Sequence record: LC739533.1
DNA length: 64,000 nucleotides
From: Escherichia phage phiWec179
Reading direction: 5' to 3' (one strand)
Made by a program: the position numbers and the translations under genes. The notes under the pieces were generated by a model that was not told the DNA's origin, ran no database searches, and saw nothing but the letters and a program-made list of their open reading frames with translations. Shown piece after piece: positions 1-64,000 of this stretch. Within the stretch, counting starts at the first letter, position 1, and the number at the start of each line of letters is the position of its first letter.

Positions 1-1
1 T

Positions 2-598
2 ACGGTTATCGAAGCCGATGATGAATTAGAGAAGTACGGTTTCCAAGGCTACAAAGATTACAAACGCACAGGCAAATTCTCTTACATCCTGGCGTCAATA
101 GATAAAGACAGCCTATCCACTCCAAGCATCCTCTTTAACTTCTACAAAGAAGACGGTGTATTCAAGAATCCCGATATCATTCTGATAGACGAGTCCATTG
201 GAGATTTGTGGATTGTTGAGAAGGGCAAGAAAAAAGAGGTTAAGGGTTGGGGATCTTTCTGGTTGGCCTATCAGATGCTGATGGGAGATAAAACGGATAG
301 CATCCGTCCTTACCAGGATTTTGGTATTAAGTTTGGAGATGTTTCTTGTTTCAACTTGATATCTGAATGCAAGACCCAAGCTGAACTTTTCCAGAAAGTG
401 AAAGATACATTTTATACCTGGTTCCCTGAAGGTGTTAAATTTACATCTTGGGATGGGGAAGCAGTAGAATTAACAACCGATCAATGGATCGAGACAATAT
501 TCCAACTCGTTTACATGAAACGTTGGGATAACGATAACACAACTTTTGAGAGTATGCTTCAAGCGTACATTTCACAACAGGAGATAATTAATGAGTAA
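2..598 (+). CDS. hypothetical protein, 5' end outside window
   Basis: Frame stays open from window start to stop at 598 (track ORF 206..598 is its in-frame tail); no motif recognised. Confidence 0.45.
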   Translation, partial: TVIEADDELEKYGFQGYKDYKRTGKFSYILASIDKDSLSTPSILFNFYKEDGVFKNPDIILIDESIGDLWIVEKGKKKEVKGWGSFWLAYQMLMGDKTDSIRPYQDFGIKFGDVSCFNLISECKTQAELFQKVKDTFYTWFPEGVKFTSWDGEAVELTTDQWIETIFQLVYMKRWDNDNTTFESMLQAYISQQEIINE

Positions 599-1556
599 AT
601 TAACAACAGAGCAGAAAGTAGAAATCATTAGCCTTAAAACACAAGGTCTTTCTTCTCGCCAGATCGCTGCATTAGTTCTCGGTAGCGCGACAAAGAAAAG
701 CACAGTGAACGATTTCTTGGTTCGTGAAAACTCTGCCAATGCTGGAACTCCTAAAGTTAAACCAGAAGGTCCAGTAGTTAAAATTATTGACGTTGAAACA
801 GCACCAGAAATTGCGTATACTTTCCGTCGATTCAAAGCTTTTATCTCTCCTGATCAGGTGATTCGCCGTGGTTACTTGCTGTCCTACTCTTCCGCAGATC
901 TGCGTACTGCTGAAGTTGAAGGTAAGAACTTGGCAAGCTACCCTCTGTTCGATATTGATCACACAGACGATTGGGAACTGTGTCAAGACATTTGGAAGCT
1001 TCTGGATGAAGCTGATATCGTTGTAGCTCACAACGGTGTTAAATTTGACCGTGCTTATATTAACCAGCGTTTCGCATACCACGGAATGGTTCCTCCGTCG
1101 AACTATGTTGTGGTCGATACTCTGAAAGCGGCTAAGAAACAATTCTTCTTACCGTCTAATTCTCTGAAAGAGATGGGTGCTTACTTCGAAACAGAGAGCG
1201 AAAAACTTGATAACGAAGGGTTCCCATTGTGGAAGGCTTGTTGTGAAGGTGATCGTGATGCGTTTGAACGTATGCAAACTTACAACGATGGTGATGTAGT
1301 TTCTCTGCGAGATCTGTACATTAAGATTCTGGCATGGATTCCGCAACATCCTAACGTATCTGCTTACTACGAAGATACCAAAGTTCGTTGCTCTCGTTGT
1401 GGCAGTGCACATGTGAATGTACTGGCAGATAAGAAGTACCACACAGCAGTAAGTTCTTTTGATATTATTCGTTGTGAAGATTGTGGTGGACTTTCTCGTG
1501 GACGTGTTAACAGCCGTTCCAAAGATAAGATGAAAAACACCATTGTAGGGATTTAA
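591..1556 (+). CDS. DnaQ-like (DEDD) 3'-5' exonuclease with N-terminal HTH-like region and C-terminal zinc ribbon
   Basis: Exo motifs IDVETAPE (DxE), VVAHNGVKFD (H-N..FD), YNDGD; C-terminal CSRCGS..CEDCGG; RBS caggag before ATG. Confidence 0.7.
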   Translation: MSKLTTEQKVEIISLKTQGLSSRQIAALVLGSATKKSTVNDFLVRENSANAGTPKVKPEGPVVKIIDVETAPEIAYTFRRFKAFISPDQVIRRGYLLSYSSADLRTAEVEGKNLASYPLFDIDHTDDWELCQDIWKLLDEADIVVAHNGVKFDRAYINQRFAYHGMVPPSNYVVVDTLKAAKKQFFLPSNSLKEMGAYFETESEKLDNEGFPLWKACCEGDRDAFERMQTYNDGDVVSLRDLYIKILAWIPQHPNVSAYYEDTKVRCSRCGSAHVNVLADKKYHTAVSSFDIIRCEDCGGLSRGRVNSRSKDKMKNTIVGI

Positions 1557-1562
1557 TAAGAA

Positions 1563-1584
1563 AGGGGCTTCGGCCCCTTTTTTA
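1563..1584 (+). terminator. rho-independent terminator (GGGGC-TTCG-GCCCC + T6)
   Basis: Perfect 5-bp GC stem with TTCG tetraloop followed by TTTTTT directly after stop of exonuclease gene. Confidence 0.6.
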
Positions 1585-1593
1585 ATTTAAGTG

Positions 1594-1622
1594 TTGACAT
1601 AGAGAACCAAGTGCGATACAAT
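1594..1622 (+). promoter_or_regulatory. sigma70-type promoter TTGACA-17-TACAAT
   Basis: Consensus -35 at 1594-1599, 17-nt spacer, TACAAT at 1617-1622, about 40 nt upstream of ORF 1665. Confidence 0.6.
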
Positions 1623-1664
1623 CTTTATCAAGAAGGCATATCGCCTTAACAAGAGGAGACTATC

Positions 1665-2123
1665 ATGAGTAAGAATATTATTGTTTTTCGTAACGCTGCT
1701 GATTTCCGTAATTATGCCGCAGAATCTGGTCGTAACAATGCAGCCCGTGCTTTGTATCGTCAGTTCTTACGTTTAAATAATCTGGAGCGTAACGAGCTAA
1801 TCCAGGATTCCTCTGGTTTGACAGTAGGGAAAGATAACCGTCAACAAGTACTTATCGGAGGTTGCCTGTACGGTGTGTCTGTGAACGATAAAGGTGATTG
1901 TCGTCAGTACGACACTGACTATGTTGGTCTGATTAATATCTCCCCGACTACAGGCAGAGTTCTACTGGCATTCACTAACGATTTATCTTTACACAAGAAA
2001 CCAAACTTGATCCGCACAAAAGGAAACAATGCATCTTATAACGCTGCTCTTAGCAAAGATGCTTCTGTAGAGCTTGAAAACTTTAAAATCTGGGATAACA
2101 CCACTCCAGAACAAAATTACTAA
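1665..2123 (+). CDS. hypothetical protein
   Basis: 152-aa ORF with RBS gaggag; follows promoter. Confidence 0.6.
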   Translation: MSKNIIVFRNAADFRNYAAESGRNNAARALYRQFLRLNNLERNELIQDSSGLTVGKDNRQQVLIGGCLYGVSVNDKGDCRQYDTDYVGLINISPTTGRVLLAFTNDLSLHKKPNLIRTKGNNASYNAALSKDASVELENFKIWDNTTPEQNY

Positions 2124-2132
2124 GGAGGTTGA

Positions 2133-2360
2133 ATGAGCATTACATTAACAGGTAATGAAATTTTTGAATTATTTGAAATGTTGGGTATGAACTACTCAAT
2201 CGAAAAAGATCCAGAATTATTGGACGTTAGCATCACCGTCTTAGAAGACAAAGAACTTCTTGATGATAATGGTAACGTTATGTACAAAGGTCGTGTAGCT
2301 TTCTATACAGATTACCCTGAAGAGGGTGGAGTTGGAATCCAGGAGGAAAATTATGTCTAA
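2133..2360 (+). CDS. hypothetical protein
   Basis: 75-aa ORF, RBS aaggagg. Confidence 0.5.
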   Translation: MSITLTGNEIFELFEMLGMNYSIEKDPELLDVSITVLEDKELLDDNGNVMYKGRVAFYTDYPEEGGVGIQEENYV

Positions 2361-2751
2361 TGCATTTAATGATCAAGTTGACGGACACCATTACACAGAT
2401 ATGGTAATGCAACCTATAGAGTTGGCTTATCTTGTAGGTGGCACACCTTGTTTCTGCAAGCTTGCTAAATACTCTACTCGTGTCAAGGGTGATCGCATGA
2501 TCAACTTGGACAAAGCTATTCATTGCATCGCGCTGGAAGCTACCATGATGGAAAACCATAGTTTCATGGTACAGGAAAACTACCCAGCAGCCACAAGTAA
2601 GGCCAAAACTGATCAAGCCATGTTACTGATTGACTTCTTCACAAAAGATCCGTTAATCCGCGAAGCTTTGAAGTGTATGTATTGTTCTTACTACCAAGAT
2701 GCAATGATGGCTATCCGAAAACTTAAGGAACAAATTAGTAATGGCGAATAA
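2353..2751 (+). CDS. DUF3310-like phage protein
   Basis: Start moved to ATG 2353 (RBS aggagg); VDGHHYTD..QPIEL..KYSTRVKGDRMINLDKAIHCI resembles DUF3310 pattern (from memory). Confidence 0.45.
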   Translation: MSNAFNDQVDGHHYTDMVMQPIELAYLVGGTPCFCKLAKYSTRVKGDRMINLDKAIHCIALEATMMENHSFMVQENYPAATSKAKTDQAMLLIDFFTKDPLIREALKCMYCSYYQDAMMAIRKLKEQISNGE

Positions 2752-2932
2752 CACAAAACAGTACGGAGAAGGTGAGGTTTATAAAATTTATAACCGTAAA
2801 GGGGATAAGCTTTTAGTAACTATCACCATCCCAGAAAATATGTGCAAGGCAGGTTTGGATCGCCTGTTGTTCTTTAAACACAATATTCCACCTGGTGAAT
2901 ACACAATCAAGAAGGTGCCAATTGTCAAGTAA
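2741..2932 (+). CDS. hypothetical protein
   Basis: 63-aa ORF overlapping neighbours by a few nt. Confidence 0.45.
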   Translation: MANNTKQYGEGEVYKIYNRKGDKLLVTITIPENMCKAGLDRLLFFKHNIPPGEYTIKKVPIVK

Positions 2933-2945
2933 AGAACCAAAAATA

Positions 2946-3500
2946 ATGTGGGGCGAAGGAACGCCCTGGAAGTCACAAGCAGAGTTTTACACTTATCTTC
3001 GTGGCTGTCTTCGTCAGGCTTGGATGCGTCACCCTAACAAAATCAAACTCCTGAATGCAAAACGATACAAAGCGGATCGTCTTGACAAAGATGGTAAGGT
3101 GATGTTAGATAAGAAGACTGGCTTACCGAAACAGGTTTGGCATTGTTCTTGTGAAGTGTGCGGATACACTGGAGGTATGAAAGACTTCCAAGTGGATCAT
3201 ATCCATGCAGCAAAAAACTTGCAATGTTTTGATGACATTCCTATGTTCGTTCTACGTCTGATTTATGTCAATGTGGAAGACTTACGTATGGTTTGTAAAT
3301 CTTGTAACTCTATCTTAGCTTACGCTGACAAGCAGGGCATTTCTTTCGAACAAGCAAAAGTTGAGAAAGAAGCTATTGCGATCTGCAAAGATAAGCAAGA
3401 TAAGAAATGGTTAACGAAACGAGGTATCGAACCAGCAAGTACCGTAGCAAAACGAAGAGAACAAATAGTCAAAATCCTATTGCAGGAAATCGAAAGTTAG
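2946..3500 (+). CDS. HNH endonuclease-like protein
   Basis: CSCEVCG..VDHIHAAKN..CKSCN matches HNH CxxC/DH/N/CxxC arrangement; start taken at ATG 2946 rather than upstream GTG 2895. Confidence 0.6.
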   Translation: MWGEGTPWKSQAEFYTYLRGCLRQAWMRHPNKIKLLNAKRYKADRLDKDGKVMLDKKTGLPKQVWHCSCEVCGYTGGMKDFQVDHIHAAKNLQCFDDIPMFVLRLIYVNVEDLRMVCKSCNSILAYADKQGISFEQAKVEKEAIAICKDKQDKKWLTKRGIEPASTVAKRREQIVKILLQEIES

Positions 3501-3534
3501 GTTAATATAACAATACTGGAAGAGAGGAGGGATT

Positions 3535-4152
3535 ATGAAGATAGTTTGTGATTGGGATCTGGTGGTTGCTCCACTGGATGTTGCTTGGCTGGAATGGTTG
3601 GTTAAAGTTAGTGGAGATTGTGTAGGCTTCTCCGAAGCTGTCAAGAATGTTGACTACGATCTTACTAAATACTTCCCAGGTTTCCGTGAGAAGTTTAACA
3701 TCGATCCTTACGGCTTTCTGGATAATCCCCATCTCTATGACACGATGGGATGTATCAAACCTATGGCTGACTTCTTAGAAGGTATTGTGAAAGAGGGCGA
3801 TAATGCACTTATTGCAAGTGTGACTAAAGGTGGACACCTTAGCTCAAAACACAAACATGTTTTAAGAACTTTGCCAACCATTGATTTTGGTAAAGGTTCT
3901 GGTAACGGTTTCTTTGCCACAAAAGAAAAATACCTGTTGCCTTGTGATATTGCCATAGATGATAGGGCAGAAAACCTGTTGTATTTTCCAGATCATGTTG
4001 TTAAGATTTATTACAATACGATGTATAAAGATTTGTATTTGGAAGAATTAAAAAAGAAACCAAACGTAGTTGTCACGGGTTTGTACAATCAAGCAGAAAC
4101 CTGTTGGCAGGTTTATTCAATGTTAAAAGAACGAGGAGAAATTAATGTCTAA
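3535..4152 (+). CDS. HAD-superfamily 5'(3')-deoxyribonucleotidase-like protein
   Basis: N-terminal CDWDLVV (DxDxV HAD motif I); RBS agaggagg; sits in nucleotide-metabolism cluster. Confidence 0.5.
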   Translation: MKIVCDWDLVVAPLDVAWLEWLVKVSGDCVGFSEAVKNVDYDLTKYFPGFREKFNIDPYGFLDNPHLYDTMGCIKPMADFLEGIVKEGDNALIASVTKGGHLSSKHKHVLRTLPTIDFGKGSGNGFFATKEKYLLPCDIAIDDRAENLLYFPDHVVKIYYNTMYKDLYLEELKKKPNVVVTGLYNQAETCWQVYSMLKERGEINV

Positions 4153-5134
4153 TATCAGTGCACAAGTCATCGCCCAATCCATCAACGAAGAAGGACAGAT
4201 GATCACAACTTTCGAACTGGAATATCCACGCATCATCCATTCGGAACTGATGACACACCGCCTATTCTCCCGAAACGCTGCTTCAAGCCGCGCTATTCCC
4301 GTCAAGACTTTGATTGAGATGGTTCGCAACGAACCTGCGGCACCTGTTCGATTTGGTCAACACCAACCTGGGATGCAGGATCAAGGTGTAGAGTATGATG
4401 CTCTCATTGGGGTAGGTTATTCGAGTCGTGAGTGGTGGAATTTAGCTGCACTTAGTGCGGCAAACTTTGCAGAACAAATGGCGGAAGCTGGTTACGCGAA
4501 GCAGGTTTGTAATCGCCTTCTTGAACCATTCCAAAAAATGAAGACGGTTCTGACAGCAACCGAATATGAAAACTTCTGGTGGCTACGTGATGATGCTGAT
4601 GCTGATCCGACTATTGAAGCTTTAGCCAAAATTATGTTTGAAGCCTATGAAGCTTCTACTCCAGAACTACTGGCTCCAGGTCAATGGCATACGCCTTACG
4701 TAGATCATGTCTACGAGAACATTGGTTTGGAAGGTGATGATGTTTGGGTATTCAGTGGGTATAGCACTACAGATGAAAATGGCAATACTATCATGCTGTC
4801 GCTGGAAGAAGCACTTGCAATCTCTTCTTCTTGTTGCGCACAAGTGAGCTATCGTCGTCTGAATGCAACTAAAGATAAAGCTTTGGACATTTATGGACGT
4901 TTGCTTACCGGACGTAAAGTTCACGCTTCCCCTTTTGAACATCAGGCAACCCCAATGAAAAAAATGGATTTGTCAGGCTTAAAACGACAGGAGCATGGTG
5001 TTAATATTCCTCCGTTCCCGATTTCTTGGGAACCAGGCGTTACTCATGTAGATCGTAATGGTCAATTCTGGTCGGGGAATATGAAGGGTTGGGTACAACA
5101 TCGTCAACTTTTAGACAATCATACTAAATGGTGA
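4145..5134 (+). CDS. ThyX-like (flavin-dependent thymidylate synthase family) protein
   Basis: ELMTHRLFSRNAASSRAIP resembles ThyX RHR-x7-S-x-R motif but with T in place of first R; 329 aa. Confidence 0.6.
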   Translation: MSNISAQVIAQSINEEGQMITTFELEYPRIIHSELMTHRLFSRNAASSRAIPVKTLIEMVRNEPAAPVRFGQHQPGMQDQGVEYDALIGVGYSSREWWNLAALSAANFAEQMAEAGYAKQVCNRLLEPFQKMKTVLTATEYENFWWLRDDADADPTIEALAKIMFEAYEASTPELLAPGQWHTPYVDHVYENIGLEGDDVWVFSGYSTTDENGNTIMLSLEEALAISSSCCAQVSYRRLNATKDKALDIYGRLLTGRKVHASPFEHQATPMKKMDLSGLKRQEHGVNIPPFPISWEPGVTHVDRNGQFWSGNMKGWVQHRQLLDNHTKW

Positions 5135-5230
5135 TTCGAGTAAATTCTTATTGACTTTAGTGTTAGATTTAGTGTAGTATAGCAAAACGTTGGGGGAGGT
5201 GAGATTCCCCCTTTATAAAAGGAGAAAATT

Positions 5231-5641
5231 ATGTCATTAGTAAACACTACCACTTGGGCTACCGTGAGCATGTCTACCGTTAAGTCTACCCCGATCTGGA
5301 AGCAAGAGTCAGAAAAATACCGTGGTCATATTCCTCACGATCGTCACGCAGATGTACTTCGTGCCGCTCTGGTGTTCCTTGGTATGAACGAAGATGGCAA
5401 CTTCTCTGTTGAACGTAATGTTAACATTCGTAGTAACAACGACAACAGTTTGGTTTATATCAACACAACTCTTTATACTTTTGCTGTTAAAGAAAGCTGT
5501 CCTTTCAAACATATCTACCAAAAGAATGATATTTTTCATTACGGAGATGAAGAGTTTGGCGGTTGGGGTGTGACCCACACAAAAATGGATGATTTCGGTA
5601 ATTCCTATGATCCTGCGAGAGCAGAAGATAATTCACTTTAA
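5231..5641 (+). CDS. hypothetical protein
   Basis: 136-aa ORF, RBS aaggag. Confidence 0.55.
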   Translation: MSLVNTTTWATVSMSTVKSTPIWKQESEKYRGHIPHDRHADVLRAALVFLGMNEDGNFSVERNVNIRSNNDNSLVYINTTLYTFAVKESCPFKHIYQKNDIFHYGDEEFGGWGVTHTKMDDFGNSYDPARAEDNSL

Positions 5642-5651
5642 GAGAGGGATA

Positions 5652-5897
5652 ATGACCGATAATAAATACGAAGGCTGTGAGATTGAAGTTTACTTTGATG
5701 AGACAGTAGGCTGTAATGTTACAGTTATTTTAGATACTTCCAAACGCTTATCACCAAAACGACAGGAAGCAGATCGCAAAGCTAAAGCGAAAGGTTTCCA
5801 TGATATAAATCATTTTGAAGGGTTCCTTTATGCGAACGGGCTGTTTAACGAAATGAAATTTGGATACGATGTAGACGTGCTTGGGATTCATAGTTAA
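5652..5897 (+). CDS. hypothetical protein
   Basis: Start taken at ATG 5652 (RBS agagaggga) instead of overlapping 5589. Confidence 0.5.
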   Translation: MTDNKYEGCEIEVYFDETVGCNVTVILDTSKRLSPKRQEADRKAKAKGFHDINHFEGFLYANGLFNEMKFGYDVDVLGIHS

Positions 5898-5911
5898 TAT
5901 AGGGAGGAGAA

Positions 5912-8152
5912 GTGATTCGATACGTTACTAAATCAAATGGTAAGACAGAAGAGTTCAATCCTGAAAAACTGCGTAAATGGTCTGAATTTGCAGCAGGGAA
6001 ACTGAACTGGTCGGAAATTGAATTAGAAGCTGTGAAACGTTGTTACGATGGTGTGTCTACTCGTGATTTACATAAAGCTATGATCGCTGCGTGTATTGAT
6101 AAGAAGACTCAAGCGTACAGTGATATGGCAGGTCGATTGCTTCTCGGTATGATTTACAAACAGGCTCACGGGGGATACCACAGTATCCCTTCCCTGTACA
6201 CTTTCTACCAAGATATGGTGAAGCGTGGACATTGGGCCAAGATGGACTATACCGAAGAAGAAATCAAAGAGATTGGTAAGATTGTCAAACATAACAAGAA
6301 TCTAACCTACGGTTATTCTGTTCTTCGTCAGATGGCGGATAAATACTTGGTTCGTGATGCTGTGAATGATGTTGTTCACGAGTCACCGCAATTCCTGTTT
6401 ATTGGTGTGGCAATGCGTGTTATGGAGATCCAGCCTAAAGATCGTCGTATCAACGATATCAAAAAGCTGTACACATACGTAAGTGATCTTCAGATTAACT
6501 TACCATCTCCTTATCTGACAACGTTACGTACTCCGATCAAAGGTAGCGCGTCTTGTTGTTTATTCCGTGCAGACGATACAGCAGAGTCTTTGGCTATTGC
6601 AAACTATCTGGCACACGAATATACGTTGAATAATGCAGGGATTGGTGTTAACCTCCAAACTCGTGCAACTGGACAGGGTGTTAAGAACAACCGTATCGTT
6701 CATGGTGGTCTTCTCCCTTACCTCAAGTGGATGGAAGATAGCGTAGGAGCTTCTAAACAAGCGAGTCGTGGAGGTAGTGCAACGGTTACGTTCACAATCT
6801 TGGAGCCAGATTTTGAAGATCTGATTCGACTGAAGAACCCAACCACTCCGATCGATAAGCGTGTTGATAAGCTGGATTACTCTGTTGTTGTAAACCGCTC
6901 CTTCCTTCGCCGTGCGGCTAAAGGTGAAGAGTGGATGCTTGTGAGCTGTGACGAAGCACCGGAACTTTACGAAGCATTGTACAAAAGTGAAGAAGAGTTC
7001 GATGCGGTCTACGATAAAGTTAGTCGCCGTCGCATCAAAAAGAAAATTGTTAAGGCTCGTGACCTGTTGACTGAAATCATTGTTCAACGTGCAGAAACTG
7101 GACGTATTTATATGTTCTTCGCTGACAACGTAAACAATCACAGTCCTTTCCTGGATACTGTGTATCAGTCAAACTTATGTCAGGAGATCTTTTTACCTAC
7201 TAAAGCGTTCCATAAAATGACGGATCTCTTTACTGGTGAAAACACAGAAGATCAAGAATTGGCTTTATGCTTCTTGTCCTCTATTGTTGCTGGGCGCGTT
7301 ACGCCGGAGCAATATGAAGATGTTGCGTATTATACTGTATTGACGATTGATAACGTTATTGAGACGATGGAATATCCGTTCAAACATAACGAGATCACAG
7401 CTAAGGCTCGCCGCTCTATCGGCGTAGGTATTACAAACCTTGCACATTACTTGGCAAGCAACTTTGTAACCTATTCTGATCCTTATGCGAAGAAGCTGAT
7501 GCATGAATTAGCAGAACGTCATTACTTCTGGTTGGCACAAGCCTCTCTGCGCTTGGCGAAAGAGAAAGGTAATGCCGAGTGGATGGATAAAACTAAGTGG
7601 CCTCAAGGTTGGCTCCCTATTGACACCTACGCTAAAGCAGTAGATACTATTGGGGACTTTGAACTGAAGCTGGATTGGGAAGGCTTACGTGCTGGTATCA
7701 TTGAACAAGGTGGTATCCGTAACAGTGTGCTTGCAGCAGTGGCCCCGAACGAATCAAGTAGCTTGGTGAGTAATACGACCAACTCACTCTACCCTGTACG
7801 TGACACGATCATGTACAAACAGAGTCAGAAAGGTAACGTACTGTTTATCGTACCAGATTACGAAAAACTGAAAATGTTCTATCAGTCGGCGTGGGATACC
7901 CCGTCTAAAGATATTGCCGAGATGTATGGACTCTTCACTAAGTTTACGGATCAGGGTATCTCCTGTGATGCTTGGTTAGATTATTCCAAAATGGAAGGTG
8001 GACGTTTATCAGTGAAAGCCGAGATGCAATTTATCTTAACATTTGCAAAGCTTGGTGGTAAATCTCTTTACTACCTGAACAGCCGAACCAAATCAGCGGA
8101 ATCTATGGCCCAAGAAGATTCTGATGGTGGTTGTGAAGCTTGTAAAATGTAG
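5912..8152 (+). CDS. nrdA: ribonucleoside-diphosphate reductase large subunit (class Ia)
   Basis: 746 aa; N-terminal ATP-cone-like VTKSNGKTEEFNPEKL; length and conserved blocks typical of NrdA; GTG start with RBS agggaggag. Confidence 0.9.
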   Translation: MIRYVTKSNGKTEEFNPEKLRKWSEFAAGKLNWSEIELEAVKRCYDGVSTRDLHKAMIAACIDKKTQAYSDMAGRLLLGMIYKQAHGGYHSIPSLYTFYQDMVKRGHWAKMDYTEEEIKEIGKIVKHNKNLTYGYSVLRQMADKYLVRDAVNDVVHESPQFLFIGVAMRVMEIQPKDRRINDIKKLYTYVSDLQINLPSPYLTTLRTPIKGSASCCLFRADDTAESLAIANYLAHEYTLNNAGIGVNLQTRATGQGVKNNRIVHGGLLPYLKWMEDSVGASKQASRGGSATVTFTILEPDFEDLIRLKNPTTPIDKRVDKLDYSVVVNRSFLRRAAKGEEWMLVSCDEAPELYEALYKSEEEFDAVYDKVSRRRIKKKIVKARDLLTEIIVQRAETGRIYMFFADNVNNHSPFLDTVYQSNLCQEIFLPTKAFHKMTDLFTGENTEDQELALCFLSSIVAGRVTPEQYEDVAYYTVLTIDNVIETMEYPFKHNEITAKARRSIGVGITNLAHYLASNFVTYSDPYAKKLMHELAERHYFWLAQASLRLAKEKGNAEWMDKTKWPQGWLPIDTYAKAVDTIGDFELKLDWEGLRAGIIEQGGIRNSVLAAVAPNESSSLVSNTTNSLYPVRDTIMYKQSQKGNVLFIVPDYEKLKMFYQSAWDTPSKDIAEMYGLFTKFTDQGISCDAWLDYSKMEGGRLSVKAEMQFILTFAKLGGKSLYYLNSRTKSAESMAQEDSDGGCEACKM

Positions 8153-8158
8153 CAATAC

Positions 8159-8180
8159 AGGGGCTTCGGCCCCTTTTTTA
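8159..8180 (+). terminator. rho-independent terminator (GGGGC-TTCG-GCCCC + T6)
   Basis: Same hairpin as at 1563, immediately after nrdA stop. Confidence 0.55.
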
Positions 8181-8193
8181 TTGAGGAGCGATT

Positions 8194-8532
8194 ATGAGCA
8201 CACTTATAGTTTTACCTGGAGTAACCCCAATCTACCGACCTGGGTTTAAGCCTCTGTTGCTTTGCCCTGAAGATTTCACCCCTACTTGGTGTCACCATTA
8301 TCTTGGTGGACGTGAAATAGCTAACATGCAGATTTGGGAATCTTTTTATCCAGAAGCCACGGCTTACGCAATAACAAGAGCAAGAAGTGAAGAAACAGTG
8401 ACTGTTATACTTGGTAGAAGCGTATGGGAAGCATTAGAAGGTTTCTACCGGAGTAATGGTTTTGAGGAACAAGATATTTTAAACTTAAAAGGTTTTTGTG
8501 AAATAGTGGAGGATTTAAATGGCAGCAATTAA
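8194..8532 (+). CDS. hypothetical protein
   Basis: 112-aa ORF between nrdA and nrdB. Confidence 0.5.
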   Translation: MSTLIVLPGVTPIYRPGFKPLLLCPEDFTPTWCHHYLGGREIANMQIWESFYPEATAYAITRARSEETVTVILGRSVWEALEGFYRSNGFEEQDILNLKGFCEIVEDLNGSN

Positions 8533-9604
8533 TTTACATAATGAGACTTACAAAACAGGTAAATATCCGGTATTCATGGGTGAGCAATTGGGGATCTTTG
8601 ACTCAATTAATGTGACGTATCCTGAAATGCACCGTCTGTATAAACTTCAGAAAGCCCAAGATTGGGATGAGAATGAAGTGGATCTTAGTCAGACCCGTAA
8701 AGACTTTGTAGCGTGTTCAAAAAACAACTACGATGTTATGATCAAGAACTTGTCGTTCCAGTGGGAGAATGATTCTCTGGCAAAATCCATCATCACTTTG
8801 TTCTCTCCGTTTTTGAGCAACAATGAAGCATGTGCTATGATGATGAAGCAGAGTGAGATGGAAGTGCTTCACGCTCTAACTTACTCGGAGATTGTTCGCC
8901 AGTGTACTCCAAACCCTGTAGAAGTTATTGATCAGATTATGGAGAACGACAAGATCTTCAACCGTATGGGTATCATTGCAGAGATCATGGGAGAGTTGGA
9001 AGAAGCAGGTCACAAATATGCACTTGGTCTGATTGAAGCTGATGATAAACTACGTTTGCTGGTCATGAAAGGTCTGGTAGCCCTGATTGGTCTGGAAGGT
9101 ATCCAGTTTATCTCTTCTTTCTCGGCAACGTTCGCCTTGGCAGAACAGCAACTGTTTGTAGGTGCTTGTAAGCTGATTCAGAAAATCATGTTGGATGAAA
9201 TCCTGCATGTTAAAATGGACTATGCTGTCATTGATGCTCTGATGCAAGATCCTGTGTGGAAGAAGATCTACGAAGATAACATCGAAGAACTTACAACTAT
9301 TCTGGATACAGTTATCGCTCAAGAAGAGCAGTGGTGTGATTATCTGTTTAGCGAAGGACGTTTTATCGTTGGGCTGAATGCTGAACTGTCCCGTCAATGG
9401 GTGTACTTCAATGCGGCTCCAATTTATCGTCGTTTGAAGATGAAGCACAGCTTTAAATCTCCTAAACAGAACCCACTACCTTGGATGGACATTTGGTTAA
9501 ACCCAGATCAGATTCAAGCAGCGGCGCAAGAGATCCAAGTTACAGCTTACAAACTGAACTCGGCTAACAAAGATGTTTCTGATGATATGGAGTTTGACTT
9601 CTAA
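8519..9604 (+). CDS. nrdB: ribonucleoside-diphosphate reductase small subunit
   Basis: 361 aa with diiron-carboxylate NrdB-like blocks (EVLHALTYSEIVRQ), C-terminal acidic tail; RBS gtggagga. Confidence 0.9.
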   Translation: MAAINLHNETYKTGKYPVFMGEQLGIFDSINVTYPEMHRLYKLQKAQDWDENEVDLSQTRKDFVACSKNNYDVMIKNLSFQWENDSLAKSIITLFSPFLSNNEACAMMMKQSEMEVLHALTYSEIVRQCTPNPVEVIDQIMENDKIFNRMGIIAEIMGELEEAGHKYALGLIEADDKLRLLVMKGLVALIGLEGIQFISSFSATFALAEQQLFVGACKLIQKIMLDEILHVKMDYAVIDALMQDPVWKKIYEDNIEELTTILDTVIAQEEQWCDYLFSEGRFIVGLNAELSRQWVYFNAAPIYRRLKMKHSFKSPKQNPLPWMDIWLNPDQIQAAAQEIQVTAYKLNSANKDVSDDMEFDF

Positions 9605-9822
9605 TGAAACTTAAATGTGTAGGATTGATCGACACATTCAAAGACGTATTTGACAAAGGGGCTTCCTATGAAGCCTCGGAGTTAAAGAACGGTTTTTGTG
9701 ATGTGCATGGTAAACGTCTTAAGAAAAACGGAGAACCTTGGCTTGGTGTTATGTCTTGTGGTCATATTGTGGTTAACGGTGTTGCAAAGTTTGAAATCGT
9801 AAAGGAGGAAGATAATGAGTGA
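9604..9822 (+). CDS. hypothetical protein
   Basis: 72-aa ORF with ATGA overlap to nrdB stop. Confidence 0.5.
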   Translation: MKLKCVGLIDTFKDVFDKGASYEASELKNGFCDVHGKRLKKNGEPWLGVMSCGHIVVNGVAKFEIVKEEDNE

Positions 9823-9958
9823 GTTTAGTTTTTGCCCTATTTGTGGTGGTACAGGTAATGCCTTAATTAGTGCGGAGCAGTACAGCCCGTGTTGGCATTG
9901 TTCTGGTAGTGGTTTGGTAGTTGAAGAAAACAAAGAGGAGGAAAAAGATGGGGATTGA
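9815..9958 (+). CDS. small zinc-ribbon protein (47 aa)
   Basis: Not in track (<60 aa); MSEFSFCPICGG..CWHCSG with two CxxC pairs; strong RBS aaaggagg 7 nt upstream. Confidence 0.4.
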   Translation: MSEFSFCPICGGTGNALISAEQYSPCWHCSGSGLVVEENKEEEKDGD

Positions 9959-10274
9959 TATCGAATGGAAGATGGTGCAAGGCGCACCATATAAGAAATG
10001 GGAAGAAGTGTTTAAAGGCGATCCGCAGATTGAGGATCAATTCGATGGGGATTTCAACTGGTTTCTTTACGAAGGTATTGGGTTAGTGAGTGTCTCCCCG
10101 TGGTTTGATGCAGATCCTGAAGATTGTGTCTTTGGTATTGAACTTGCGTCAGGATGCAGCGCACGGGCAATAGATCTCACAAGCTTGGATAAAAAAGCAA
10201 ACGAGATCTATTTTGAACTGCTTAATAAGTATAATATTGAGACTGAAACGTTAGTATCACAAAACGTTTGGTAA
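9948..10274 (+). CDS. hypothetical protein
   Basis: Start at ATG 9948 with RBS gaggagg. Confidence 0.5.
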   Translation: MGIDIEWKMVQGAPYKKWEEVFKGDPQIEDQFDGDFNWFLYEGIGLVSVSPWFDADPEDCVFGIELASGCSARAIDLTSLDKKANEIYFELLNKYNIETETLVSQNVW

Positions 10275-10283
10275 GGAGAACTA

Positions 10284-11276
10284 ATGCGCTATCTGGTAAC
10301 AGGTGGTCTTGGTTTTATTGGGAGCGCCGTTGTGCGCTCTCTTTGTCAAGATCCTAATAACGAAGTTTTTGTCATTGATAAAATGGGCTACGCAGCCGAT
10401 ATTGAAAATGTAGGGGATATCACTCACGCCAAACTAAGCATGACGGATTTGGCAAACGAAGCACAGGTCAAAAGTTTGGTGGTAGAATGCAACCCTGATT
10501 TCATTATTCACTTAGCGGCAGAGAGTCATGTGGACAACTCTATCAAAAATCCACGAGCTTTCATCGACTCCAATATCATCGGTACATATAATTTACTGGA
10601 AGCTGCGAGACTACTCCCAAGGAATAAGCTGAAGATGTTTGTACACGTCTCCACAGACGAAGTGTACGGCGATATGGCAGACTCTGGCGCTCCCTTTACC
10701 GAAGAGACAGCATATACTCCTTCAAGCCCGTACAGCGCGTCCAAGGCGGCTTCTGATCATCTTGTGAAAGCTTGGCACCGTACTTATGACTTGCCTGTAG
10801 TGATAACTAATTGCTCCAATAATTTTGGACCTTACCAATACCCTGAAAAATTGATTCCAAAAGTAATCACAAGCATCTTGACGAACAAAGAAATCCCAGT
10901 GTATGGTAAAGGTGATCAGGTACGAGACTGGCTTTTTGTTGAGGACCATGCACGAGCTATTCTTCAGGTAGCTTCTGGCGGCGAACCTGGACAAACTTAC
11001 AACGTAGGTACACGTAATCCTAAAACCAATATGGAGATCATCTATATGATTTGTGATTACATGGATGCCGTACACCCGCAAAGTGGAACCTACCCCTCTT
11101 CAAGTTTAATAACTTTTGTTGAAGATCGTAAAGGACATGACTTGCATTATGAAATCAACCCTGCTAAGATTGAATCTGAACTGGGTTGGAGTGCAAACTC
11201 CACATTTGAACAAGACCTTTACTCTACGATAGAGTGGTATTTAAACAACCCTCAATGGTGGAGAGAAAAGATTTAA
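10284..11276 (+). CDS. rfbB: dTDP-glucose 4,6-dehydratase
   Basis: TGGLGFIGS Rossmann motif, YSASK catalytic YxxxK, about 330 aa SDR-extended. Confidence 0.9.
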
Positions 11277-11284
11277 GGAGGGTT

Positions 11285-12163
11285 ATGAAAGGTATTATTT
11301 TGGCTGGAGGAAGTGGAACCCGCCTACATCCAGTAACACGCAGTGTGAGCAAGCAATTGCTCCCTGTGTATGACAAACCTATGATTTATTATCCTTTATC
11401 AGTCTTGATGTTGGCAGATATTAAGGATATCTTAATCATCACAACCCCAGGCGATCAGGAAGATTTTGAGTATCTTCTTGGAGATGGATCTATGTTTGGG
11501 ATAAAGATCACTTACGCAATGCAGTCTGAACCACGAGGTCTTGCAGATGCTTTCATCATTGGTAAAGATTTCATTGGGGAAGATTCTGTTGCCCTTATTT
11601 TAGGGGATAACTTGTTCTTCGGACAAAGTTTCGGAAAACTTCTTATCCAAGCCAGCGAAATGGTGGATGTTTGGGGTGGAGCTTGTATCTTCGGGTATCT
11701 GGTGAAAGATCCTGAACGATTCGGTGTTGTTGAGTTTGGAAGTAATCGCCAAGCTATCTCTATTGAAGAGAAACCGGAACATCCTAAATCAGACTATGCT
11801 GTCACGGGTTTGTATTTCTATGACAACTCTGTTGTTCAACGTGCATTGGAAGTAACCCCTTCCGAGCGTGGAGAACTGGAGATCACAGATATCAATCGCA
11901 GCTACCTCGAAGACAGGAAGTTACAAGTTGAAGTTCTTGGAAGAGGATTCACTTGGTTGGATACAGGGACACACGCCAGTCTAATGGAAGCAGGTCAATT
12001 CGTGCAGACTATTGAGAACTGCCAAGGATTGAAGATTGCGTGCCTGGAAGAGATCGCTTTCAAAAAAGGGTGGATTTCTTTAGAGACTTTGGTGTATCAT
12101 GGCAACTCATTGAAGAAAACAGAGTACGGGCAATATTTGTTAAAATTAGCGGAGGGTAAATGA
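11285..12163 (+). CDS. rfbA: glucose-1-phosphate thymidylyltransferase
   Basis: [37 protein letters not shown]-terminus typical of RmlA; start at ATG 11285. Confidence 0.9.
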
Positions 12164-12720
12164 AAATAAAAGAATTAAGTATTCCTGGTCTGGTTGTCTT
12201 TAAACCTCAAGTTTACAAAGATGATCGTGGTTACTTCACGGAGACGTTTAACGAGAAGATTTACGAAGAGGTTATTGGCAAACAAACGTTTGTTCAGGAT
12301 AACCATTCATTCTCTACTTTAGGTGTTCTTCGCGGAATGCACTTTCAAGTAAACAATCCGCAAGGTAAGCTTGTACGTTGCACACGAGGTGAAGTTTTTG
12401 ACGTGGCTGTAGATCTTCGTGAAGGTAGTCCAACCTTCGGACAATGGGAAGGTGTGATTCTTAGTGGGCGTAACAATAAACAGTTTTGGATTCCACCTGG
12501 CTTTGCACATGGTTTTGTTGTAACCTCTTATGAAGCCAACTTTGAATACAAGTGCACCAACTACTACGATCCGGCATCTGAACGTAGTTTGTTGTGGAAC
12601 GATCCTACTGTGAATATTGATTGGGGTTTTGATATGATTTTCAATGATGAGAATTTTGTACCTATCATTTCGGAAAAGGATGCACAAGCTAAAACACTGA
12701 AGGAGCTTATGGAATCATGA
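12160..12720 (+). CDS. rfbC: dTDP-4-dehydrorhamnose 3,5-epimerase
   Basis: 186 aa; [18 protein letters not shown] cupin block typical of RmlC. Confidence 0.85.
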
Positions 12721-13559
12721 AAACATATTTAGTATTGGGTGGTAATGGTCAATTAGGTCAGGCACTGCGTAAAGTGGTGCCGGAGAATGTGACTTTGGTG
12801 TATCCAGAAAAGCGTGTAGATATCACCAGTTTCGAAGCTGTAAGAAAAGCGATCATGGACACCCCAAATATTAACGGTGTTATCAACTGTGCGGCATACA
12901 CTGCGGTGGACAAAGCAGAGACAGATGTTGATGCAGCTATGGCTGTAAATTTACACGGGGCAGCTAATATTGCTGCCTTCTGTAAGGCTTGGGATATTGA
13001 CATGGTGCATATTTCTACTGACTATGTGTTCAACAGCGATAAACCGTTGTTCCATCAGGATGAACCCAACCCTATCAATGTTTACGGGTTATCTAAAAGT
13101 TTGGGTGAAGCTGCTGTTCGTGGTATCTACCATAAAGCTTTTATTATCCGCACGGCTTCTGTGTATAGCGAGTTTGGTAACAACTTCCTGAAGACTATGG
13201 TGTCTCGTTACAACGATGGTCAAAGAGACTTCTCGGTAGTTGCAGATCAAACATCTCGACCAACTTATGCCCCAGATTTGGCTAAGATGATTTTCCAAGT
13301 GTTGGAAACAGGATATAACACCCGTACTTTGCATTACGCTGGGAACATCACTGTTTCGTGGCACCAGTTCGCAAAAATGATATTGACACGTATGCCTGAA
13401 TCTGTTATTATACACCCGACCTCTGCTGCAACCTATAATTCGGCAGCGATGCGACCAGCAAAGTCTATACTAATTACGTCTGGTTGGAACGAACCTTCAA
13501 GCGTCGGACAAGGTATTGAAGAATCTTTAGCAGTATTACTTAATAAGGAGAGAGCATGA
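12717..13559 (+). CDS. rfbD: dTDP-4-dehydrorhamnose reductase
   Basis: LVLGGNGQLGQAL Rossmann motif, about 280 aa, directly after rfbC. Confidence 0.85.
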   Translation: MKTYLVLGGNGQLGQALRKVVPENVTLVYPEKRVDITSFEAVRKAIMDTPNINGVINCAAYTAVDKAETDVDAAMAVNLHGAANIAAFCKAWDIDMVHISTDYVFNSDKPLFHQDEPNPINVYGLSKSLGEAAVRGIYHKAFIIRTASVYSEFGNNFLKTMVSRYNDGQRDFSVVADQTSRPTYAPDLAKMIFQVLETGYNTRTLHYAGNITVSWHQFAKMILTRMPESVIIHPTSAATYNSAAMRPAKSILITSGWNEPSSVGQGIEESLAVLLNKERA

Positions 13560-13816
13560 ATTTTGTAATTTACGGCAAACCAAATTGCCAGTTCTGTGAA
13601 ATGTCCAAACAACTCTTAACTATGCGTGAAAAAGAGTTTGAATATCTGACATTAGATCAGGACTATGATTTTGAAGTGATGACTCAAGCAGTGATCGCAG
13701 CAACAGGAATTGCACCTCGCACCTTCCCGCAGATTTTTGTGGAAGAGCTTGGAGCAGTAACCCACGTAGGCGGTTTTACCGAACTGCGTGATTTCATGGC
13801 TCAAATTGCGGAGTAA
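13556..13816 (+). CDS. glutaredoxin/NrdH-like redoxin
   Basis: 86 aa, N-terminal CQFC redox motif in thioredoxin-fold context. Confidence 0.65.
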   Translation: MNFVIYGKPNCQFCEMSKQLLTMREKEFEYLTLDQDYDFEVMTQAVIAATGIAPRTFPQIFVEELGAVTHVGGFTELRDFMAQIAE

Positions 13817-13821
13817 TATAA

Positions 13822-13971
13822 ATGAAAAGTAAACAGAAACGTAAGATCTTTTCTCGTGCTTTAGCAAACGAGCTTAAGTCCAACACAAAGAAGACGAAAC
13901 CGAAACGTGAGACTTCTCCTGAACATTTACTGTTTGACGAACTGGATCACGGAGTAGAGGACGACGAATAA
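13822..13971 (+). CDS. small basic protein (49 aa)
   Basis: Not in track; MKSKQKRKIFSR..; weak RBS. Confidence 0.3.
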   Translation: MKSKQKRKIFSRALANELKSNTKKTKPKRETSPEHLLFDELDHGVEDDE

Positions 13972-13979
13972 AGGAAAAC

Positions 13980-14483
13980 ATGGCTAAAAAAGTAGTAGAT
14001 GAGTTTGACATGTTGGCTGTTGATGAAGGACTGAAGCTGACTGTTTACCCAGACACCTTGGGATATTGGACAGTCGGCATTGGACACCTCTTAACTAAAA
14101 AGAAAGATAAGGCGGAAGCTATTCGTATTCTGGATGCTCTTGTTGGTCGCAAGACTAACGGAGTTATCACAGAGAAAGAAGCCCGTGCTATCTTTGCTGA
14201 CGATGTTGAAAAGGCGAAAAAACAGATTAAAAACAGTTCCATTCTTGCCCCAATTTATGATAAGGTGAGTGAAACCCGTAAACTGGCAATCATCAATATG
14301 GTGTTCCAGTTGGGGTTAACAGGAACGGAAGGCTTTAAAAATAGCTTGACTTTAATCAGTAATTCGTACTATACTCAAGCTGGTAAAAACATGAGAGCCA
14401 GTAAATGGTACTCTCAAACGCCAAACCGTGCAGAACGAGTAATCAAGGTTCTAACATCTGGGACTCTTGATTCTTACAACTAA
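13980..14483 (+). CDS. T4-type lysozyme (GH24 endolysin)
   Basis: DEGLKLTVYPDTLGYWTVGIGHLL..LINMVFQLG..SKWYSQTPNRAERVI closely parallels T4 lysozyme e. Confidence 0.9.
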   Translation: MAKKVVDEFDMLAVDEGLKLTVYPDTLGYWTVGIGHLLTKKKDKAEAIRILDALVGRKTNGVITEKEARAIFADDVEKAKKQIKNSSILAPIYDKVSETRKLAIINMVFQLGLTGTEGFKNSLTLISNSYYTQAGKNMRASKWYSQTPNRAERVIKVLTSGTLDSYN

Positions 14484-14520
14484 CAAAGGGGCGCAAGCCC
14501 CTTCTATAAGGAGTGCTACT

Positions 14521-15276
14521 ATGGGAAAAACAGCTACCGCTAAATCACCGCGCCAGAAGTTAGCTTCTAATGCGAAAGTAGAAAGTCGTTATGCTGCAAA
14601 AGCAGTTGGAAATGATGACTATCGTTTAGATGGGTTTTCACCAGAAGGAGATCAGCAGCAAATCGTTCAAAGTATGATCTGGAATGATCTTACAGTCGTA
14701 AATGCTCCAGCAGGGACAGGCAAGACTTCCGTGACTTTATGGAAAGCTTTGCAGATGCTTCGAGCAGGAGATTTCCGTAAGCTTCTTTTTATTAAAAACC
14801 CGACTGAAGTTGGTGATGATCAGATTGGTTTCCTTTCAGGAGATAAAACTGATAAACTGGCGGCGCACTACGAATCAACCAAACGAATCTTCCAGCAGTT
14901 TATGACTGCAAACAAATTAGAGAATGATATTGGTTCCGGTAAGATTGAACTTAATATCCCGAACTACCTACTGGGTGCTACCCTGGACAACACTATTGTG
15001 ATCATTGATGAAGCACAGCTTATGTCTCCAGAAACATTAAAACTTCTGGTAGAGCGTGCAGGGATCAACACTCATGTTGTTGTTCTTGGAGATGTTCGTC
15101 AAACCTACGCTATCAAGAAGCGTGCAAACGGTTTGAAAGATCTTCTTGACAAAGTTGCCCCTGAAGGTGAAGATGGTGTTCGTGTCCCTCTGGTAGACTT
15201 TATCGGTTATGTGCAGTTAACCACAGATGACAACAAACGATCTCGTTTGTCTAAGTTCATCACGGAAATTTATTAA
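14521..15276 (+). CDS. phoH: PhoH-like ATPase
   Basis: Walker A APAGTGKTS, Walker B VIIDEAQ; start at ATG 14521 with RBS aaggag. Confidence 0.85.
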   Translation: MGKTATAKSPRQKLASNAKVESRYAAKAVGNDDYRLDGFSPEGDQQQIVQSMIWNDLTVVNAPAGTGKTSVTLWKALQMLRAGDFRKLLFIKNPTEVGDDQIGFLSGDKTDKLAAHYESTKRIFQQFMTANKLENDIGSGKIELNIPNYLLGATLDNTIVIIDEAQLMSPETLKLLVERAGINTHVVVLGDVRQTYAIKKRANGLKDLLDKVAPEGEDGVRVPLVDFIGYVQLTTDDNKRSRLSKFITEIY

Positions 15277-15315
15277 TAACAAAAAAGCAAGGATGCTTTA
15301 TTAAAGGGAGGGTCG

Positions 15316-15813
15316 ATGGTACAGACAATTATAGATCGGACTGGTATTGATGAATGTTACCAAACTGGGCTTGTGAAGCCTAACGAGTTCCGACAGATTT
15401 GCGTGAATCATATTGAGAAAGAAATTGCACTAACTTTGGAGAACCTTACTCTCCGAGACAAGCTGTCAATGTTTGTGGCTTGGTGTAAAGGTGAAGATTG
15501 GTTATTGGCCCATTTTCAAGAACTTTCTGATAGTCAAGAAGGCTTATATGAATGTATAATAGGAATAGCTGGCTCCAATCCTGAACTTCTCCATTTGGAA
15601 GAAGAAGAGGCGAAGTTATTGTTCTTAAGCAACATGTTCAATCGTAAAGCATTGCTTGTTCGTGAGTGTAGTGATCTTTTAAATCATCCACTGGCGATCA
15701 CAAACGAAATACTGGTTGACAAAGAGACATTACGTGCGATAGACTATCTGCGCAAGTATGTCAACGGCGGGAAAGCAGTTCTTAAAACATTAACAGAGGA
15801 GGAAGCAGAATGA
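15316..15813 (+). CDS. hypothetical protein
   Basis: 165-aa ORF, RBS aagggagg. Confidence 0.55.
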   Translation: MVQTIIDRTGIDECYQTGLVKPNEFRQICVNHIEKEIALTLENLTLRDKLSMFVAWCKGEDWLLAHFQELSDSQEGLYECIIGIAGSNPELLHLEEEEAKLLFLSNMFNRKALLVRECSDLLNHPLAITNEILVDKETLRAIDYLRKYVNGGKAVLKTLTEEEAE

Positions 15814-16499
15814 CTACAATTATCGCAACCAAAAACAAGATCCTTAGCGACGGTAAAGTAACTTTCGGTGGTCGTGTAGATTCAACCAATTTCAAGAAAG
15901 TACGTAAGATTGGGGATTATCTCGTAGGTGGCGCAGGGCGTTTGACTTCGGTATTAGCTTTCTTCCAGTGGTTCGAACAGAACCTGCAATGTGAAGCGGC
16001 GCGTGAGGCAGTGCCTGGGTTGATGATCAGTTCTAACCCTGATCGTGAAGATGAAGAGTTTATTGCTCTCGTTGTTCACCCAGACGGACGTATTTTCCTG
16101 CATGAAGGTAATGATCCTACTCGTGCATACCCAATCGACGAAGAATACTACGCAGTAGGTAGTGGTTCCGATTTCGCGCTCGCAGCACTGGACGGCGGTG
16201 CTTCTCCAGAAGCTGCTATGGAGGTTGCCAAGAAGCGTGACGCATACTCCGGTGGCGAAACCTTCGTTGAAGAATTAGATGAGATCATTGAACTGACTGA
16301 CGAAGATCTCGAAAACTTCACCAAACAAGAACTGATCAACCTGCTCAAGTTTGGTGATCCTTCTGGTGAAGAAACTCCTCGTGACGTGGCAGGTGACGAG
16401 ACGGTAGAAGAAGAGGTTGCTGTAGAAAAAGACTTGACTTCTAAACCGGAAAATATTAATCTCGTAAACGTAGCGGATTTCGACAATCCCGCTGCTTAA
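15810..16499 (+). CDS. HslV/proteasome-like Ntn peptidase with acidic C-terminal tail
   Basis: MTTIIA (Thr nucleophile after Met), FKKVRKI, VGGAGR, AVGSGSDFALAAL parallel E. coli HslV blocks; extra about 60-aa acidic tail. Confidence 0.6.
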   Translation: MTTIIATKNKILSDGKVTFGGRVDSTNFKKVRKIGDYLVGGAGRLTSVLAFFQWFEQNLQCEAAREAVPGLMISSNPDREDEEFIALVVHPDGRIFLHEGNDPTRAYPIDEEYYAVGSGSDFALAALDGGASPEAAMEVAKKRDAYSGGETFVEELDEIIELTDEDLENFTKQELINLLKFGDPSGEETPRDVAGDETVEEEVAVEKDLTSKPENINLVNVADFDNPAA

Positions 16500-16504
16500 T
16501 AAAA

Positions 16505-16527
16505 CTGCCCCTTCGGGGGCATTTCTT
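16505..16527 (+). terminator. rho-independent terminator (GCCCC-TTCG-GGGGC)
   Basis: Hairpin plus T-rich tract after HslV-like gene. Confidence 0.5.
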
Positions 16528-16544
16528 ACACAGAGGAGATTATT

Positions 16545-16982
16545 ATGTTGAACGTTCCTGTTAAATTCGTCGATAGCTGTGTTAATGCTTACCAACAAAC
16601 TTGTAAACGTGCCTCAAACTGTTTGCAGTCTTTGATTCAAACGCGGTACGTGATCCAAAAGAAAAGAAAGTGGTTTGGTAAGGATTCTTATAGTGTTAAT
16701 GCGTTTGGGGAGTATCAACTCCAATATGACGATAACATGCAGCACATCTTAGAGTTTTTACTGATAAAAGATAAAATCTCCCCTGCGGATTACCAGTTAC
16801 TTAAATTCTACGATCAGAGTTTGTCTATTGAGGAAGTTATTGAAGATATCCTTTCTCGTAAGACAGATAAGAACACTATTGGTATTACAAACTTAGAGAT
16901 GCAATTGCTTAATGAGATCTTTTTGTTTGTGGAAGATGAGTCTGTAACTAAGGAGGAGCTTTTAAATGGCTTTAAGCTATGA
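16545..16982 (+). CDS. hypothetical protein
   Basis: 145-aa ORF, RBS gaggag. Confidence 0.55.
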   Translation: MLNVPVKFVDSCVNAYQQTCKRASNCLQSLIQTRYVIQKKRKWFGKDSYSVNAFGEYQLQYDDNMQHILEFLLIKDKISPADYQLLKFYDQSLSIEEVIEDILSRKTDKNTIGITNLEMQLLNEIFLFVEDESVTKEELLNGFKL

Positions 16983-17475
16983 TCGTCCAGAGTCCGATTA
17001 CTATCCGACTCCGCAAAAAGCGATTAACTCGTTATTTAGCATTATTGATTTTAAAAATTTGAAAGAGGAAGGATTTACATTTGCAGAACCGTGTAAAGGA
17101 CAAGCAGCGGCTATTTACCGTCACTTCCCTGAAGGTTCTCAGTATTGTGAGCTTGAAGAAGGTAAAGATTATTTTAGTCACGTATGGGAAAATCGTCCCG
17201 ACATTATAATCACTAACCCCCCGTTCAAGCTGGCATTAGAGTTCTTGGAAAAGAGCTTGAAAGAAGCAGACGTATCAGTCTACCTGCTTCGCTTGGGATT
17301 CCTTGAGTCAAAGAAACGTCGAGCGTTTCATCAAGAAAACCCACCTACGAATTTGATTGTACTCTCCGAACGTCCTTCGTTCGTAGCGGGTGGAACAGAT
17401 AAGACAGCGTATGCTTGGTACGTATACGATCCAAAACAAATTTTGGGTCTAACTCAACCATTTTATTTCGTTTAA
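16966..17475 (+). CDS. DNA N6-adenine methyltransferase (small phage Dam-like)
   Basis: DYYPTP and ITNPPF motifs. Confidence 0.75.
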   Translation: MALSYDRPESDYYPTPQKAINSLFSIIDFKNLKEEGFTFAEPCKGQAAAIYRHFPEGSQYCELEEGKDYFSHVWENRPDIIITNPPFKLALEFLEKSLKEADVSVYLLRLGFLESKKRRAFHQENPPTNLIVLSERPSFVAGGTDKTAYAWYVYDPKQILGLTQPFYFV

Positions 17476-17485
17476 GGAGCACACT

Positions 17486-17722
17486 ATGGCTAAATTTATT
17501 ATGACCGTTTCTATTGATTTTGATGATGAGGACGGAGGCATTAACTTAGGTATTGCTCAGAACCTGGAAGGGGATTTGAACCCGACAGAAGCAGCTATGG
17601 CGGTATTCTTTAAAGATGCCATAACAGCCACAGCAACGCATTCTGCAAATCAAACTGTAGATTACGGTAGCATGGTTCAAGCCTTGGTTGATGCTCAAAA
17701 CGGTGAAGATTGGGATGATTAA
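17486..17722 (+). CDS. hypothetical acidic protein
   Basis: 78-aa ORF, RBS aaggag. Confidence 0.5.
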   Translation: MAKFIMTVSIDFDDEDGGINLGIAQNLEGDLNPTEAAMAVFFKDAITATATHSANQTVDYGSMVQALVDAQNGEDWDD

Positions 17723-17925
17723 TGGCTTACAATTATTATTGCGTTTACGCAAATGAAGCAAAGAAAGGCGACACTGGCACTAATGTCTATGCAGAATCAG
17801 AAATACATGCAAAAGAAATTGGTGCGATCCTTCTGTCACGTTGGACAGGTGGTAACTATTCTGCTGCGGATTTGTTCGCAGAAATGGATGACACCATCCA
17901 AGAAGATACCATCACCACAACCTGA
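17722..17925 (+). CDS. hypothetical protein
   Basis: 67-aa ORF, ATGA-coupled to previous. Confidence 0.5.
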   Translation: MAYNYYCVYANEAKKGDTGTNVYAESEIHAKEIGAILLSRWTGGNYSAADLFAEMDDTIQEDTITTT

Positions 17926-17946
17926 TATTGCTTGAAGTAGTTGGTA

Positions 17947-17977
17947 CTCTCCTTGTTTCGGCAAGGAGGGTATTTTT
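17947..17977 (+). terminator. putative rho-independent terminator
   Basis: CTCTCCTTG/CAAGGAGGG stem (one mismatch) + TATTTTT. Confidence 0.4.
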
Positions 17978-17989
17978 AAGGAGGAAATT

Positions 17990-18181
17990 ATGCAGGAGAA
18001 TGAAGAGATAGTTGTTAAAAAGTTCCCGACACGTACACAGGCAGTCAACTTTGCCTCTGATTTGCTTTTGGATGTGGAAGGAGTTCTCATTAGACATGAA
18101 GGGGATTCCTGGAATGTCTCTTATAATGTAAACAGATCAATTATATATTTAGGAGAAGAGAACTTCTCTCGTATAGAGTGA
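17990..18181 (+). CDS. hypothetical protein
   Basis: 63-aa ORF, RBS aaggagg. Confidence 0.5.
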   Translation: MQENEEIVVKKFPTRTQAVNFASDLLLDVEGVLIRHEGDSWNVSYNVNRSIIYLGEENFSRIE

Positions 18182-18195
18182 TCGAAGGAGCAATT

Positions 18196-18768
18196 ATGCG
18201 TTCTACTTACACAGGTAAGATTAATTCTGGTATCATTTTAGCAGCAGCAGGAATCATCAGCAAAACTTTCAAAGTGGCAAACCTACCAGAGTGTGTAGAT
18301 TTTGACCACGTATTCAATCCATTAAATCCTTCTCGTTGTGTTGTTCGTAGCAACGTTGAGAATCCAAATGAGAACTTGTTTTATGTAACATCACCTTCAC
18401 AAAGTATTCTAAACCAAGTGGAGGCTAAAATTATTACCGAAGGTAGTTATTTCTCATTGCTACCTTGTAAATCGGTGGAGATTGAAGATAGTATCACCTT
18501 CGCAAATAACTTGGTCTTGACCATGTTCATGGTTTCTGATAAAGACTGTGGAGACGATATGGTTTTAGCTGTAAGGAATGTTTATGACACATTGGGTATT
18601 GCTTATAGCTGTAAGTTGTGCGATGATTATAAATCTTGTTCAGACTTTTACATAAATGGTGTTCGGGTATGCCGTGTTGAATCCTACTGGGTGCAAGACA
18701 CATACATAACAGTAGCGAACGTGATCAATGAACCTATGTTCAGCCACGCTTTAGCGTTAATCATTTGA
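18196..18768 (+). CDS. hypothetical cysteine-rich protein
   Basis: Start at ATG 18196 with RBS gaaggag. Confidence 0.55.
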   Translation: MRSTYTGKINSGIILAAAGIISKTFKVANLPECVDFDHVFNPLNPSRCVVRSNVENPNENLFYVTSPSQSILNQVEAKIITEGSYFSLLPCKSVEIEDSITFANNLVLTMFMVSDKDCGDDMVLAVRNVYDTLGIAYSCKLCDDYKSCSDFYINGVRVCRVESYWVQDTYITVANVINEPMFSHALALII

Positions 18769-18778
18769 GGAGGAAGGA

Positions 18779-19108
18779 ATGGAAATTACTACAGAACAGG
18801 CTCTTATCGACGAAGGGCGTAAAATCTTAGAGAAGCATTTGGGAGATATACATCAAACCCCTGGCTACTTAGGGTGGCGCATGGTTGAAGCTGTAGATTT
18901 CCTTCCTCGTACAAAACAAGACGTTGAAATGCGTTCTCTGTTCTTGCTTGTCAAAGTAGACGGGGATACGCCTTTCAAACTCGCAGCTTCACACATTGAG
19001 AAGGTGGAGGAGAAAGCTTATTCAGAGTTTGCCGAACTCGTATTACAGGAGGATCTCGAAGGGAAGGTAAACATTTTTATTTTTCTGGATTTTGAGGAGG
19101 AGATATGA
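18779..19108 (+). CDS. hypothetical protein
   Basis: 109-aa ORF, RBS gaggagg. Confidence 0.55.
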   Translation: MEITTEQALIDEGRKILEKHLGDIHQTPGYLGWRMVEAVDFLPRTKQDVEMRSLFLLVKVDGDTPFKLAASHIEKVEEKAYSEFAELVLQEDLEGKVNIFIFLDFEEEI

Positions 19109-19842
19109 TTTTATATAAAGAGATTACCGTGGAGCAGGATCAAGACCTCTTCATCATCGGGGACTTACATGGTTGCTACGATCTTTACTTGAAAGGTAAG
19201 AATTATCTTGGTATCCGAGATACAGATGTGGTTGTGTCTCTCGGAGATTTGACAGATCGCGGTAAACAAAACTTCAAATGTGTTGTGGAATTTACACGCA
19301 AAGAGAATCGTTATGCGCTTTGTGGTAATCACGAAGATATGATGATTAAAGGCTTACTGGAAGGGGATCGTCGTTACTACGAATGTTGGTATCAGAACGG
19401 TGGTCATACAGTGTTGGCAGAATGTGATGAAGAAGGCTCTACATTACTTGCTACGATGGTCGAGGACAACCCTGTGGTTTTGGTTGTGAATTACCGAGGT
19501 ATGAAGTTAGGGTTTATTCATGGCGGATATCCTTCCTCTTTTGAATATATTCCGCTGACAGACATACCGCACCTACGTATGAACAAAGCAAGAGAGGCTA
19601 CTTTTGCTGAAGCTTTGATGTGGGATCGTGACATGGTGGAGTGTGCTAAAGAAGGTATGAAACTTCCGGTTGTTATGGGTGTTGATTATGTGTTTCACGG
19701 GCACTCTTATGTGAAAGAACCTTTGATCAATGCTAATCGTGTTTATATGGACACTGGGTCTGTTTTCAATAACAACTTAACGTTTGCCTATTTTGATGCA
19801 GACGGTGGACTTCAGTTTTATTCAACTTTACAGGAGGATTAA
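19105..19842 (+). CDS. Ser/Thr protein phosphatase (PPP-family metallophosphatase)
   Basis: GDLHG, GDLTDRG, GNHE signature motifs. Confidence 0.85.
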   Translation: MILYKEITVEQDQDLFIIGDLHGCYDLYLKGKNYLGIRDTDVVVSLGDLTDRGKQNFKCVVEFTRKENRYALCGNHEDMMIKGLLEGDRRYYECWYQNGGHTVLAECDEEGSTLLATMVEDNPVVLVVNYRGMKLGFIHGGYPSSFEYIPLTDIPHLRMNKAREATFAEALMWDRDMVECAKEGMKLPVVMGVDYVFHGHSYVKEPLINANRVYMDTGSVFNNNLTFAYFDADGGLQFYSTLQED

Positions 19843-20135
19843 TGTATAAAATTACAATCGTAGAATCTGTGGGTGAGATTCGTAAAGAAATTATTCTGGA
19901 GACGGAAGATCTGGAACTGGTACGTGAAATCATAATTGGTAAGAATGTAGACAAGGTGGAGTCGGACGCACCCAACCTGATGATCGATGACCAATATGCA
20001 GAATTTCGTCGTATTTTTGAGGAAGAAAGGAAGAAGTGGGGCAAAGAACCAAACGTTTTTCGTCCTTATAATCCGTATCCTTCTGGTGATCCGTGGATCA
20101 TGACTAACAGAAACCCGTTTGAAATAACCTGTTGA
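19842..20135 (+). CDS. hypothetical protein
   Basis: 97-aa ORF, ATGA-coupled. Confidence 0.55.
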   Translation: MYKITIVESVGEIRKEIILETEDLELVREIIIGKNVDKVESDAPNLMIDDQYAEFRRIFEEERKKWGKEPNVFRPYNPYPSGDPWIMTNRNPFEITC

Positions 20136-20722
20136 GGTGGCCTATGAGCAACCTATTTTACACAGGCGTGGGAAGTCGAGAGATAACCCACGAAGAATGG
20201 GATTTAATGGTCGCTGTAGCAAAGTGGTTGGCTAACTGTGGTTTTACTTTACGTTCAGGTAATGCAAACGGTAGTGACTCTGCTTTCGAAACAGGTGTGG
20301 AAGAATCCAAAAACAAATCTCTCAAGGAGATTTATATCCCTTGGGAGAAGTTTGAAGGCAATGATATTCCAGGTGAGAAAATAGTTCTTGCTAAACCTGA
20401 CAGTATGAACTATGCTATCAGTCTCCAGTGGATAAAGGATATTCATCCGGCATTTGATAAATTGAAACAAGGTGCACGTAAATTGCATCAACGTAACGTT
20501 CATCAGGTGTTGGGACAAGATCTGGAGCATCCAATTCCTTCTTTGTTTTTACTGGCTTGTTCCAAAGAAGATAAGAAGGGAGACGTTATGGGTGGAACAC
20601 GGACGGCGTGGCTCATCGCTAAAGCTAATAACGTTCCATGTTTTAACTTACGTGGTAAAACAAAGGAAGAACTTTATGCTTTTCTTAAACCGTTGGTCAA
20701 GGGGGCAATCAGTGGCAATTAA
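20132..20722 (+). CDS. DprA/Smf-like (SLOG-type) Rossmann-fold protein
   Basis: TGVGSREIT..FTLRSGNANGSDSAFETGV resembles DprA GSR / SGxAxGxD blocks. Confidence 0.5.
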   Translation: MRWPMSNLFYTGVGSREITHEEWDLMVAVAKWLANCGFTLRSGNANGSDSAFETGVEESKNKSLKEIYIPWEKFEGNDIPGEKIVLAKPDSMNYAISLQWIKDIHPAFDKLKQGARKLHQRNVHQVLGQDLEHPIPSLFLLACSKEDKKGDVMGGTRTAWLIAKANNVPCFNLRGKTKEELYAFLKPLVKGAISGN

Positions 20723-21236
20723 GTTAAATCGTGCAAACGTAGGTAATCGTTTTAACCTTAGCCGTATAAACGAGGACGTAGATGTTACAGCAGATATTGA
20801 AAAAATCATGCAGGGTATTGTCCATCACGGTTTGCGTTTTGCCAGGGATTTGGTAATCTTCCGTTATGACGGAGAAGATGATCGTTCAAAGAATGATGGG
20901 ATTATCTTCGTAGATAAAGATTTAACCCAAGCAGATATTGAACAGATCAACCGTTATTTTATTGGTGTAGGGGATCTTCAAGACACGCAGCTTGCACGTA
21001 TGGCAGAAATTCTGGCGAATAAATTGTTGCAAGATATCGGAAAAGTTCTTGACAAAAATCCAAAACATGTTATAGTGACTATCCACAAAATGAGTTTTAT
21101 TAAGTATCTTAACAAACCTGGTAAACTGGGTTATGGATGGATACGCACAAGTGGACCACAAACCACTCTCGAAACCGAGATGTGCTATACAATTGAAGAA
21201 GTAAAACGTGAGGAGGAAGAGAATGGCGGAATTTAA
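20712..21236 (+). CDS. hypothetical protein
   Basis: Start uncertain: GTG 20712 (RBS aaggggg) or ATG 20808; the track start 20472 overlaps the previous gene. Confidence 0.4.
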   Translation: MAIKLNRANVGNRFNLSRINEDVDVTADIEKIMQGIVHHGLRFARDLVIFRYDGEDDRSKNDGIIFVDKDLTQADIEQINRYFIGVGDLQDTQLARMAEILANKLLQDIGKVLDKNPKHVIVTIHKMSFIKYLNKPGKLGYGWIRTSGPQTTLETEMCYTIEEVKREEEENGGI

Positions 21237-21513
21237 TGAAGTGAAAAGTTACGAAAGCAATTTCGTAAGCAATTGGGAAGCATGGGATGAGATGGGTGTT
21301 GGTGAACTCTATTTCTACAATGTAACCCTTCGTCCAGAATATCAACATCTCATTCCAGAAGGCACTGTGCAGATCGGTATGTTCATGTCTTCTCAAGACG
21401 GTGTTGTGCAGTTTGAGTTTTACTCTGACACAGAACAGAACGAATTCACTTATCGTGCATTCAATATCGTATTAGCTTTAGGAGAGGAGAAATTTTATGA
21501 CGACGAAGTATAA
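21223..21513 (+). CDS. hypothetical protein
   Basis: Start at ATG 21223 with RBS gaggagg. Confidence 0.5.
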   Translation: MAEFNEVKSYESNFVSNWEAWDEMGVGELYFYNVTLRPEYQHLIPEGTVQIGMFMSSQDGVVQFEFYSDTEQNEFTYRAFNIVLALGEEKFYDDEV

Positions 21514-21694
21514 AACAGTAGCAGAAGCACTGAAAGCAGCACACGAAGCCATTGCAGAAGCTGAACAATTGGCTGATGAAACTGGCACAAGTTTTCACTT
21601 CTCTGTTGAATATGGGATGGGTGGTACTTATGACCCAGAAGATGAGAACGAATACACTGGGACCAACTGGCACCCATCTTCCCTCGGTTGTTAA
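21497..21694 (+). CDS. small protein, member of tandem paralog triplet
   Basis: C-terminal W-x-SS-x-C motif shared with the next two ORFs. Confidence 0.5.
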   Translation: MTTKYKTVAEALKAAHEAIAEAEQLADETGTSFHFSVEYGMGGTYDPEDENEYTGTNWHPSSLGC

Positions 21695-21708
21695 TAAGGA
21701 GAAATAAA

Positions 21709-21927
21709 ATGAGTGATCGTAATGCACAAGCATTAGCAGACAAAGCAAAAGAAATCATGAAGCTTGTGGATGCACTGGCAGCAGAAGCAGAAAAGGAAGG
21801 TTTCGGTCTTAGCTTAGAAAACAATACAATCTGTTTTGAAGATTGGCAGTCTTCTGCTTGCTATGGCGAAGCTGATGATGGTTTCACCGTTGACTCTGAC
21901 GGTGTTTGGTATAGCAGTAATTGTTAA
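21709..21927 (+). CDS. small protein, member of tandem paralog triplet
   Basis: Ends WYSSNC; RBS aaggag. Confidence 0.5.
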   Translation: MSDRNAQALADKAKEIMKLVDALAAEAEKEGFGLSLENNTICFEDWQSSACYGEADDGFTVDSDGVWYSSNC

Positions 21928-21936
21928 GGAGGGATC

Positions 21937-22206
21937 ATGTCAGAAGGTAGTGCCTTAATCAAGGCAAAAGTTAAAGAGATGGAAGAATCACAACAGAAGT
22001 TCCGCAACGAGATTGAAGAGCTTTGTGAGCAGTTCCAAGAACAAGCGTGGATCGGTGATTACGGGAATGGGGAAACTTACTACCCAACAGGAACAAACGC
22101 AGAAGAACATTATCTCACCTATATCTGCGGAGACTATGATATTGAGATTGACGAAAACGGTCTGATGACCGAAGGTCTTTGGGTGTCTTCCTCGGAAATG
22201 TGCTAA
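21937..22206 (+). CDS. small protein, member of tandem paralog triplet
   Basis: Ends WVSSSEMC; RBS aaggagg. Confidence 0.5.
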   Translation: MSEGSALIKAKVKEMEESQQKFRNEIEELCEQFQEQAWIGDYGNGETYYPTGTNAEEHYLTYICGDYDIEIDENGLMTEGLWVSSSEMC

Positions 22207-22215
22207 TAAATAATA

Positions 22216-22237
22216 ACCCGCTTCGGCGGGTTTTTTA
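22216..22237 (+). terminator. rho-independent terminator (CCCGC-TTCG-GCGGG + T6)
   Basis: Perfect hairpin followed by TTTTTT. Confidence 0.6.
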
Positions 22238-22248
22238 TTGTGTGAGTG

Positions 22249-22277
22249 TTGACAAGACACGAAGAACCTGGTAGACT
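22249..22277 (+). promoter_or_regulatory. sigma70-type promoter TTGACA-17-TAGACT
   Basis: Consensus -35, 17-nt spacer, -10 TAGACT, about 30 nt before ATG 22306. Confidence 0.5.
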
Positions 22278-22305
22278 TGTCTCATCAACTAAGAGAGGAG
22301 GATAT

Positions 22306-23244
22306 ATGAAAGTATTAATCGGTAGTCGTGCGTTGGAAATGATTTGTCGTTCTCGTGGTGTAGAACTGTATCGTGCTTGCGTAGATCTGGATTACCTCTG
22401 CACTGAAGAAGAGTGGCAAGCAGAAGCCCAGAAATTCTCGAAAGATCGTTTCGTAGAAATTGTTGAACGTAAAGGTAACAAAGGGCATATCAAAATGATC
22501 GCGGGCGCTCATCTGGAATATGATATTGCACAACCAGGCGACTCTACAGATGCTTTGATTCAATACATCAAAGAGAATGCAGATCATCTGCCGCGTATTG
22601 GTTATGATGTGGTCGCGCCTTTGGATGTTTTATACCTTCTGAAGATGAGTCACCGTTTTAAGAAGGACAGTCCTCACTTCCTGAAAACAATGAAGGATAT
22701 CCACTTCATGCGTAACCTTGGAGCGAAGATCCCTGAAGAGTTGGAAGATACATACAAACTGCGTCAGAAGGAGTCCTATAATTACGGGCACCCTAATCTG
22801 AACGTGAAAAGTAAAGATTTCTTCAAGGGTGATGAAGTGCCTTATGTGTATGATCACGATAGCCTGCACAGAGTTTTAGCTGTAATGGAGGAACCAGCTT
22901 ACACGAACTACCTAAAGGATGGTAACGAGGTAATGACAAGTAAAGATAAGTTCTATGCTGTTGACGAAACTACCAGATTGCTTGGGGTGTTAGAGGAGAG
23001 TTTGGTTCTGGCTTCGGAAAGGTGTCTAATACCTTTCAACTACAGTGTTACAGGGAAGAAGGCATTTCTTATGGCTTTGACTAAAGTTTGCACTTCTATC
23101 ACATCGGGCTACTTTCGAGAATATGCTTATGAAAAGTTCTTCCTTGTGTGTAAGGTATACGATAATATGTATCCTAACGACGAGTGGGTGGATACGTTAA
23201 GACAAGCCATAGATAAGGGGGCTGTTGATGTATATAAAGCATAA
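22306..23244 (+). CDS. hypothetical protein
   Basis: Start at ATG 22306 (RBS agaggagg); track start 22246 would overlap the promoter. Confidence 0.6.
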   Translation: MKVLIGSRALEMICRSRGVELYRACVDLDYLCTEEEWQAEAQKFSKDRFVEIVERKGNKGHIKMIAGAHLEYDIAQPGDSTDALIQYIKENADHLPRIGYDVVAPLDVLYLLKMSHRFKKDSPHFLKTMKDIHFMRNLGAKIPEELEDTYKLRQKESYNYGHPNLNVKSKDFFKGDEVPYVYDHDSLHRVLAVMEEPAYTNYLKDGNEVMTSKDKFYAVDETTRLLGVLEESLVLASERCLIPFNYSVTGKKAFLMALTKVCTSITSGYFREYAYEKFFLVCKVYDNMYPNDEWVDTLRQAIDKGAVDVYKA

Positions 23245-23839
23245 ATATTTAGGAATCACAGACGAAGACTCCAAAGATGGAGAATTCGTCTACACGATCA
23301 CAGCAGCGAATGGATACTACCAGACCCGTATAGGGGGTTTATGGAGAGCTTTAAATGCGCGGGTAGGTAAGGGATCATACACAAACGTATGTGTAGATTT
23401 TAAAGATTTCAAAGAGTTTGCCGAGAGTGTAACAATATTAGCCAATTATAAAACATTAGATAGTTATGGGAACCACTATCACTTAGATAAAGACTTAAAA
23501 TGTTACAAGAAGGATAAATCTTACAACAAAGATTCAGTGCTGTTTATCCCTGGGCACTTAAATACCGCCTTGAAAGGTGTGATCCCTTACTTGGAGTGTG
23601 GGGCTACTTGTGGAGTCAGTTTTAGTAAGATTCGGAATAAGTTTCGAGCCTACTGTAATGATGGCGGTAGTAGACAGATACATTTAGGGTACTTCGAAAG
23701 TAAAGAAGCTGCTCAAAAAGCTTGGGTATTGGAGAAGATAAATCAAATAAAACGTTCCTTAATCAAAGAGAACATCTCGGACGAAGATATTTTGTATTTT
23801 ACGGGTGTTTTGATAAGCGATTTAGAAGGAGGTTATTGA
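23228..23839 (+). CDS. HNH homing-endonuclease-like protein with C-terminal AP2-type domain
   Basis: C-terminal GVSFSKIRNKFRAYCNDGGSRQIHLGYFESKEAAQKAW resembles AP2 domain; upstream GNHYHLDKD histidine-rich block. Confidence 0.5.
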   Translation: MYIKHKYLGITDEDSKDGEFVYTITAANGYYQTRIGGLWRALNARVGKGSYTNVCVDFKDFKEFAESVTILANYKTLDSYGNHYHLDKDLKCYKKDKSYNKDSVLFIPGHLNTALKGVIPYLECGATCGVSFSKIRNKFRAYCNDGGSRQIHLGYFESKEAAQKAWVLEKINQIKRSLIKENISDEDILYFTGVLISDLEGGY

Positions 23840-23840
23840 T

Positions 23841-24239
23841 ATGGGTTGGTGTGATCAGTCACAAAGTTACTTCAAAGTGACACATGTGGATCTCAACAAG
23901 GCAAGAGTGAAGCTGTTGAGTATTGAAAAAGAAACAGCAGCTATTGACAAACGCCTCCGAGAGAGTAAAGTGGTAATCACTTCTTGGTTCGGACTGAAAC
24001 GTAAAGTCCTCACGCAGCGAGAGCATGTAATTAAAAATATGCATGGTTGGGCTTGGTTCCACGACATGGCAAAACACCTGGGGTACATTTCTACTGAAGA
24101 ACACGACCTCTTGGAGCTACGTTATCGCCTTCCAGATGTAGAAGATTTAGATTTGTGGATCAGTTCCGAACAAATCTTCTTAACCGAGAGCGATTGGAAG
24201 AAAGTCAATATTTGTCTTAAATGGAGGGAGAATGAGTAA
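23841..24239 (+). CDS. hypothetical protein
   Basis: 132-aa ORF, RBS ggaggt. Confidence 0.55.
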   Translation: MGWCDQSQSYFKVTHVDLNKARVKLLSIEKETAAIDKRLRESKVVITSWFGLKRKVLTQREHVIKNMHGWAWFHDMAKHLGYISTEEHDLLELRYRLPDVEDLDLWISSEQIFLTESDWKKVNICLKWRENE

Positions 24240-24915
24240 AGTAGTTTTATCAACATTTGATGGATCTGGGATCATGGTACTTCGTTACGCAGAAGCGGGA
24301 CATAAATGCTATTGTGTAAATGCTGACGAAGGTGATCACGGGGCTTATGAAGTTCGCATGGAACATCCTAACATCACTTACGTGAACGCATGGATTGATT
24401 CCAACTTCAACCCTGAAGATTACGGTATTCCTAAGCCAGATATTATCTTTGGCTTCCCTCCATGTACCATGCTTGCTGGTTGCGGTAGTAAGCACGAACG
24501 TAGCGCAGAAGAGTTGGAAGAAGCTTTGGCTAACATTCGTATCGTGGAAGCTTTAGGAAATAAATACAACGTTCCGTGGATGATTGAGAATCCGGTGGGT
24601 AAACTGTCAACATTGTGGCGTAAACCGGATTTCTATTTCGATCCTTACGAATATGGCGGATATCTGTTTGATGAAGAAGGCAGCTTCCACCCTAAAATGC
24701 CTACCCGTGACGGTTACACAAAGAAAACCTGTATTTGGCATGGCAATGGTTTTGTTAAGCCTGTGAAGAAGCCTGTGGAACATATTGGTTGCTTCTGGGG
24801 CTGGAAAAGTTTAGGCGGAGCAAGTGCGAAAACAAAGCAACTCCGATCGTTAACTGCTCGCGGTTTTGCTCGTGCTGTGTTTTTATCTAACAACCTTTTA
24901 GATAAGGAGGAATGA
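24232..24915 (+). CDS. DNA (cytosine-5) methyltransferase-like protein (short form)
   Basis: FDGSG (motif I FxGxG), GFPPC (motif IV), MIENPVG (ENV motif VI); only 227 aa. Confidence 0.55.
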   Translation: MSKVVLSTFDGSGIMVLRYAEAGHKCYCVNADEGDHGAYEVRMEHPNITYVNAWIDSNFNPEDYGIPKPDIIFGFPPCTMLAGCGSKHERSAEELEEALANIRIVEALGNKYNVPWMIENPVGKLSTLWRKPDFYFDPYEYGGYLFDEEGSFHPKMPTRDGYTKKTCIWHGNGFVKPVKKPVEHIGCFWGWKSLGGASAKTKQLRSLTARGFARAVFLSNNLLDKEE

Positions 24916-25580
24916 TGACCCATTTAAAACCTTTTGGTGGAAAACCTATTGTGGCGTATCAAGTAGATCGTGATGATTGGGAAGGCAGTGTAGTTGTCTT
25001 TGGTAATCATTTCTTTGCTGTGCGTCGTAAAGGCGCAAGCATGTTAGATTGTGAGGAGGAGTATTGTCATGTCTCCCGTGCCAAAGAATTCGACCAGTAT
25101 GTAGAAAAAGGTTTTGTGCCTGTCAAAGCTTTACTGGAGGCAGGATGGTGGATACACTCTGCTCATGATGGTGTTAGACTTGACGAGTCTGTAGATAGTC
25201 TTGAGGCAGATTTTGACGAATGTGAAGATGGCATGTATATTGAGGGGGATCTTGTATTTTCCCTTGACGAGAAAAGTGTGTGGAAGAACTGGGAAGAAAT
25301 GGAACGTCACGCGCATTTTATCAATGATGCTTTGATTCGTAAAGCTTGGTTCACGGAGGCGGTGAAGGTAGCGTATCCGCAATTCACCTTTACAGAGGTT
25401 TGGGGCGGTCCACACCACATCACCCATACAGCATTTTTCGACTTCCCTGGTTCACGTTACAAAGGTAATGTAATGTGGGACTGGGATGAGAATGAAGTAC
25501 CATCTGTTCAAGACTTTCGTTGTTATGTTTGCCAAGGCGATCAAGAAGCCCTTGACAAATACCTGCAAAGTCTGGTATAG
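24912..25580 (+). CDS. hypothetical protein
   Basis: 222-aa ORF, RBS aaggagg. Confidence 0.55.
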   Translation: MMTHLKPFGGKPIVAYQVDRDDWEGSVVVFGNHFFAVRRKGASMLDCEEEYCHVSRAKEFDQYVEKGFVPVKALLEAGWWIHSAHDGVRLDESVDSLEADFDECEDGMYIEGDLVFSLDEKSVWKNWEEMERHAHFINDALIRKAWFTEAVKVAYPQFTFTEVWGGPHHITHTAFFDFPGSRYKGNVMWDWDENEVPSVQDFRCYVCQGDQEALDKYLQSLV

Positions 25581-25595
25581 TGCCAGCATCTGAAC

Positions 25596-25626
25596 AAAGC
25601 CTCCTGCTTCAGGGGGCTTTTCTTTT
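25596..25626 (+). terminator. putative rho-independent terminator
   Basis: AAGCCTCCTG/CAGGGGGCTT stem followed by T-rich tract. Confidence 0.45.
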
Positions 25627-25638
25627 ATGGGAGGAAAT

Positions 25639-26133
25639 ATGTTTCAAGTAGAAATTCATGTGCACAACAGTTGTTCAAATTGCGAAACTTGTGGTTACAA
25701 TAGTTCAACCATGATCACTGTTAGCGGAGACTTAGGACATGCCAAGTTTGGCGAAGTCGCAAGCTGCTTCAGCGGAGAGGATGCAGATTGGCATGATATT
25801 GCTTTGTGGCTATGCGGAAGACTGAATGTAAATTGTAAAGACTTCCCTGAACTGTTGAGCCGAAATCTTATTGATAGTCGGGAACAAGCCTACAATATTT
25901 ATGCCGCTTCTGTTTATGTTGATCATAAATGGGTAGAAGATGAAGAAGCTGAACGTTTGCTGCGCCTCTACTACGAAGCAGAGGAAGCTTATGATAACTA
26001 TTATAGCATGTCCAACATTCTACGCTTGTTTGCAGAGTTTGATATTTACTTTGAAGTGAGTTATTCTGAAGAGGAAGTGTATGATTTTGATGACGATGAT
26101 TACGAGGAGGATGAAGAATGCCAAGACGATTAA
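25639..26133 (+). CDS. hypothetical protein with highly acidic C-terminus
   Basis: Start at ATG 25639 (RBS gggagg); CxxC pair near N-terminus. Confidence 0.5.
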   Translation: MFQVEIHVHNSCSNCETCGYNSSTMITVSGDLGHAKFGEVASCFSGEDADWHDIALWLCGRLNVNCKDFPELLSRNLIDSREQAYNIYAASVYVDHKWVEDEEAERLLRLYYEAEEAYDNYYSMSNILRLFAEFDIYFEVSYSEEEVYDFDDDDYEEDEECQDD

Positions 26134-26918
26134 TAGTGATCAGCGGTGCTGGTCTAAGCGCCGATAGCGGTGTACGTACTTTCCGCACTGATACAGATAG
26201 CGGGAAAGCTTTGTGGGATGAATACGACCTTTCTGAAGTGTGCGATATTTTCAATTTCCGTGCTGGCTACCAGCAAGAACAATGTGTTCCTGGCGCTGCT
26301 GGTGGATTAGATGCAGAGGGATACAACCTCTACCGTAAAACTCACGACTTCTACAATAAACGTCGCGTAGAGATGGATAGTGTGTCTCCTAACGCTGCGC
26401 ATTACCAGATCGCAGAGTGGTTCCAAGAGTACGGCTGCGATCGTGTTATCAACATCACAACAAACGTAGATGATCTTCTGGAACAAGCAGGGGTTGTTCA
26501 TGAAGATGTTCTGCATGTTCACGGCTTCCTGCCTGAAGTGATTGTAGACAATAGAATCATCAAGGATGTTGGTTATGCTGCTATTGATGTAGATGATTAC
26601 AAGTATGTGAAGCCCAATGTAGTGTTCTTTGGGGAGACTGCCCCACTGTATAACGATATGTACCACATCTTAGACGGCTTGACGGCTCAAGATATGGTGG
26701 TTGTAGTGGGCTGCTCTAATCAAGTGATCAACTTCAACTGGGATTTGTTCCCAGCCCTCAACATAGGAACAAAGATGGTCGTAGTTAATCCTGGGGTTAA
26801 TTACGAAGAAACACTTCTCTATGAAGATCGTGGAGTTTTTGTTTACCGAGAAAAAGCTGCAACAGCCTTCAGTAATGAAGGTTTCATTAAAATGATCGAA
26901 GACCACTTAAACAAATAA
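26118..26918 (+). CDS. Sir2-like (sirtuin family) NAD-dependent protein
   Basis: GAGLSADSGVRTFR, catalytic HG, KPNVVFFGE, VVVGCSNQV sirtuin blocks; no Zn-binding Cys tetrad seen. Confidence 0.75.
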   Translation: MPRRLIVISGAGLSADSGVRTFRTDTDSGKALWDEYDLSEVCDIFNFRAGYQQEQCVPGAAGGLDAEGYNLYRKTHDFYNKRRVEMDSVSPNAAHYQIAEWFQEYGCDRVINITTNVDDLLEQAGVVHEDVLHVHGFLPEVIVDNRIIKDVGYAAIDVDDYKYVKPNVVFFGETAPLYNDMYHILDGLTAQDMVVVVGCSNQVINFNWDLFPALNIGTKMVVVNPGVNYEETLLYEDRGVFVYREKAATAFSNEGFIKMIEDHLNK

Positions 26919-26926
26919 ACCAACCA

Positions 26927-26948
26927 AGGGGCTACGGCCCCTTTCTTA
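26927..26948 (+). terminator. rho-independent terminator (GGGGC-TACG-GCCCC)
   Basis: Hairpin plus T-rich tract after Sir2-like gene. Confidence 0.55.
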
Positions 26949-26961
26949 TTAGGAGATTACT

Positions 26962-27234
26962 ATGCAACAAGAAACTTTCGATTTTTATCTCGCCAATTAC
27001 GTCTACTACTTCTCTAATGGTACACAGAAAGGGGAAGGCAACCTTTACCTGGCTACCAACACTGGAGCAGGTGTTCGTAAAGCCAATATTGATTTAGCAA
27101 GAGAAACAGTTCGCTCTGGACTGGAAGAGACGCTTGAAACTCCCGTTGTTGTGGTTATACAAACTATCAGTTACCTTGCAACTTGTACTAAAGAAGATTT
27201 TGAGGCTCCTCAAACGCAATCTAACGAAGCATAA
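26962..27234 (+). CDS. hypothetical protein
   Basis: 90-aa ORF, last gene of rightward block. Confidence 0.5.
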   Translation: MQQETFDFYLANYVYYFSNGTQKGEGNLYLATNTGAGVRKANIDLARETVRSGLEETLETPVVVVIQTISYLATCTKEDFEAPQTQSNEA

Positions 27235-27266
27235 AAGAAAGGCACCCAAGTGGGTGCCTTTTCTAT
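27233..27266. terminator. bidirectional terminator at strand switch
   Basis: GGCACCC-AAGT-GGGTGCC hairpin flanked by A-tract (left) and T-tract (right) between convergent blocks. Confidence 0.5.
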
Positions 27267-27303
27267 TTGAGAGCGTCTCTGTGCGATTTAAGGGGGTTCT
27301 CGG

Positions 27304-27534
27304 CTATTTGTGAAGTGCTCTCTCGTACAACTCGATAATCAACTCGTCTTCGGCAGTAATACGGGCCATTTGATCTGTCTTCAGGATTGCTGGTTGGTAA
27401 TGATGCATTTCACTGCTCAAGATACACTCCCACTCATCTTCCCCTACTCTCTCACCTACGTGAATCTTCACAGGATACCAGAAAGGATTGTCCACCAGGA
27501 ATGCCATACAACCTTCTTCGATTTTGCTCAACAT
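27304..27534 (-). CDS. hypothetical protein
   Basis: 76-aa ORF, RBS aaaggag. Confidence 0.5.
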   Translation of the reverse strand: MLSKIEEGCMAFLVDNPFWYPVKIHVGERVGEDEWECILSSEMHHYQPAILKTDQMARITAEDELIIELYERALHK

Positions 27535-27556
27535 AGTAATCTCCTTTGTTCAGATA

Positions 27557-27581
27557 TGAAAAAACCCGCCGAAGCGGGTTC
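27557..27581 (-). terminator. rho-independent terminator (AACCCGC-TTCG-GCGGGTT + T6 on minus strand)
   Basis: Hairpin with downstream T-tract on minus strand. Confidence 0.5.
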
Positions 27582-27624
27582 ATGTGCTGCGGTAGGATCA
27601 GTATCCTACAGCACGAATTGTTTG

Positions 27625-27909
27625 TCAACGTTTGGAGTAGAAAAACTCCTCATATTCTGATCGTGTGACTATTGCTGGGCGACCTTTAGTGCCGAAGAAG
27701 TTTGCGCTTGGGCCTTGTGCCATACCTTTATTGAACAAGCAGTAATCCCCACGCATATAAATCCCAGAGAATGTTTCAACAACATCGTATTTGCCAACGC
27801 TGGAGAACTTAATTTCTCCATCTGCATCTCGAACTGCGATCACAGCTTGTTCAGGCCATTCTTCGTTGAGAGCTTTAAGACCGTTGTAAACTTCTTGTAC
27901 GAGTTCCAT
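27625..27909 (-). CDS. hypothetical protein
   Basis: 94-aa ORF, RBS aaggaggt. Confidence 0.55.
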   Translation of the reverse strand: MELVQEVYNGLKALNEEWPEQAVIAVRDADGEIKFSSVGKYDVVETFSGIYMRGDYCLFNKGMAQGPSANFFGTKGRPAIVTRSEYEEFFYSKR

Positions 27910-27918
27910 ATTACCTCC

Positions 27919-28092
27919 TTAAAGTACGATTTTTTCTTCGTCTGGTTTGTCATAATTTGGAGAGTAGACATGTGAAGGGTTGAAACCCTTGAAGCTACCA
28001 CGTCCTTTACGAGGACAGTTGAAAGTACGAGCCTGATGATCACCGAAAGACTTACCACAATGCACACATTTGAAGTTGGTAACTTTATTCAT
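27919..28092 (-). CDS. small zinc-ribbon protein
   Basis: CVHCGK..CPRKG; start at ATG 28092 with RBS aaaggag. Confidence 0.5.
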   Translation of the reverse strand: MNKVTNFKCVHCGKSFGDHQARTFNCPRKGRGSFKGFNPSHVYSPNYDKPDEEKIVL

Positions 28093-28147
28093 GTTCTTCT
28101 CCTTTAGGTTAATAGGCTGCACCTATTAAGATGCAGCTTTTGATAGA

Positions 28148-28249
28148 TTACTTAGATGAGTCCAGAATATCTTTTACTTTGGCGATGATAACATCTTGAT
28201 ACTTATGGATGTGATATCCTACTACTAAACCTACGATAAATGCAATCAT
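28148..28249 (-). CDS. small hydrophobic peptide (33 aa)
   Basis: Not in track; TAATG overlap with upstream stop; RBS aggag. Confidence 0.3.
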   Translation of the reverse strand: MIAFIVGLVVGYHIHKYQDVIIAKVKDILDSSK

Positions 28250-28848
28250 TATTTTCTCCTATTTTGCTCGAATGTAGCTTGTGTCGGTATGTCAAACCAG
28301 TGGAAGTAACCTTTTTGTTGGGGTGCGATGCTGGTGCCAGTTGCCACAGCCAACACATCCACACTGATACCTATCTGATCATCTTCTACCGTATAATCCG
28401 AGGACCATAATTTAACAGTCAACGGTGTCTTTCCGACGAGGAAGTGAAGTCCTGCGTTTCCCCAGAGATTCACTTCAATCGCCTCGTCTTGAGATACATC
28501 TTGCTCTACTTCCTGTAGTTTGTCAAACACTTTCTGCACATCTTTTGGGTTAAGACGGATACTGTGCAGATAGTCAAACATGTTCACAAAATCTTGTGCT
28601 CGTTTTGTGTTTTTGGATACAGGATGAAGACAGTGTGGCACTAACGGCGACACACGAATATACCCTCCATCATCGTACCAACGCACAATAAACACGTCTC
28701 GACTTGGCTGACGATCTTTTGCTAAGATCGTAACTTCTTGACCCTCTTCAATAGATGGGTAGTCTGGATCATACGCTGATGCACCATAGACCAAAGCTAC
28801 GTGTCCAACATCCAAAGGTGTTTTTCCGTCCCAATAATTTGTTTCCAT
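28249..28848 (-). CDS. hypothetical protein
   Basis: 199-aa ORF, RBS taggaggg. Confidence 0.6.
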   Translation of the reverse strand: METNYWDGKTPLDVGHVALVYGASAYDPDYPSIEEGQEVTILAKDRQPSRDVFIVRWYDDGGYIRVSPLVPHCLHPVSKNTKRAQDFVNMFDYLHSIRLNPKDVQKVFDKLQEVEQDVSQDEAIEVNLWGNAGLHFLVGKTPLTVKLWSSDYTVEDDQIGISVDVLAVATGTSIAPQQKGYFHWFDIPTQATFEQNRRK

Positions 28849-28857
28849 TTTCCCCTC

Positions 28858-29121
28858 CTAAATAAGATCTGTGAAGTAGTGAATAACTTCAATATTATGG
28901 AAAAGCGTTTTACGCTCTTTTGTGTATTCTGTTGTCGTGACAGTTACCTTCGCCACCCCAAAATCTTTCATAGGGAACGTGGGTGCCTCTTTCAGGATAT
29001 TATGTACTGTTTGGATGGCTTCAAATTCTGTCTCCCAGTAACTGAAGTAACCTTCGTCATCCGTGACGAGATTCTTGCCTTCCAAGTTCACGAAACAATA
29101 AAACTCTCGCGGTGTTGTCAT
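28858..29121 (-). CDS. hypothetical protein
   Basis: 87-aa ORF. Confidence 0.55.
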   Translation of the reverse strand: MTTPREFYCFVNLEGKNLVTDDEGYFSYWETEFEAIQTVHNILKEAPTFPMKDFGVAKVTVTTTEYTKERKTLFHNIEVIHYFTDLI

Positions 29122-29276
29122 TCCACCTTCTCCAAAGCTTTCTTGAAGAATGTAGCATGTAACAGATGGCCCTCTGTATCAAACCATGTCACTTTACAGG
29201 AGTCCCCGTAGTCCTCTGTGACGGTCATGATAACAGCTTCCCCACGTAAGGTTACAACATCGCCTACTGTAATCAT
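29118..29276 (-). CDS. small protein (52 aa)
   Basis: Not in track; fills gap with ATGA overlaps at both ends. Confidence 0.4.
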   Translation of the reverse strand: MITVGDVVTLRGEAVIMTVTEDYGDSCKVTWFDTEGHLLHATFFKKALEKVE

Positions 29277-29719
29277 AAATCCTCCGGTGTACCAGCACGT
29301 AAAGCAGCTAAAGGTTCGGCTACAGCTTCCAGGGCGGCTTCAATTTGATCTTCAATCACATCACGAACCATTGCAATACGCTCATCAATATGCACAACGA
29401 AAGCATCGCTATAAGCACCAACTAACGTATTGTAAAATGTTTCTTGTGCGCTTAACGCGCCGCTAAGAATGAAATTACGTTGATCTTCAGGTAGTTGTTG
29501 GTGCTCTTCATATTTGGCAAACGTTTCACGGTTGATTTCCAACAGAGTCCCCATCATAAGGTCAAACTGCAAATCTTTGTCCGAGGGATTTCCCATTACA
29601 ATGGTATTGTAAATGTTCAGCAAGCTGGTGCTAACACGAGCATTGTTTTCTACACCTTCCATCTGACGGAAAATAGTTAACACATCAATAGTTTCTTCAA
29701 TCTTTTCGTTTTGGTTCAT
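29273..29719 (-). CDS. hypothetical protein
   Basis: 148-aa ORF. Confidence 0.6.
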   Translation of the reverse strand: MNQNEKIEETIDVLTIFRQMEGVENNARVSTSLLNIYNTIVMGNPSDKDLQFDLMMGTLLEINRETFAKYEEHQQLPEDQRNFILSGALSAQETFYNTLVGAYSDAFVVHIDERIAMVRDVIEDQIEAALEAVAEPLAALRAGTPEDL

Positions 29720-29897
29720 ATACGTTCTCCTCTATTATTGGAAGATATCCTGTAGTTTTACAGGGATTGCACTCATAAAGCTGGCCTACATCAACCATAA
29801 CGTAGCCTAAACCTCCACAATATGGACACTCCATAGGGGTACAAGGTACAGGTGTTGTTACGGTTACATCCACAACACGGGCAATTCTCATTCCCAT
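29697..29897 (-). CDS. small zinc-ribbon protein
   Basis: CPYCGG..CNPC. Confidence 0.5.
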   Translation of the reverse strand: MGMRIARVVDVTVTTPVPCTPMECPYCGGLGYVMVDVGQLYECNPCKTTGYLPIIEENVYEPKRKD

Positions 29898-30139
29898 TCT
29901 CCTATAAGCTGGGGATTCAAGGCGAATTGTGACATACGTTCAGTGGGAGAGTATAAGTACGGAGGTGTAATTTGCTCCAGCACCTTAGCTGCACGTACTT
30001 CATCTTCCACATCAATATGGAAACCACGTTCCATAGTTAATACGCCATGATCATTAAGAAGGAATAGAGATTCTACTCCATCTACCTTATCAATTGCAAC
30101 ATAAAGTTTAGTCATATTATCTCCATTACCATTCGGCAA
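29888..30139 (-). CDS. hypothetical protein (C-terminal PQLIGEW motif)
   Basis: Shares C-terminal motif with the next ORF. Confidence 0.5.
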   Translation of the reverse strand: MPNGNGDNMTKLYVAIDKVDGVESLFLLNDHGVLTMERGFHIDVEDEVRAAKVLEQITPPYLYSPTERMSQFALNPQLIGEWE

Positions 30140-30341
30140 TCAGTTGAGGTTTGACAGCAAAAGCTTGAAAGGTTGTAATATCATAAAGAAAGACATTAGT
30201 CGCCTCTTTCAGCTTAGTTGTCATGCCAGCCTTAGTTTCTCCGTTCCACGGGAAGATAGCAACACCTTGCTCTCCAACTAACCACCAGTGGTAATTGCCG
30301 TCACGAAGATCTTTTGCTTTATAAAGATAATTAGTAATCAT
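30126..30341 (-). CDS. hypothetical protein (C-terminal PQLIAEW motif)
   Basis: Start taken at internal ATG 30341; the longer 101-aa version has an atypical basic N-terminal extension. Confidence 0.45.
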   Translation of the reverse strand: MITNYLYKAKDLRDGNYHWWLVGEQGVAIFPWNGETKAGMTTKLKEATNVFLYDITTFQAFAVKPQLIAEW

Positions 30342-30504
30342 TGCCACGTTTCTCCCATCTTTGCATCGCCTGTAACCAGCCCTCGGCTCTTTCCCTGGTT
30401 TCGAAGTAGACAGGAATACCCGTCCCTGCAAATGTGACCCACCAAGTGAAGATCCACCAACCTGTTTTTATGCGATATCCTGTTTCATATTCGACCACTT
30501 TCAT
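30331..30504 (-). CDS. small protein (57 aa)
   Basis: Not in track; only consistent with the short version of the previous ORF. Confidence 0.3.
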   Translation of the reverse strand: MKVVEYETGYRIKTGWWIFTWWVTFAGTGIPVYFETRERAEGWLQAMQRWEKRGNDY

Positions 30505-30694
30505 GAGTCACCTTTAAAATCGTCTCACTATATCATTTACTATGTGTGTCTGTCAAGTTTTTCTTAGGGAAGAAGAGATCACAATAATGAATGTAGAAAA
30601 GTTCCACCAAAACCTCATCCTTGTACGACAAACACTGCTCATCCTATTATTTTACATTAAAGCTTGGATAACAACCATCAGACAAATCTTAGTA

Positions 30695-30859
30695 TCATCT
30701 TATGGCTACAAGATAGAAACATAGAACACATCCAACCACACTTACTAAGAAACTGACATAAACAACAAACCTGTTATCGTCCACAATAGCCACAGCTAAT
30801 GCGGCAGATGTTATCAGGAAAAGAACCATCAACAGAATATCCCTGTTTACTGCATCCAT
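30695..30859 (-). CDS. small membrane protein (54 aa)
   Basis: Not in track; strong RBS aagaggagg; two hydrophobic segments; preceded by TTGTAA-17-TATACT promoter-like site. Confidence 0.45.
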   Translation of the reverse strand: MDAVNRDILLMVLFLITSAALAVAIVDDNRFVVYVSFLVSVVGCVLCFYLVAIR

Positions 30860-31146
30860 AGACACCTCCTCTTGTTAGTTACAGAGAGTATAATACCGGA
30901 ACGTTACGATTACAACTACGAAGAACGGGTGATTTTTGATTGATAGGTAGGACTTATCTGAAAGGAATAATTGATAGGGAACGCTGTATTGACTTTTGCG
31001 AAAAAACATGCTACCCTAAACATATGTTTACGAGCGATAGCGAGTAGTGATTTCTATAGTATTATTGCATGTTACTCACGATAGGGAGTAAGCAATGTTA
31101 GTGAGGTAGACAGACTATGATCAACCATCTACCTACTAACTATCTA

Positions 31147-31347
31147 TTACTCAGAGAAGGTACATTCGAGTACAGTCCAGACTAATATTACAGTCCAAGA
31201 TGCTAACAGTATCCTGAAGATAGTCCACCAACTAAACACATCTACCGTAATCCAGTGTCCAGCTACCAGTGATCCTGCTAACCAACCTCCTACAACAGTG
31301 ATAACCCAAAGAATAAAACCTATCAAAGAAAACGTAGCAAGTTTCAT
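31147..31347 (-). CDS. small membrane protein
   Basis: 66 aa, W-rich hydrophobic segments. Confidence 0.5.
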   Translation of the reverse strand: MKLATFSLIGFILWVITVVGGWLAGSLVAGHWITVDVFSWWTIFRILLASWTVILVWTVLECTFSE

Positions 31348-31628
31348 TAGACTTCTCCTCTATAAAGTTTATCTTCTCTTCTAACTTCAATCTTACACTC
31401 TTTGTCTACCACAATCAAGACTGAACATGAGTAATATCCTTCTGCAACAGTCTCGATCTGTTCTTCCAGATCCTTCGTCAATTCCTCTCCCATGAGATAG
31501 AAGGCAAACTTCGTGCAATGTAATAACTCTTCCTTGAAGTTAACCATCTTGTAGATGTTCATCCCAGTCTTATGTTCATCTACTGTCCAACCACTTGATC
31601 GAAGTCTGACTGCTGCGTTATGTCTCAT
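31347..31628 (-). CDS. hypothetical protein
   Basis: 93-aa ORF. Confidence 0.5.
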   Translation of the reverse strand: MRHNAAVRLRSSGWTVDEHKTGMNIYKMVNFKEELLHCTKFAFYLMGEELTKDLEEQIETVAEGYYSCSVLIVVDKECKIEVRREDKLYRGEV

Positions 31629-31768
31629 CGTCCGTTACCATTCAATTGATCACGTAGCTTTTCTGCATCTCGTTTCTGTGGGAACGTGGCAACAGAGACA
31701 TTGAATTCATTAACAACAGAAAAGGACTTGTCCAGGTTTTCACGGATAGTAAAAGGTTTCTTGCTCAT
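31625..31768 (-). CDS. small protein (47 aa)
   Basis: Not in track; RBS ggaggg; ATGA overlaps at both ends. Confidence 0.4.
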   Translation of the reverse strand: MSKKPFTIRENLDKSFSVVNEFNVSVATFPQKRDAEKLRDQLNGNGR

Positions 31769-32118
31769 AATCTCCCTCCATCTTTAAGACGATTTTTAAC
31801 CCAGCGTAGACGATCTGGATCTGTGTGTTGTGAAGCGTTTTCCGAATCCAGTAAATAAGCCTTTCTTCCGAACGGATAGGTTTCACATAACCCTGCTTCA
31901 ATAAACTGATTATACATCTCTTTCATAGTGTTTTCGATTAAATACCAGTTACCTTCTGGAAGGTCTAAATCATACAACCAATACTCAAGATTACCACACA
32001 ACCCTACAGAAGAGCTAAACACGTCTTCCATAACAAGGCCCGTCTCGTCTCCATTTTCAGCCCAAGATAACCAAGCCTGATAAAAATCTAAAAGTAATTT
32101 ACTTGATGCAATCTTCAT
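31765..32118 (-). CDS. family-A paralog (LxFY..WL.W / GLC.NL / PF / H.N..R..WV)
   Basis: LLLDFYQAWLSW..VGLCGNLEYW..TYPF..HTDPDRLRWVKNRL; start at ATG 32118 (RBS ggagag). Confidence 0.6.
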   Translation of the reverse strand: MKIASSKLLLDFYQAWLSWAENGDETGLVMEDVFSSSVGLCGNLEYWLYDLDLPEGNWYLIENTMKEMYNQFIEAGLCETYPFGRKAYLLDSENASQHTDPDRLRWVKNRLKDGGRL

Positions 32119-32120
32119 GC

Positions 32121-32306
32121 TCACTCTCCTACACTTTCTGGTGTGCCATCCCAAGCACCTAAGACTTCTTTCAGGTGTGCACGGGGTTCTTTAAAATACT
32201 CCTCCATTTTATCCAGAAGATCGTCTGTGTTTGGGCTGTATCCCAACATCCCACGTAAAACTCTTTCTTCTTGCAAGACCAACCATCTATGATAGCTTCG
32301 AATCAT
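32121..32306 (-). CDS. hypothetical protein
   Basis: Start at ATG 32306 (RBS ggagg). Confidence 0.45.
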   Translation of the reverse strand: MIRSYHRWLVLQEERVLRGMLGYSPNTDDLLDKMEEYFKEPRAHLKEVLGAWDGTPESVGE

Positions 32307-32721
32307 AATATTCCTCCAAGAGTTTCTCAATTCTCTGAACGGTCTTAGTATCCCAATAAACCTTATTAAAGTCAAGTGTTCCATGTGCATTTCTTTTTGT
32401 TTCGAAGTAATAACCACCTTCCCGCTCCAAGCGATCACGGATCACTTCTATAAGATGATCCTTACCTATCTGCGTCAAACAATAATCATACTCTCCTTTT
32501 AAGAGATCTATAGAAGGTTGACGGTTATCTCCAACCTGGGAAATCTTCCAATTTACCAATGATCCTTGTATACCAACGTCTGTCTGCTTCACAGCGAAGC
32601 CTTTGGCACCCCAGCTACCCAACGTTACCACTAACAGGGCTTCTCCCGTCAGAGAGCGATTAAGCGTGTCGCTTCGGGGTTCACTTAAAGTTGAAAACCA
32701 TTTAAGAATCTTTTTAAACAT
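32287..32721 (-). CDS. hypothetical protein
   Basis: Start at ATG 32721 (RBS gaggag). Confidence 0.55.
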   Translation of the reverse strand: MFKKILKWFSTLSEPRSDTLNRSLTGEALLVVTLGSWGAKGFAVKQTDVGIQGSLVNWKISQVGDNRQPSIDLLKGEYDYCLTQIGKDHLIEVIRDRLEREGGYYFETKRNAHGTLDFNKVYWDTKTVQRIEKLLEEYYDSKLS

Positions 32722-32782
32722 TATATGCTCCTCTCGTTCAACATGCACAAACAATAACACCCTCCAAAGAGGGTGTCAATGA

Positions 32783-33010
32783 TTAATCGATCACAAAAAA
32801 CGTAGCGTTCAAACGTCTGAATGTCGCAGGGCTATATCCATGATCACACTCTTCAATGAACTGATCTGTAGTCTGATCGTAACTATAATACTGATCATTT
32901 TGGAAATGGAAGGACGCACAGAACAAATCATTTCCTACAGTCCACACTGCCACAAAATTCTTACCGAACGGATAACCTTCAGCTACTTTCATTCTCCCTC
33001 CTCTTACCAA
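32783..33010 (-). CDS. hypothetical protein
   Basis: 75-aa ORF. Confidence 0.5.
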   Translation of the reverse strand: MVRGGRMKVAEGYPFGKNFVAVWTVGNDLFCASFHFQNDQYYSYDQTTDQFIEECDHGYSPATFRRLNATFFVID

Positions 33011-33273
33011 GAAACATACATAGAATACACAAAATCATTGCAGTCTGTCGTAAACGTCGCACTGCAACCTTGAGATCTGAATTTATCACAAATCCCGCGT
33101 ACAATCGAAGCTTGTAGTTCTTTACCTTTCGGTAGACCTAAAGCTTTTACTGGGTTCTGAATCGTCGTGCTGTAGTAACCCCCTTCTGCTGCCGTTGTAA
33201 TGAGGATTTCTGCTCGTTTGATATATTCAAAGTTCACAGAGTCAGCCAAAGCGTGTAAAGAATATGCATCCAT
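33004..33273 (-). CDS. hypothetical protein
   Basis: 89-aa ORF. Confidence 0.5.
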   Translation of the reverse strand: MDAYSLHALADSVNFEYIKRAEILITTAAEGGYYSTTIQNPVKALGLPKGKELQASIVRGICDKFRSQGCSATFTTDCNDFVYSMYVSW

Positions 33274-33283
33274 TATAACCTCC

Positions 33284-33619
33284 TCAAGAACGATCGAGTT
33301 TCATTAAAAATACAATCATAGCTGCACGCAGTGGTTTATCGTCTTCACGGGACGGTACACCTTCTGTCTTCGCAAGCCAACCGCGAGGAAAACCATCTTC
33401 CCCTGTTACAGGGCTGATACAAATCCTATGTTTTACTATGATAGCCCAAGCATCTGCTGGATCATTGCAGTAATCATACCAAGTGTAATTGCCGTTGCAG
33501 TCATTCCCCACTGATCGTCCATCTGCATTGTGCGGATAACCTAAAGGCTTGACACCGTGGACTGCTGCAAACACACGCTTGTTGATTTCAAAATCACTCA
33601 TTACTCCATATTCTGTCAT
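33284..33619 (-). CDS. hypothetical protein
   Basis: 111-aa ORF. Confidence 0.55.
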   Translation of the reverse strand: MTEYGVMSDFEINKRVFAAVHGVKPLGYPHNADGRSVGNDCNGNYTWYDYCNDPADAWAIIVKHRICISPVTGEDGFPRGWLAKTEGVPSREDDKPLRAAMIVFLMKLDRS

Positions 33620-33945
33620 GCTTTCTCCTTATCTTTGGATACTGGAAGGATATTGATCATAACAACCCCATCATATCCGTAGGTATCGTTGATTGTAGTT
33701 TCAACTTCACGTATGTCGGCTAAAGATGGAGGCCAATCTGTGAATTGCACATCAATATTACCTGTCCCGATAAAATTACCTTCTTCTGGTCTGTAGTTGT
33801 ATACAAACACAGCATCGTAACGAAACTCCTTCTGTTTGTTACGCTTCTTAAAAGTGCGGTCTAAGGCATAGATGCTTCCTATGACACATACCGCTACAGC
33901 AACAACAACAATGTTAAAATAGAGTTCTTGTAAAATTGCGCTCAT
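33616..33945 (-). CDS. membrane-anchored hypothetical protein
   Basis: N-terminal hydrophobic helix. Confidence 0.55.
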   Translation of the reverse strand: MSAILQELYFNIVVVAVAVCVIGSIYALDRTFKKRNKQKEFRYDAVFVYNYRPEEGNFIGTGNIDVQFTDWPPSLADIREVETTINDTYGYDGVVMINILPVSKDKEKA

Positions 33946-33947
33946 TG

Positions 33948-34277
33948 TTATTTACCCCCTTTCAGTTTTGATTTAACCCATGCCAACCGTTCTTTGTTCA
34001 TATGTTGCGTGCCGTGCTCATAATCCTGCATATAAGCTAAGTCACCAAATGGGTACAAGGTGTCTTGGAAATCTTTGAAAAGCATCTCTGCAAATGCTTC
34101 GTTAACTTCGTCAATTTCTTTTAATGAAAACCCTTGTTCCAGTAACCAGTAAGACAAAGAGTCGCAAAGCCTAACAAGTGTGCTGAAAGGTTTGACATTC
34201 TCTCTTTTCGGAGCCACTTTAGCCCAGGCTAACCATGCCTTAAGAAATTGTTGGATAATCACTTCGTTCTTTGTCAT
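33948..34277 (-). CDS. family-A paralog
   Basis: IQQFLKAWLAW..LYPF..HMNKERLAWVKSKL; start at ATG 34277 (RBS aggag). Confidence 0.55.
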   Translation of the reverse strand: MTKNEVIIQQFLKAWLAWAKVAPKRENVKPFSTLVRLCDSLSYWLLEQGFSLKEIDEVNEAFAEMLFKDFQDTLYPFGDLAYMQDYEHGTQHMNKERLAWVKSKLKGGK

Positions 34278-34285
34278 TTTAGCTC

Positions 34286-34966
34286 CTATTTGATGTTCAG
34301 TTTGTTGAGCAGACGTTGAACCGTATAAGGGTGCCATGTGGTACTGCCACGAACGGTTTCAATTTTCTCTTCAGTAAAGATCTCTGCAATTCGAGTCAGA
34401 GATGCTCCTGCTTTCCTCATTAACGTCACTTTATCACGAAGCTTCTCTGCATACAAGACACTTTTATCATTTTTTCGAGGTTGTTTGTAGTCTTGACGTG
34501 ATTCTTTATACTTAGGGGAAGCAGATCCTAAAAGAACTCCTTTGCTCTTAGCTACTGCCAAACCTTTTTTGATACGATCTGCCATACCGCGAACTTCCTG
34601 TTCGGCGAGAACAGATAAAAGCTGGATAACCATCTTATCCGCATCTGGCATAATGGCGATCTTAACGTCGATCATTTCCAGCAAGATTGCTACCGAGGCG
34701 TTGTTACGACCTAAACGGTCCACTTTAGCTACCAGGAGGGTTGCTCCGGTAGCTTTACACATCTCAACAGCCTTGACAAGTTCTTTACGTTGCTTCCAGT
34801 CACCTTTACCTGAATAGAATTCAGAAAACTCTCCGATCACTTCAGCCTCCGGCACAGACTCCAAGAAGTAACGGATATCGTTCTCCTGACTCTGCATACC
34901 ATACTGGGCTTCGCCTTTCTTCTGTTTGGACAAACGGCTGTAAACAACAAACTTTTTCATGATCAA
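34286..34966 (-). CDS. serine recombinase (resolvase/invertase family)
   Basis: YSRLS..Q catalytic Ser region, LLVAKVDRLGRN, AEQEVRGMADRIKKGLAVAKSKG, C-terminal HTH-like segment. Confidence 0.8.
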   Translation of the reverse strand: MIMKKFVVYSRLSKQKKGEAQYGMQSQENDIRYFLESVPEAEVIGEFSEFYSGKGDWKQRKELVKAVEMCKATGATLLVAKVDRLGRNNASVAILLEMIDVKIAIMPDADKMVIQLLSVLAEQEVRGMADRIKKGLAVAKSKGVLLGSASPKYKESRQDYKQPRKNDKSVLYAEKLRDKVTLMRKAGASLTRIAEIFTEEKIETVRGSTTWHPYTVQRLLNKLNIK

Positions 34967-34970
34967 CTCC

Positions 34971-35177
34971 TCAATCGTTATTAGGCTTCCATTTTACAAA
35001 CTTGAAGCAGTTATTGTCAAGGAATTTATTGGCATCTTTTTCCTGTTTCCAAACGGTGCATTGTTCTTTAAGGGCTATCTGTTCATTCTGCACATCTGAT
35101 ACCACATCAGCAAGGAGGATCAGAAATCCCAAAAAGACCAACATCAATAACAGATTAAAGAAAGTTTGAAAACTCAT
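34971..35177 (-). CDS. small membrane protein
   Basis: Start at ATG 35177 (RBS gggagg); hydrophobic helix. Confidence 0.5.
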   Translation of the reverse strand: MSFQTFFNLLLMLVFLGFLILLADVVSDVQNEQIALKEQCTVWKQEKDANKFLDNNCFKFVKWKPNND

Positions 35178-35428
35178 GCGTCCTCCCATTTGATCCACAG
35201 AATCATTTCTTCAACGTAAACCTCTTTACCTTTGTTATTGATGAAAGTGTATTCTATGAACTCCGCTGTATACTTTTTGTTGTATTGCTCCGCTGCTGGG
35301 ATCGGACACTTTGTCATACGTGTCTCAACCCATTGACGATGAATCGTTGCCTTGTTTTTGGGGTCAAACGGGTGTAAATAGTGTGGTTCCCCACCCTGAC
35401 TTTGCCCCATCTTATTTTTCTTTGCCAT
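35174..35428 (-). CDS. hypothetical protein
   Basis: Start at ATG 35428 (RBS ggagg). Confidence 0.5.
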   Translation of the reverse strand: MAKKNKMGQSQGGEPHYLHPFDPKNKATIHRQWVETRMTKCPIPAAEQYNKKYTAEFIEYTFINNKGKEVYVEEMILWIKWEDA

Positions 35429-35756
35429 GCTGCACCTCCTCCAGACGGTCATACACCCAAGCAAGACGATCGAAGTTTTTGTGTTGGGTGCCGGACTTCT
35501 TCTCAATCCAATAACAAGGAATCCAACCTGACAGATCCCACTCGCCATCGAACGGATAGTTCCATTCTAAACCTTCCGCTTCAAACTGCTCTACCATTTC
35601 ATCAGAAAGGGAAATATACAAATCTTGGTCTTCCCCGCAATACACTTCCACTGCATGACACAAACCGCAAGCTTTGATGTTTTCGTGCGGATCTTGGCCC
35701 ATAGCCTGATCCAACCACCACTCATAAAACTCCAGTAAAGCTTCACTTGATCTCAT
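35412..35756 (-). CDS. family-A paralog
   Basis: LLEFYEWWL..CGLC..YPF..HKNFDRLAWVYDRL; start at ATG 35756. Confidence 0.55.
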   Translation of the reverse strand: MRSSEALLEFYEWWLDQAMGQDPHENIKACGLCHAVEVYCGEDQDLYISLSDEMVEQFEAEGLEWNYPFDGEWDLSGWIPCYWIEKKSGTQHKNFDRLAWVYDRLEEVQHGKEK

Positions 35757-36129
35757 TTTCTTCCCCTCCCCCTTTTCCAATAAGCGGCGAAGCCGCGATC
35801 ATCGACTTATAGACAACTTCGGCTGTTCGGGTTAGCCCCGTCCAGTCCTTCGCTGCCTCCAACATTTCTGGGGTAGGCTCTTTCGGGACCAAGACATACC
35901 CTTCTGGGACACACATCCCACTCTCTTTCTTTTCGGCTTCTTCCGACATAACTTGCCACACTCCATAGCTGCAATTCTCGAACAAACAATAGAGTTCAGA
36001 TCCTTCATCATCCACGACAATGAAACAGTTCTCATCTGCTACTTTGGCATTATAGATCCGACCTATGGTCAAATAGTCTCGGACATTAATAAACTTAGAG
36101 GCAAGAAACTTCACACGAATGTTTTTCAT
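35743..36129 (-). CDS. hypothetical protein
   Basis: 128-aa ORF. Confidence 0.55.
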   Translation of the reverse strand: MKNIRVKFLASKFINVRDYLTIGRIYNAKVADENCFIVVDDEGSELYCLFENCSYGVWQVMSEEAEKKESGMCVPEGYVLVPKEPTPEMLEAAKDWTGLTRTAEVVYKSMIAASPLIGKGGGEENEIK

Positions 36130-36365
36130 TTCTTAAACTCCGAAAAGCAACCCAAAGAGATGACCCCGCCATTATAGACGATAGCAAACTGGCACCCTGT
36201 CTTTGTGTCTGTGATGATGTAATCTAAAGCCCCAGTCATGCCAGTTTGAACAAAGCGATCCTTGGTTACAACTTTTGAGTCCGAGAAGCCGTTAACTTTC
36301 GGCACAGTGTCTGCCATAACAGTAGGAGTCACCAGAAACAATGCGATCAGTAATGCCTTTTTCAT
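36126..36365 (-). CDS. small secreted protein (signal peptide)
   Basis: MKKALLIALFLVTPTVMA N-terminus. Confidence 0.55.
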   Translation of the reverse strand: MKKALLIALFLVTPTVMADTVPKVNGFSDSKVVTKDRFVQTGMTGALDYIITDTKTGCQFAIVYNGGVISLGCFSEFKK

Positions 36366-36376
36366 AAACCCTCCAG

Positions 36377-36691
36377 TTAGCCTTGAAATGAATTGCGACG
36401 ACCAATACGGGCACAGCGATCACCTTCATAAGAGGTGAAATCCAGACTCACTCGGAAGCCAGGGTGGGTATCAGAGATCCCCACATTCTTCACCCACATC
36501 TCGAAACTGCCGATATGTAAGGTCATAATGTTTACATACCATTCCAGCGTCACTTCTGTGCCGTCTACGCCTGTGATGTAGAAATCACGAGCGAAATGGG
36601 TGTCGTGCTTCTGTTTCTGACGCTCATACTTAGCGATTGCACCTTTCTCAACAGCCGCTTTCAGGATCACTTCTAACTCTTCTATTTGCAT
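36377..36691 (-). CDS. hypothetical protein
   Basis: 104-aa ORF, begins MQIEE like the next ORF. Confidence 0.55.
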   Translation of the reverse strand: MQIEELEVILKAAVEKGAIAKYERQKQKHDTHFARDFYITGVDGTEVTLEWYVNIMTLHIGSFEMWVKNVGISDTHPGFRVSLDFTSYEGDRCARIGRRNSFQG

Positions 36692-36745
36692 GTTCTCTCT
36701 CCTTTATTGTTGATGCAACCACTATAATATGTCTGACACTCTCTG

Positions 36746-36961
36746 TCAAATGTTTTCTGCTTCCAGCACTACTCTTTGGATCTGCACGTCATCAATGTTT
36801 GCGAGACAATTCCCTAAAATAAGCCCTGCTCGGAAAGGGGCTTGGAACTTGGAGGAAGCCCCCACTCGAATAGAATACTCCACACCGCACATAACATAAT
36901 CTACACGGTACATATTCAAGCCCATGAACATGAGTTCTTCTTCCGACTCTTCGATTTGCAT
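36746..36961 (-). CDS. hypothetical protein
   Basis: 71-aa ORF. Confidence 0.5.
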   Translation of the reverse strand: MQIEESEEELMFMGLNMYRVDYVMCGVEYSIRVGASSKFQAPFRAGLILGNCLANIDDVQIQRVVLEAENI

Positions 36962-36973
36962 TTTTATCTCCTC

Positions 36974-37528
36974 TTAGTTCCAACTAATAATGATGTGTTT
37001 GATAACCCCAAAAACGCTATATTCCGCTGTTGTCAACGTTACATCTAAACCTTTTGCACGCAACATTGCGGCTACTACATTCACCCCTTCTTTCTGTTTA
37101 TCCATCTCTTCGTAAGAAGAAGGGCTGTTACACAAACCAAAACTCGAAGGTTCAAAATATTTTTGGAATTTTCCCTGTTCTGCATAATCTTCAATCTCCA
37201 GCAGAACACAGTCTACCATTTCAGTAAAATGGGAATTTGCTTGCAGTGCTTTACTACGTAGTTTATCACGTAAACTTCCCACAAACCCTTCCTGATCTTC
37301 TGTTTGCTCTACTTCACAGAAAGGATGAAGTTCAGCCCAGTCCCAAACGTCTCCCTCTAAAGCAAACGTTGTGTTGTAGTTGAAGAAGGTGCAACGTGGA
37401 AGTTCCCCGTTGAAAGAATCCTTCAGCAAAATGTATTTCTTACCATTTGCGTGGAAGAGTTCCCCTTTGATAACCTTGCCTTTCTGGATATCGCTGTCGG
37501 TGGAACGGGTGCAGATAAACTGTTTCAT
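36974..37528 (-). CDS. hypothetical protein (family-C C-terminal domain)
   Basis: C-terminal F.PSSFGLCNSP..VVAAMLRAKGLDV shared with ORF 43765..44067. Confidence 0.6.
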   Translation of the reverse strand: MKQFICTRSTDSDIQKGKVIKGELFHANGKKYILLKDSFNGELPRCTFFNYNTTFALEGDVWDWAELHPFCEVEQTEDQEGFVGSLRDKLRSKALQANSHFTEMVDCVLLEIEDYAEQGKFQKYFEPSSFGLCNSPSSYEEMDKQKEGVNVVAAMLRAKGLDVTLTTAEYSVFGVIKHIIISWN

Positions 37529-37582
37529 GATTTTCTCCTCTCTGTTTCGATGAGATGATTATGACAAAGACAGATCCTTCTG

Positions 37583-37909
37583 TCAACCAATTATTTCTTC
37601 TGCTATACGTTCTTTTACCCAGTTCACACGATCCACATTCAAATGACAACGGCTTCTTTCCGCTTCTAAGGTGTACTTTCCAAAATTACTGTTGAAAGGC
37701 AACACCATAACCAAATCTTTGCGGTAGAACTGCTCATGCATTTCATCCAGTACAGGTTCGTATCGTTCGCTTTCCCCCATATCGTAAAAATCATAGAGGT
37801 TCGAGCACAAACCTGTGCAACGGGTGAACGGTTCACCTTCAGGAGCACCAGCTTCCAACCATGCCAAATACGTGCGGTAAAATGTTAATAGTTCTTCGCT
37901 CATTTCCAC
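37583..37909 (-). CDS. family-A paralog
   Basis: LLTFYRTYLAWLEAGAP..GLCSNLYDF..LPFN..CHLNVDRVNWVKERIAEE. Confidence 0.65.
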   Translation of the reverse strand: MEMSEELLTFYRTYLAWLEAGAPEGEPFTRCTGLCSNLYDFYDMGESERYEPVLDEMHEQFYRKDLVMVLPFNSNFGKYTLEAERSRCHLNVDRVNWVKERIAEEIIG

Positions 37910-38112
37910 TCTCCTTCATGATAGTAAACCTCAAAAGAATAGTAAGTGAACATGCTCATTGTAACACCTCCCATTTCTGGATCAACGGAAGTGTTGTTAT
38001 ACATGTCAACTACTGCCTGACCCGCTGCTTTGGCATGTGCTGCCGAATCACAGGCACAAACATCTTTCTCCCACGGAAACTTGCCATCATACTTAAGACG
38101 GACAATCCACAT
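37900..38112 (-). CDS. hypothetical protein
   Basis: 70-aa ORF. Confidence 0.5.
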   Translation of the reverse strand: MWIVRLKYDGKFPWEKDVCACDSAAHAKAAGQAVVDMYNNTSVDPEMGGVTMSMFTYYSFEVYYHEGEWK

Positions 38113-38114
38113 GA

Positions 38115-38342
38115 TTATTCCTCCATCTTAAACCATTGAGGGAATACTTTACGGAAGACACGAGTTGCTTCCAAAAGGAATTCCAATTCTTTTTCCCGAT
38201 CTGCGTTCCAACCGTGTACTTTAACATTGATCGCCAGTGCATCAGCGCGCTGACTCAATGCTTGGCAAATCGGATCGCGCAACACTACCGCATCATAAAA
38301 CTGACAAACAGCTTCAAGTTCATACCAATTATAAGCAGCCAT
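38115..38342 (-). CDS. hypothetical protein
   Basis: 75-aa ORF. Confidence 0.5.
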   Translation of the reverse strand: MAAYNWYELEAVCQFYDAVVLRDPICQALSQRADALAINVKVHGWNADREKELEFLLEATRVFRKVFPQWFKMEE

Positions 38343-38668
38343 TATTCATTCTCCTCTGCAATACGATCTTTAACCCAATTAATCCTGTCCACGTTCAGGT
38401 GACAGGCATCTGCATCTGACTCTAAAACATATGCATCGTAGTTCTCATTGAAAGGGAGTTCTTGACTCAACCCTTTATAGTGGAACTGTGCGTGCATCTC
38501 ATCTGACAAGGTTATTATAATGAGATTGAAGCCATCCCTGTGCACATAATCGAACAAGTTGGCACACAAACCCACACTTGGCAGAAACGGTCTGCCATAA
38601 GGAGCACCATTTTCAATCCATGCCAGATACTTTTTGTAAAACTTCATCAACTCTTCACTTGTTTTCAT
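38342..38668 (-). CDS. family-A paralog
   Basis: LMKFYKKYLAWIENGAP..GLCANLFDY..LPFN..CHLNVDRINWVKDRIAEE. Confidence 0.65.
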   Translation of the reverse strand: MKTSEELMKFYKKYLAWIENGAPYGRPFLPSVGLCANLFDYVHRDGFNLIIITLSDEMHAQFHYKGLSQELPFNENYDAYVLESDADACHLNVDRINWVKDRIAEENE

Positions 38669-38906
38669 TTAGCCACCTCGTCAGTTTTTCTTGCTCTTTG
38701 TTTGCGCGTTCTAAGCTTCTAAACTTTAAACAAAGGGGAAGAGTATCCACACCCATGCACAAGCTTTTATCTAAGCTGTGCTCCCCAACCAACCAAAGAG
38801 AATATGTTTGAACATCTAACCCATAGTTTCTGTCTTTCCATAATCTCACCCCAAGAACATCAAAAGGCGCTTCCGCGACTAAAGAAAGAAACCGATCTTT
38901 ATTCAT
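38655..38906 (-). CDS. hypothetical protein
   Basis: 83-aa ORF. Confidence 0.5.
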   Translation of the reverse strand: MNKDRFLSLVAEAPFDVLGVRLWKDRNYGLDVQTYSLWLVGEHSLDKSLCMGVDTLPLCLKFRSLERANKEQEKLTRWLNENK

Positions 38907-38907
38907 G

Positions 38908-39252
38908 TTACACCACCTCTACCACATGAATGGACACATCGTCACGGTAGTATTTATCATCCCCGTAAATCTGGCCCAAACGTACACATGCGTCGTAGAT
39001 AGAAAGGGCTGGGATCTGATAAGTTTTAATACTGCCGTTATCTTTTGTATACCGGATCTCAAAAAGACGCATCACATCTTCAGCTACCACCTCAAAAGTG
39101 GCGCAGCCCATTCTCAACTCAATAACACAATCTGTTCCGTCATCACTATTGATCCAGTAGTAGTCCACATCCTCGTCTGTATTTGTCACAGGGTATTGCT
39201 TACCAACAGTGAAATATGGAACGGAAGATGATACGCACAAAAGTTTAGTCAT
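38908..39252 (-). CDS. hypothetical protein
   Basis: Start at ATG 39252 (RBS aaggagag). Confidence 0.5.
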   Translation of the reverse strand: MTKLLCVSSSVPYFTVGKQYPVTNTDEDVDYYWINSDDGTDCVIELRMGCATFEVVAEDVMRLFEIRYTKDNGSIKTYQIPALSIYDACVRLGQIYGDDKYYRDDVSIHVVEVV

Positions 39253-39312
39253 TTTTCTCTCCTTATTGTCTTGATGTGGTAAGCATACCATACAGAAATC
39301 AGGTGTCAAGCT

Positions 39313-39513
39313 TTATCGACACAGATAGTTGTAACGATCTGCTTTATCCTCTGCTTCAGCAAAGTCAGCAATCAAGGAAGTTTTGAGTTCTTCCAACTCT
39401 TTCACCCAAGAGTCGTAATCGCTCTGTGTTTCCCCGATGGTTTGGAGAAAACAATCGTCGTAGCCAATAGACATGGCTAACTCGATAATACGTTCCAGTT
39501 TTTCTTCCATCAT
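39313..39513 (-). CDS. hypothetical protein
   Basis: 66-aa ORF. Confidence 0.5.
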   Translation of the reverse strand: MMEEKLERIIELAMSIGYDDCFLQTIGETQSDYDSWVKELEELKTSLIADFAEAEDKADRYNYLCR

Positions 39514-40034
39514 TTCTCTCCTTCTACAGATTCTTGTTTAATATGATAATAGGCACCCCGTGCCAGATACACTTCGTGTTCTACATCGCTGATCGGGAAC
39601 CCATCAGGATTGGAAAGTCCTTGCTCAATAGTGAGAATAAGGCTTCGCAAACTAAGAGCCAGCAATTCTATACGTGCTTCAAGCACACGGTTGTGTTTAC
39701 GAGAAATATCGTAGTTGCACTGTGCTTCCTTCCATTGTTCGGTGGCATGTTCCGCTACACGCAGAAGAACAGCTTTCTCCTGTTCAGCTTTAGATACTTC
39801 CCAGTTCACAGAAGTGTCAGCAGGAACAAGAATGAAAGGTTCTTCTTTCTCTCCCACAACAGACCAACGCCCCAGCTTACTATCTTTCAATGTATCCCAC
39901 GCATAGTCCCCATCGTCACAAGTAAATCGGAATACCTCTCCTTCCTTGGCCTCCCATTCAGCCTCGTAAGTTTTACCAGTGGTAACAAAGGAATGTTTAG
40001 AGAGACTACAGTAAACAGCGAATACCTTGCTCAT
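39510..40034 (-). CDS. hypothetical protein
   Basis: 174-aa ORF. Confidence 0.6.
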   Translation of the reverse strand: MSKVFAVYCSLSKHSFVTTGKTYEAEWEAKEGEVFRFTCDDGDYAWDTLKDSKLGRWSVVGEKEEPFILVPADTSVNWEVSKAEQEKAVLLRVAEHATEQWKEAQCNYDISRKHNRVLEARIELLALSLRSLILTIEQGLSNPDGFPISDVEHEVYLARGAYYHIKQESVEGEK

Positions 40035-40276
40035 TCTACCTCCTCATTAGAAATTACAGACAAAGAGAGCGTAGCAAAACCTACAGAGATTGCTCGCCCC
40101 TCATCAATAGCTTCGTTAATCATATAACTTACCAAACTGGTAGTAGCAAAATCACCATCTTCAGTAAGGCGAAACACTTCTTGATCCGGTTCGGTGATGA
40201 AAGGCAGAAGGTATTCTTTCTTTGTATCCAGGAAACGTACTACATGGAATAAACGGGTTTTATTTCCGTAAGACAT
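40031..40276 (-). CDS. hypothetical protein
   Basis: Start at ATG 40276 (RBS aaaggagag). Confidence 0.5.
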   Translation of the reverse strand: MSYGNKTRLFHVVRFLDTKKEYLLPFITEPDQEVFRLTEDGDFATTSLVSYMINEAIDEGRAISVGFATLSLSVISNEEVE

Positions 40277-40541
40277 TCTTTCTCTCCTTTGCTTTTGGAT
40301 ACTCCCAACCCTCTGGGAGATCTTCGTTAAGCATCCACTCAAAAGGCCAGCGACAATAGCTATGCCACTTTCCATCCAAGTAGAGGCAATCTTCATCTAC
40401 TGGTCCACAAGGATTGATAACTACAACACACCCTTTTGCTCGCCAATACTGAACTATTTCGGGGTAAAAACAAGAAACATCAGTCCACTCCCAAATACGT
40501 TCATCATTCAAACGATACGCTGCTGGTAATGTTTCTTTCAT
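40260..40541 (-). CDS. hypothetical protein
   Basis: 93-aa ORF. Confidence 0.5.
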   Translation of the reverse strand: MKETLPAAYRLNDERIWEWTDVSCFYPEIVQYWRAKGCVVVINPCGPVDEDCLYLDGKWHSYCRWPFEWMLNEDLPEGWEYPKAKERKNVLRK

Positions 40542-40545
40542 CCGA

Positions 40546-40992
40546 TCAAACCTCTGTCAAAGAGAAACGCCAATCTTTACTACTACCCACACCAAGGAAG
40601 TAATAGTCTCCGGTACTAACGGAAATACGCCAAGCGGAAATCCAGTCAGGAATCTCTGGCTTATGGCTGTAGCCATAGCGATCACCACTTGAATCTGTTG
40701 CAATATAATTAACAAATTCAGGCACATCTAAAGTTTCACCTTGATACTCTACACGCTTGAAGCCATCTTCCACTTGTTCCTCCCCTTCTACCAGAAGGGC
40801 AAGAAGCTGAATGTGCGGACAAGTGAAATCTTGCCCTGGATAACGTGAACGGATATCTGTAAGCAGAGCGATCACCGCGTCTGCCAGATTTTGGTAATCT
40901 TCATACTTCACGAACGTCCCTTTTGTAGGATCATCCGAACACAAAAGCCAAGCGTCGTTCGGATTCACTCCATAATGTTTAACTTTAGACAT
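40546..40992 (-). CDS. hypothetical protein
   Basis: 148-aa ORF. Confidence 0.6.
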   Translation of the reverse strand: MSKVKHYGVNPNDAWLLCSDDPTKGTFVKYEDYQNLADAVIALLTDIRSRYPGQDFTCPHIQLLALLVEGEEQVEDGFKRVEYQGETLDVPEFVNYIATDSSGDRYGYSHKPEIPDWISAWRISVSTGDYYFLGVGSSKDWRFSLTEV

Positions 40993-41072
40993 ACACCCTC
41001 CTATTCGTACATTAAGAAGCCCAAAATAATAATCAGGGCAGCGAAAATAATAATCTCTATCATATCACATTC

Positions 41073-41285
41073 TCACTTATTCATAGAAGCAGGAAGAATC
41101 GAATGACACTTCCTGCACACTTTCACTTTAACAAGATTATCACTCCCTTCTGCGTAAATCAAAGCTTCTTTCAACTTATTCCCACACGAACAATACTCTG
41201 TTAGGTCCAGGGGAACATCAAAAAGCCCGTAATCGCTCTCATATTGTTTCTTACACAACGAAACCACTCTTGTAAAGTAAGACAT
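41073..41285 (-). CDS. small zinc-ribbon protein
   Basis: CSCGNK..CRKCHS. Confidence 0.5.
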   Translation of the reverse strand: MSYFTRVVSLCKKQYESDYGLFDVPLDLTEYCSCGNKLKEALIYAEGSDNLVKVKVCRKCHSILPASMNK

Positions 41286-41288
41286 TTC

Positions 41289-41510
41289 TTATTCCTCGAT
41301 CACTTCTACATCCCAAGAGAAGAATACATAGTCACAACCTTCCCAAACATCATCCTCCAGGATCTCACAACCTTCCACTTTAGCCATCTCTTCTTGGGAA
41401 ACGAAGAATGTTTGCAGATCATCGCTGAAAAGGTGTGCTTCAACAACAAAAGGAAGCTGAACGTTCTCGAAACCTACATAGCCTGTAACATCAATAATCT
41501 TAATTTTCAT
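41289..41510 (-). CDS. hypothetical protein
   Basis: 73-aa ORF. Confidence 0.5.
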   Translation of the reverse strand: MKIKIIDVTGYVGFENVQLPFVVEAHLFSDDLQTFFVSQEEMAKVEGCEILEDDVWEGCDYVFFSWDVEVIEE

Positions 41511-41701
41511 GATGGTTCTCCTTTATAAAGTAAACCTCTTAGTTCGCATTCTGCCACCAATAGACGGTTGGCTTGATTGTCCATAGACACGTCTATCTCC
41601 ACACTCCAAGCATTAATATACACTTCGTTGATCTTTGCGTCAAGCATTTGTGCAACTAAAGCTACGGCTCCAGCATATTCAAGTTTGATCTCTATAATCA
41701 T
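41507..41701 (-). CDS. hypothetical protein
   Basis: 64-aa ORF. Confidence 0.5.
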   Translation of the reverse strand: MIIEIKLEYAGAVALVAQMLDAKINEVYINAWSVEIDVSMDNQANRLLVAECELRGLLYKGEPS

Positions 41702-41985
41702 TTAAGATGATCCCTTACCCATTGGATACGGACAGCATTGAGATGAGAACCATCTTCCTTGTATTCTTTCGCGTAATCATCCCAATCCTTATTGAACGGG
41801 AGTTCTGGGTCCAACCCCGCAGCTTCAAACTGTTTTGACATTTCATACAGCAAATCATCATCACAATAACCGAAGAAATAGAGATTAGTACATAAACCCC
41901 ATTCACGGCGGAAAGGATTACCGTCTGGCGCTCCCGCGTCCACCCAATCTGCGTAAGCTTGATAGAACTCTCGTAATGTTTTCAT
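41698..41985 (-). CDS. family-A paralog
   Basis: LREFYQAYADWVDAGAP..GLCTNLYFF..LPFN..SHLNAVRIQWVRDHL; start at ATG 41985. Confidence 0.6.
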   Translation of the reverse strand: MKTLREFYQAYADWVDAGAPDGNPFRREWGLCTNLYFFGYCDDDLLYEMSKQFEAAGLDPELPFNKDWDDYAKEYKEDGSHLNAVRIQWVRDHLK

Positions 41986-42140
41986 AACCACCCCTTATCT
42001 TGATAACCTTTAGAAAACCCTTCTTCCCACTCTTGAAACTGTTCAGGATGTTTATTGGGATCGTAAGGATTGTGGCGGCAAAACATGCCGAATTTATAAC
42101 CCTGTGCGTAGCCTTTATCGAATGCGTTCTTACTCTCCAT
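41982..42140 (-). CDS. small protein (52 aa)
   Basis: Not in track; RBS gaggagag; ATGA overlap with next gene. Confidence 0.4.
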   Translation of the reverse strand: MESKNAFDKGYAQGYKFGMFCRHNPYDPNKHPEQFQEWEEGFSKGYQDKGWL

Positions 42141-42152
42141 TGTTCTCTCCTC

Positions 42153-42425
42153 TTATTCAACGTTCCAGAAAACACCCCGTTTATCTGTAATGTCTATACG
42201 ATACTCCTCCCACATCTTAGTTACAAGAGGTCTTTTCACATAACCGTGAAAATAAACTTCAGAATGCACCCCGTAAGCTGTGTAATTGTCAACAGTCCCT
42301 TCTACCTTGAAGATCACCATGTCTCCACCTAAAAATCTTTCAAAAACCAAGGTGAAACAGTCGAACTTAACAACGTCTCCCTCGAAGAGGGAGATATCTT
42401 TCACCTTACAGAAATGTCCGATCAT
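42153..42425 (-). CDS. hypothetical protein
   Basis: 90-aa ORF. Confidence 0.5.
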   Translation of the reverse strand: MIGHFCKVKDISLFEGDVVKFDCFTLVFERFLGGDMVIFKVEGTVDNYTAYGVHSEVYFHGYVKRPLVTKMWEEYRIDITDKRGVFWNVE

Positions 42426-42434
42426 TTTCTCTCC

Positions 42435-42626
42435 TTAATACACATCACCTACAAACCAGATTTCTGGATCGCCATACTGATCCTTCTCGTAAGATTTGTA
42501 GACACTACAGCAATATTTCAAAACACCGTCCACAAGGATTGTTGATCTTTCTTCTGGAATCTCTGTGATCTCCCCTTTGCGGGTTTCGAAGATGGTATCA
42601 CCCTTTTCAATTAGTCGGATTTTCAT
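42435..42626 (-). CDS. hypothetical protein
   Basis: 63-aa ORF. Confidence 0.5.
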   Translation of the reverse strand: MKIRLIEKGDTIFETRKGEITEIPEERSTILVDGVLKYCCSVYKSYEKDQYGDPEIWFVGDVY

Positions 42627-42627
42627 A

Positions 42628-42825
42628 TCATACCTCCCTCAATGCGATTAGTGCGTTCACCAGATTATCAACACCTTGAGCATCCAGGGCAATAACATCA
42701 AAGTTAAACCCTGTATCAGTTGGGACTTTACGTGTTATGGTGTAATAATCCTCTGCATGACGTTCAACATATGCGTATGGGTAACTGGTGTTCGGATCAT
42801 GTTTTACGCGAATAGATGTTTTCAT
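42628..42825 (-). CDS. hypothetical protein
   Basis: 65-aa ORF. Confidence 0.5.
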   Translation of the reverse strand: MKTSIRVKHDPNTSYPYAYVERHAEDYYTITRKVPTDTGFNFDVIALDAQGVDNLVNALIALREV

Positions 42826-43295
42826 GTTTTGTTCTCCTCTTTAGTTGCAACACGGAACTTATTAGCTTCTCTCACCTGGAACATGAAGTCTTTCTTCTTC
42901 ATAATCCCGATGGACATTTCATCCAGTTCTTCTGGATGGATCTGGAGATTACGGCGATCGGACAGGAACCAAGATTTCTCCCACCAGAAGCGTTGATCCT
43001 CCTCCTTGTGGTGCTTGTATTCCTCTTTTTCTTTTTCTGTGAGGATCTTGAAGCGATTCTTTCCTTCCCAACGCATTGCTGTGTTAAAAGGAATACCGTT
43101 ATCCCCATTATACACTGCGGAAGTAGGAAGGCAATAGCCAGTTTCTGCGTCGATCATTTGGTAGTGAAATTCACATTCCAGTTCAACGTACTCTAAATCC
43201 CCATAAAAATCACTGATCAAGAAAGCAATGTAAGTTTCACCATGTTCGGGAACAAATTCTTGCTTTGTCAACATCTCCAGTTTCAAACCTGCCAT
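42822..43295 (-). CDS. hypothetical protein
   Basis: 157-aa ORF. Confidence 0.6.
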   Translation of the reverse strand: MAGLKLEMLTKQEFVPEHGETYIAFLISDFYGDLEYVELECEFHYQMIDAETGYCLPTSAVYNGDNGIPFNTAMRWEGKNRFKILTEKEKEEYKHHKEEDQRFWWEKSWFLSDRRNLQIHPEELDEMSIGIMKKKDFMFQVREANKFRVATKEENKT

Positions 43296-43307
43296 TGCTT
43301 TCTCCTT

Positions 43308-43541
43308 TTAGTCGAACCAGTTATATTCAGAAGGGTAACGCGCATAGTTTGGCTTATACCCCAGCCTTTTCATCTTAACAGACATACGAGTGAAGCCAAA
43401 GGTTTTTTTGCCCTTAGACATAAACTTCTTCCCACTCTTCATTGGCTTCTTAGGGTCTTTGATCGCCTGGTTTAACGCTCGCGCAAGCCACAAAGTGTAT
43501 GCGCTCGGTGCTTGGTTAACTTTCATCTTGTTACCCTTCAT
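43308..43541 (-). CDS. small highly basic protein
   Basis: 77 aa, K/R-rich. Confidence 0.5.
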   Translation of the reverse strand: MKGNKMKVNQAPSAYTLWLARALNQAIKDPKKPMKSGKKFMSKGKKTFGFTRMSVKMKRLGYKPNYARYPSEYNWFD

Positions 43542-43552
43542 ACGATCTCCTC

Positions 43553-43783
43553 TTATAAAATTTCAAGTTCTTCGAGTGTTTCTTTCAGGGAAACTGGCAA
43601 ATCACACTCCACATCCAGCATCGAAACCAACCAAGAGGTGGCTTCGGCTAACTTCTGGTAATCATCATACAACACATAACCCCCTTCGTCAACCTCTACG
43701 ATGCAACGATAAGATGCAAAAGGGTTTTTGCTCATTTCTTCAATGTCATAACGTTCAACAACCATTATTTCACCTCTGACCAA
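43553..43783 (-). CDS. hypothetical protein
   Basis: 76-aa ORF. Confidence 0.5.
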   Translation of the reverse strand: MVRGEIMVVERYDIEEMSKNPFASYRCIVEVDEGGYVLYDDYQKLAEATSWLVSMLDVECDLPVSLKETLEELEIL

Positions 43784-44067
43784 TCAACAGTAATACATTG
43801 ATAAGCTTGATGATTTATGTCCAATTCAATATAAACCACAAGCCCACGCTCGCGGAGTGCTGTTACCACCATATACATTAACTCGCGCTGTCTGGCGATC
43901 CCATCTTGGGAAAGAGGACGATTACAGAAGCCAAAATCAGAGGGCGTGAAATCCCGTTGGTAATTTCCCGCCCGTGCTTCTGAAAAACACGTCTCAATAA
44001 CCTCTTCAATAGGAAAACCGATGGAAGCTTCTTTGGCAATACTGCGTAACTGTTCGGTCAAATTCAT
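43765..44067 (-). CDS. hypothetical protein (family-C domain)
   Basis: F.PSDFGFCNRP..VVTALRERGLVV parallels the C-terminus of ORF 36974..37528. Confidence 0.55.
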   Translation of the reverse strand: MNLTEQLRSIAKEASIGFPIEEVIETCFSEARAGNYQRDFTPSDFGFCNRPLSQDGIARQRELMYMVVTALRERGLVVYIELDINHQAYQCITVDWSEVK

Positions 44068-44132
44068 TTCATTTCTCCTCTCGTCTGTGTATGCAAAGAT
44101 TATCTACCAACGTGATCCTTATGTCAAGCTAT

Positions 44133-44645
44133 TTATTCAAAATAAACTTTAACTTGTGCCGTGCTGTAGCGATTGTAAATCTCGACCACGGCTTTAGCAT
44201 TATCTTCTTTATAGGATTCTGCCAGATCTTCCGCATCTCGGATATTTCCGGCAACACCTACGAGAACAAGATCCACCATTACAAGATATTTTTTATCTTC
44301 TGGACTCTCTTGAGAAGGCTCTTGCACTGGTTCTTCCTTTGGTTCTGGTGGCAAACCAACCTCTGCCTCAACATAAGAGTCAAACCAAGTGATATCGTTA
44401 AAATGCTTTAACTCGTGTTTGGACAGCAGCATACCACAATCAACGAAAGCACCTGCATCAGCTTCAAAGACATGCCCTTCAAATGTTTGGAACTTAACCA
44501 CATCCCCTTTTTCTGTTGTCTCCAACACCAGGAAGTGTTTTGGCCCCAGCAGATCTGAAATCTTTCGGTTCAGATTGACAGCTTCACGGAACGCATTGTA
44601 CTCTTTTGTATTTTTGAATTTATAAGAATGCCCTTGAATAAACAT
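44133..44645 (-). CDS. family-B paralog
   Basis: 170 aa; C-terminal KKYLVMVDLVLVGV..VEIYNRYSTAQV parallels the adjacent ORF. Confidence 0.6.
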   Translation of the reverse strand: MFIQGHSYKFKNTKEYNAFREAVNLNRKISDLLGPKHFLVLETTEKGDVVKFQTFEGHVFEADAGAFVDCGMLLSKHELKHFNDITWFDSYVEAEVGLPPEPKEEPVQEPSQESPEDKKYLVMVDLVLVGVAGNIRDAEDLAESYKEDNAKAVVEIYNRYSTAQVKVYFE

Positions 44646-44657
44646 AGTAGTCTCCTC

Positions 44658-45176
44658 TTAGTCAAATATCACATTACTTACGAGTTTCGCTGTGCTACGC
44701 AGAGTATAAATCTCCACAAGCTTCCCTGGACTCTCTTTCTTCGCTTTCGTGGCTCTTTCTTGTGCCTCTGAAAAAGATGATACAGTATGCACTACTACGT
44801 AGTCAACAATAACTGCAAACTTTTTAGGCACAATATCGGCATCAGGACGATCGTCGTGCGCAGAAACATCCTTACCTGGCTGTGGTGCCAGCGGCGGCAA
44901 GCCTGTCATTAACAGTGCACCTCCATCAAAGAAATATCCGATTTCATCGTGTGCAATAAGGAAGCGATCCATTTGAGCATCACCTACTCCCTGATCCCAG
45001 AACACTTTCCTATCTTCTACGAAGATGATAAGGGACAGGACATTCCCATGAACATCCGTGTTAACTGGTTGGAACCAGTGATCCCCAATCGCTTCAGCCA
45101 ATTGTTTAGAGATTGATTGAAACAACTCTTGGTACGTGCCTTGTCTGAAACGATATACATTATTTGTTTTAAACAT
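44658..45176 (-). CDS. family-B paralog
   Basis: 172 aa; C-terminal KKFAVIVDYVVVHT..VEIYTLRSTAKL. Confidence 0.6.
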   Translation of the reverse strand: MFKTNNVYRFRQGTYQELFQSISKQLAEAIGDHWFQPVNTDVHGNVLSLIIFVEDRKVFWDQGVGDAQMDRFLIAHDEIGYFFDGGALLMTGLPPLAPQPGKDVSAHDDRPDADIVPKKFAVIVDYVVVHTVSSFSEAQERATKAKKESPGKLVEIYTLRSTAKLVSNVIFD

Positions 45177-45198
45177 TAGTGTCTCCTCTTGTATTAAA

Positions 45199-45657
45199 TT
45201 ATTGTTCTACTTCACGCAGCCACGCTAAAGCCTCTTCTGGGGATTTATCGAAGTCGTTGAGCAGTTCCTGCTCCAACTCCTCTTTCATTTCATTCAGCAC
45301 TTGTAGTTGACGTGCCTTTTTCCACAAGGCTACACGATAATCAACACCTTGTGGTGCTTCTTCTGCCACTTTTACATTACCTGTCGGGCAGCGAGGAAGA
45401 TAGTCTTCAATATCTTCCAAGGCACGGCGATAATTGGGGTCCATGTAGTTCACACGAACACGATTACATTCTAACAAAGTGGCACGGAACACTTCATAAC
45501 GTGTTTCGGATAGAATGTGTTTCACACAGACAGCACCAGTATCTTCTGAAATTACGCTATACACTTCCAGTAGGCTGGAGTTTCTCTTGACATAATCTGT
45601 AACGCATTGCACATATGCTCCCAATATTGTGGAAGCTCTCGCTGGTTTTTCGCTCAT
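45199..45657 (-). CDS. hypothetical protein
   Basis: 152-aa ORF. Confidence 0.6.
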   Translation of the reverse strand: MSEKPARASTILGAYVQCVTDYVKRNSSLLEVYSVISEDTGAVCVKHILSETRYEVFRATLLECNRVRVNYMDPNYRRALEDIEDYLPRCPTGNVKVAEEAPQGVDYRVALWKKARQLQVLNEMKEELEQELLNDFDKSPEEALAWLREVEQ

Positions 45658-45893
45658 TTTCTACCTCCCCATAATGCCACCATTTTATTAAAGATGGAAG
45701 CGCGTCGTGCACGAGATGCTAACATACGATTGGCTTCTTCGTAGCCATAGAACAAACGATCTGTCAATACCAACGCCAGTGTCTTCTCTTGCAGAGACTG
45801 GCAATTATGTTCAGGACGACAGTCGTGCCCTGCATCGAAGTACAGATTGTTCAGATAGTTGTTTGCTCTCTCATTCTGCTTTGCAGTGATCAC
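45654..45893 (-). CDS. hypothetical protein
   Basis: 79-aa ORF. Confidence 0.5.
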   Translation of the reverse strand: MITAKQNERANNYLNNLYFDAGHDCRPEHNCQSLQEKTLALVLTDRLFYGYEEANRMLASRARRASIFNKMVALWGGRK

Positions 45894-45902
45894 GATCCCT
45901 CC

Positions 45903-46133
45903 TTAATGAACAATTTCATATTCGTGAGGAAGGAAAACATAATCTTCCCCTTCACCTGCATCTTCTTCATCCCAGAAGAAACCTGGTATCTCAATCATCT
46001 TCGAAAAGCGCACATGCGCCAACCCACTATACCCTATCTGTGCATTCAGCACAACGGGTAACTCTGCACCAATCAGACCTACATACCCGCAAGCGGTTTC
46101 AATACGAATTTTCATACGTTTTATGTTATGCAT
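45903..46133 (-). CDS. hypothetical protein
   Basis: 76-aa ORF. Confidence 0.5.
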   Translation of the reverse strand: MHNIKRMKIRIETACGYVGLIGAELPVVLNAQIGYSGLAHVRFSKMIEIPGFFWDEEDAGEGEDYVFLPHEYEIVH

Positions 46134-46335
46134 CTTTCATATTCTCCACGAAGTGACGAGCAACAGGATTCCCGTAGAAATATTCATTGATGAAATCGAT
46201 CACACAGGTTTCACTGCCTGTCACAACGGACGGTGCGAAGTTTCGGAACTGCACGAGTACACGACTTGCGTTAGCAAGGGCGTTCACACGATCAGTATTA
46301 GCTAAATACAAGGATACAGTTTTCATATTCGACAT
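46126..46335 (-). CDS. hypothetical protein
   Basis: 69-aa ORF. Confidence 0.5.
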   Translation of the reverse strand: MSNMKTVSLYLANTDRVNALANASRVLVQFRNFAPSVVTGSETCVIDFINEYFYGNPVARHFVENMKDA

Positions 46336-46406
46336 TTCAATCTCCTCATTGGCTATCTGTTATGCGCGGTATTGCGCCTCTCATGCAAACAAGTATACAG
46401 ACATTT

Positions 46407-46775
46407 TTATTCAATGCAAGCATTATTTGCATCTTCGATGCGATCTTTCACCCATTGAAGACGTAACGTGTTGGTATGACACGCCAAGTCTATACACTCT
46501 GAAAGGTAATCCATGCAATCTGCATTGAACGGAAGATTGTAGTCCAGTTTTGCACATGTAAATTGTTTCCTCATTTCGTATTTCAAACTATCCAACAAAC
46601 GATCACGCCATCTTTTATCTTCTTCTCTAATTACCTCACCAACAAAATCATCTACATAATCTACCAGACAACCACACAAGCCACTCGTTGTGCGATTCAT
46701 TGCCGGATGGTTGGCAATCCATGCTTTATAGAATCGTATTAATGTTGCACTGCTCAACGGAATGTTACTTTTCAT
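46407..46775 (-). CDS. family-A paralog (NIPLSS subgroup)
   Basis: MKSNIPLSSATLIRFYKAWIANH..GLCGCL..LPFN..CHTNTLRLQWVKDRI; start at ATG 46775 (RBS gaaggagg). Confidence 0.6.
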   Translation of the reverse strand: MKSNIPLSSATLIRFYKAWIANHPAMNRTTSGLCGCLVDYVDDFVGEVIREEDKRWRDRLLDSLKYEMRKQFTCAKLDYNLPFNADCMDYLSECIDLACHTNTLRLQWVKDRIEDANNACIE

Positions 46776-47130
46776 TATTGCCTCCTTCACAATCCTGGAT
46801 ACGATCTTCTACCCATTGCACACGCAGTCGGTTGAGATGACATTTTCTGTTTTCACATTCTTCCTCGTAGTCGAAGAAGTTGGTATTGAAAGGTGTGGTT
46901 TTAGACAACCCTGCATACATAAACTGTACCAGCATTTCATCAGCTAAAGCTTCACGCATCTCCCAAAACTGATCCACATCGGCACCATGTATCGGACACA
47001 ATACGTCCCATGCAAAATTGCCTAAACATACGCACAAGCCATTCGCTGTGTTCACCAACTCACTACGGTGAGCCATCCAATTCTTATAGAACATCAGAAG
47101 AGTATCACTACTCAAGGGAATATTTTTCAT
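46765..47130 (-). CDS. family-A paralog (NIPLSS subgroup)
   Basis: MKNIPLSSDTLLMFYKNWMAH..GLCVCL..TPFN..CHLNRLRVQWVEDRI. Confidence 0.6.
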   Translation of the reverse strand: MKNIPLSSDTLLMFYKNWMAHRSELVNTANGLCVCLGNFAWDVLCPIHGADVDQFWEMREALADEMLVQFMYAGLSKTTPFNTNFFDYEEECENRKCHLNRLRVQWVEDRIQDCEGGNNEK

Positions 47131-47131
47131 A

Positions 47132-47512
47132 TCAGGCTCCTTTACGATTATGGAAACAATCTTTCACTCGCTCTTGCACCCACTCTACACGAAGCTTGTT
47201 TTCATGCGCTCTGTTGTGGTTATGCTCTTGCACATAGTCTTCGTAGTTCACATTAAAGGGAACACTGACAGACAATCCTGCACAACGAAATTGTTTCTTC
47301 ATTTCTTTTAATGTCGCATCACTTAGGGCACAAAGCTGATTTGCCTGTTCCTCACTGAAGTTACTGTCCCACATCTCATCCCAGATAAAACTATCCAAGC
47401 ATACACATAACCCATGCCTTGTGCGCTCTTTAGTATGATGATCAGCAAGCCAACTTTCATAGAAAGCTAACAACACCGGACTACTCAACGGAACATTTTT
47501 ACTCTCTTGCAT
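47132..47512 (-). CDS. family-A paralog (NIPLSS subgroup)
   Basis: MQESKNVPLSSPVLLAFYESWLADH..GLCVCL..VPFN..AHENKLRVEWVQERV; start at ATG 47512 (RBS gagaggag). Confidence 0.6.
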   Translation of the reverse strand: MQESKNVPLSSPVLLAFYESWLADHHTKERTRHGLCVCLDSFIWDEMWDSNFSEEQANQLCALSDATLKEMKKQFRCAGLSVSVPFNVNYEDYVQEHNHNRAHENKLRVEWVQERVKDCFHNRKGA

Positions 47513-47870
47513 GATAATCTCCTCTCTTGGTTTCATGACAAACATCCTAATTCTCAACGAGGAACATCTTACGATCAATCCTCGGCAATTACAATTCATT
47601 TATCATCGCTTTTCCCTATCAATTATTCTATATATACCTGTTATTTTTGACACCCCCTTTGGTCAAATATTAATCGGCAAAATATCTGGGGGTACTCTAT
47701 AAAATGATGCCCCCTGTTCCTGCAATTTATCGAGGAGAATATCATTCGACTATCATCGGCAAAGAGACAGAAAAGCCTTTGGTAGCAAGGATTTATGGCG
47801 AGTACGTCAGGACTGCTTAACGCGAATTTTTCGGCCCCTCCACTTCTGCGAGCCGGAATCCTCAAATATC

Positions 47871-47902
47871 AATGAGAATAATTATCATTATCATTCGTAT
47901 TC
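47871..47902. repeat. Fur-box-like ATTATC hexamer repeat; left copy of about 31-bp imperfect direct repeat
   Basis: aatgagaataattatcattatcattcgtattc; 28/32 identical to 62407-62438; core matches 19-bp Fur-box consensus as recalled at about 16/19. Confidence 0.5.
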
Positions 47903-48289
47903 AATAACTTAGGCGATCTTTTCCCCTGCTATAAGGTCGGGCCTAACTTAACCATCACTTTTCAAACAATCCTTTATCAATCAACTACTTAACAACCTAA
48001 ACATATGATTACTACGGTGTAAAGGTGCCGCCCATAACAGACTACCTATAAAATAGATGAGAATGATTATTATTCAGACAATTCTTACAACAAATCGACC
48101 AACAAATCAAGAATTTTCTTATTTTTATTCACGTTTAAGAGAACGTGCTCAACATTCCGCTACGCGTAACGGTTCGCCCCCAAAAGATTAGCCTTTGCTT
48201 TCCTGTATATTTATACACTATGTGCAAGGTGTCGCTACACGCTCGCCTTGCCCCGCATAATCCTTCACTGTGCTAATGATTTCATAGTG

Positions 48290-48445
48290 CAACAATAACA
48301 CTTATTATTATATTACGCTTAATTATTCTTACATACAATGCTAATAATAAGCCAGCGTAATTAGTGTAAGCGTAATACGCTTGCAATAATTGCAAGCTAC
48401 ATAATCACAAGAAATAACCATCACCGATGGTTATGATTGTGGGGG
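48290..48445. repeat. cluster of perfect palindromes in ORF-free region
   Basis: aagcgtaatacgctt and cttgcaataattgcaag adjacent; ataaccatcaccgatggttat; later atgataatggttatcat at about 48791. Confidence 0.5.
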
Positions 48446-48539
48446 TGTAGTTGGCTTATTATTAGCTCGCTACGTGTCCGGCGTAGCGTGCTAATGATGA
48501 CTCTATGAATGATTCATTTTGCAATTATTACAGTCTTCA

Positions 48540-48770
48540 CTATTTCGGCAATAGTTATTATTTTAATGGTTTCATTTGTTATCGTTAGTTAGTTGGTTGT
48601 TTTGTCGTGTTATCGTTATCTTGCTTAGTATTCATCATGGTTTGATTGTTTGTCGTTATCAATCATCTTTCTATTATTCCTTTGATTATGATTAGTTTGC
48701 TTATTGTTTTAAGTCGTTAGTTGGTTAGTTGTTGCGAACTGTTATCAACATTATAGTTATGCACTTATAT
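48540..48770. repeat. AT-rich iteron region (GTTATCGTT / TTAGTTGGTT repeats), candidate origin
   Basis: Repeated gttatcgtt, ttagttggtt, TTATCAACA (DnaA-box-like, one mismatch to TTATCCACA); no ORF of 60 aa or more in any frame across 47.6-49.05 kb. Confidence 0.4.
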
Positions 48771-49011
48771 TGCATAGATACGCAAGGGTAGATGATAATG
48801 GTTATCATTGCACTGGAAAGGAAGAAAACAGCCTTTTTCGGTTGTTTGTTGTTGGTTGTTGATCGATTTTAACCGCTCTAAATAGCTCTCTAATAGCCTG
48901 TTGCCCTGGGGTGTATGGTTATTCGTTTAATGGTTGATTAGCTCGATACCGCGATCTATTCAGTTTTGTTCTGTGTCGGTTTTTCATAGGCGGAATCTAT
49001 CAACATTGTTC

Positions 49012-49042
49012 GGGCAAAAAGAAAGGGCGCTTTGTGCGCCCT
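49012..49042 (-). terminator. rho-independent terminator closing the leftward small-gene array
   Basis: AGGGCGC-tttgt-GCGCCCT hairpin with T-tract on minus strand, just downstream of ORF 49057..49476. Confidence 0.5.
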
Positions 49043-49056
49043 TGTTTTGTTGTCAA

Positions 49057-49476
49057 TTATAACGCTTCATAGATTGAGTAGATCCGGTTTGCCAGGTCAT
49101 TACGAAAGCGGAATTTTTCATCACGTTTAATCATCAGATCCTTAAAACCGCATTCTTTCAAGGCTTCATTAACTTTACTGCGGCATACTTTCATATTGTC
49201 CTGCGCGTCACCAATAAACTTATTGCTATGATGCATTGTTTTGATCTCTTCCTCCAGGACCAGGGCAACTACACGGATCGGATCAAGCTGATACGCGGTA
49301 ACATCCATGCGGCATTGTAAACGGCTTTTAACATCGTTTACCGGATACACTGCAACCTCTTCCCCGTCAACGTTCACAATAACCAGCTTACCATCAATTT
49401 CGAAGCCTTTCGCGGCGCTACCGTGGCAAAAAGCGTTATCGAAGGAGTAAGCCGGATTATTTGATTTAATGTTCAT
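49057..49476 (-). CDS. hypothetical protein
   Basis: 139-aa ORF; E. coli-like GC-richer codon usage. Confidence 0.6.
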   Translation of the reverse strand: MNIKSNNPAYSFDNAFCHGSAAKGFEIDGKLVIVNVDGEEVAVYPVNDVKSRLQCRMDVTAYQLDPIRVVALVLEEEIKTMHHSNKFIGDAQDNMKVCRSKVNEALKECGFKDLMIKRDEKFRFRNDLANRIYSIYEAL

Positions 49477-49521
49477 GTTGTTGTCCTTTGTTTCGTTTCG
49501 TTGTTTGCTGCCAGTGAGTTA

Positions 49522-49550
49522 AATATAATATAACGCCGATCCCCTGTCAA
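49522..49550 (-). promoter_or_regulatory. sigma70-type promoter (minus strand) TTGACA-17-TATATT
   Basis: Minus-strand TTGACA at 49550-49545 with AT-rich -10. Confidence 0.45.
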
Positions 49551-49616
49551 TAGGCGATAGCGCATTATTTACATTTCTTTACGTTAAAGGGCGCTTAGTG
49601 CGCCCCTTGTACAATC

Positions 49617-49985
49617 TTACTTTGTGCTGTTGTAAACGTTATCGCGTTCAACCATCAGGGCAAGGCGGATCAGTTGATCAGTTGTATCGCGTAAGCTGTC
49701 AGGCCATGTTTTATTGTTCCAGCTATCTAAATTTGATTGAATATAGGTTTCAATGGCTTGATCCATATTGTCGAACAAGTTTTCCTCCAAGCTCTCGGCT
49801 GTTTCACACTGGAAAGCATCAGCGACACTATTAATCAATAAGCAAGCCAGTAAATCAGCGTTGCGCCAATTTTTACGGATAGTTTCATCTGTCAGATAAC
49901 CAACGAGATTAACCTTTGCGCCAGTGGTGGACGTTGCGATCACTTCTTGCGCTTTTTCAACTGCTTTAATTGCTGATTTGCTCAT
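49617..49985 (-). CDS. hypothetical protein
   Basis: 122-aa ORF. Confidence 0.55.
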   Translation of the reverse strand: MSKSAIKAVEKAQEVIATSTTGAKVNLVGYLTDETIRKNWRNADLLACLLINSVADAFQCETAESLEENLFDNMDQAIETYIQSNLDSWNNKTWPDSLRDTTDQLIRLALMVERDNVYNSTK

Positions 49986-50063
49986 CTTCTTTTCCTCTTT
50001 GTGGGCTTGCTGTATTGCTTGCCCTACGCAATAACTATAAGTTAACAGGGTGTATAAAGCAAG

Positions 50064-50297
50064 CTATTTTTTATAAAATTTTTCTGCTGTGATATTCTTC
50101 CCTGTAGGCTTAACCGCTTGCAAGATCTTATCATGTGCCGAACGTCCAAAGGAATAAGATCCGTAAACGGTAAACCAATAATCCCCGTTCGGTTGAACGG
50201 TTACGGCGGCGTATGGTGTGCCTTTTTCATTATCACCAATAAAGTGTGAAACATTGCCGTTAACGTTCGGTTTAGTGCTTTTAATTTGTTCGATCAT
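50064..50297 (-). CDS. hypothetical protein
   Basis: 77-aa ORF preceded by cassette. Confidence 0.55.
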   Translation of the reverse strand: MIEQIKSTKPNVNGNVSHFIGDNEKGTPYAAVTVQPNGDYWFTVYGSYSFGRSAHDKILQAVKPTGKNITAEKFYKK

Positions 50298-50315
50298 GAT
50301 GTGACTCCTAAATCA

Positions 50316-50374
50316 GGCGGGAAACATTCCCGCCCTACGTGATAAATAATAATATAAGGGTGATCCGGTGTCAA
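50316..50374 (-). promoter_or_regulatory. promoter-leader cassette (TTGACA-17-TATTAT then GGCGGGAA-acat-TTCCCGCC leader hairpin)
   Basis: Read on minus strand; hairpin lies between -10 and RBS. Confidence 0.5.
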
Positions 50375-50548
50375 TAGGTAGAATTGTAAAGATTTGATAG
50401 TTTATCTCTTTGATGTTTTGTTGTTTGATAGGTGTTAGCTATCAATATATAGCGGGGTCGTCCGGTGATTACCTCCCCCGTTGCCAGTGCCGCCCGTTCA
50501 GTAAGCATAACAAAAAACAGGACAAAAACAAGCCCTGTTTTGTAAAGA

Positions 50549-50752
50549 TTAGATGATCTGCATATCCTCCACGATAATTTCTAATTTCCAAACAAGATGA
50601 TCTAAGCTCCCTGATAAAAATGATTCCGATACATAACCGCCATCGGACACCGTAGCAAGGATCTCGCCATTTGCTTGCTCTTTGATTTGAACATCCAGGC
50701 GGTTAGCCTTTGCTTTGTTCAGGACGGCGATCAAGCGGTTAGCTGTAGTCAT
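50549..50752 (-). CDS. hypothetical protein
   Basis: 67-aa ORF. Confidence 0.5.
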   Translation of the reverse strand: MTTANRLIAVLNKAKANRLDVQIKEQANGEILATVSDGGYVSESFLSGSLDHLVWKLEIIVEDMQII

Positions 50753-50774
50753 GGTGTTTTCCTTCCAGTCGTGA

Positions 50775-50830
50775 GCGGCACCATTGCCGCCCTACGTGAT
50801 ACATCTTACACTATCAGATACATTGTGCAA
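50775..50830 (-). promoter_or_regulatory. promoter-leader cassette (TTGCAC-16-TAAGAT then GCGGC-accatt-GCCGC hairpin)
   Basis: Conserved gtgagcggcaccattgccgccctacgtgatacatcttac block. Confidence 0.5.
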
Positions 50831-50836
50831 GCTATT

Positions 50837-51028
50837 TTAGATCTCGTCACCTATATAATCAGATCTGTTTTTCTCTGTCATACGCTTAAGCAATTCTTGC
50901 ATATGGCTTATAGCTTGCAATGTGTCTTCTTCCAGGCTTGAATCGAGATAATCAGGATCATTCTTTACCTTGCTATGGTTGTGATACCGCAACGCTGCTA
51001 ATACCTTTCTAACTTGTTCTGCATTCAT
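50837..51028 (-). CDS. hypothetical protein
   Basis: 63-aa ORF. Confidence 0.5.
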   Translation of the reverse strand: MNAEQVRKVLAALRYHNHSKVKNDPDYLDSSLEEDTLQAISHMQELLKRMTEKNRSDYIGDEI

Positions 51029-51171
51029 TTTTATTACTCCTTAAAACCAGGTGCCAACCGTTTCCAATAAGTCACTGACTACCAGAACAACATTGATTAG
51101 CACATATTTAATCAGGAAGGGGATTAGCGCCAGCGTCGCTACTATGATCCCCATTATGATGATTATTTTTC

Positions 51172-51462
51172 TCATGGTTGGCGGTTTACGTGGGCTTTAC
51201 CGTTTACGGTCATCGGTATGGCCTCAAGGTCTGGATCTTCCTTAAGGTCGCGTGCAAGCTCACCGCACCGGATACCCTCGAATCCGTGGTATTCTGTTTC
51301 CCCGTCCTTAAAAGTTTTAGCGGCAAGGCATAGGCGATAATTAACACCGATCCGGTTTACTGCGTTGATATCGGTTAACGTGATCGATTCCGGCAAATCG
51401 TTAGCCATTACAGGCGCGTTAATACCAACAACCAGGGCAACTACTGCGATCATCTTTTTCAT
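51172..51462 (-). CDS. small secreted protein (signal peptide)
   Basis: MKKMIAVVALVVGINAPVMA N-terminus. Confidence 0.55.
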   Translation of the reverse strand: MKKMIAVVALVVGINAPVMANDLPESITLTDINAVNRIGVNYRLCLAAKTFKDGETEYHGFEGIRCGELARDLKEDPDLEAIPMTVNGKAHVNRQP

Positions 51463-51517
51463 GTGTCTATCCTCTTCCTATTGCGTTTAATGGGGGCGTT
51501 GCCGCCCCGCTTATGGT

Positions 51518-51754
51518 TTATTGCTTGATGTTATGATGAAAGTTATTTTCTTCAACGGCTTTTAAAATAAAAGCCGTGATCGCTTTCGTGTCTACTTGTT
51601 CGAACGTATCAGAATAGCACCAATAATAATCATCCCCTACTTTCGGCGGGTAAACCTGGACAAGGAGATCCCCACCATGTTGATCTATAAGCTCAACATG
51701 TAAGCCGGATGATTCAGCGGTTTTAACGGCGTTTAATACTGTTGCAATACTCAT
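51518..51754 (-). CDS. hypothetical protein
   Basis: 78-aa ORF. Confidence 0.5.
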   Translation of the reverse strand: MSIATVLNAVKTAESSGLHVELIDQHGGDLLVQVYPPKVGDDYYWCYSDTFEQVDTKAITAFILKAVEENNFHHNIKQ

Positions 51755-51798
51755 AATCTTTTCCTTTCTGATGTGGGGCGTTGCCGCCCCTTTGTTGA

Positions 51799-52098
51799 TT
51801 AGATCGCTGTTTCCAGTAGTTCGGCTAACGTCTTACCGCCTGATAGTTGGTCTAATGTTTGCTCTTCTGGCAAGAAATTAGCTGATATTAAACCGACTTG
51901 ATTCCCTTTGTGCCAGTTAGCCTGGCGGGTGATTCCATCCTTTAAGGATTTTACCGCCATTGTGCAACCGTCGCCAAATGATTCATTTTTATGGTCCATC
52001 ACTTCATAAGCGCCCAGCTTGCTGCTGTTAGGCACCATTAACGCGAATACATCACCAACAACCAGTTTTTCTACGGTAACAATAGCGATAGTTTCCAT
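51799..52098 (-). CDS. hypothetical protein
   Basis: 99-aa ORF preceded by cassette. Confidence 0.55.
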   Translation of the reverse strand: METIAIVTVEKLVVGDVFALMVPNSSKLGAYEVMDHKNESFGDGCTMAVKSLKDGITRQANWHKGNQVGLISANFLPEEQTLDQLSGGKTLAELLETAI

Positions 52099-52116
52099 TT
52101 TGTTTTCCTCATTATC

Positions 52117-52173
52117 GGCGGCACCATTGCCGCCCTACGTGGTAAATATTATCACACTGGCGATCTGTGTCAA
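52117..52173 (-). promoter_or_regulatory. promoter-leader cassette (TTGACA-16-TAATAT then GGCGGC-accatt-GCCGCC hairpin)
   Basis: Perfect -35 and perfect 6-bp stem. Confidence 0.55.
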
Positions 52174-52179
52174 TACTTT

Positions 52180-52566
52180 TTATTCAATATAAATCAAATT
52201 ATCTTCACCAATGTAAGCCGACACGTCCGGCATGAATTTAGCGGCATTTGTTAGGCGGTTGGCTGTGTTAGTTGTGTATATTTCAGGGCGATCCCAAAAT
52301 CCTACGCCGTGACCGTTACGGGTAAAATGTAAATCATTGCCGATCTGGTTGGCTGTAGCGCCGTCGCTCATTGCCTCAGAGATAGCGGCAAGATTAGCAT
52401 TAATAAAGGCTGTTACATCTTGGGCGATTCGTTCATCCGCACCAGGAGAAAAATCATAATCGCCTAAGTTATCAATAAAATCACCTTCGTGATCCCTGGC
52501 TGATTCAGCAAAAATAAAAGCCTCTTTATAACCGTTGATGATTTCAATAATGATTTCTGTTTTCAT
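52180..52566 (-). CDS. hypothetical protein
   Basis: 128-aa ORF. Confidence 0.6.
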   Translation of the reverse strand: MKTEIIIEIINGYKEAFIFAESARDHEGDFIDNLGDYDFSPGADERIAQDVTAFINANLAAISEAMSDGATANQIGNDLHFTRNGHGVGFWDRPEIYTTNTANRLTNAAKFMPDVSAYIGEDNLIYIE

Positions 52567-52787
52567 GCTGTACGCTCGACAATAATAATAGTTTGCGGGA
52601 TCTCGTTTTCTACTACTAACAAGGCTTTTTTCTGTGTGATAGATATTTTAACACGTTGTAAAGTAGCGGTAAAGTCTTTCATTTCGTTATGCGCCGACTT
52701 GCTGCAATGCCAGATCTCAGGCTTACCGACTTGTAAGCCGCGTAAAAATTCTGTTTTGCCTGTTTTGTTCGTGATCATCTGTTTCAC
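52563..52787 (-). CDS. hypothetical protein
   Basis: 74-aa ORF. Confidence 0.5.
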   Translation of the reverse strand: MKQMITNKTGKTEFLRGLQVGKPEIWHCSKSAHNEMKDFTATLQRVKISITQKKALLVVENEIPQTIIIVERTA

Positions 52788-52788
52788 C

Positions 52789-52893
52789 TTAACCGATACC
52801 GTGGGAAGATAGGATCATATTAGCCATAGTTGCAACCACTCCAACCGATAACGCCAGGCCAACCACTGCAACCGTGAAAATTTTCTCTAACAT
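52789..52893 (-). CDS. small hydrophobic peptide (34 aa)
   Basis: Not in track; RBS gaggg; single hydrophobic helix. Confidence 0.3.
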   Translation of the reverse strand: MLEKIFTVAVVGLALSVGVVATMANMILSSHGIG

Positions 52894-52956
52894 GATGCTA
52901 CCCTCATTAATGGGCGTTGCCTTATTGCCCCGCCCTACAAGATGAATACTACGCGC

Positions 52957-53139
52957 TTATTTTGCTGTTGTCAACAACGGGCGAAAAAACTTTTTGATCT
53001 GGCTTGCTGTTAGGCGCATATCTGCTTTGAGCGTTGCCAGGCGATAAGCTTTACCCTTAACCAGTTTATGGTGTCCGGTGCCGTTGCCGATGATAACATC
53101 AATTTCACACAATACGCGGGAAGCATCAATCTTTTTCAT
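52957..53139 (-). CDS. hypothetical protein
   Basis: 60-aa ORF. Confidence 0.45.
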   Translation of the reverse strand: MKKIDASRVLCEIDVIIGNGTGHHKLVKGKAYRLATLKADMRLTASQIKKFFRPLLTTAK

Positions 53140-53221
53140 GTTGTTACCTTTCGTGTTATGGGGCGCTTGTCGCCCCCTGTCTGATAAAGATAATCCCTTT
53201 CGGGATATCTGTCAACTATTT

Positions 53222-53407
53222 TTATTGTACGGTGTGGCGATCGCTGTATTCAGCGTAAAACTCACATCCATCGTCACGGCTATCAAGTTTAACGATGTAC
53301 CCGCTATTCCAACGTTCAACTGATACTACCGGATAATACTTCCCGTTAAGGATATTTTTCACCAGGTCGCCTTTTACCAGTTCTTTCGTTTTCTTATAAG
53401 TAGTCAT
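53222..53407 (-). CDS. hypothetical protein
   Basis: Start at ATG 53407 just after the leader cassette. Confidence 0.5.
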   Translation of the reverse strand: MTTYKKTKELVKGDLVKNILNGKYYPVVSVERWNSGYIVKLDSRDDGCEFYAEYSDRHTVQ

Positions 53408-53606
53408 GATGTTTTCTCTTCTGTTTTGCGGTGGACCGTTCCGCCGCCCTATGTGGTAAACTATACGCGCCAACGTTCCAGGCGTCAAGCATATTTTTAA
53501 AATTATTTTCTACAACGTAAAACGCCCCAGCATAAGCCAGGGCGCACTAATTAAATCAGGTAGGGGGATTGCATTGCCTTACACCTTTTAGGCTGTTAGC
53601 TGGCGA

Positions 53607-53834
53607 TTAATAGCGTAGGATGTTTACACGCTCATCCCGCCCCAAGATATCCTCATATCTGTTTCCCCTTCCTTCGTACCAGATGATCACGGTATGAGGA
53701 TCAAACGGATTGTTTTCGATAGCCGTTACCTTGCAGAAGTCATAAGACGGGAACGGATAAACGCCAACCTGTAAACGCGCCCGATCTCCTGGGCGAATGG
53801 TAGCGGCACGATCTGCAATGATATTGTTATACAT
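53607..53834 (-). CDS. hypothetical protein
   Basis: 75-aa ORF. Confidence 0.5.
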   Translation of the reverse strand: MYNNIIADRAATIRPGDRARLQVGVYPFPSYDFCKVTAIENNPFDPHTVIIWYEGRGNRYEDILGRDERVNILRY

Positions 53835-53958
53835 GGTGCACCCCCTTAATATTTTTCTTTTTCTTTGCTTCCGTTCGTCTAAGGTTACGGCTTGACTTGT
53901 TACGCAAGGCGCTCAAATCATCATAACCTTTAAAAGGTTGCATATTGTTCGGATTCAT
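53827..53958 (-). CDS. small basic protein
   Basis: Start at ATG 53958 (RBS aagggg). Confidence 0.4.
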   Translation of the reverse strand: MNPNNMQPFKGYDDLSALRNKSSRNLRRTEAKKKKNIKGVHHV

Positions 53959-53968
53959 GCTACGCCCC

Positions 53969-54247
53969 TTAACGGTTATAGATATTGTGGATAGTGATAA
54001 AGGCGCTACGGTCATAAGCTGCCAAATCGGGATTGATCCAAGTGTTATCTAATAGTGTTTCAAGGATAATAGACTCATCATGAATAGCATCATAGAAATC
54101 AGGGTTAATAATGGTGTCAATGTCGCTTTCTGTTAACTCTACATTCAGCTTGCAAACCGCTTGCAAATCGGCTTCACGCTTCCAATCTTGCAGATTAGTA
54201 GTCAGAATGTTGGTGATCTCTTCGGTAGATAATTTGGTGATGGTCAT
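53969..54247 (-). CDS. hypothetical protein
   Basis: 92-aa ORF preceded by cassette. Confidence 0.55.
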   Translation of the reverse strand: MTITKLSTEEITNILTTNLQDWKREADLQAVCKLNVELTESDIDTIINPDFYDAIHDESIILETLLDNTWINPDLAAYDRSAFITIHNIYNR

Positions 54248-54265
54248 GATATTTTCTCTCTGTTA

Positions 54266-54323
54266 GGCGGGGCGCTTGTCGCCCCTATGTGATACATCTT
54301 ATCAGGTTGATTCAGCTTGTCAA
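54266..54323 (-). promoter_or_regulatory. promoter-leader cassette (TTGACA/TAAGAT then GGGGCG-cttgt-CGCCCC hairpin variant)
   Basis: ctctctgttaggcggggcgcttgtcgcccctatgtgatacatctta block. Confidence 0.5.
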
Positions 54324-54329
54324 TACTTT

Positions 54330-54536
54330 TTAACGTGTCGCGTAAATAATATTACTTGCCGGACTACTGCAAACCAGGTTAAGCGGCTTGCTGTTATATT
54401 GCATCTTGTCGGCTTGTTTGCTTGCTGCGATGATTCCATCTATTACACGTTGCAAACTAACCTTTACCGCCTTTTTTGCCAACCGTTGACGCTTTACCAG
54501 TGCCTGGATCTTTTTCTTGTCTGCGTTGCTTAACAT
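54330..54536 (-). CDS. hypothetical protein
   Basis: 68-aa ORF. Confidence 0.5.
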   Translation of the reverse strand: MLSNADKKKIQALVKRQRLAKKAVKVSLQRVIDGIIAASKQADKMQYNSKPLNLVCSSPASNIIYATR

Positions 54537-54545
54537 GGTGCGCCC

Positions 54546-54725
54546 TTACTTGTTAGCCGGATTGTATGCCAGGATCGCGCCGCTTGCTTTCACGCTTTCA
54601 TCTTCATAGTTGCGCAGATCGTTTTCTGTAAGATTGAGCGCGATCACTTCCTCGATCTCAATGCCAGTGGCAAGGGCGATCTCTTTAATGATGTTTGATG
54701 ATCTGATAACGTTTACTGTTTTCAT
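54546..54725 (-). CDS. hypothetical protein
   Basis: Start at ATG 54725. Confidence 0.45.
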   Translation of the reverse strand: MKTVNVIRSSNIIKEIALATGIEIEEVIALNLTENDLRNYEDESVKASGAILAYNPANK

Positions 54726-54735
54726 GGTGTGCACC

Positions 54736-54855
54736 TTATAAGATGATTGATAAGATAGTGATAACGAAAGCGATAACACCAACGGCGATCGTAGTCTTAC
54801 GCCCTTCGGATACTGCCGGATTCTCTACCGTGTATTCTACTGTGTATTTGTTCAT
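54736..54855 (-). CDS. small membrane peptide (39 aa)
   Basis: Not in track; RBS gagagga; hydrophobic C-terminus. Confidence 0.3.
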   Translation of the reverse strand: MNKYTVEYTVENPAVSEGRKTTIAVGVIAFVITILSIIL

Positions 54856-54954
54856 TGTGTTATCCTCTCGCTTGCTTTGAGAACTATTCCCGCCGCCCTA
54901 TGAATTAAATATACACTATCCCAAAATGATTGCAAGCCTTTTTCTAAATTATTT

Positions 54955-55239
54955 TTATGCAGTAAACAGACCATCATTTACAACGGCGGCGATGATCTCC
55001 CGTGCCATTGATTCAGGGAACGGGGCGCTATAGTCCTGGCTTGTCTCGTCGCTGTCTGTTACCCAATGATAAGCCAACGAGTAAAAGCCTTTACTCCCTG
55101 TTTTCAGTGAAACGATGATCACTCGGTTAAGTCCATCGGTAAACGTTGCCGTTAATGTGTTATCATCTTGCGTCATGTTGGACAAGTAAGCGGCATCATT
55201 AACCAGGGAAAACAGTAGCACCGTGTTAGCTTTAACCAT
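54955..55239 (-). CDS. hypothetical protein
   Basis: Start at ATG 55239 (RBS gagga); the track start 55269 falls inside the leader hairpin loop. Confidence 0.55.
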   Translation of the reverse strand: MVKANTVLLFSLVNDAAYLSNMTQDDNTLTATFTDGLNRVIIVSLKTGSKGFYSLAYHWVTDSDETSQDYSAPFPESMAREIIAAVVNDGLFTA

Positions 55240-55295
55240 GATTTGATCCTCAAACGGGCGCGGCACCATTGCCGCCCTACGTAATACACTTTACC

Positions 55296-55496
55296 TTATT
55301 TCTTCCAAAAAGCAAGTTTATTTGCAATTGGTGACAAATAACGTTTACCCGCGTAAAACAGTACAGCGACACTAACCACGGCGGCGATCTCATGCATAGC
55401 CGACGGGAAACGAGTATCATAATAAGATCCAATAATAGCAATAGCGGCAACGGCTGCAACGTCGATAATGATTTTTTCTTGTTTTGCGGTGATCAT
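55296..55496 (-). CDS. small membrane protein
   Basis: 66 aa, hydrophobic helices. Confidence 0.5.
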   Translation of the reverse strand: MITAKQEKIIIDVAAVAAIAIIGSYYDTRFPSAMHEIAAVVSVAVLFYAGKRYLSPIANKLAFWKK

Positions 55497-55584
55497 AATA
55501 TTTACCTTTTTGTATGGTGGGGGGAACTATTCCCCGCCCTGATGTAATACAGTTTAACAGATCCGGTTATAGTGTCAACCACTT

Positions 55585-55770
55585 TTAAAGATATTTTATA
55601 CTGATAACATTTTCCGGTTTAACCTGGTTGTGATAAGCATCAATGTAAATCAAACCATCGTTAGAAACGCCCAGGATCACGCCTTGCGCAATAAAACCGT
55701 ATCGGTCGCGGTAACGTGCCGCCACTTTGTTCGCTGCGTTGTAGGCTGTTTTAATCTCGTTTAAGGTCAT
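55585..55770 (-). CDS. hypothetical protein
   Basis: 61-aa ORF, RBS gagagga. Confidence 0.5.
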   Translation of the reverse strand: MTLNEIKTAYNAANKVAARYRDRYGFIAQGVILGVSNDGLIYIDAYHNQVKPENVISIKYL

Positions 55771-55828
55771 GTGCTGTTATCCTCTCGTTAGATATAAGAA
55801 AGGGCGCTATTTGCGCCCTTGATTTGTT

Positions 55829-55975
55829 TTAGTCTTCCAGGTCCATCCATGCACGTTTCTCGGTGCGGTCGCGCTTAGTTTTGTTGCGCTTGTCGCCCTT
55901 GCGGATCACTTCTTCATTCCACGCTGCGCGTGTTTTAGAAGATTGGATTTTTTCGGCGCGATTAGATGTATTCAT
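55829..55975 (-). CDS. small basic protein (48 aa)
   Basis: Not in track; follows leader cassette at about 55990-56070. Confidence 0.35.
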   Translation of the reverse strand: MNTSNRAEKIQSSKTRAAWNEEVIRKGDKRNKTKRDRTEKRAWMDLED

Positions 55976-56073
55976 GATGTTTCCTCTTTTTAGTTGTGAG
56001 CGGCACCATTGCCGCCCTACGTGTTTTAATTTACTTTATTGTTTGATGCCTGTCAACTACTTTTAAAAACTTT

Positions 56074-56427
56074 TTATTCGTGGGAAAGTGTAAGGATCAC
56101 ACCTGCAATATATAACCAATAGTTTTCCCTTTCTTTCTGGATCTTGTTTTCGCTACTACGCTCGTTAATGTACCCCCAGGATGTTAACAACCGATCTACT
56201 TCCCAATACTCGAAAGCTATATTAATATTTGACGGTAAACCTTGTAACCATGATGCTATTGCTCTGATAATGTTATGATCGTAACGTTTTTGATTATCGG
56301 TGTACCAATATTCAGATTTAAAACAGCGCATCAATTCCGCGATCTTCTCTTTCTCTTCTGTGATGCCATACTCGCTATAATCAATTGAGGCCAGAATATA
56401 AAGTTTAATTGCATTTTGTGCTTTCAT
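56074..56427 (-). CDS. hypothetical protein
   Basis: 117-aa ORF preceded by cassette. Confidence 0.6.
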   Translation of the reverse strand: MKAQNAIKLYILASIDYSEYGITEEKEKIAELMRCFKSEYWYTDNQKRYDHNIIRAIASWLQGLPSNINIAFEYWEVDRLLTSWGYINERSSENKIQKERENYWLYIAGVILTLSHE

Positions 56428-56448
56428 GGTGTCTCTCTTCTGTTGTGA

Positions 56449-56504
56449 GCGGCACCATTGCCGCCCTATGTGTTACATCTTACCGGATTTTTAAAACTTG
56501 TCAA
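56449..56504 (-). promoter_or_regulatory. promoter-leader cassette (TTGACA-16-TAAGAT then GCGGC-accatt-GCCGC hairpin, CACAACAGAAGAGAGA, ATG)
   Basis: Worked example: minus strand reads TTGACAagttttaaaaatccggTAAGATgtaacacatagGGCGGCaatggtGCCGCtcacaacagaagagagacaccATG. Confidence 0.55.
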
Positions 56505-56726
56505 TCATTTTTCTACTATCATTTGATAACCTGTTTCAAGGTTAGTAAACACCGTGATCCCGTCCTGGCGTTCACTCATAAGCAAGCAAGGCGCTAACAT
56601 CCTTCCTACTTCCTTGCACTCGTTATAAGCGGCGGTAATGTCTCCCGCTGCTTTGTCTTCTGTGGTGAATGTATCGTTTACGTAAACTTTACCAGCGACA
56701 ACGGCGACAATAGCAAAAGTGATCAT
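56505..56726 (-). CDS. hypothetical protein
   Basis: Start at ATG 56726. Confidence 0.5.
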   Translation of the reverse strand: MITFAIVAVVAGKVYVNDTFTTEDKAAGDITAAYNECKEVGRMLAPCLLMSERQDGITVFTNLETGYQMIVEK

Positions 56727-56804
56727 GATGTTTTCCTCTTTGTGTTTTTCGTTTTGATTAGTTGATAATACAGCAATTCGCAGATTAGTCTTTAGCAATT
56801 CATG

Positions 56805-57023
56805 CTATTTACTCACAACAGTATCGAAAACAAATTTTTCTTTGTTGTCGAAGCTAACATATCCGATTCGACCACGCAAGCCGCCAGTAGTGCCGTATTC
56901 GTAACCATCAAGGCCTTTAACCTTCCAATCCGTACCCATTAAAACCGCATTATATTTCTGACCAACTACAAACGCGCCACCAGTTGATTCAATGCAAACA
57001 ACTTTAATTTTACGGATTGCCAT
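56805..57023 (-). CDS. hypothetical protein
   Basis: 72-aa ORF. Confidence 0.5.
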   Translation of the reverse strand: MAIRKIKVVCIESTGGAFVVGQKYNAVLMGTDWKVKGLDGYEYGTTGGLRGRIGYVSFDNKEKFVFDTVVSK

Positions 57024-57101
57024 TTTCTTTCTCTCTTTGTGGTGATTGGTTTCTCTTCTCTATAGCGCCCATTATAAGGCGCTATAACGAAAAGTCAACG
57101 A

Positions 57102-57269
57102 TTATTTTTTACGGCTTAAGGTGCCCAAGTTATCAGCGTGACGCAGACCAGGGAAGATCCAAGCGCCGGATTCATCTTTTACAGGTGCCTTAACACTTGC
57201 GCCCAGGTTGGCGGCGTTAACTTTACGTGCTACGTTGCGAGCGGCTTCACGGGTAGTAAAAGTAATCAT
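57102..57269 (-). CDS. small protein (55 aa)
   Basis: Not in track; follows leader cassette. Confidence 0.4.
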   Translation of the reverse strand: MITFTTREAARNVARKVNAANLGASVKAPVKDESGAWIFPGLRHADNLGTLSRKK

Positions 57270-57511
57270 GATGTTTTCCTCTTCTCTTTGTTAGGCGGTG
57301 GACCATTCCGCCGCCTTGATGTAATACAGTTTACTCTATTTTTATTTCTTTGCAACTACTTTTATATTTTCTTTCTTTGCCTCTTCCACCTGGTCCGCCC
57401 ACTGCTTACCCCACGTTTGAGCGTTATAGTGATATTGACAAAGAGCAACACCACGTTTTAAACCAGCGATAGACTTTTTACCACATTGACAAGTTTTCAT
57501 TTTGTGATCCC

Positions 57512-57724
57512 TTAGTTGATGATAGTCAGTGTAAAATTATAATCACCATTCTTATATAACACCATATTACCGAAGGTGCCGACTCGACGCATATCCATAC
57601 GGATACCTATAACATCTTTAACGTCTTTAATGTTTTTAACGCCCGTGATATCTTTATTAAAATATTCCTCGTCTGAAAATAAAACTTGACTTGCATTTTT
57701 TAACAGTGTGCGGATATTAGCCAT
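57512..57724 (-). CDS. hypothetical protein
   Basis: 70-aa ORF. Confidence 0.5.
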   Translation of the reverse strand: MANIRTLLKNASQVLFSDEEYFNKDITGVKNIKDVKDVIGIRMDMRRVGTFGNMVLYKNGDYNFTLTIIN

Positions 57725-57749
57725 CGTGATAATCTCTCTTCTGTTGTGA

Positions 57750-57807
57750 GCGGCACCATTGCCGCCCTACGTAATACAGTTTACTCTTTTTCTTTCCGGT
57801 GTCAACA
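57750..57807 (-). promoter_or_regulatory. promoter-leader cassette (TTGACA-18-TAAACT then GCGGC-accatt-GCCGCC hairpin)
   Basis: Conserved gtgagcggcaccattgccgccctacgtaatacagtttac block. Confidence 0.5.
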
Positions 57808-57813
57808 ATCTTT

Positions 57814-58041
57814 TTAGATTAATTCGTCCAGGCATAACAGGCGATCAACGTTGAGATCGGTCAGGCTGATGGTTGGCACCTGATAAGATTCGATGTACTC
57901 GACGCTTGCATATTCCCCAAAGTTAGCAATAGCCCACTTATTCAAGATCTCACATACATCATTAATCTTTTTGTTTGTTACAACTGCAATAACCTGGGAA
58001 GTGCCAACGGTGCCGGATACGCGAACAATATTGATAGCCAT
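57814..58041 (-). CDS. hypothetical protein
   Basis: 75-aa ORF. Confidence 0.5.
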   Translation of the reverse strand: MAINIVRVSGTVGTSQVIAVVTNKKINDVCEILNKWAIANFGEYASVEYIESYQVPTISLTDLNVDRLLCLDELI

Positions 58042-58060
58042 GATTTTTCTCTCTTCTGTT

Positions 58061-58118
58061 AGGCGGGGCGCTTGTCGCCCCTATGTGATACATCTTACAC
58101 TAATTTAAAACTTTGTCA
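58061..58118 (-). promoter_or_regulatory. promoter-leader cassette (hairpin variant GGGGCG-cttgt-CGCCCC)
   Basis: Near-identical to the copy at 54266. Confidence 0.5.
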
Positions 58119-58214
58119 AATTATTTTCTATTTCTTCCGTAATAGCCCAATTTATGATCTAAGCTAAAACGTTTTGTGAGATAGGTCGAACGATGTTTCA
58201 TTTTTATGTCTCCT

Positions 58215-58454
58215 TTACATTCCAACCATAGCGGCGCGGATCGCGGTAGTGCTATACTTGAAACCGTCTGGAGTTTTATCTTGTCCAGTCTGTTCCAGAA
58301 AGAGCATCATATCACGCGCCGCATCGTTACGGTTAGAATTATAACTAATAAATTCTTTCGCGGTGCGGTATAATGATTCATCGTTATTAATCCAAAGGCT
58401 TACATTCCAATGAGTTTTGTTTTTGTGACCTAAGAACATTTTTGATTTAGCCAT
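58215..58454 (-). CDS. hypothetical protein
   Basis: 79-aa ORF. Confidence 0.5.
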   Translation of the reverse strand: MAKSKMFLGHKNKTHWNVSLWINNDESLYRTAKEFISYNSNRNDAARDMMLFLEQTGQDKTPDGFKYSTTAIRAAMVGM

Positions 58455-58543
58455 GATGTTAATCTCTTTTTCAGTGAGGCGGGAACTATTCCCGCGCCCT
58501 ATGTAATACAGTTTACTCTTTTTATTCGTGCTGTCAATGCTTT

Positions 58544-58897
58544 TTATAAATCTTTTTTACGTTTTACATCGCTTGCATGACTGTATACAGCGATCCCATT
58601 ATCACGACAAAAACGGGTAAGGTATGATCCGCGTGAAAACTCTTTCCCTTCCAGGTCAACAACCTTGCTAAATTCTTCCAGGGCAACGGTATCAAAATGA
58701 TCACCATAACCATATTGAAACGGCACGTTAACAACTTCAATCAATTTACCGCCGATCTCAACGTCCACGCTTAAAGAAAAATATGTGTTACCGTAGGACT
58801 GTTGAAACCAGCGACGGGCGCTAATGTGAACGGCTTCAATCTCACCAATTTTAAATTGAGTGTTACCCAGGATCGCAACGTTGATATTTTTAGCCAT
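58544..58897 (-). CDS. hypothetical protein
   Basis: 117-aa ORF. Confidence 0.6.
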   Translation of the reverse strand: MAKNINVAILGNTQFKIGEIEAVHISARRWFQQSYGNTYFSLSVDVEIGGKLIEVVNVPFQYGYGDHFDTVALEEFSKVVDLEGKEFSRGSYLTRFCRDNGIAVYSHASDVKRKKDL

Positions 58898-58993
58898 GAT
58901 TTTTTCTCTCTTTTTGGTTAGTGGGAAGTGTTCCCGATAAAAGTTATTATGCTTATACTATCGTTTTTTGTCAATAGTATAAGACTAAAACTT

Positions 58994-59173
58994 TTAACGA
59001 TAATCATCGTAGGCTTTATTAACCTGGCGAATATAACATTCGAAAGCGAGATCAATAGAATCATATTCCCGCACATAATCCCCGTAAGAAACTACATACA
59101 CACCTTTTTGATCCTCAAACGTCATGATGATAGAATCCAGGCCGATGATTTCAGTTTTAGCGATGATAGTCAT
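58994..59173 (-). CDS. small protein (59 aa)
   Basis: Not in track; follows leader cassette at 59190-59250. Confidence 0.45.
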   Translation of the reverse strand: MTIIAKTEIIGLDSIIMTFEDQKGVYVVSYGDYVREYDSIDLAFECYIRQVNKAYDDYR

Positions 59174-59261
59174 AATAATAACCTTTTTATTGTTGGCGGC
59201 ACCATTGCCGCCCTACGTGATAAACTATACCAGAATTTTAAACAGTGTCAAACGTTTTTTC

Positions 59262-59507
59262 TTAGTTTGCGAAATATGGCGCGGCGGCTGATGCCGTTAA
59301 TCTCCAAGTGATTTGGCTATCGATCAAGTATTCTTCATTCTTGATCCGCACGGTATCAATCGAGAAGTTACTGAAAGGCTTGCTCTTGATTTTACGAACA
59401 ACCGTTACACGACGGTTATTTTTCATCTCTTTTAACTGAATCCAGGCGTAACCTTTTTCATTGACAAATATTTCATTGTGATTGGTGATAGATGATAAGT
59501 GTTTCAT
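59262..59507 (-). CDS. hypothetical protein
   Basis: 81-aa ORF. Confidence 0.5.
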   Translation of the reverse strand: MKHLSSITNHNEIFVNEKGYAWIQLKEMKNNRRVTVVRKIKSKPFSNFSIDTVRIKNEEYLIDSQITWRLTASAAAPYFAN

Positions 59508-59530
59508 GATTTTTCTCTCTTCTGTTTTGA

Positions 59531-59589
59531 GCGGTGGACCATTCCGCCGCCCTATGTGTTACATCTTACTACTTTTTTAAACATTGTCA
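59531..59589 (-). promoter_or_regulatory. promoter-leader cassette (hairpin variant GCGGtGG-accatt-CCgCCGC)
   Basis: gagcggtggaccattccgccgccctatgtgttacatcttac block with TTGACA on minus strand. Confidence 0.5.
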
Positions 59590-59598
59590 AGGATATTT

Positions 59599-59880
59599 TT
59601 AACTATATGATCCACATCGTTCGCAGTAGTGATCATCGTCGTCATCTGCTACCTGGCTGATAAAATGATCTACCTTTGCTTTCAAATTATTATAATTGCT
59701 TTCTACTTCCTGTAGTCGTCGTTGGTAGTATTCCAGGGCTTGCACATAGGCCATTTGTTCGGTTTTAGCTTGCATAGCTAAATTCATGCCACGCGTTTCA
59801 TCGTATAACCAATAACCATCATTACATTCACTAATAGATAGTGTAGGGCTTAGTTTTTCGTGACGGATAACCTTGCTCAT
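59599..59880 (-). CDS. hypothetical protein
   Basis: 93 aa; C-terminal CERCGSYS. Confidence 0.5.
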   Translation of the reverse strand: MSKVIRHEKLSPTLSISECNDGYWLYDETRGMNLAMQAKTEQMAYVQALEYYQRRLQEVESNYNNLKAKVDHFISQVADDDDDHYCERCGSYS

Positions 59881-59890
59881 AGTGTGCCCC

Positions 59891-60124
59891 TTACTTCAAA
59901 ATGATTGTTGTGATAACTGCTACGGTGATCCAGAATGGAACAACTAAGATAATAGCGTTAATCGTTCCAACTGTCAAACTATTTTCTTTCTTGATCATCA
60001 TGTTTTCCTTACAGTGTCCAAAGAATGATTTCAAGTGCAGCACGGAAACCAGGAATAAAATTGATTGCAAAAAACAGGGAAGTAGTAAACATTTTTCTAT
60101 CCTTTCAGTTGTGAGCGGCACCAT
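59891..60124 (-). CDS. small hydrophobic membrane protein(s)
   Basis: The track ORF may be two short hydrophobic peptides; exact start unclear. Confidence 0.35.
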   Translation of the reverse strand: MVPLTTERIEKCLLLPCFLQSILFLVSVLHLKSFFGHCKENMMIKKENSLTVGTINAIILVVPFWITVAVITTIILK

Positions 60125-60170
60125 TGCCGCCTGATGAGTTAACTATAAGGGATCACGTTTTACCTGTCAA
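60115..60170 (-). promoter_or_regulatory. promoter-leader cassette
   Basis: gtgagcggcaccattgccgcc with TTGACA on minus strand at about 60170. Confidence 0.45.
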
Positions 60171-60724
60171 CCTAAATCATCAAAATAAAGATAATTTTTT
60201 TCGGCTTCTTTCTTCTCTTCCTGTGATGCCTCAAAGACTGGGAGAAAGTGATCAAAGGCGACGCACTCAACCGCTTGATCGTCTTCCTCTTCCTGGTCTT
60301 CCTCCTGGGCTATGGCTGCAATTTTGGCTAATTTCCTTTCAGCCTGGATCAGCTTACCATCTAAAACGCTTTTAGCGGTGCTGTACGCCGTCCAAGTGAT
60401 GCGCTTACTTTCCAGCGCGGCATCAAGCGCCGCTATCTTGCTGGGGTATTCATCCAGGACACGAAAAGCCGGATCTACCTTGTACAGCGGATTATCTTTC
60501 GCGCCGTCGCTATCATCTGCGGCGCTTGCAATGTCAGCGTTACCATTCGCCAGCCAACCAGGGCGATCGCTGCGTGTTTTGGTATTCCCATGACTACGCG
60601 CCGATCTGTTGCCTACTTGCTCGCCACTATAGCCAGGAGCATGATCGATCATGTCGTCCGGTATAATGCGCGGATCATTAACGTCATGTTTTACCCAGGA
60701 CTGGATCACATATTCGCGCCCCAT
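60167..60724 (-). CDS. hypothetical protein
   Basis: 185 aa, largest protein in the array; RBS aaagggg. Confidence 0.6.
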   Translation of the reverse strand: MGREYVIQSWVKHDVNDPRIIPDDMIDHAPGYSGEQVGNRSARSHGNTKTRSDRPGWLANGNADIASAADDSDGAKDNPLYKVDPAFRVLDEYPSKIAALDAALESKRITWTAYSTAKSVLDGKLIQAERKLAKIAAIAQEEDQEEEDDQAVECVAFDHFLPVFEASQEEKKEAEKNYLYFDDLG

Positions 60725-60984
60725 TATACACCCCTTTTAACAATCATTTCACACACAAGAAATAAGCTGGCGGAATCACGGCAAGGATAGAAAGATGTAC
60801 GATAATCTCTCACCCCTGCTTTTATGATCTCCGTGGTTTTACCTGATAGCACATTGTAAATAGTGTAACTTGTCGGACTGTTTTTATATACCTTGCCAGG
60901 GTAGATCATAACATAACGAGCAAGGTTATAAAATTCCTCGTTACGAAAGGCTATGATCTTCCCGCATACCTTAAGAAAGTGCAC
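60724..60984 (-). CDS. hypothetical protein
   Basis: Probable GTG start with RBS aaggggg. Confidence 0.45.
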   Translation of the reverse strand: MHFLKVCGKIIAFRNEEFYNLARYVMIYPGKVYKNSPTSYTIYNVLSGKTTEIIKAGVRDYRTSFYPCRDSASLFLVCEMIVKRGV

Positions 60985-60994
60985 GTTAGCCCCC

Positions 60995-61267
60995 TTACAG
61001 CAAAAAGTTTACTTGTCTTGCTGTTAATGTAGTATCAACCATTTTCGGGCTTTTATAATTGACAAAACGCGCGGTTTTTTCAATAGCGAAGCCGAGATAA
61101 TCTTGTTTGTTGAAATTACATTCTTTCTTAAATGTTTCCCGTGCAATGGCGATCGCTGCGTCCAGGGATAAACGCCCGTCAATATTGATATTTGCGAAAG
61201 ATCCGCCACCGCTCATAGGTTTACCAGTGGTGCCCGTTACGATCATTGTTGCGCTATATGATGCCAT
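60995..61267 (-). CDS. hypothetical protein
   Basis: Start at ATG 61267 after the leader cassette. Confidence 0.5.
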   Translation of the reverse strand: MASYSATMIVTGTTGKPMSGGGSFANINIDGRLSLDAAIAIARETFKKECNFNKQDYLGFAIEKTARFVNYKSPKMVDTTLTARQVNFLL

Positions 61268-61357
61268 GATGATAATCTCTCTTAGTTGTGAGCGGTGGAC
61301 CATTCCGCCGCTCTACGTGATACATCTTATCAGGTTGTTGCCTGTTGTCAATACTTT

Positions 61358-61555
61358 TTATTCAAGCCCTACGATATGTAAGACACGGCGATTAGCAATA
61401 GCGTGCTGGTCTTCTGTTATAACGCCCATTTCTACCAGTGAATCAAGAAAGGAAAGCACCGTGATATATTCGTCATCGGGTACACTCATTTCATTAGTAC
61501 CGTTTACCACTACGTTGATTTGTCCTGCTTTCGCTACAATGTGCAATGTTGCCAT
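61358..61555 (-). CDS. hypothetical protein
   Basis: 65-aa ORF, first gene of the array. Confidence 0.5.
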   Translation of the reverse strand: MATLHIVAKAGQINVVVNGTNEMSVPDDEYITVLSFLDSLVEMGVITEDQHAIANRRVLHIVGLE

Positions 61556-61829
61556 GATCTTAACTCCAGGTGATGAATGATGTTTTTTGTTGGTTGACGG
61601 TGGATTATGGAGATCCTCACCTTTGCCCGTCCTGCATTGCGCCCTCCTGTTGTTTATTGTCGTTGTGCCTCGCCCCCCTCGACAAGATTAATACTACGCT
61701 ACCAGGTGCGGAACGTCAACGACTTTTTCAATCTTTTTTATTTTCTTTTTGCTTGCTATATATAAAGGAAAGGGCTATCATCTTTCTACCGCGCCAACCA
61801 GGGCGCACAACAGAAGAAAGGGCGACACC

Positions 61830-62096
61830 ATGACAACTACTACATTACACCTTATGCACTCGTTAGGCTGGCAAGGCGGCACGGTCCACCAGGTAGCAAG
61901 CGCAACGGGCTTAAAGGTTGAAACAGTTCTCAACCTGGGCGATCATAAAGTGGAAGAGATAGACCATTTTGATCCGTTCGCTGATGGTTATCTCTGGGCT
62001 TGCAGTGGCGGCGGGGAAAGCAAGATACCGCCAGCCGCGCGGGGCGATATGCATTTTTGGTTAGGTGTTCTCTCCTGGCAAGAAAACAAAAAATAA
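61830..62096 (+). CDS. hypothetical protein (isolated rightward gene)
   Basis: Start at ATG 61830; leader has GCGCC-aaccag-GGCGC hairpin followed by ACAACAGAAGAAAGGG, mirroring the minus-strand cassettes. Confidence 0.5.
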   Translation: MTTTTLHLMHSLGWQGGTVHQVASATGLKVETVLNLGDHKVEEIDHFDPFADGYLWACSGGGESKIPPAARGDMHFWLGVLSWQENKK

Positions 62097-62098
62097 TC

Positions 62099-62133
62099 TT
62101 GACAAGCCCAGGGATCGGGCTTATACTGTTTTA
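62099..62133 (+). promoter_or_regulatory. orphan sigma70-type promoter TTGACA-17-TATACT
   Basis: Consensus -35 at 62099-62104, 17-nt spacer holding an AGCCC/GGGCT inverted repeat, -10 TATACT; no downstream ORF of 60 aa or more. Confidence 0.5.
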
Positions 62134-62140
62134 CATACAG

Positions 62141-62240
62141 AAGAGGAAGCGCCACCCCACGGCGTAAAGGCGGGGCTAACATACCAGGGGCACTGGTTGG
62201 AAGGTCGATCGCCGGGAGGCTGGGCGCTATATATTTGTAA
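62141..62240 (+). ncRNA. candidate small structured RNA downstream of orphan promoter
   Basis: GC-rich, self-complementary stretches after the promoter; no credible ORF; ends uncertain. Confidence 0.25.
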
Positions 62241-62351
62241 AGAAATGTAAAGATAAAATAATCGCTTGCTTTCCTGGCTGGATCTGTTATTCTTATTACA
62301 TGGCGAGGGGACACGGGAGCGCGAGACAATCACCGGACCTGCCCGTCATTC

Positions 62352-62378
62352 TGCAAATGAGAAAAATTCTCATTTGCA
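62352..62378. promoter_or_regulatory. perfect 27-bp palindrome, operator-like
   Basis: tgcaaatgagaa aaa ttctcatttgca, 12-bp arms. Confidence 0.5.
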
Positions 62379-62405
62379 AATAAGACTCATTCGCATTTAA
62401 TAATT

Positions 62406-62438
62406 GAATGAGAATCATTCTCATTCTCATTCGTATTT
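62406..62438. promoter_or_regulatory. perfect 21-bp palindrome plus right copy of about 31-bp direct repeat
   Basis: gaatgagaat c attctcattc (62406-62426); 62407-62438 is 28/32 identical to 47871-47902. Confidence 0.5.
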
Positions 62439-62448
62439 CGATTTTAAG

Positions 62449-62463
62449 TGAGAATAATTCTCA
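62449..62463. promoter_or_regulatory. perfect 15-bp palindrome, operator-like
   Basis: tgagaat a attctca; third site sharing the TGAGAA(T) half-site. Confidence 0.45.
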
Positions 62464-62477
62464 TTTCGGTAATTTTC

Positions 62478-62540
62478 ACGTAAACTTTAGAATTTGCTTT
62501 TCAACTTTCACTTTTGTAAAAGCAAAAAAACTTTAAATAC
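62478..62540. repeat. direct repeat copy 1 (about 62 bp)
   Basis: acgtaaactttagaattt..tcacttttgtaaa..aaactttaaata. Confidence 0.5.
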
Positions 62541-62616
62541 CTGGTGCGCGCGACTTTTTAAAAAATTTTTCTCGGTTTTTTGCTTTGAAATCTGGCCCAC
62601 CAATTTGAGATAGTGT

Positions 62617-62680
62617 ACGTAAACTTTAGAATTTGGTTTTGGATTCTCACTTTTGTAAACTCGTAAAAAGTTTAAATAAT
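62617..62680. repeat. direct repeat copy 2 (about 62 bp)
   Basis: acgtaaactttagaattt..tcacttttgtaaa..aaagtttaaata; identical 18-nt and 13-nt blocks with copy 1. Confidence 0.5.
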
Positions 62681-62808
62681 TGTAGGGATTTTGAGATAGT
62701 TTGCTTGTAAGGTTTGAGATAATCCTTCCCGAAGATGTTACGCAGCCTACAGCCTACCTGAATGCTCGTCTAACGAGATTAACTCTAAAAGATGAGTGTT
62801 GGTGTAGC

Positions 62809-62845
62809 TAAAGAGAAAAGGCTCTCTACGGTGTTGTAGGAGCCT
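62809..62845 (-). terminator. rho-independent terminator for NADAR gene
   Basis: GGCTCCTAC/GTAGAGAGCC hairpin (one bulge) with T-rich tract on minus strand. Confidence 0.5.
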
Positions 62846-62916
62846 TATTTCTGTGGCACAAAGTTGACGTATTCTTTTTAAAAACGAATTTTTTCAAAAT
62901 ATCACGAATATCGCCT

Positions 62917-63444
62917 TTATGGTATTTTGGCTGGGAACAGGATTTTAATCAGATTGTTGTGGTATTGTCCTAAAAGATTCTGCCCTTTCCAGTTGGCAGG
63001 ATTAAGCACCCCTGGTTCGTACATACCCATTCCAATTCCGTAAACCTTATCATAAGGACTCGCCTCAACGAACGTTTTGAATTGGTACAGTCGCAAGTCA
63101 GAATAAAGATCAGGGTTCTGTGTATACTTCAAGCATAAGCCTCGCATTACGATACGCTCTCGGTACTCTTCCCACATGTCATTATTAAAACCAGACACCG
63201 CTCGACCCATGCGCTTGTAGTATGCCTGTCCCTTCTCGTCGTCACGCTTCATTGAGTGATCAAGGATAGCTGCTGCGATTACCTGATCCTTGAACAGCAA
63301 AGCCTTACGCCACATCATGTATTGCTCTACACAACAGAAAGTTTCATTGTACCCTGGTTCCGTCTCTGTGAATGGTGCAATGTACCAATTGCTAAACACA
63401 TCTTTATGTGAAAAGAAGAATACATATTCATTAGTTATTCGCAT
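62917..63444 (-). CDS. NADAR-family (YbiA-like) protein, candidate ADP-ribosyl hydrolase
   Basis: FFFSHKDVFSNWY, CVEQYMMWRKALLF, KYTQNPDL, VEASPYDKVYGIGMG, KGQNLLGQ follow NADAR/DUF1768 blocks; RBS aagagg. Confidence 0.7.
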   Translation of the reverse strand: MRITNEYVFFFSHKDVFSNWYIAPFTETEPGYNETFCCVEQYMMWRKALLFKDQVIAAAILDHSMKRDDEKGQAYYKRMGRAVSGFNNDMWEEYRERIVMRGLCLKYTQNPDLYSDLRLYQFKTFVEASPYDKVYGIGMGMYEPGVLNPANWKGQNLLGQYHNNLIKILFPAKIP

Positions 63445-63619
63445 TTTTCATGCCTCTTAAGACTTCAGCTTGCCCGTCTTGAAAAGCTTTCATCAGAACT
63501 ATCTTAAGATTGACTTCCAAGCGTTCTTCATCCTCTTTATAACAATCCAACACTGCCTTAAGTTCATCATAGTGGTTCAGAATAGGTTTAAAGATTTCAT
63601 GATCTGCTAAACGTGCCAT
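63431..63619 (-). CDS. hypothetical protein
   Basis: Start at ATG 63619 (RBS aaggag). Confidence 0.45.
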   Translation of the reverse strand: MARLADHEIFKPILNHYDELKAVLDCYKEDEERLEVNLKIVLMKAFQDGQAEVLRGMKNANN

Positions 63620-63632
63620 AGTTTCTCCTTTG

Positions 63633-63998
63633 TTAGTCCATCCACCAGTAGCCATAAACTGCGTCTGCGTCGATGAGTTTGTGTTTGTTGTTCCGCATGT
63701 AGTCTAAGATAAGTAGACGTTTATTGTATCTGGAGAGATTATGACCCTCTTTTCCGCCATAGTCAAAATATTTTGCAAGACTTTTACACTCAAACAAAAT
63801 CAGTTCGGGAGTTTCTTCACATTGGTCTGTCTGGTACACTTGACGGATGATCATGTATACGTCATCGTCTTCCGCTAAGTGCTCTACTGGTCCACACCCA
63901 GCAGGAATAAATTCATAGTCCCATCGAATCAGATGTTTCTCTACTGCTTCAAAGAAATCCATTTTTTCGCTACGCATGATCTGAACATCAATTAACAT
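63633..63998 (-). CDS. hypothetical protein (start near window edge)
   Basis: 121-aa ORF; true start may lie at internal Met or beyond the window. Confidence 0.45.
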   Translation of the reverse strand: MLIDVQIMRSEKMDFFEAVEKHLIRWDYEFIPAGCGPVEHLAEDDDVYMIIRQVYQTDQCEETPELILFECKSLAKYFDYGGKEGHNLSRYNKRLLILDYMRNNKHKLIDADAVYGYWWMD

Positions 63999-64000
63999 AA

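Follow-up and report, generated by a model that had tools for sequence, protein, structure and literature searches.

Background

MenAT1 of Mycobacterium tuberculosis is composed of the partner protein MenA1 and the nucleotidyltransferase MenT1. MenA1, whose gene precedes menT1, is a helical protein of 68 aa; it binds across MenT1, and a helix of 32 aa is enough for its antitoxin activity (PMC10435456); it acts by inducing MenT1 auto-phosphorylation (PMC11375011). AbiE, an abortive-infection toxin-antitoxin system composed of AbiEi and AbiEii (DUF1814), is a widespread anti-phage system (PMC3985639). Phages, for their part, encode MNT-like nucleotidyltransferases whose cyclic dinucleotide products act as competitors (Ho et al., bioRxiv 10.1101/2022.06.09.495361).

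The DNA analysed here, referred to as the window, is a stretch of 64,000 nucleotides from Escherichia phage phiWec179 (LC739533.1), a Phapecoctavirus. A sequence-only reading had proposed four groups of small paralogs in it: a tandem triplet (T1 to T3) and three pairs (P, B and C). All four are real, the pairs being significant in pairwise comparison and the triplet being recovered by phrog_899 and by an independent HMM. The nine ORFs are all annotated as CDS, at the coordinates given below, in LC739534/LC739535, and each is preceded by a GGAG-type ribosome binding site rated good.

Results and discussion

The triplet and its protein family

The triplet lies on the plus strand and comprises T1 (21497..21694, 65 aa, pI 4.4), T2 (21709..21927, 72 aa, pI 4.1) and T3 (21937..22206, 89 aa, pI 4.1). 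T1 belongs to a YGMGG subtype (..EYGMGGTYDP..NWHPSSLGC*) and has orthologues in phAPEC8 (gp81) and in Klebsiella phage phi1_175008; T3 represents an xYGxGxTY subtype (..GDYGNGETYYP..GLWVSSSEMC*). T2 is a degenerate third subtype, with an extra internal DWQSSAC besides its terminal VWYSSNC*, and a degenerate third copy without YGxGxTYYP is also present in T4-like arrays. The tail had been read as W-x-SS-x-C throughout. All three proteins do end in a W/SS/Cys pattern (NWHPSSLGC*, VWYSSNC* and LWVSSSEMC*), of the general form W-x(1,2)-SS-x(1,3)-C-end, and all three were positive for the terminal W-x-SS(S)-x(1,2)-Cys, while the exact form is that of T2 only.

Compared with each other, the triplet members give z scores of 0.4, 2.9 and 1.4 (Smith-Waterman against shuffled sequences). 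The all-versus-all BLASTP proposed as a check, run on the 466 six-frame ORFs of the window, supports P, B and C (E 4.7e-6 to 1.2e-10) and leaves the triplet without a match below E 7. However, the same region of all three is matched by phrog_899 (T1 E 6.7e-14, T2 2.6e-4, T3 5e-13), and an HMM of 118 members, taken solely from non-Stephanstirmvirinae phages, recovers T1 at 3.4e-19, T3 at 3.7e-14 and T2 at 5e-5, with no further match among the 466 ORFs at E<10. The triplet members are therefore true but remote homologues, detectable by profile only. T2 is found by independent HMMs at E 5e-5 and 2.9e-4; the A3 HMM did not match it (E 0.87).

The family consists of acidic proteins of 65-120 aa in 414 clusters, and an exhaustive HMMER search gave 33 representatives. 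Its architecture is an N-terminal helix of about 30 residues, a small beta unit with YGxGxTYYP (present in T1 and T3, absent from T2) and a W-x-SSS-x-x-C tail, with G43, W82 and C89 invariant. Cysteine is the exact last residue in 118 of the 120 listed members (~98%) and in 103 of 105 family matches within nucleotidyltransferase loci. The AlphaFold model of a T protein has a pLDDT of 94 and found no fold match in the PDB. Across 185,579 species genomes scanned for YGMGGTY[YDI], the single match was a false positive, and the family is restricted to phages. It is uncharacterised, the PHROG 899 entry carrying no function.

The adjacent nucleotidyltransferase gene

Downstream of the triplet, a DUF7277+DUF7275 gene (22306..23244, plus strand) encodes a protein of 312 aa, predicted to be a pol-beta-fold nucleotidyltransferase resembling MenT/AbiEii toxins. 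Its AF2 model (pLDDT 91.8) has the pol-beta fold of MenT/AbiEii. G6 S7 and D27 x D29 are the same in all of 119 homologues and the consensus keeps R23, fitting motifs I and II (hG[GS], then R..DhD, as defined in PMC3985639) at a spacing of 19 residues rather than 15; R63/D67/D69 of AbiEii have the same R-x3-D-x-D spacing (PMC3985639). The invariant K113-M-S115-H116-R117 and D183-H184-D185 are candidates for motifs III/IV, inexact relative to the published KLxAaxxR, with its Lys in hydrophobic surroundings, and +DxxD. In Pfam (E<0.01) the protein matched DUF7275 and DUF7277 only, leaving the AbiEii/DUF1814 model unmatched, and there was no sequence match in the PDB; the predicted fold is the one ground on which a relation to MenT is proposed. 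More than 700 sequenced phages encode this MenT-like enzyme, RB69-like T-even phages among them.

A conserved cassette

The T array and the nucleotidyltransferase gene form a conserved, co-oriented cassette across unrelated phages. Viewed from the T side, in all eight look-up contexts a DUF7275 gene follows in the same orientation, 1-3 genes downstream; Myxococcus phage Mx1, Xanthomonas jumbo phage XbC2 and contigs whose neighbours are otherwise unrelated are among these contexts. The arrangement recurs in eight of the nine IMG/VR loci, and the remaining one is too short. Viewed from the enzyme side, T copies are found upstream in 40 of 57 non-redundant loci; the matches around these 57 comprise 69 upstream, two downstream and none on the minus strand, with one to five copies per locus. 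That the family sits nearly always just upstream of the enzyme gene suggests that the two work together. Rather than free-standing accessory genes, the triplet is the upstream half of this widely conserved cassette, a point that the sequence-only reading had missed. In the remaining 17 loci (30%) no T gene was detectable, so T is not obligatory, unlike a classical antitoxin.

Several putative control elements, all on the plus strand, lie within the locus. A sigma-70-like promoter candidate (21049..21076, TTGACA-16-TATAGT, TG extended) precedes the gene at 21223 and the T array. An intrinsic-terminator-like hairpin (AACCCGCTTCGGCGGGTT plus a T run, 22215..22232) begins 9 nt past the T3 stop codon, and a promoter-like site from the consensus scan (22249..22277, TTGACA-17-TAGACT) precedes the nucleotidyltransferase gene. 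With these two elements between them, T3 and the enzyme gene may not be co-transcribed. In the phAPEC8 record a terminator is annotated at the equivalent spot, between gp78 and gp77. Promoter-like sites from the scan were no commoner than in shuffled sequences, and the 21049 candidate is weak evidence.

Regarding the surroundings, the T array of phAPEC8 is interrupted by an Acb2/Tad1-type sponge gene (Pfam PF24729, E 7e-19), and the neighbours include Sir2, a member of the phrog_757 family (annotated as DNA methyltransferase) and a Ser/Thr phosphatase.

The three pairs

All six genes of the pairs are on the minus strand. P1 (29888..30115, 75 aa, phrog_24460 with a cross-match to phrog_16110) and P2 (30126..30341, 71 aa, phrog_16110), delimited by their annotated starts, have phAPEC8 gp61 and gp60 as orthologues. 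Their ends read ..PQLIGEWE* and ..PQLIAEW*, confirming the proposed PQLI(G/A)EW, and they are 34% identical over 71 aa (BLASTP E 4.7e-6 within the set of 466 ORFs and 8e-9 for the pair alone; shuffle z 12.7). P2 has a 43% homologue in Phi92_gp024 and is found in 126 phage records, almost all Stephanstirmvirinae.

B1 (44133..44645, 170 aa) consists of an N-terminal domain of about 90 aa (phrog_3710/622), a Pro/Glu-rich linker and a C-terminal domain of about 55 aa; B2 (44658..45176, 172 aa) has the same two-domain architecture. B1 has close orthologues in five records only and a 26-28% homologue in Phi92_gp003, and the orthologue of B2 is phAPEC8 gp24 (33%). The C-terminal block expected for this pair is present in both (KKYLVMVD..VVEIY..STA and KKFAVIVD..LVEIY..STA), each with STA. 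Identity is 24% over 178 aa (E 1.5e-8, same set; z 17.3); compared by themselves, the C-terminal domains give E 2e-5.

In the C pair, C1 (36974..37528, 184 aa, orthologue phAPEC8 gp45) has two modules, an N-terminal domain of about 70 aa (phrog_24403/18786) and the C-family domain at residues 85-183, and C2 (43765..44067, 100 aa, phrog_15686) is that domain alone, with orthologues phAPEC8 gp26 and Phi92_gp005. The shared motif likewise holds, as FEPSSFGLCNSP..LRAKGLDV and FTPSDFGFCNRP..LRERGLVV, with 35% identity over 83 aa (E 1.2e-10, same set; z 19.2). P, B and C are Stephanstirmvirinae-specific orphan families of small exchangeable domains; no mechanism is supported for them, and their biochemical role is not readable from the sequence.

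Age and mode of duplication

The paralogues of all four groups are genuine but of ancient origin, and they belong to the early/accessory genes of a Phapecoctavirus. Identities between paralogues are 24-35% in all groups, and for each copy there is an orthologue in phAPEC8, phi92, Klebsiella or T4-like phages, so no duplicates are recent. phAPEC8 has separate orthologues of both P members, both C members and triplet members, and a Klebsiella Stephanstirmvirinae phage also carries the triplet. T1 and T3 are each 60-66% identical to their own subtype in T4-like and other phages, against about 30% to each other; RB69-like phages have the same three subtypes, and multi-copy arrays usually hold one copy of each. 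Duplication followed by divergence, as had been supposed, is therefore seen in every group, but the description of it as ongoing is not supported by these identities and distant orthologues. Recent change takes the form of replacement and module swapping rather than new duplication: C2 shares just 66% identity with its phiWec188 counterpart, although the phiWec188 genome is ~94% identical at the DNA level, and the phAPEC8 gene at the B1 position shares the N-terminal domain and has a different C-terminal one.

Possible role of the T proteins

The best overall explanation, to which we give about even chances, is that the groups are ancient paralogues and that the T proteins bind the adjoining nucleotidyltransferase and control its activity. 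They could serve as antitoxin-like inhibitors, as pseudo-substrates or as specificity subunits, binding perhaps as MenA1 does across the active-site face of MenT1, and the distinct subtypes would then exert non-redundant control. Physical interaction, the direction of regulation and the enzyme substrate are all things that we infer. The near-absolute terminal Cys, the invariant Trp and the Ser-Ser are not obviously explained by an inhibitor role. A narrower and rather doubtful version is that the family represents new phage-exclusive small partners of a MenT-like nucleotidyltransferase in a toxin-antitoxin-like switch, with Ser-Ser-x-x-Cys as functional centre. If so, this motif could be a pseudo-substrate plug of the active site or a residue nucleotidylylated or phosphorylated by the enzyme, and the phage would run a switch on tRNA or another host target, in takeover or counter-defence.

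Alternatively, the T proteins could be substrates or carriers, the enzyme nucleotidylylating or phosphorylating the invariant Ser-Ser or the YGxGxTYYP tyrosine, or processing the S-x-x-Cys end in some other way, so that the modified small protein would itself be the active agent. This is unlikely, yet several features favour it: the strictly conserved residues are reactive (Ser85, Ser86, Tyr42, Tyr48) with Cys obligatorily last, and look more like an acceptor or a processed end than like a plain binding helix; pol-beta nucleotidyltransferases pass NMP to hydroxyls; and enzymes of the MenT type are able to transfer phosphate to protein Thr/Ser (PMC11375011). On the other hand, the T proteins are predicted to be confidently folded domains, unlike leader-core peptides, the Tyr motif is absent from T2-type copies, and T is missing at 30% of enzyme loci. 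S/T/C-x-x-Cys-COOH is the source pattern of aminovinyl-cysteine rings in some RiPPs, and S-x-x-C-end occurs in T3 and most members; however, Pfam searches of the neighbours in the window and eight other contexts turned up no tailoring enzyme such as a dehydratase or a LanD-type flavoprotein, and a role as such precursors was rejected.

Just as unlikely, the T proteins could be anti-defence decoys against host toxins of AbiEii/MenT-type abortive-infection systems or against another host target. Their linkage to the enzyme would then be the trace of a captured toxin-antitoxin module from which both descend, or of an anti-defence island in which they reside, without a working partnership. In favour of this, the T copies are small, acidic, confined to phages and encoded in the early region, with one to five per locus; a sponge gene lies inside the phAPEC8 array; Sir2, the annotated methyltransferase and the phosphatase are close by; and AbiE is widespread among anti-phage systems (PMC3985639). 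Against it, strict upstream, same-strand adjacency persists while all other neighbours change, which an island alone does not explain, and the subtypes, all three of them long-standing and conserved, do not turn over rapidly. Independent accessory genes in continuing duplication and divergence, lacking a specific partner, would account for the groups being real paralogues and for related phages differing in content at the B1 and C2 loci, but the age of the copies speaks against this for all groups and the linkage statistics already contradict it for the triplet, making it very improbable. Chance sharing of motifs between unrelated short ORFs, to which the failure of the triplet in pairwise tests might point, is already refuted by z scores of 12.7-19.2 and E values down to 1e-10 for P, B and C, while two independent profiles specifically recover the triplet; we give it next to no weight.

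Comparison with known systems

T proteins and enzyme are HMM members of PHROG 899 and Pfam DUF7275/DUF7277, entries that carry no function, and we found no paper naming these entries or linking the family to the enzyme. For the B group, residues 1-86 of B1 weakly match two PHROGs annotated as goF (E 7e-6 and 4e-3), after the T4 mRNA metabolism modulator GoF (comC-alpha). The best matches of B1 are the unknown-function families phrog_3710 and 622, its C-terminal domain is unrelated, and B2 has no goF match; a full-length GoF-like identity was rejected, the matches being weak and confined to the N-terminal part of B1, and at most a small N-terminal module may be shared.

The phage MNT-like enzymes (10.1101/2022.06.09.495361) are likewise phage pol-beta nucleotidyltransferases with anti-defence genes around them, DNA methyltransferases for example. 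They carry GS-x-AY[GAN]T-x4-SDxD, followed further downstream by NP-x-hh[DE], whereas the enzyme of the window has GS-x19-DxD and no NP motif. It belongs to a different clade, and that paper describes no small Cys-terminal partner.

Compared with MenAT1, sequence similarity is absent for both partners. MenA1 is without the extra beta unit and the invariant C-terminal W-SSS-x-x-Cys of the T proteins, which show no homology to known antitoxins (MenA1 or AbiEi/COG5340); MenAT1 has one partner gene, whereas the phage-borne cassette has one to five, and none at 30% of enzyme loci. AbiE differs in its motif spacing (15 against 19 here, with no Pfam AbiEii match), in its winged-helix AbiEi/COG5340 partner, which the T proteins are not, and in being host-encoded rather than phage-encoded. 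AbiEii nevertheless shares the hG[GS] and R-x3-D-x-D motifs with the enzyme described here (PMC3985639), and AbiE, like the T cassette, is bicistronic with the partner gene first. This MenAT/AbiE-like arrangement, in which a same-strand partner gene directly precedes the enzyme gene, holds for the window as well as for 40 of the 57 non-redundant loci.

Paralogous gene groups

Four groups of small paralogous genes had been proposed by the sequence-only reading, and all-versus-all BLASTP among 466 translated six-frame ORFs of the window (at least 40 aa) returned significant matches for three of them: 35% identity over 83 aa (E 1.2e-10) for the C pair (36974-37528 and 43765-44067, minus strand), 24% over 178 aa (E 1.5e-8) for the B pair (44133-44645 and 44658-45176, minus strand) and 34% over 71 aa (E 4.7e-6) for the P pair (29888-30115 and 30126-30341, minus strand). 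Smith-Waterman comparison with 2000 shuffles gave z = 19.2, 17.3 and 12.7, respectively. The tandem triplet on the plus strand, T1 (21497-21694), T2 (21709-21927) and T3 (21937-22206), was not significant pairwise, either by BLASTP or against shuffles (z 0.4, 2.9 and 1.4), but it was recovered by profiles. One common part of PHROG 899 is matched by T1 (6.7e-14), T2 (2.6e-4) and T3 (5e-13), and an independent HMM of 118 family members, from unrelated phages only, found T1 (3.4e-19), T3 (3.7e-14) and T2 (5e-5) with no other match in the window. The pairwise significance and the two profile recoveries therefore make all four groups true homologues, and every motif quoted for them is present in the window proteins. 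The triplet has diverged beyond pairwise detection.

All nine ORFs carry a CDS annotation as hypothetical protein and are preceded by a GGAG-type ribosome-binding site. Eight of the nine proteins are acidic, the exception being P2 (pI 6.5), and no Pfam or NCBIfam match to any of the nine rose above noise. The P, B and C groups belong to a long minus-strand run of some 70 small early genes and have the look of ordinary families of early genes specific to their lineage. The B proteins have a ~90-aa N-terminal domain, a Pro/Glu-rich linker and a ~55-aa C-terminal domain; the C-terminal domains alone match at E 2e-5, and the N-terminal domain matches several PHROGs, two of which are annotated goF and are matched weakly, by B1 only. 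C1 is an extra N-terminal module (phrog_24403/18786) fused to the C-family domain, and C2 is that domain alone. P1 and P2 each consist of one small domain (phrog_24460 and 16110, respectively), with a cross-hit between the two.

Other paralogues were also observed in the window. Family A comprises nine minus-strand proteins of ~100-155 aa between 31765 and 47599 (31765, 33948, 35412, 37583, 38342, 41698, 46407, 46765 and 47132; BLASTP E down to 9e-39), including a tandem trio at 46407-47599; three members of family A were scanned, and all of them match phrog_2510 (function unknown) and no Pfam family. An additional pair, 45903-46133 and 41289-41510 (both minus strand; 35% over 72 aa, E 2.5e-8, z 14.7), belongs to phrog_15322, with homologues in phAPEC8 and, as segments of longer ORFs, in Klebsiella phage phi1_175008. 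The ORFs at 9815-9958 (plus) and 29697-29897 (minus) encode small zinc-ribbon proteins (CxxCxGxG) whose weak Pfam matches are of the DnaJ central-domain type; the two are mutually related (E 7.8e-6, z 14.1) despite lying 20 kb apart on opposite strands. The region 10284-13559 (plus), where RmlB-like (GDP_Man_Dehyd/Epimerase, E 1e-79) and RmlD (RmlD_sub_bind, E 1e-73) genes stand around two ORFs, looks like a phage-encoded dTDP-rhamnose-type sugar pathway; the weak similarity between the RmlB-like and RmlD genes (E 8.6e-5) reflects no more than their shared SDR fold.

Age and turnover of the duplications

The window matches phiWec181 and phiWec186 (Phapecoctavirus, Stephanstirmvirinae) at 100% identity and phAPEC8, in the conserved parts, at ~82%. 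The phAPEC8 genome has one-to-one counterparts of P1 (gp61), P2 (gp60), C1 (gp45) and C2 (gp26), as well as of T1, T2 and T3 (gp81, gp79 and gp78), and Klebsiella phage phi1_175008 likewise has the complete triplet. In phi92-type Justusliebigvirus, P2-, B- and C2-like genes are found as gp024, gp003 and gp005, at 26-43% identity. Beyond the subfamily, the nearest relatives of T1 are likewise of the YGMGG type (up to 66% identity) and those of T3 are of the xYGxGxTY type, from T4-like phages (60%), whereas T1 and T3 share only ~30%. Single-sequence searches stayed close to home: tblastn with T1 found orthologues only, at a single place per genome, and a word-indexed homologue search with T3 alone found six close orthologues and nothing further. 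The separate orthologues and the subtype identities show that the duplications are old, P, B and C being old paralogues of an ordinary kind. Of the ongoing diversification suggested by the sequence-only reading, duplication and divergence are borne out; "ongoing" is not, given the separate orthologues in distant relatives.

What differs among close relatives is replacement. The C2 protein is 66% identical to its counterpart in phiWec188 (LC739537.1, 117933-118226) despite ~94% identical DNA over the region, which points to allelic replacement at the C2 locus. Close orthologues of B1 were found in five records only. At the B1 position phAPEC8 has gp25 (9368-9805 of locus L002), which shares the B-family N-terminal domain (phrog_622/3710) and carries an unrelated, helical C-terminal domain (phrog_22975); it is an example of domain swapping among early genes.

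A conserved cassette of small proteins and a nucleotidyltransferase

Small paralogue groups are ordinary in a phage early region, and the importance of these lies in the route that one of them offers to a two-part cassette. The gene after T3 (22306-23244, plus strand) encodes a 312-aa protein with the Pfam domains DUF7277 and DUF7275, a MenT/AbiEii-like nucleotidyltransferase of the pol-beta fold. In all eight look-ups of diverse T proteins, a DUF7275 gene on the same strand follows downstream at a distance of one to three genes, and the remaining neighbours are unrelated, RecA/DnaB, gp32/SSB, RNA ligase/PNK and NAPRTase being among them. The same holds for eight of nine IMG/VR loci taken from the T alignment, the ninth being too short. 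From the enzyme side, 80 IMG/VR loci formed 59 clusters at 80% identity, 57 of them with at least 1.5 kb upstream, and T-family ORFs stand upstream on the same strand in 40 of these 57 (70%). These 40 loci hold one T copy (19 loci), two (17), three (two) or five (two); around the enzyme there were 69 T matches upstream, two downstream and none on the opposite strand. Enzyme loci that lack T genes also exist, as checked by eye in L011-L013. Multi-copy arrays usually have one copy per subtype. The RB69-like phage Shf125875 carries these three subtypes as well, as orthologues of RB69ORF139c/138c, 137c and 136c; one unrelated gene comes next, and after it the enzyme, an orthologue of RB69ORF134c.

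This oriented adjacency, kept regardless of context across distant phage lineages, is our strongest result and indicates a functional cassette. The triplet thus belongs to a widely conserved, uncharacterised cassette of small proteins and a nucleotidyltransferase, of which we found no description in the literature.

The T family

The T profile brought up 33 representative proteins in an exhaustive HMMER search, and a profile search of a 5.8-billion-protein set gave 414 clusters, all unnamed and free of Pfam domains; many come from 120-400 kb contigs, and Myxococcus phage Mx1 and Xanthomonas phage XbC2 are among the sources. The family signature begins with an amphipathic helix ending in ..AE.IAD..G..F, followed by (A)YG(M/x)G(G/x)TYYP(K)G, and closes with a variable acidic Trp/Ser/Cys-rich stretch and G-W-x-S-S-S-x-x-C. 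Of 120 listed members, 118 have Cys as the very last residue, as do 103 of 105 matches within nucleotidyltransferase loci. The AlphaFold2 model of T3 (123-sequence alignment; pLDDT 93.7) has a helix at residues 3-33, a small sheet, and a C-terminal strand with a short helix. Sequence and profile searches of the PDB gave no real match to the family. The T1-type pattern YGMGGTY[YDI], scanned against 185,579 bacterial and archaeal species (one genome each), had a single match, a false positive, so the T1 subtype, at least, is restricted to phages.

The nucleotidyltransferase

Enzyme homologues form 987 clusters and occur in 735 phage records, a few of them annotated as putative nucleotidyltransferase. 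These include Stephanstirmvirinae, many T4-like phages and jumbo phages, together with phages of Pseudomonas, Aeromonas, Acinetobacter, Vibrio, Gordonia and Streptomyces, actinophages among them. A locus search with the single enzyme sequence found close relatives only. Across 119 homologues, G6-S7 and D27-x-D29 do not vary, and the consensus keeps R23. This corresponds, with longer spacing, to the hG[GS]...R-x3-D-x-D pattern essential in AbiEii (Dy et al., PMC3985639), and the motif III/IV candidates, K113 and D183-H-D185, fit the published AbiEii patterns inexactly. The enzyme has no sequence-level match to AbiEii/DUF1814 and no real match to PDB chains by sequence or profile search. Its identification with the cyclic-dinucleotide-producing phage nucleotidyltransferases of Ho et al. 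was rejected, the motifs being different. The window has no tRNA genes that could be linked to the enzyme, and no paper was found that mentions DUF7275, DUF7277 or the RB69 ORF names.

Signals and neighbourhood

Between the T3 stop codon and the enzyme gene lie a terminator-like hairpin (22215-22232) and then a promoter-like site (22249-22277), so expression of the T genes may be stronger than that of the enzyme, or independent of it; the phAPEC8 record has a terminator annotated at the equivalent position. Between 20000 and 27400, terminator-like hairpins are about three times as frequent as in shuffled sequence (16 versus 5.4 +/- 1.9). Strong examples are found at 22215-22232, 25596-25620, 26926-43 and 27238-61, and the one at 27238-61 marks the convergent strand switch, in agreement with a change of GC-skew sign near 27 kb.

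Other products of the plus-strand block that holds the triplet are a Ser/Thr phosphatase, a DprA-like protein, a Sir2/CobB protein and a phrog_757 protein, whose family is annotated as DNA methyltransferase. The last of these lies with an HNH/AP2-like protein (phrog_953) downstream of the enzyme (23228-24915, plus); in L011, which has no T genes, a 237-aa ORF right after the enzyme resembles, by eye only, a DNA cytosine methyltransferase. The phosphatase, of lambda type (19105-19842, plus), lies within a few kb upstream of the DUF7275 gene, as in Stephanstirmvirinae, and ~350-kb jumbo-phage contigs have one within a few kb downstream (L024, 7367-8146; also L042, L047, L056, L058, L059, L061, L072 and L083). 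This proximity could have a meaning, as Ser/Thr phosphorylation inactivates MenT-type enzymes, or could be coincidental. In phAPEC8, gp80 (28722-28991 of L002), an Acb2/Tad1-hairpin protein (PF24729, E 7e-19) of the anti-defence cyclic-nucleotide sponge type, is inserted within the array, between the T1 and T2 orthologues; phiWec181 has no such gene at the array position, nor anywhere in the window.

Possible roles and comparison with known systems

Enzymes of the MenT/AbiEii fold include bacterial toxins that block tRNAs and abortive-infection effectors. A phage-encoded relative with dedicated partners would add a new component to host takeover or counter-defence, and the cassette offers a way into the function of Pfam DUF7275/DUF7277 and PHROG 899.

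By analogy with the toxin-antitoxin system MenAT1 of Mycobacterium tuberculosis, we propose that the T proteins bind the phage nucleotidyltransferase and control it. Against this stand the 30% of enzyme loci that have no T gene and the T fold itself, which has no match among solved structures and hence no detectable resemblance to a known antitoxin. An inhibitor role also leaves the obligatory terminal Cys, the invariant Trp and the Ser-Ser unexplained, residues compatible with the T proteins being a pseudo-substrate or a true acceptor for the enzyme, an explanation that fits equally well. A reading of the S-x-x-Cys end as a RiPP/aminovinyl-cysteine precursor was set aside, as no tailoring enzymes lie nearby, and survives only within a rival explanation. 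There is some support for the T proteins being decoys against host AbiE/MenT-type toxins or other defences, namely the sponge gene within the phAPEC8 array and a neighbourhood of anti-defence flavour; decoys explain the strict gene order less well.

MenAT1 is the closest known arrangement to the cassette. The 68-aa antitoxin MenA1 is encoded upstream of MenT1, spans the active-site face of two MenT1 molecules and needs only a 32-residue helix for activity (PMC10435456), and it induces inhibitory auto-phosphorylation of MenT1 (PMC11375011). The phage cassette is a variant of this theme of a nucleotidyltransferase toxin and a small partner.

Follow-up and report, generated by a model that had tools for sequence, protein, structure and literature searches.

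The gene on the minus strand at positions 34286 to 34960 of the window, by which we mean the whole 64,000-nucleotide stretch of Escherichia phage phiWec179 (LC739533.1) analysed here, is predicted to encode an active small serine recombinase, with a resolvase-type catalytic domain, Ser11 as nucleophile and a long E-helix. The DNA-binding domain is like that of large serine recombinases and is not an HTH_7. Comparison across genomes indicates that the Stephanstirmvirinae and related large virulent myoviruses have long carried the gene and passed it on vertically. As to function, we infer, tentatively and somewhat short of an even chance, a resolvase-like action on replicating DNA that is multimeric or terminally redundant, at a putative dyad site present once per genome. 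That a virulent subfamily keeps a site-specific recombinase under strong selection poses a small but real question of role, which the exchange of its DNA-binding domain and the existence of homologs on plasmids bearing a single dyad make testable.

The gene and its two domains

The two phages phiWec181 and phiWec186 (154.5 kb; Phapecoctavirus, Stephanstirmvirinae) are identical to the window over the stretch tested. The features of the gene are as follows.

34286..34960, minus strand: serine recombinase coding sequence, 224 aa plus stop (ORF; annotated CDS in phiWec186 and PsgM04F; Pfam Resolvase)
34523..34960, minus strand: catalytic domain and long E-helix (residues 1-146), with 95% identity to the protein of ESCO13/phAPEC8-type phages
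34928..34930, minus strand: codon of Ser11, the predicted nucleophile, which lies in the Y7-x-R9-x-S11 motif and is invariant in 25 of 25 aligned homologs
34289..34522, minus strand: C-terminal DNA-binding domain, residues 147-224, four helices, large-serine-recombinase 'Recombinase/HTH_62' type
34967..34972, minus strand: ribosome-binding site GAGGAG, 6 nt before the ATG, overlapping the stop of the upstream 68-aa gene
34991..35020, minus strand: sigma-70-like promoter match TTGACA-18-TAAAAT (11/12), about 30 nt upstream of the start codon, within the upstream ORF

The minus-strand ORF in the window's ORF list spans 34286 to 34966, the latter end being an in-frame TTG upstream of an ATG. The true start is likely to be the ATG at 34960, which is preceded by GAGGAG at 34967-34972 and gives 224 aa. 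The gene, which lies in an early-like block, may have its own sigma-70-like promoter, a consensus match alone in a region where the total of such matches equals the shuffled expectation. Only 10 nt separate the gene from the upstream ORF. Its neighbours are small phage genes (NinX-like, DUF7202, PHROG 2510); no transposase is found among them, and no flanking repeats or transposon ends.

The identity of the product as a serine recombinase is confirmed, far beyond chance, by sequence and model comparisons. The protein matches Pfam PF00239 (Resolvase) over residues 7-144 with 62.5 bits and E=6e-17, against a cut-off of 23.3 bits, and all 25 homologs match this family too. It also matches PHROG 125, 'DNA invertase', at E=2e-32, and in phmmer its residues 52-148 align with the Tn3 and gamma-delta resolvases. 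An AlphaFold model built on the 25 homologs has a pLDDT of 90 and a helix at 109-139, and its best PDB matches in Foldseek are Sin, gamma-delta resolvase and large serine integrases, with probability 1.0 for Sin, gamma-delta resolvase and TP901-1. Model and matches together point to a mixed alpha/beta catalytic fold followed by the long E-helix. No NCBIfam equivalog model reaches its cut-off, the YneB-family resolvase-like protein NF049883 scoring 34 bits where 175 are needed, and PADLOC returns no match for the protein.

The sequence-only reading had called the product a resolvase/invertase-type serine recombinase from its YSRLS and VDRLGRN motifs, and this is borne out by the agreement of Pfam, PHROG, phmmer and AlphaFold/Foldseek, with the catalytic centre intact. 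Both motifs are present and form part of the catalytic core: the first lies in VVYSRLS, with Y7, R9 and S11, and the second supplies D81, R82 and R85 and aligns to LDRLGRD of Tn3 and gamma-delta resolvase. By the motif, Ser11 is the counterpart of S10 in gamma-delta resolvase. Y7, R9, S11, R58, D81, R82, R85, E122 and R129 are invariant across the 25 homologs, whose identity falls as low as 29%.

The 78 residues of the C-terminal domain comprise four helices and a conserved motif, IA..F/LN..x..T.RG..W....VQRL (in a fuller rendering, IA..LN..G..T.RG..W....VQRL). In the window protein PF07508 'Recombinase' gives a weak, sub-threshold match confined to the first ~40 profile positions; among the family members it is matched by 15 of 25, and HTH_62, 'Recombinase-like HTH', by 4 of 25. 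HTH_7, the DNA-binding domain of resolvases and invertases, is matched by none of the 25, nor by the window protein. Since PF07508 or HTH_62 is matched across the family and HTH_7 never, the domain is assigned to the large-serine-recombinase type. On these profile matches the protein looks like a large serine recombinase that ends behind the first helix-turn-helix of the recombinase domain. That helix-turn-helix in phiC31, Bxb1, A118/LI and TP901-1 integrases matches the phage C-terminal domain, and Foldseek yields full-length alignments with them, but the phage protein is less than half their length (about 450-700 aa) and lacks the remainder of their recombinase domain; zinc ribbon and coiled coil are likewise absent from its 224 aa, with no match to PF13408.

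Distribution, relocation and domain exchange

Using tblastn, the gene is found in 162 phage records, 106 of them Escherichia-named. Escherichia-named records matching conserved segments of the genome number 106-107, and since the two counts are equal the gene is essentially universal in the Stephanstirmvirinae. Identity is ~74% in phAPEC8-type Phapecoctavirus, ~55% in Justusliebigvirus (phi92), ~50% in the Klebsiella relatives and 30-39% in Vibrio and Shewanella myoviruses. Annotation varies: 'hypothetical protein' in phiWec181 and phiWec186, 'DNA invertase' in PsgM04F (94% identical) and phi92, 'resolvase' in ESCO13 and 'serine recombinase' in the records of other relatives. Thus the gene, already annotated in relatives, is already known as an object; the new details are the type of its DNA-binding domain, its relocation, the exchange of that domain between lineages, and the plasmid homologs beside a single dyad. 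In the literature we found only passing, speculative mentions and no functional or experimental study. The authors of the SKA64 paper speculate on a resolvase 'keeping concatemers as single genomes' (PMC10282059). The ICP1 'Adi' paper was rejected as a source, as it concerns a different gene.

Selection on the gene is strongly purifying. The catalytic domain has a dN/dS of 0.035 against ESCO13, where dS is 1.3 and synonymous sites are near saturation, and of 0.010 against PsgM04F; the C-terminal domain gives 0.076 against PsgM04F, so that the overall range is 0.01-0.08. The sequence-only reading had considered the gene unexpected in a lytic-looking gene set with no integrase. The lack of an integrase holds good, but 'unexpected' was overstated for what is a standard and already annotated feature of the Stephanstirmvirinae. 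Its suggestion of a remnant of a mobile cassette is refuted by the gene's presence in essentially every genome of the subfamily, by the dN/dS values and by the invariant catalytic residues. The copy in phage Schickermooser has nine small frameshifting deletions in its first 233 nt which, if real, may mean that growth in the laboratory does not strictly require the gene, and the ICP1 homolog lies in an accessory block present in a few isolates.

Two further regions of the window bear on the history of the gene.

17925..17990, plus strand: 'empty' ancestral position of the recombinase gene (from the annotations of phi92 and Klebsiella phage phi1_175008 and the equivalent block of Shewanella phage 1/40)
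31133..34527, no strand: block with no nucleotide similarity to ESCO13/phAPEC8-type phages (blastn map)

In phi92 and phi1_175008 the recombinase gene sits between MTase/small genes and a DprA-like block, and the order PhoH - HslV - (MTase) - recombinase - ... - DprA-like is common to phi92, the Klebsiella phage and Shewanella phage 1/40. The same block is collinear with 12.9-21.4 kb of the window, where the recombinase slot is empty. In tblastx, phi92 4722-4928 corresponds to window 17707-17913, the phi92 invertase to window 34954-34463 and the following gene to the window from 18196 onward. The Phapecoctavirus copy is thus found ~17 kb from the phi92-type position and on the opposite strand, the gene having been relocated over that distance relative to phi92.

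The block lacking similarity to ESCO13/phAPEC8-type phages has its right edge inside the recombinase gene, at the junction of catalytic and DNA-binding domains, and similarity returns at ~31133. While the catalytic domain is 95% identical to that of the ESCO13/phAPEC8 type, the C-terminal domain is only 37% identical, no closer than to phi92 (39%). The DNA-binding domain has been swapped between lineages along with 3.4 kb downstream. No motif common to the junctions at 31133 and 34527 rises above a shuffled null, so that the swap looks like an ordinary mosaic exchange. Because the DNA-binding domain was exchanged together with adjacent DNA, phiWec-type and phAPEC8-type phages probably differ in site specificity.

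A possible resolvase-like role

The resolving of replication intermediates seems the most plausible of the three roles that the sequence-only reading had proposed. A dimer of the recombinase would bind one simple dyad-symmetric site present once per genome, and synapsis would bring together two such sites that lie as direct repeats on replicating DNA in multimeric, concatemeric or terminally redundant form. Four strands would be cut through phosphoserine links and exchanged by subunit rotation, the outcome being the conversion of multimers to unit circles or the cyclisation of incoming DNA early in infection. Given a single site per replicon, no repeated site would be expected within one copy of the phage genome. 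Consistent with such a role are the intact catalytic set, the confident model, the low dN/dS (0.01-0.08) and the status of a core gene with synteny in phi92, the Klebsiella phage and Shewanella 1/40.

The Tn3, gamma-delta and Sin resolvases, which match best in sequence and fold, share with the phage protein the catalytic domain, the E-helix and a similar size, as well as the proposed deletion between directly repeated sites; the phage protein differs in having no HTH_7, no three-subsite res and no transposase, and identity is ~20-25%. P1 Cre-lox offers a purely functional analogy. There a phage-encoded site-specific recombinase acts at one site per genome, cyclising terminally redundant DNA and resolving dimers, but P1 is a temperate phage and Cre belongs to the tyrosine recombinases.

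Indirect support comes from the closest non-phage relatives found, the 'recombinase family proteins' of small Roseobacter and Synechococcus plasmids (for example pMaD11 and pP18_i). These have the same two-domain architecture, and homologs that are full length, C-terminal domain included (33-39% identity, 97-99% coverage), occur on non-mobilizable plasmids of 4.9-7.3 kb that encode little besides RepA and a ParA-like protein. Replication, partition and multimer resolution make up the classic gene set of small plasmids, and from this context the homologs are presumed to be multimer-resolution enzymes. Three Roseobacter plasmids each have exactly one 36-bp imperfect palindrome, TGTATAA-N22-TTATACA, adjoining the recombinase gene. 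In the Sulfitobacter plasmid the dyad lies 30 nt upstream of the recombinase ORF, and immediately upstream of the gene in the Synechococcus plasmid there is an analogous dyad, TGTAACA-N21-TGTTACA. To judge from its sequence, the plasmid dyad would have the expected shape of a simple crossover site occurring once per replicon. The association of full-length homologs on minimal plasmids with a single dyad therefore favours, by analogy, a resolvase-type role for the phage enzyme. In the phage, no credible equivalent of the dyad beside the gene was found.

The search for a phage site covered both the surroundings of the gene and the whole genome. Within +/-2.5 kb of the gene there are no clustered dyads, and a scan of the same extent and of the 10-nt spacer found no adjoining res site with three dimer-binding subsites. 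The best local dyad, at 33038-33067, does not rise above chance and has decayed in PsgM04F despite the same DNA-binding domain. A motif near the 3' end of the gene, AGCATCTCTGCA, is simply Ala-Glu-x-Leu codons read in reverse complement. The Fur-box-like palindromes, AATGAGAAnAATTCTCATT, at 62355-62466 and 47870-48074, were considered as a res-like cluster, but at 19-21 bp with an odd-length centre they are operator-like. A geometry-guided scan of the genome for dyads gave five matches where about one was expected, and one of the five is a terminator. The dyad at 48358-48392, called twice and lying in a 1.5-kb non-coding gap, was rejected since phage WPEC6 conserves it despite carrying the alternative DNA-binding domain; the structured element that contains this dyad shows compensatory changes. 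In Vibrio phage 1.063.O, the 229-nt 'gap' that precedes the gene was likewise discarded as a res site, being taken up by a promoter, a terminator and a small ORF that lacks annotation. Dyad motifs of the plasmid type are absent from the phage DNA. Local and genome-wide dyad scans thus gave matches that were at chance level or disqualified, and no credible phage target site.

This result, with an upstream spacer of just 10 nt, counts against a resolvase-like role. Reduction of concatemers to monomers would, moreover, oppose headful packaging, so that the role would be early or limited, and cyclisation would need the site to lie inside the terminal redundancy, which in a permuted genome is true of only some virions. 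The frameshifted copy in Schickermooser suggests a gene perhaps dispensable in the laboratory, and the function of the plasmid homologs is itself read from their context.

Other possible targets and functions

The main rival to a resolvase-like role, although an unlikely one, is that the enzyme acts on DNA other than that of the phage, in the host chromosome, a prophage or a satellite, for example at the att-like sites of rivals, and so serves host takeover or conflict between elements. The negative site search in the phage is compatible with this, and enzymes with a DNA-binding domain of the large-serine-recombinase type can join two dissimilar sites, which are invisible to repeat searches. 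Exchange of the DNA-binding domain would suit changing targets, and the ICP1 homolog occurs in an accessory block of a few isolates. Bacterial members of the subfamily share their element with an integrase, beside which they are a second recombinase: the Aeromonas homolog, in a P4-like island, adjoins a large serine integrase, and that of a Methylobacterium prophage stands alongside the prophage's own tyrosine integrase. PADLOC, however, gave no match, the hosts of the family (Escherichia, Klebsiella, Vibrio and Shewanella) make a conserved host target unlikely, and the same architecture on minimal plasmids points to maintenance acting in cis.

A bolder version, which we consider improbable, sees in the protein a shortened form of a large serine recombinase in virulent myoviruses, with a DNA-binding module exchanged between lineages, whose targets would be not its own genome but att-like sites on host mobile elements (prophages, satellites, defence islands), or which would shuffle cassettes of the early region. 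If true, a lytic phage would be using a site-specific recombinase as a weapon or as a generator of diversity.

Still less probable is a selfish or decaying mobile gene, a cassette useless to the phage. Its different loci in Phapecoctavirus and phi92-type phages, the mosaic junction running through it, the frameshifts in Schickermooser and its accessory status in ICP1 could all be read in this way, but the gene is in essentially all genomes of the subfamily, is under strong purifying selection (dS 1.3, dN/dS 0.035), retains every catalytic residue in invariant form and is flanked by neither repeats nor transposon ends.

Inversion of a DNA segment, another role suggested by the sequence-only reading, is a very doubtful explanation and largely refuted. 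Under it, the enzyme would flip a phage segment between inverted crossover sites, switching expression or tail-fibre type in the manner of Mu Gin and P1 Cin. The small phage-encoded serine recombinases Hin, Gin, Cin and Pin of temperate phages and prophages often bear the same database name, and both PHROG 125 and several GenBank records call the present protein 'DNA invertase'. It differs from them in having no HTH_7, no inverted crossover sites, no invertible segment and no orientation polymorphism. That reading had itself remarked that cognate inverted repeats were not visible, and the systematic searches agree: self-comparison of the window and of the whole 154.5-kb genome gave no inverted-repeat pairs except palindromic terminators. 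As for crossover sites among repeat pairs in general, only the promoter/hairpin cassette family, terminators and the 148-bp terminal overlap were found, and these were set aside.

The relatives speak in the same sense. When seven query segments spanning the whole 154 kb were compared with all phage records, ~45 distinct Phapecoctavirus genomes proved collinear, each segment lying on one consistent strand, tail-fibre genes included. Outside the repeat-rich 46-64 kb segment the records listed match once, except where a match is split by the record end. Since a flip-flop segment should show both orientations in such a sample, an invertible segment is unsupported; with no paired sites genome-wide and no orientation differences among ~45 independent relatives, the suggested inversion fails, as far as sequence data can show, the refuting test which that reading had set for it. 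The sole discordant record, WPEC6, has rearranged blocks joined via a 6-kb patchwork of 155-nt units that overlap by 77 nt, with perfect self-palindromes and with the normal junction still present. Because such a patchwork is what a scaffold built from bubble nodes of a de Bruijn graph (2k+1, k=77) looks like, we regard this 'inversion' as a misassembly.

It is just as improbable that the enzyme shuffles cassettes, recombining the ~75-nt direct-repeat promoter/hairpin cassettes at 50.7-61.4 kb of the window so that small genes are excised and inserted as in an integron. The cassette stands before tiny genes in at least 11 direct copies, and nowhere are the genomes of relatives more mosaic than in this early region. 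Against this, an anatomy of promoter, 5' hairpin and ribosome-binding site accounts for the conservation of the cassette, and the hairpin core does not have the geometry of a dyad with a central dinucleotide. The cassette is also common, at >=80% identity, to phiWec-, phAPEC8- and phi92-type phages, whose DNA-binding domains are only 37-39% identical, and it was rejected as a recombination site on that account. Partial copies occur in naswa, slur16 and A51.2, phages of ~137-141 kb which we take to be members of Vequintavirus. These phages probably fall outside the group that bears the recombinase, since the gene occurs in as many Escherichia-named records as the subfamily has.

The least probable reading, a cryptic integrase through which the phage integrates or persists in its host, has in its favour the likeness of the DNA-binding domain to that of large serine integrases, but it is largely refuted by a protein of 224 aa with neither zinc ribbon nor coiled coil and by the description of phages of this group as strictly lytic (PMC10282059). 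Integration is not supported: a search of 5,426 complete E. coli genomes, plasmids as well as chromosomes, found nothing that matches positions 12001-37000 of the window (25 kb, the gene included), and the large-integrase domains are lacking. Screens for phage therapy often flag recombinase genes as signs of lysogeny, and it matters for phAPEC8-like and phi92-like candidates that the Stephanstirmvirinae recombinase, with no prophage copies in those E. coli genomes, is a conserved non-integrase gene.

Surroundings of the recombinase gene

The recombinase gene of phiWec179 (34286-34960, minus strand) has paralogous small proteins of PHROG 2510 on both sides. These are annotated as of unknown function and share the motif W..W...YPFG...GTQH..RL.WV. 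Further copies possibly lie near window 37710, 41810 and 45257, as hinted by a 37-nt repeat. A DUF7202 gene (E=2e-34) is missing from the equivalent place in ESCO13, relative to which it constitutes a 250-nt insertion. An intergenic stretch adjoins, on the left, the swapped block (31133-34527), which lacks nucleotide similarity to ESCO13/phAPEC8-type phages.

Features around the recombinase gene (window coordinates)
30935-31133, intergenic stretch adjoining the swapped block on the left
31765-32154, minus strand, PHROG 2510 paralogue
33948-34277, minus strand, PHROG 2510 paralogue
35174-35428, minus strand, DUF7202 gene
35412-35780, minus strand, PHROG 2510 paralogue

The intergenic stretch is 83% conserved with respect to ESCO13, fully so over 34 nt (CCTAAACATATGTTTACGAGCGATAGCGAGTAGT). 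Repeated GATAGG/GATAGC motifs and, on the plus strand, a TTGACT promoter-like box are found there, where no gene is annotated.

Recombinase homologues in other phages and plasmids

Among other phages, the recombinase gene of Schickermooser (NC_048196.1, 11300-11952; positions 601-1253 of the extracted locus, L021) shows nine small deletions totalling 19 nt, all within its first 233 nt, which cause multiple frameshifts and loss of the catalytic-serine region. Beyond that point the gene is intact, and the remainder is annotated as a 128-aa ORF. A homologue of 251 aa, matching at 35% identity in the catalytic domain only, is encoded by Vibrio phage ICP1 2017_DRC_82 (L018, 3507-4262). ICP1 is a well-studied phage and it is the isolates of the 2017 DRC set that carry the homologue. 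There it lies between GP30 and GP41 among genes without earlier GP numbers, and thus in an accessory region.

In small Roseobacter plasmids, the homologous recombinase gene is adjoined by a single copy of a 36-bp dyad, TGTATAA-N22-TTATACA, and a dyad of similar form is present in a Synechococcus plasmid.

Dyads in plasmids with recombinase homologues
4307-4342 of L022 (Roseobacter plasmid), TGTATAA-N22-TTATACA
2281-2316 of L024 (Roseobacter plasmid), TGTATAA-N22-TTATACA
4134-4169 of L025 (Roseobacter plasmid), TGTATAA-N22-TTATACA
4796-4830 of L023 (Synechococcus plasmid), TGTAACA-N21-TGTTACA

These dyads probably serve as crossover sites for a family of plasmid resolvases that is still uncharacterised. 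The gene table of the Sulfitobacter plasmid omits the recombinase ORF, at 4199-4846.

Non-coding elements elsewhere in the window

Two non-coding regions of the window contain further elements.

Structured and palindromic elements (window coordinates)
48349-48500, plus-strand fold, multibranch structure closed by GCTAATAATAAGCCA/TGGCTTATTATTAGC, within the non-coding gap 47512-49058
62355-62375, 62406-62426 and 62446-62466, three perfect palindromes of 19-21 bp (AATGAGAAnAATTCTCATT) within a divergent non-coding region
47870-47890 and 48055-48074, weaker copies of the palindrome

The multibranch structure has a predicted energy of -83 kcal/mol with 70 pairs and, when phiWec186 is compared with WPEC6, shows four compensatory and five one-sided changes with no pair broken. 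No Rfam match was found for it, and it is a candidate for a new structured RNA or for an origin or pac DNA structure.

The perfect palindromes are spaced by 51 and 40 bp and match the E. coli Fur-box core at 13 of 16 positions. Together with the weaker copies they may be operators for Fur or for a phage repressor. Just downstream, in the same non-coding region, lies a 62-nt direct repeat (62478-62539 and 62617-62678; 84% identity).

In the window between 50764 and 61351, a cassette of ~75 nt recurs in front of tiny early genes, with at least 11 copies in direct orientation. On the minus strand its order is TTGACA-N17-TAAGAT, a GC-rich hairpin (GGGCGGCAATGGTGCCGC) and an RBS. phAPEC8-type and phi92-type phages share the cassette, and differently named phages of ~137-141 kb, including naswa and slur16 (Vequintavirus), have partial copies. 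T4-type phages have promoter/stem-loop cassettes of their own that resemble it.

Related genome records

The window is not byte-identical to phiWec181 or phiWec186. Window 46001-64000 aligns with LC739535.1 in eight pieces at 98.1% identity, and an indel of ~111 nt separates the two between 50.8 and 56.4 kb. The source of the window is thus a closely similar yet separate genome or assembly. The public 'complete genome' of WPEC6 (PV763039.1) appears to be mis-scaffolded: it contains, especially at record 143-149 kb, 155-nt units with 77-nt overlaps in both orientations, as well as self-palindromes of up to 304 nt, a terminal repeat of 328 nt, scrambled blocks and many ORF calls of 90-150 nt. 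The same problem may affect its sister records WPEC1, 2 and 4 (155-161 kb).

Follow-up and report, generated by a model that had tools for sequence, protein, structure and literature searches.

Predicted export of two small early proteins in a phAPEC8-like Escherichia coli phage and their possible role in superinfection exclusion

Genes A and B and their transcriptional context

We analyzed a 64,000-nucleotide stretch of the genome of Escherichia phage phiWec179 (LC739533.1; hereafter, the window), which is 98.9% identical to phiWec181 and belongs to Phapecoctavirus, the genus of phAPEC8-like E. coli phages. The analysis centered on two small genes, here termed A and B, which the initial annotation had located exactly and which both lie on the minus strand (Table 1). 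Both genes start with an ATG codon, and the stop codon of each overlaps the ATG of the next gene. Comparison with homologues indicates purifying selection on A (dN/dS 0.06-0.24) and on B (dN/dS 0.14-0.29), and both are annotated alike in phiWec181 as coding sequences for a 'hypothetical protein'. Given these open reading frames (ORFs), their ribosome-binding sites, the stop/start overlaps, the phiWec181 annotation, the evidence of purifying selection and, for their timing, the promoters described below, A and B are almost certainly real early genes.

Table 1. Features of the A and B loci in window coordinates
Feature	Position	Strand	Description	Basis
Replacement island	35031..36947	-	1.9 kb; A and ~5 other small genes	blastn of phAPEC8 against the window
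Gene A	36126..36365	-	79-aa precursor; predicted small exported protein, exported DUF6440-like family	ORF, homologues, dN/dS
Mature A	36129..36311	-	61 aa, pI ~8 (predicted)	Alignment, AlphaFold2 model
Signal peptide of A	36312..36365	-	Residues 1-18, MKKALLIALFLVTPTVMA; predicted cleavage before D19	Rule-based n/h/c analysis
Shine-Dalgarno of A	36369..36374	-	GGAGG(G)	Direct sequence reading
Sigma70-like promoter	36721..36749	-	TTGACA-17-TATAGT, 11/12; head of the A island	Motif
Terminator-like hairpin	50514..50541	-	Hairpin and T-run; closes the B transcription unit	Sequence
Membrane peptide	51041..51175	-	44 aa, very hydrophobic, phrog_16005	ATG overlaps the B stop codon (ATGA)
Gene B	51172..51462	-	96-aa precursor; predicted small exported protein, phrog_9845	ORF, 172 phage records, dN/dS
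Mature B	51175..51402	-	76 aa, pI 5.0 (predicted)	AlphaFold2 model, alignment
Signal peptide of B	51403..51462	-	Residues 1-20, MKKMIAVVALVVGINAPVMA; predicted cleavage before N21	Rule-based n/h/c analysis, homologues
Shine-Dalgarno of B	51470..51478	-	GGAAGAGGA	Direct sequence reading
Sigma70-like promoter	52146..52173	-	TTGACA-16-TAATAT, 10/12, extended -10 TG	Candidate start of the B unit

Near-consensus sigma70 promoters number 12 on the coding strand and one on the opposite strand, with 0.45 expected from shuffled sequences. The transcription unit of B comprises, in order, a gene for a 99-aa protein, a gene for a 78-aa protein, B and the gene for the membrane peptide. At the equivalent place in phAPEC8, the B operon is preceded in the annotation by a 'host dependent promoter', with gp0012-0015 next and then a terminator located directly after the membrane peptide. 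Since the 12 coding-strand promoters and the phAPEC8 annotation agree in this respect, early transcription of A and B by the host RNA polymerase is supported indirectly. The initial annotation had placed the two genes among early genes of cytoplasmic type, and these promoters lend indirect support to the first half of that description; its second half is not wholly accurate, because the strand of A and B also carries some ten ORFs for small hydrophobic or membrane proteins, one of them coupled to B. No operon neighbour of either gene has an assigned function, so the genomic context provides no functional pointer.

Signal peptides and their conservation

The classical signal peptides that the initial annotation had described in both ORFs are present as quoted, with all their characteristic features. 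Each protein begins with MKK and lacks a twin-arginine (RR) motif, and each continues with an uncharged h-region of approximately 10-12 residues, ALLIALFLV(TPTV) in A and MIAVVALVVGI in B. The c-region of A carries proline at -5, valine at -3 and alanine at -1 (V-M-A), followed by aspartate, and that of B carries proline at -4 and the same V-M-A at -3 to -1, followed by asparagine; in both, the predicted mature part opens with an acidic or neutral stretch. Neither A nor B contains a lipobox, there being no cysteine at +1.

Applied to the 466 ORFs considered, a strict signal rule flagged three, against 0.81 expected from shuffles. The third of these is a false positive, in which the rule matched the Rossmann motif of a Sir2-like protein. 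Taken alone, the signal pattern is thus only modestly above chance. Under a looser score, the top two of 555 ORFs are A and B, in that order, and an NCBIfam search with B returned a single, weak match, to the part of periplasmic MerP that forms its signal. The strongest, and in our view decisive, support for the predicted export is comparative, in that the signal is kept across divergent homologues of both proteins. The strict rule is passed by 41 of 41 B homologues, and an export signal, whether for signal peptidase I (SPase-I) or a lipobox, is found in 92 of the 94 clusters of the family of A even though the signal sequences themselves have diverged. Within this family approximately 69 members carry a Sec (SPase-I) signal and 23 a lipobox, with an invariant core throughout.

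These data leave a very low probability for the proposition that the hydrophobic N-terminal segments are signal anchors that escape cleavage, in which case A and B would be bitopic proteins of the inner membrane instead of being soluble in the periplasm. Membrane anchoring is clear for several of the small proteins encoded nearby, and the cleavage of A and B is a rule-based prediction. However, the uncharged cores, at 10-12 residues or so, are too short to span the membrane, and each closes with proline and V-M-A; the -3/-1 rule is observed across divergent homologues, and the lipobox swaps in the family of A are sensible only for a removable targeting signal. Cleavable export hence remains the preferred reading. 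The canonical signal anatomy, its retention across divergent homologues and the SPase-I/lipoprotein switching all favor the periplasmic location put forward in the initial annotation, to which A and B would very probably be exported, and we assign high confidence to the Sec pathway as the predicted route.

Domain architecture and family distribution

In the AlphaFold2 model of mature A, a flexible linker of approximately 18 residues carries a beta-meander of approximately 43 residues, with four strands predicted over residues 37-73 (core pLDDT 86-95). The family alignment shows T52, D53, G57, C58, Q59, G72 and C73 to be invariant; all members share the TD..TGCQ core and the cysteine pair, the latter kept in 94 of 94. 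From the strand register, we infer that C58 and C73 would lie opposite each other in the last hairpin. Aspartate at +2 is found in 16 of the 23 lipobox-bearing members. According to the established +2 sorting rule of enterobacteria, Asp+2 is an inner-membrane retention signal, and its prevalence among the lipoprotein members of the family therefore points to a site of action at the inner rather than the outer membrane.

A search of 1.84 billion proteins yielded 16 clusters of this family at 50% identity, and no member was found in the 185,579 bacterial and archaeal genomes searched. The family is phage-only, covering a few phapecoctaviruses and jumbo phages of Edwardsiella, Serratia, Klebsiella, Pseudomonas, Pantoea, Shewanella, Erwinia and Kosakonia, and A itself occurs at ≥95% identity in only about seven phage records. 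Pfam DUF6440 (PF20037) is matched over the conserved core by 24 of 26 family members (best E = 6.3e-6), and a precomputed PF20037 call exists for about a quarter of the clusters (~25 of 93); the protein encoded in the window scores 14.9 bits (E = 0.024), below the gathering cut-off of 26.5. The family thus borders DUF6440, with a link at the family level and the window protein under the threshold, and its phage-restricted branch differs from DUF6440 at large in its N-terminal export signal and conserved cysteine pair. A literature search for DUF6440 returned nothing. Two names attached to homologues of A by their sources are spurious. For RcsF, noted for the homologue in Kosakonia phage Kc263, none of the 26 members matches the Pfam family at E ≤ 1, and an NCBIfam search with the Kc263 protein was likewise without a match. 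For LpoB, the JGI name of homologue P0057, the TIGR02722 score is 15.1 bits against a cut-off of 110.55, and the match covers residues 3-43 only, that is, the lipoprotein signal and linker rather than the globular domain.

The homology of phAPEC8 to the window, as assessed with blastn, ends at 36948 and restarts at 35030, and phAPEC8 carries three unrelated genes (gp0046-0048) at the position of the island. The jumbo-phage loci share A alone with the island in the window. Because A lies in a replacement island relative to phAPEC8, is the only gene in common with the jumbo-phage loci and belongs to a phage-only family, its genomic distribution is that of a mobile single-gene accessory cassette. 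Its location in a hypervariable island, patchy distribution and apparent transfer between unrelated virulent phages are also typical of accessory or anti-defence genes, and they raise the idea that A and B counter envelope-acting immunity of hosts or prophages, such as exclusion proteins of prophages or barriers to DNA entry in the periplasm. Host defences located in the periplasm do exist, the HXS system being one example (PMC13128918). We nevertheless deem such a role improbable: neither protein shows homology to known anti-defence proteins, PADLOC is silent, and B is a core rather than an accessory gene. Moreover, an early protein is produced only once the genome has entered, too late to rescue the entry of that same genome, and could help only against envelope systems that act later.

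Protein B belongs to phrog_9845 (E = 5e-57) and is a core gene of Phapecoctavirus and Vequintavirus, the rV5/phAPEC8-like phages. Its AlphaFold2 model predicts an alpha/beta fold of beta-beta-beta-alpha-beta order (pLDDT ~90 over residues 21-90), for which structure comparison gave no informative match. C45 and C66 are near-invariant, and the cysteine pair is present in at least 90% of homologues; in the homologue of phage ESCO25, tyrosine replaces C45. Taken together, cysteine conservation and strand register suggest that A and B each probably form one stabilizing disulfide in the periplasm. The initial annotation presented the two proteins as a pair, a notion that can be set aside: they are unrelated, and differ in fold, distribution and transcription unit.

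The membrane peptide is encoded 3' of B at a distance of -4 to +2 nt in all seven loci inspected (the window and six others), which represent two subfamilies. This constant spacing and the closure of the phAPEC8 unit right after the peptide argue, with somewhat more than even confidence, for B and the peptide being a single functional module. The initial annotation had overlooked this peptide, which at least 129 phage records hold and several leave unannotated.

Candidate roles at the host envelope

The best overall explanation, which we hold to be slightly more probable than its negation, is that A and B are exported early proteins, for which an exclusion-type role is the likeliest candidate. 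As a function of the individual components, exclusion is put forward tentatively for the B module and with a shade less assurance for A. The roles named in the initial annotation, namely superinfection exclusion, receptor masking and inhibition of envelope enzymes, are generic suggestions. Under this model, sigma70-type promoters would direct early transcription of both genes by the host RNA polymerase, and the products would be exported by Sec, with signal peptidase I cleaving A behind A18 and B behind A20, and would probably be stabilized by their disulfides. Products of the A family would be either free periplasmic proteins or lipoproteins, the latter mostly with Asp+2, presenting a small beta-meander on a flexible linker. 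Being translationally coupled, B and the inner-membrane peptide would probably be produced at comparable levels and work jointly where the inner membrane faces the periplasm. The target of A and of the B module would be a post-adsorption step of an incoming phage in the periplasm or inner membrane, with penetration of the cell wall, or formation of a channel and translocation of DNA, as candidates, and the outcome would be a superinfection exclusion resembling that of T4 Spackle and Imm.

The analogy draws on several features of the T4 system. Spackle (gp61.3) is an early, Sec-exported periplasmic protein with a 97-aa precursor, a 22-aa signal, a 75-aa mature part and one disulfide (PMC7677548), a layout almost matched by B, with its 96-aa precursor, predicted 20-aa signal, 76-aa mature product and pair of conserved cysteines. 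Its membrane counterpart in T4 is Imm, a small protein of the inner membrane, which binds the tape-measure channel (bioRxiv 10.64898/2026.03.06.709160). Much as T4 combines Spackle with this small membrane protein, B is coupled to its 44-aa peptide. In the phages studied here the coupling is translational, whereas the T4 sp and imm genes are not known to be adjacent. A member of the Spackle family would be expected to bind the tail lysozyme of an incoming phage and to inhibit it. B itself shows neither the sequence nor the fold of that family. A B profile searched at E ≤ 10 against the full set of PDB chains, a library that should include the Spackle structures of PMC7677548, returned only Evasin (E ~0.1) and no similarity to Spackle; and whereas Spackle is an alpha-helical bundle (PMC7677548), the fold modelled for B, with pLDDT of about 90, is not.

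The receptors of this phage group are the enterobacterial common antigen (ECA) and the outer core of the lipopolysaccharide (LPS), both glycans (PMC8594841). This bears directly on the receptor masking suggested in the initial annotation. In the form considered here, A and B would shield a protein receptor from below, at the periplasmic face of the outer membrane, in the manner of T5 Llp/Cor with FhuA. T5 Llp, an outer-membrane lipoprotein that plugs FhuA, is likewise small, early, phage-encoded and envelope-targeted (PMC9586334, bioRxiv 10.64898/2026.03.26.714494), and some members of the A family are lipoproteins too. A and B, in contrast, are not lipoproteins, the lipoprotein relatives of A are mostly of the Asp+2 type, and no fold match of A or B to Llp/Cor-type lipoproteins was seen. 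Lacking a lipobox with outer-membrane sorting, in phages whose reported receptors are not outer-membrane proteins (PMC8594841), A and B do not qualify as Llp/Cor-type proteins, and masking of a protein receptor is disfavored to the point of being highly improbable.

A further proposition assigns A and B to the timing of lysis, as antiholin-like or lysis-inhibition proteins that would detect superinfection from within the periplasm and postpone lysis. Its precedent is T4 RI, a phage protein of approximately 97 aa that acts in the periplasm, keeps its SAR domain uncleaved and binds the holin. Lysis modulators that are small and associated with the membrane are emerging in other phages (PMC11657625), and the peptide encoded next to B could conceivably contact a holin within the membrane. 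The probability of this role is nonetheless small: A and B lie far from lysis genes, with no lysis cassette near either and only neighbours without assigned function; unlike SAR domains, their signals appear cleavable, with an AxA site and a short, strongly hydrophobic core; the sigma70 promoters suggest immediate-early expression; and, at E ≤ 10, neither matched a solved RI structure in sequence.

Exclusion of incoming phage remains the preferred explanation, argued by analogy, and other envelope-directed roles would fit the observations equally well. Foremost among these, if rather unlikely in itself, is that the exported proteins remodel host envelope physiology for the benefit of the phage that encodes them. 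They might act on a host enzyme of the periplasm or inner membrane, inhibiting or activating it (for instance one involved in peptidoglycan synthesis or hydrolysis, proteolysis or LPS/ECA assembly), or dampen an envelope stress response. Remodelling rests on the same export evidence as exclusion, and the glycan nature of the receptors makes periplasmic interference with ECA or LPS assembly conceivable (PMC8594841). The modelled architecture of A, a linker followed by a small binding domain, would be typical of a binder or inhibitor, and the strict conservation of B as a core gene in two subfamilies suits a housekeeping function during infection at least as well as it does exclusion.

Predicted export signals and probable early expression of two small proteins

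The initial annotation had proposed that two small proteins, here termed A and B, reach the periplasm through signal peptides. Both open-reading frames (ORFs) are present on the minus strand where it had placed them, each with a good Shine-Dalgarno sequence and a stop codon that overlaps the ATG of the next gene, and both evolve under purifying selection (dN/dS 0.06-0.24 for A; 0.14-0.29 for B, with dS up to 0.74). At each N-terminus a pair of lysines precedes an uncharged core of ~10-12 residues. Ahead of the predicted cleavage site, proline stands at -5 (A) or -4 (B), with V at -3 and A at -1; the mature part begins acidic or neutral, and neither a twin-arginine motif nor a lipobox is present. 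Judged from sequence, they carry the full set of classical Sec/SPase-I features.

Features associated with proteins A and B in the window (a slash marks the predicted cleavage site)
Feature	Coordinates	Strand	Description
Protein A	36126..36365	-	79 aa; N-terminus MKKALLIALFLVTPTVMA/DTVPK
Protein B	51172..51462	-	96 aa; N-terminus MKKMIAVVALVVGINAPVMA/NDLPES
44-aa peptide (phrog_16005)	51041..51175	-	extremely hydrophobic ORF; start on the ATGA ending B
Replacement island holding A	~35031-36947		1.9 kb, relative to the related phage phAPEC8
Sigma70-like promoter of the A island	36749-36721	-	

Signal peptides were called with rule-based scorers of our own design, comprising a lenient score and a strict rule. 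The lenient score places A and B at ranks 1 and 2 among 555 ORFs, and the strict rule flags three of 466 ORFs where 0.81 are expected from shuffled sequences, so that the signal pattern alone constitutes only modest evidence. The third flagged ORF, rejected as the only false positive of the rule and called on a Rossmann GAG motif, encodes a Sir2-like protein (26118-26918, plus strand; a phAPEC8_0072 homologue) and lies just ahead of the strand switch in transcription at ~27 kb. The strong evidence for export is comparative, with a predicted signal in 92 of 94 sequences of the A family and all 41 B homologues passing the strict rule. Together with the classical anatomy of the signals, this conservation lends good support to the export proposal, and we consider A and B to be strongly supported as real genes with products predicted to be targeted for Sec export. 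A reading of either N-terminus as an uncleaved signal anchor appears very improbable.

A long minus-strand gene block, delineated by GC skew and ORF density, extends from ~27 kb to 64 kb. Near-consensus sigma70 promoters, defined as matching at least 11 of 12 positions, occur 12 times on the coding strand of this block and once on the opposite strand, against 0.45 in shuffles, a bias that supports transcription by host RNA polymerase and hence early expression. One of the 12 lies upstream of A and a 10/12 match upstream of B, and the predicted promoter type strongly supports both as early genes; a literature search found no transcriptome for this phage group. The early setting proposed for A and B is thus retained, but its description as cytoplasmic-type needs revision, envelope-directed proteins being more abundant in the early region than had been assumed.

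Further small hydrophobic or membrane proteins are encoded on the minus strand of the early block at 30695-30865, 31147-31347, 33616-33945, 34971-35198, 55296-55496 and 59891-60124. The 75-aa product of 34971-35198 is bitopic, has two cysteines in the C-terminal portion and has a homologue close to A in Klebsiella phage phi1_175008. A lipoprotein reading of the longest ORF at 40031-40396 (minus strand; lipobox-like ...IVAGLLSG/C) is probably not real: a clean positive n-region is missing, and the lipobox was rejected because the motif, part of an N-terminal extension, precedes the start that the related phage phiWec181 has in its annotation (equivalent to 40276).

Protein A, its family and its mobility

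The 17.5 kb around A and B share 98.9% identity with Escherichia phage phiWec181/186 (Stephanstirmvirinae, Phapecoctavirus), in whose phiWec181 annotation every gene of the region is a "hypothetical protein", and patchy 87-94% identity with phAPEC8 and many relatives. Close homologues of A are few, forming seven clusters at a minimum of 75% identity and reaching at least 95% in only ~7 phage records. At 39-51% identity, tblastn recovers relatives in a Klebsiella member of the Stephanstirmvirinae and in the unrelated jumbo phages pEt-SU, OBP, Yubaba/Sureiya, N1M2, Survivor, SXP01, AH04 and Kc263. No conserved partner of A was found across phage lineages; the window and the jumbo-phage loci have A alone in common, indicating that it moves as a single-gene cassette and strongly supporting its designation as a mobile accessory gene.

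An exhaustive search of 1.84 billion representative proteins with the A profile returned 16 clusters, and a broader profile 93 clusters (90% identity), all of 74-96 aa and on contigs of up to ~285 kb, the sizes of phage genomes. Scans of 185,579 bacterial and archaeal genomes recovered no member of either the A or the B family. In the Escherichia phage ESCO13 (L017:1501-1839), the A homologue reaches 112 aa because a 99-nt core-domain segment is repeated in tandem and in frame (TGALDYIITDTKTGCQFAIVYNGGVIPLGCFSE twice); this could be a true domain duplication or an assembly artefact.

The signals of the A family comprise ~69 of SPase-I type and 23 lipoboxes, the latter including two LLMG/C cases that our script had classed as SPase-I, and the two sequences lacking a signal look truncated or mis-started. 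Whereas signal sequences have diverged freely, no variation is seen in the core TD..K(T/S)GCQ(Y/F) ... LGCF.E(Y/F)KK or in either cysteine. Asp occupies position +2 in 16 of the 23 lipoproteins, which would be retained in the inner membrane under the enterobacterial sorting rule, where Asp+2 specifies inner-membrane retention. AlphaFold2 models the mature core of A (residues 37-73) as a four-stranded beta-meander (pLDDT 86-95) that follows a flexible linker of ~18 residues, and the strand register of the model would set C58 and C73 opposite each other across the last hairpin.

Pfam DUF6440 (PF20037) is matched by 24 of 26 family members (best E = 6.3e-6), with A of the window scoring 14.9 bits, below the cut-off of 26.5, which places the A family at the margin of DUF6440, as an exported branch confined to phages. 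A literature search on DUF6440 gave nothing on function, and the source names "RcsF" and "LpoB" carried by A homologues were tested and rejected as spurious.

Protein B and an overlapping membrane-peptide gene

The match of protein B to phrog_9845 is full-length, and B occurs, at 77-98% identity, in 172 phage records of Phapecoctavirus and Vequintavirus (rV5, LL12, V18, BASEL isolates), a scan of viral contigs adding only three further loci. C45 and C66 are kept in at least 90% of homologues; that of phage ESCO25 has Tyr at 45. The initial annotation had overlooked the partner of B, a 44-aa membrane peptide whose gene overlaps the B stop codon. Across the window and six of six other loci examined, which span both subfamilies, the two genes are -4 to +2 nt apart. 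The peptide is best conserved in its C-terminal segment VLVVSDLL..(V/I)GT(W/L)F; at least 129 phage records contain a detectable copy, left unannotated in several. We consider B to be strongly supported as a core gene of the group, tightly coupled to the membrane peptide. In phAPEC8 the unit runs from a host-dependent promoter through gp0012, gp0013, B (gp0014) and the peptide (gp0015) to a terminator. Since this terminator directly follows the peptide, the conserved core is the B-peptide pair and the following 63-aa gene is optional; a conserved trio including that gene was rejected on the same grounds.

In Escherichia phage V18 (L011:1787-1978), a deletion has created a fusion in which the first two-thirds of the 44-aa peptide run into the C-terminus of the 63-aa protein encoded next, and B shows a slight C-terminal truncation. 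Upstream of B in the window, an identical 16-nt GC-rich hairpin with a GNRA tetraloop (coding strand GGGGCG-GCAA-CGCCCC) occurs at 51493-51508 and 51775-51790, each copy ~10 nt past the stop codon of one of two small genes, against 0.01 expected by chance for two exact copies. A T-run is absent on the coding strand at both copies, and the hairpin may serve in RNA stability or processing and not as a terminator.

Candidate functions and setting of the early region

Superinfection exclusion, receptor masking and envelope-enzyme inhibition, the functions suggested in the initial annotation, are generic proposals. Searches of Pfam, PHROGs, NCBIfam and PADLOC yielded a functional family for none of A, B, the 44-aa peptide and ten neighbouring genes; with operon neighbours devoid of a functional family and PADLOC silent, gene context does not discriminate between functional readings, and literature searches found no functional work on A or B. 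Beyond the reality of the genes, their early promoter type, Sec export, the mobility of A and the B-peptide coupling, all readings are ones that we infer.

Spackle, Llp, Sim and RI are established examples of small early phage proteins that are exported; A and B are new, uncharacterised members of this kind, with predicted folds that match no characterised example, and sequence searches against all PDB chains gave no significant match. Functionally, B finds its closest precedent in T4 Spackle, an early periplasmic protein (97-aa precursor, 22-aa signal, 75-aa mature form, one disulfide) that inhibits the tail lysozyme (PMC7677548) and acts alongside Imm. T4 Imm is a small inner-membrane protein reported to bind the tape-measure channel, blocking genome translocation (bioRxiv 10.64898/2026.03.06.709160). 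The layout of B and the peptide is alike, but the modelled fold of B is different and no sequence similarity was found; the two are not members of the Spackle and Imm families, yet may, by analogy, work like them.

Masking of an outer-membrane receptor by A or B, as T5 Llp and Cor mask the protein receptor FhuA, is highly unlikely, since the receptors of this phage group are glycans (ECA and LPS outer-core glucose; PMC8594841), A and B are not lipoproteins, and most lipoprotein relatives of A would be directed to the inner membrane. The reading that we favour, by analogy with the T4 pair, is that the B module might block a periplasmic or inner-membrane step of an incoming phage; a similar block by A is slightly less probable. 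Jointly, B and the 44-aa peptide would be the two components of a so far unrecognised module for superinfection exclusion or entry block, shared by rV5/phAPEC8-like phages and unrelated in fold to Spackle, Imm, Llp and Sim, and proteins of the A family would be periplasmic effectors, exchanged horizontally, that counter competing phages at the face of the inner membrane; we advance this combined reading as a speculative one. Remodelling of the host envelope by A or B is likewise doubtful, and control of lysis timing and counter-defence both seem improbable.

Few coliphages are isolated more often than the rV5/phAPEC8-like myoviruses, which serve as components of phage cocktails, yet their large early regions are nearly all "hypothetical". 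The core pair of B and the peptide and the mobile cassette A provide envelope-directed candidates for competitor handling or envelope remodelling that are concrete and experimentally cheap in a therapeutically relevant group. Should the B module truly exclude related phages, cocktail design would be affected, because co-applied relatives would interfere mutually, and a structurally new example would join the few understood exclusion mechanisms of virulent phages. Should these genes encode ordinary accessory factors, annotation still gains through removal of the two spurious names, addition of the 44-aa gene and identification of the DUF6440-side branch. The analysis adds a phage-only exported DUF6440-like family in which Sec and lipoprotein signals alternate, the conservation of the B-peptide pair, and the island context of A; none of these findings should surprise specialists.

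Records labelled as Campylobacter phage (15-17), Pseudomonas phage PsgM04F and Acinetobacter phage vB_AbaM_ABPW7 share ~90-95% identity with E. coli phapecoctaviruses/vequintaviruses, and their host labels look doubtful, suggesting contaminant or mis-assigned hosts. Within the early region, ~1.2 kb at 47866-49056 contains no ORF of at least 50 aa on either strand, is unannotated in phiWec181 and gave no tRNA or Rfam match; an ORF-free stretch is also mentioned in the rV5 paper. GC content drops to 30% at 48500-48800, the sign of GC skew reversing locally. Degenerate direct repeats of ~30 nt with the ending GTTATCGTTA occupy 48558-48658, accompanied by several inverted repeats of 14-18 nt. This stretch may be an origin-like or regulatory region.
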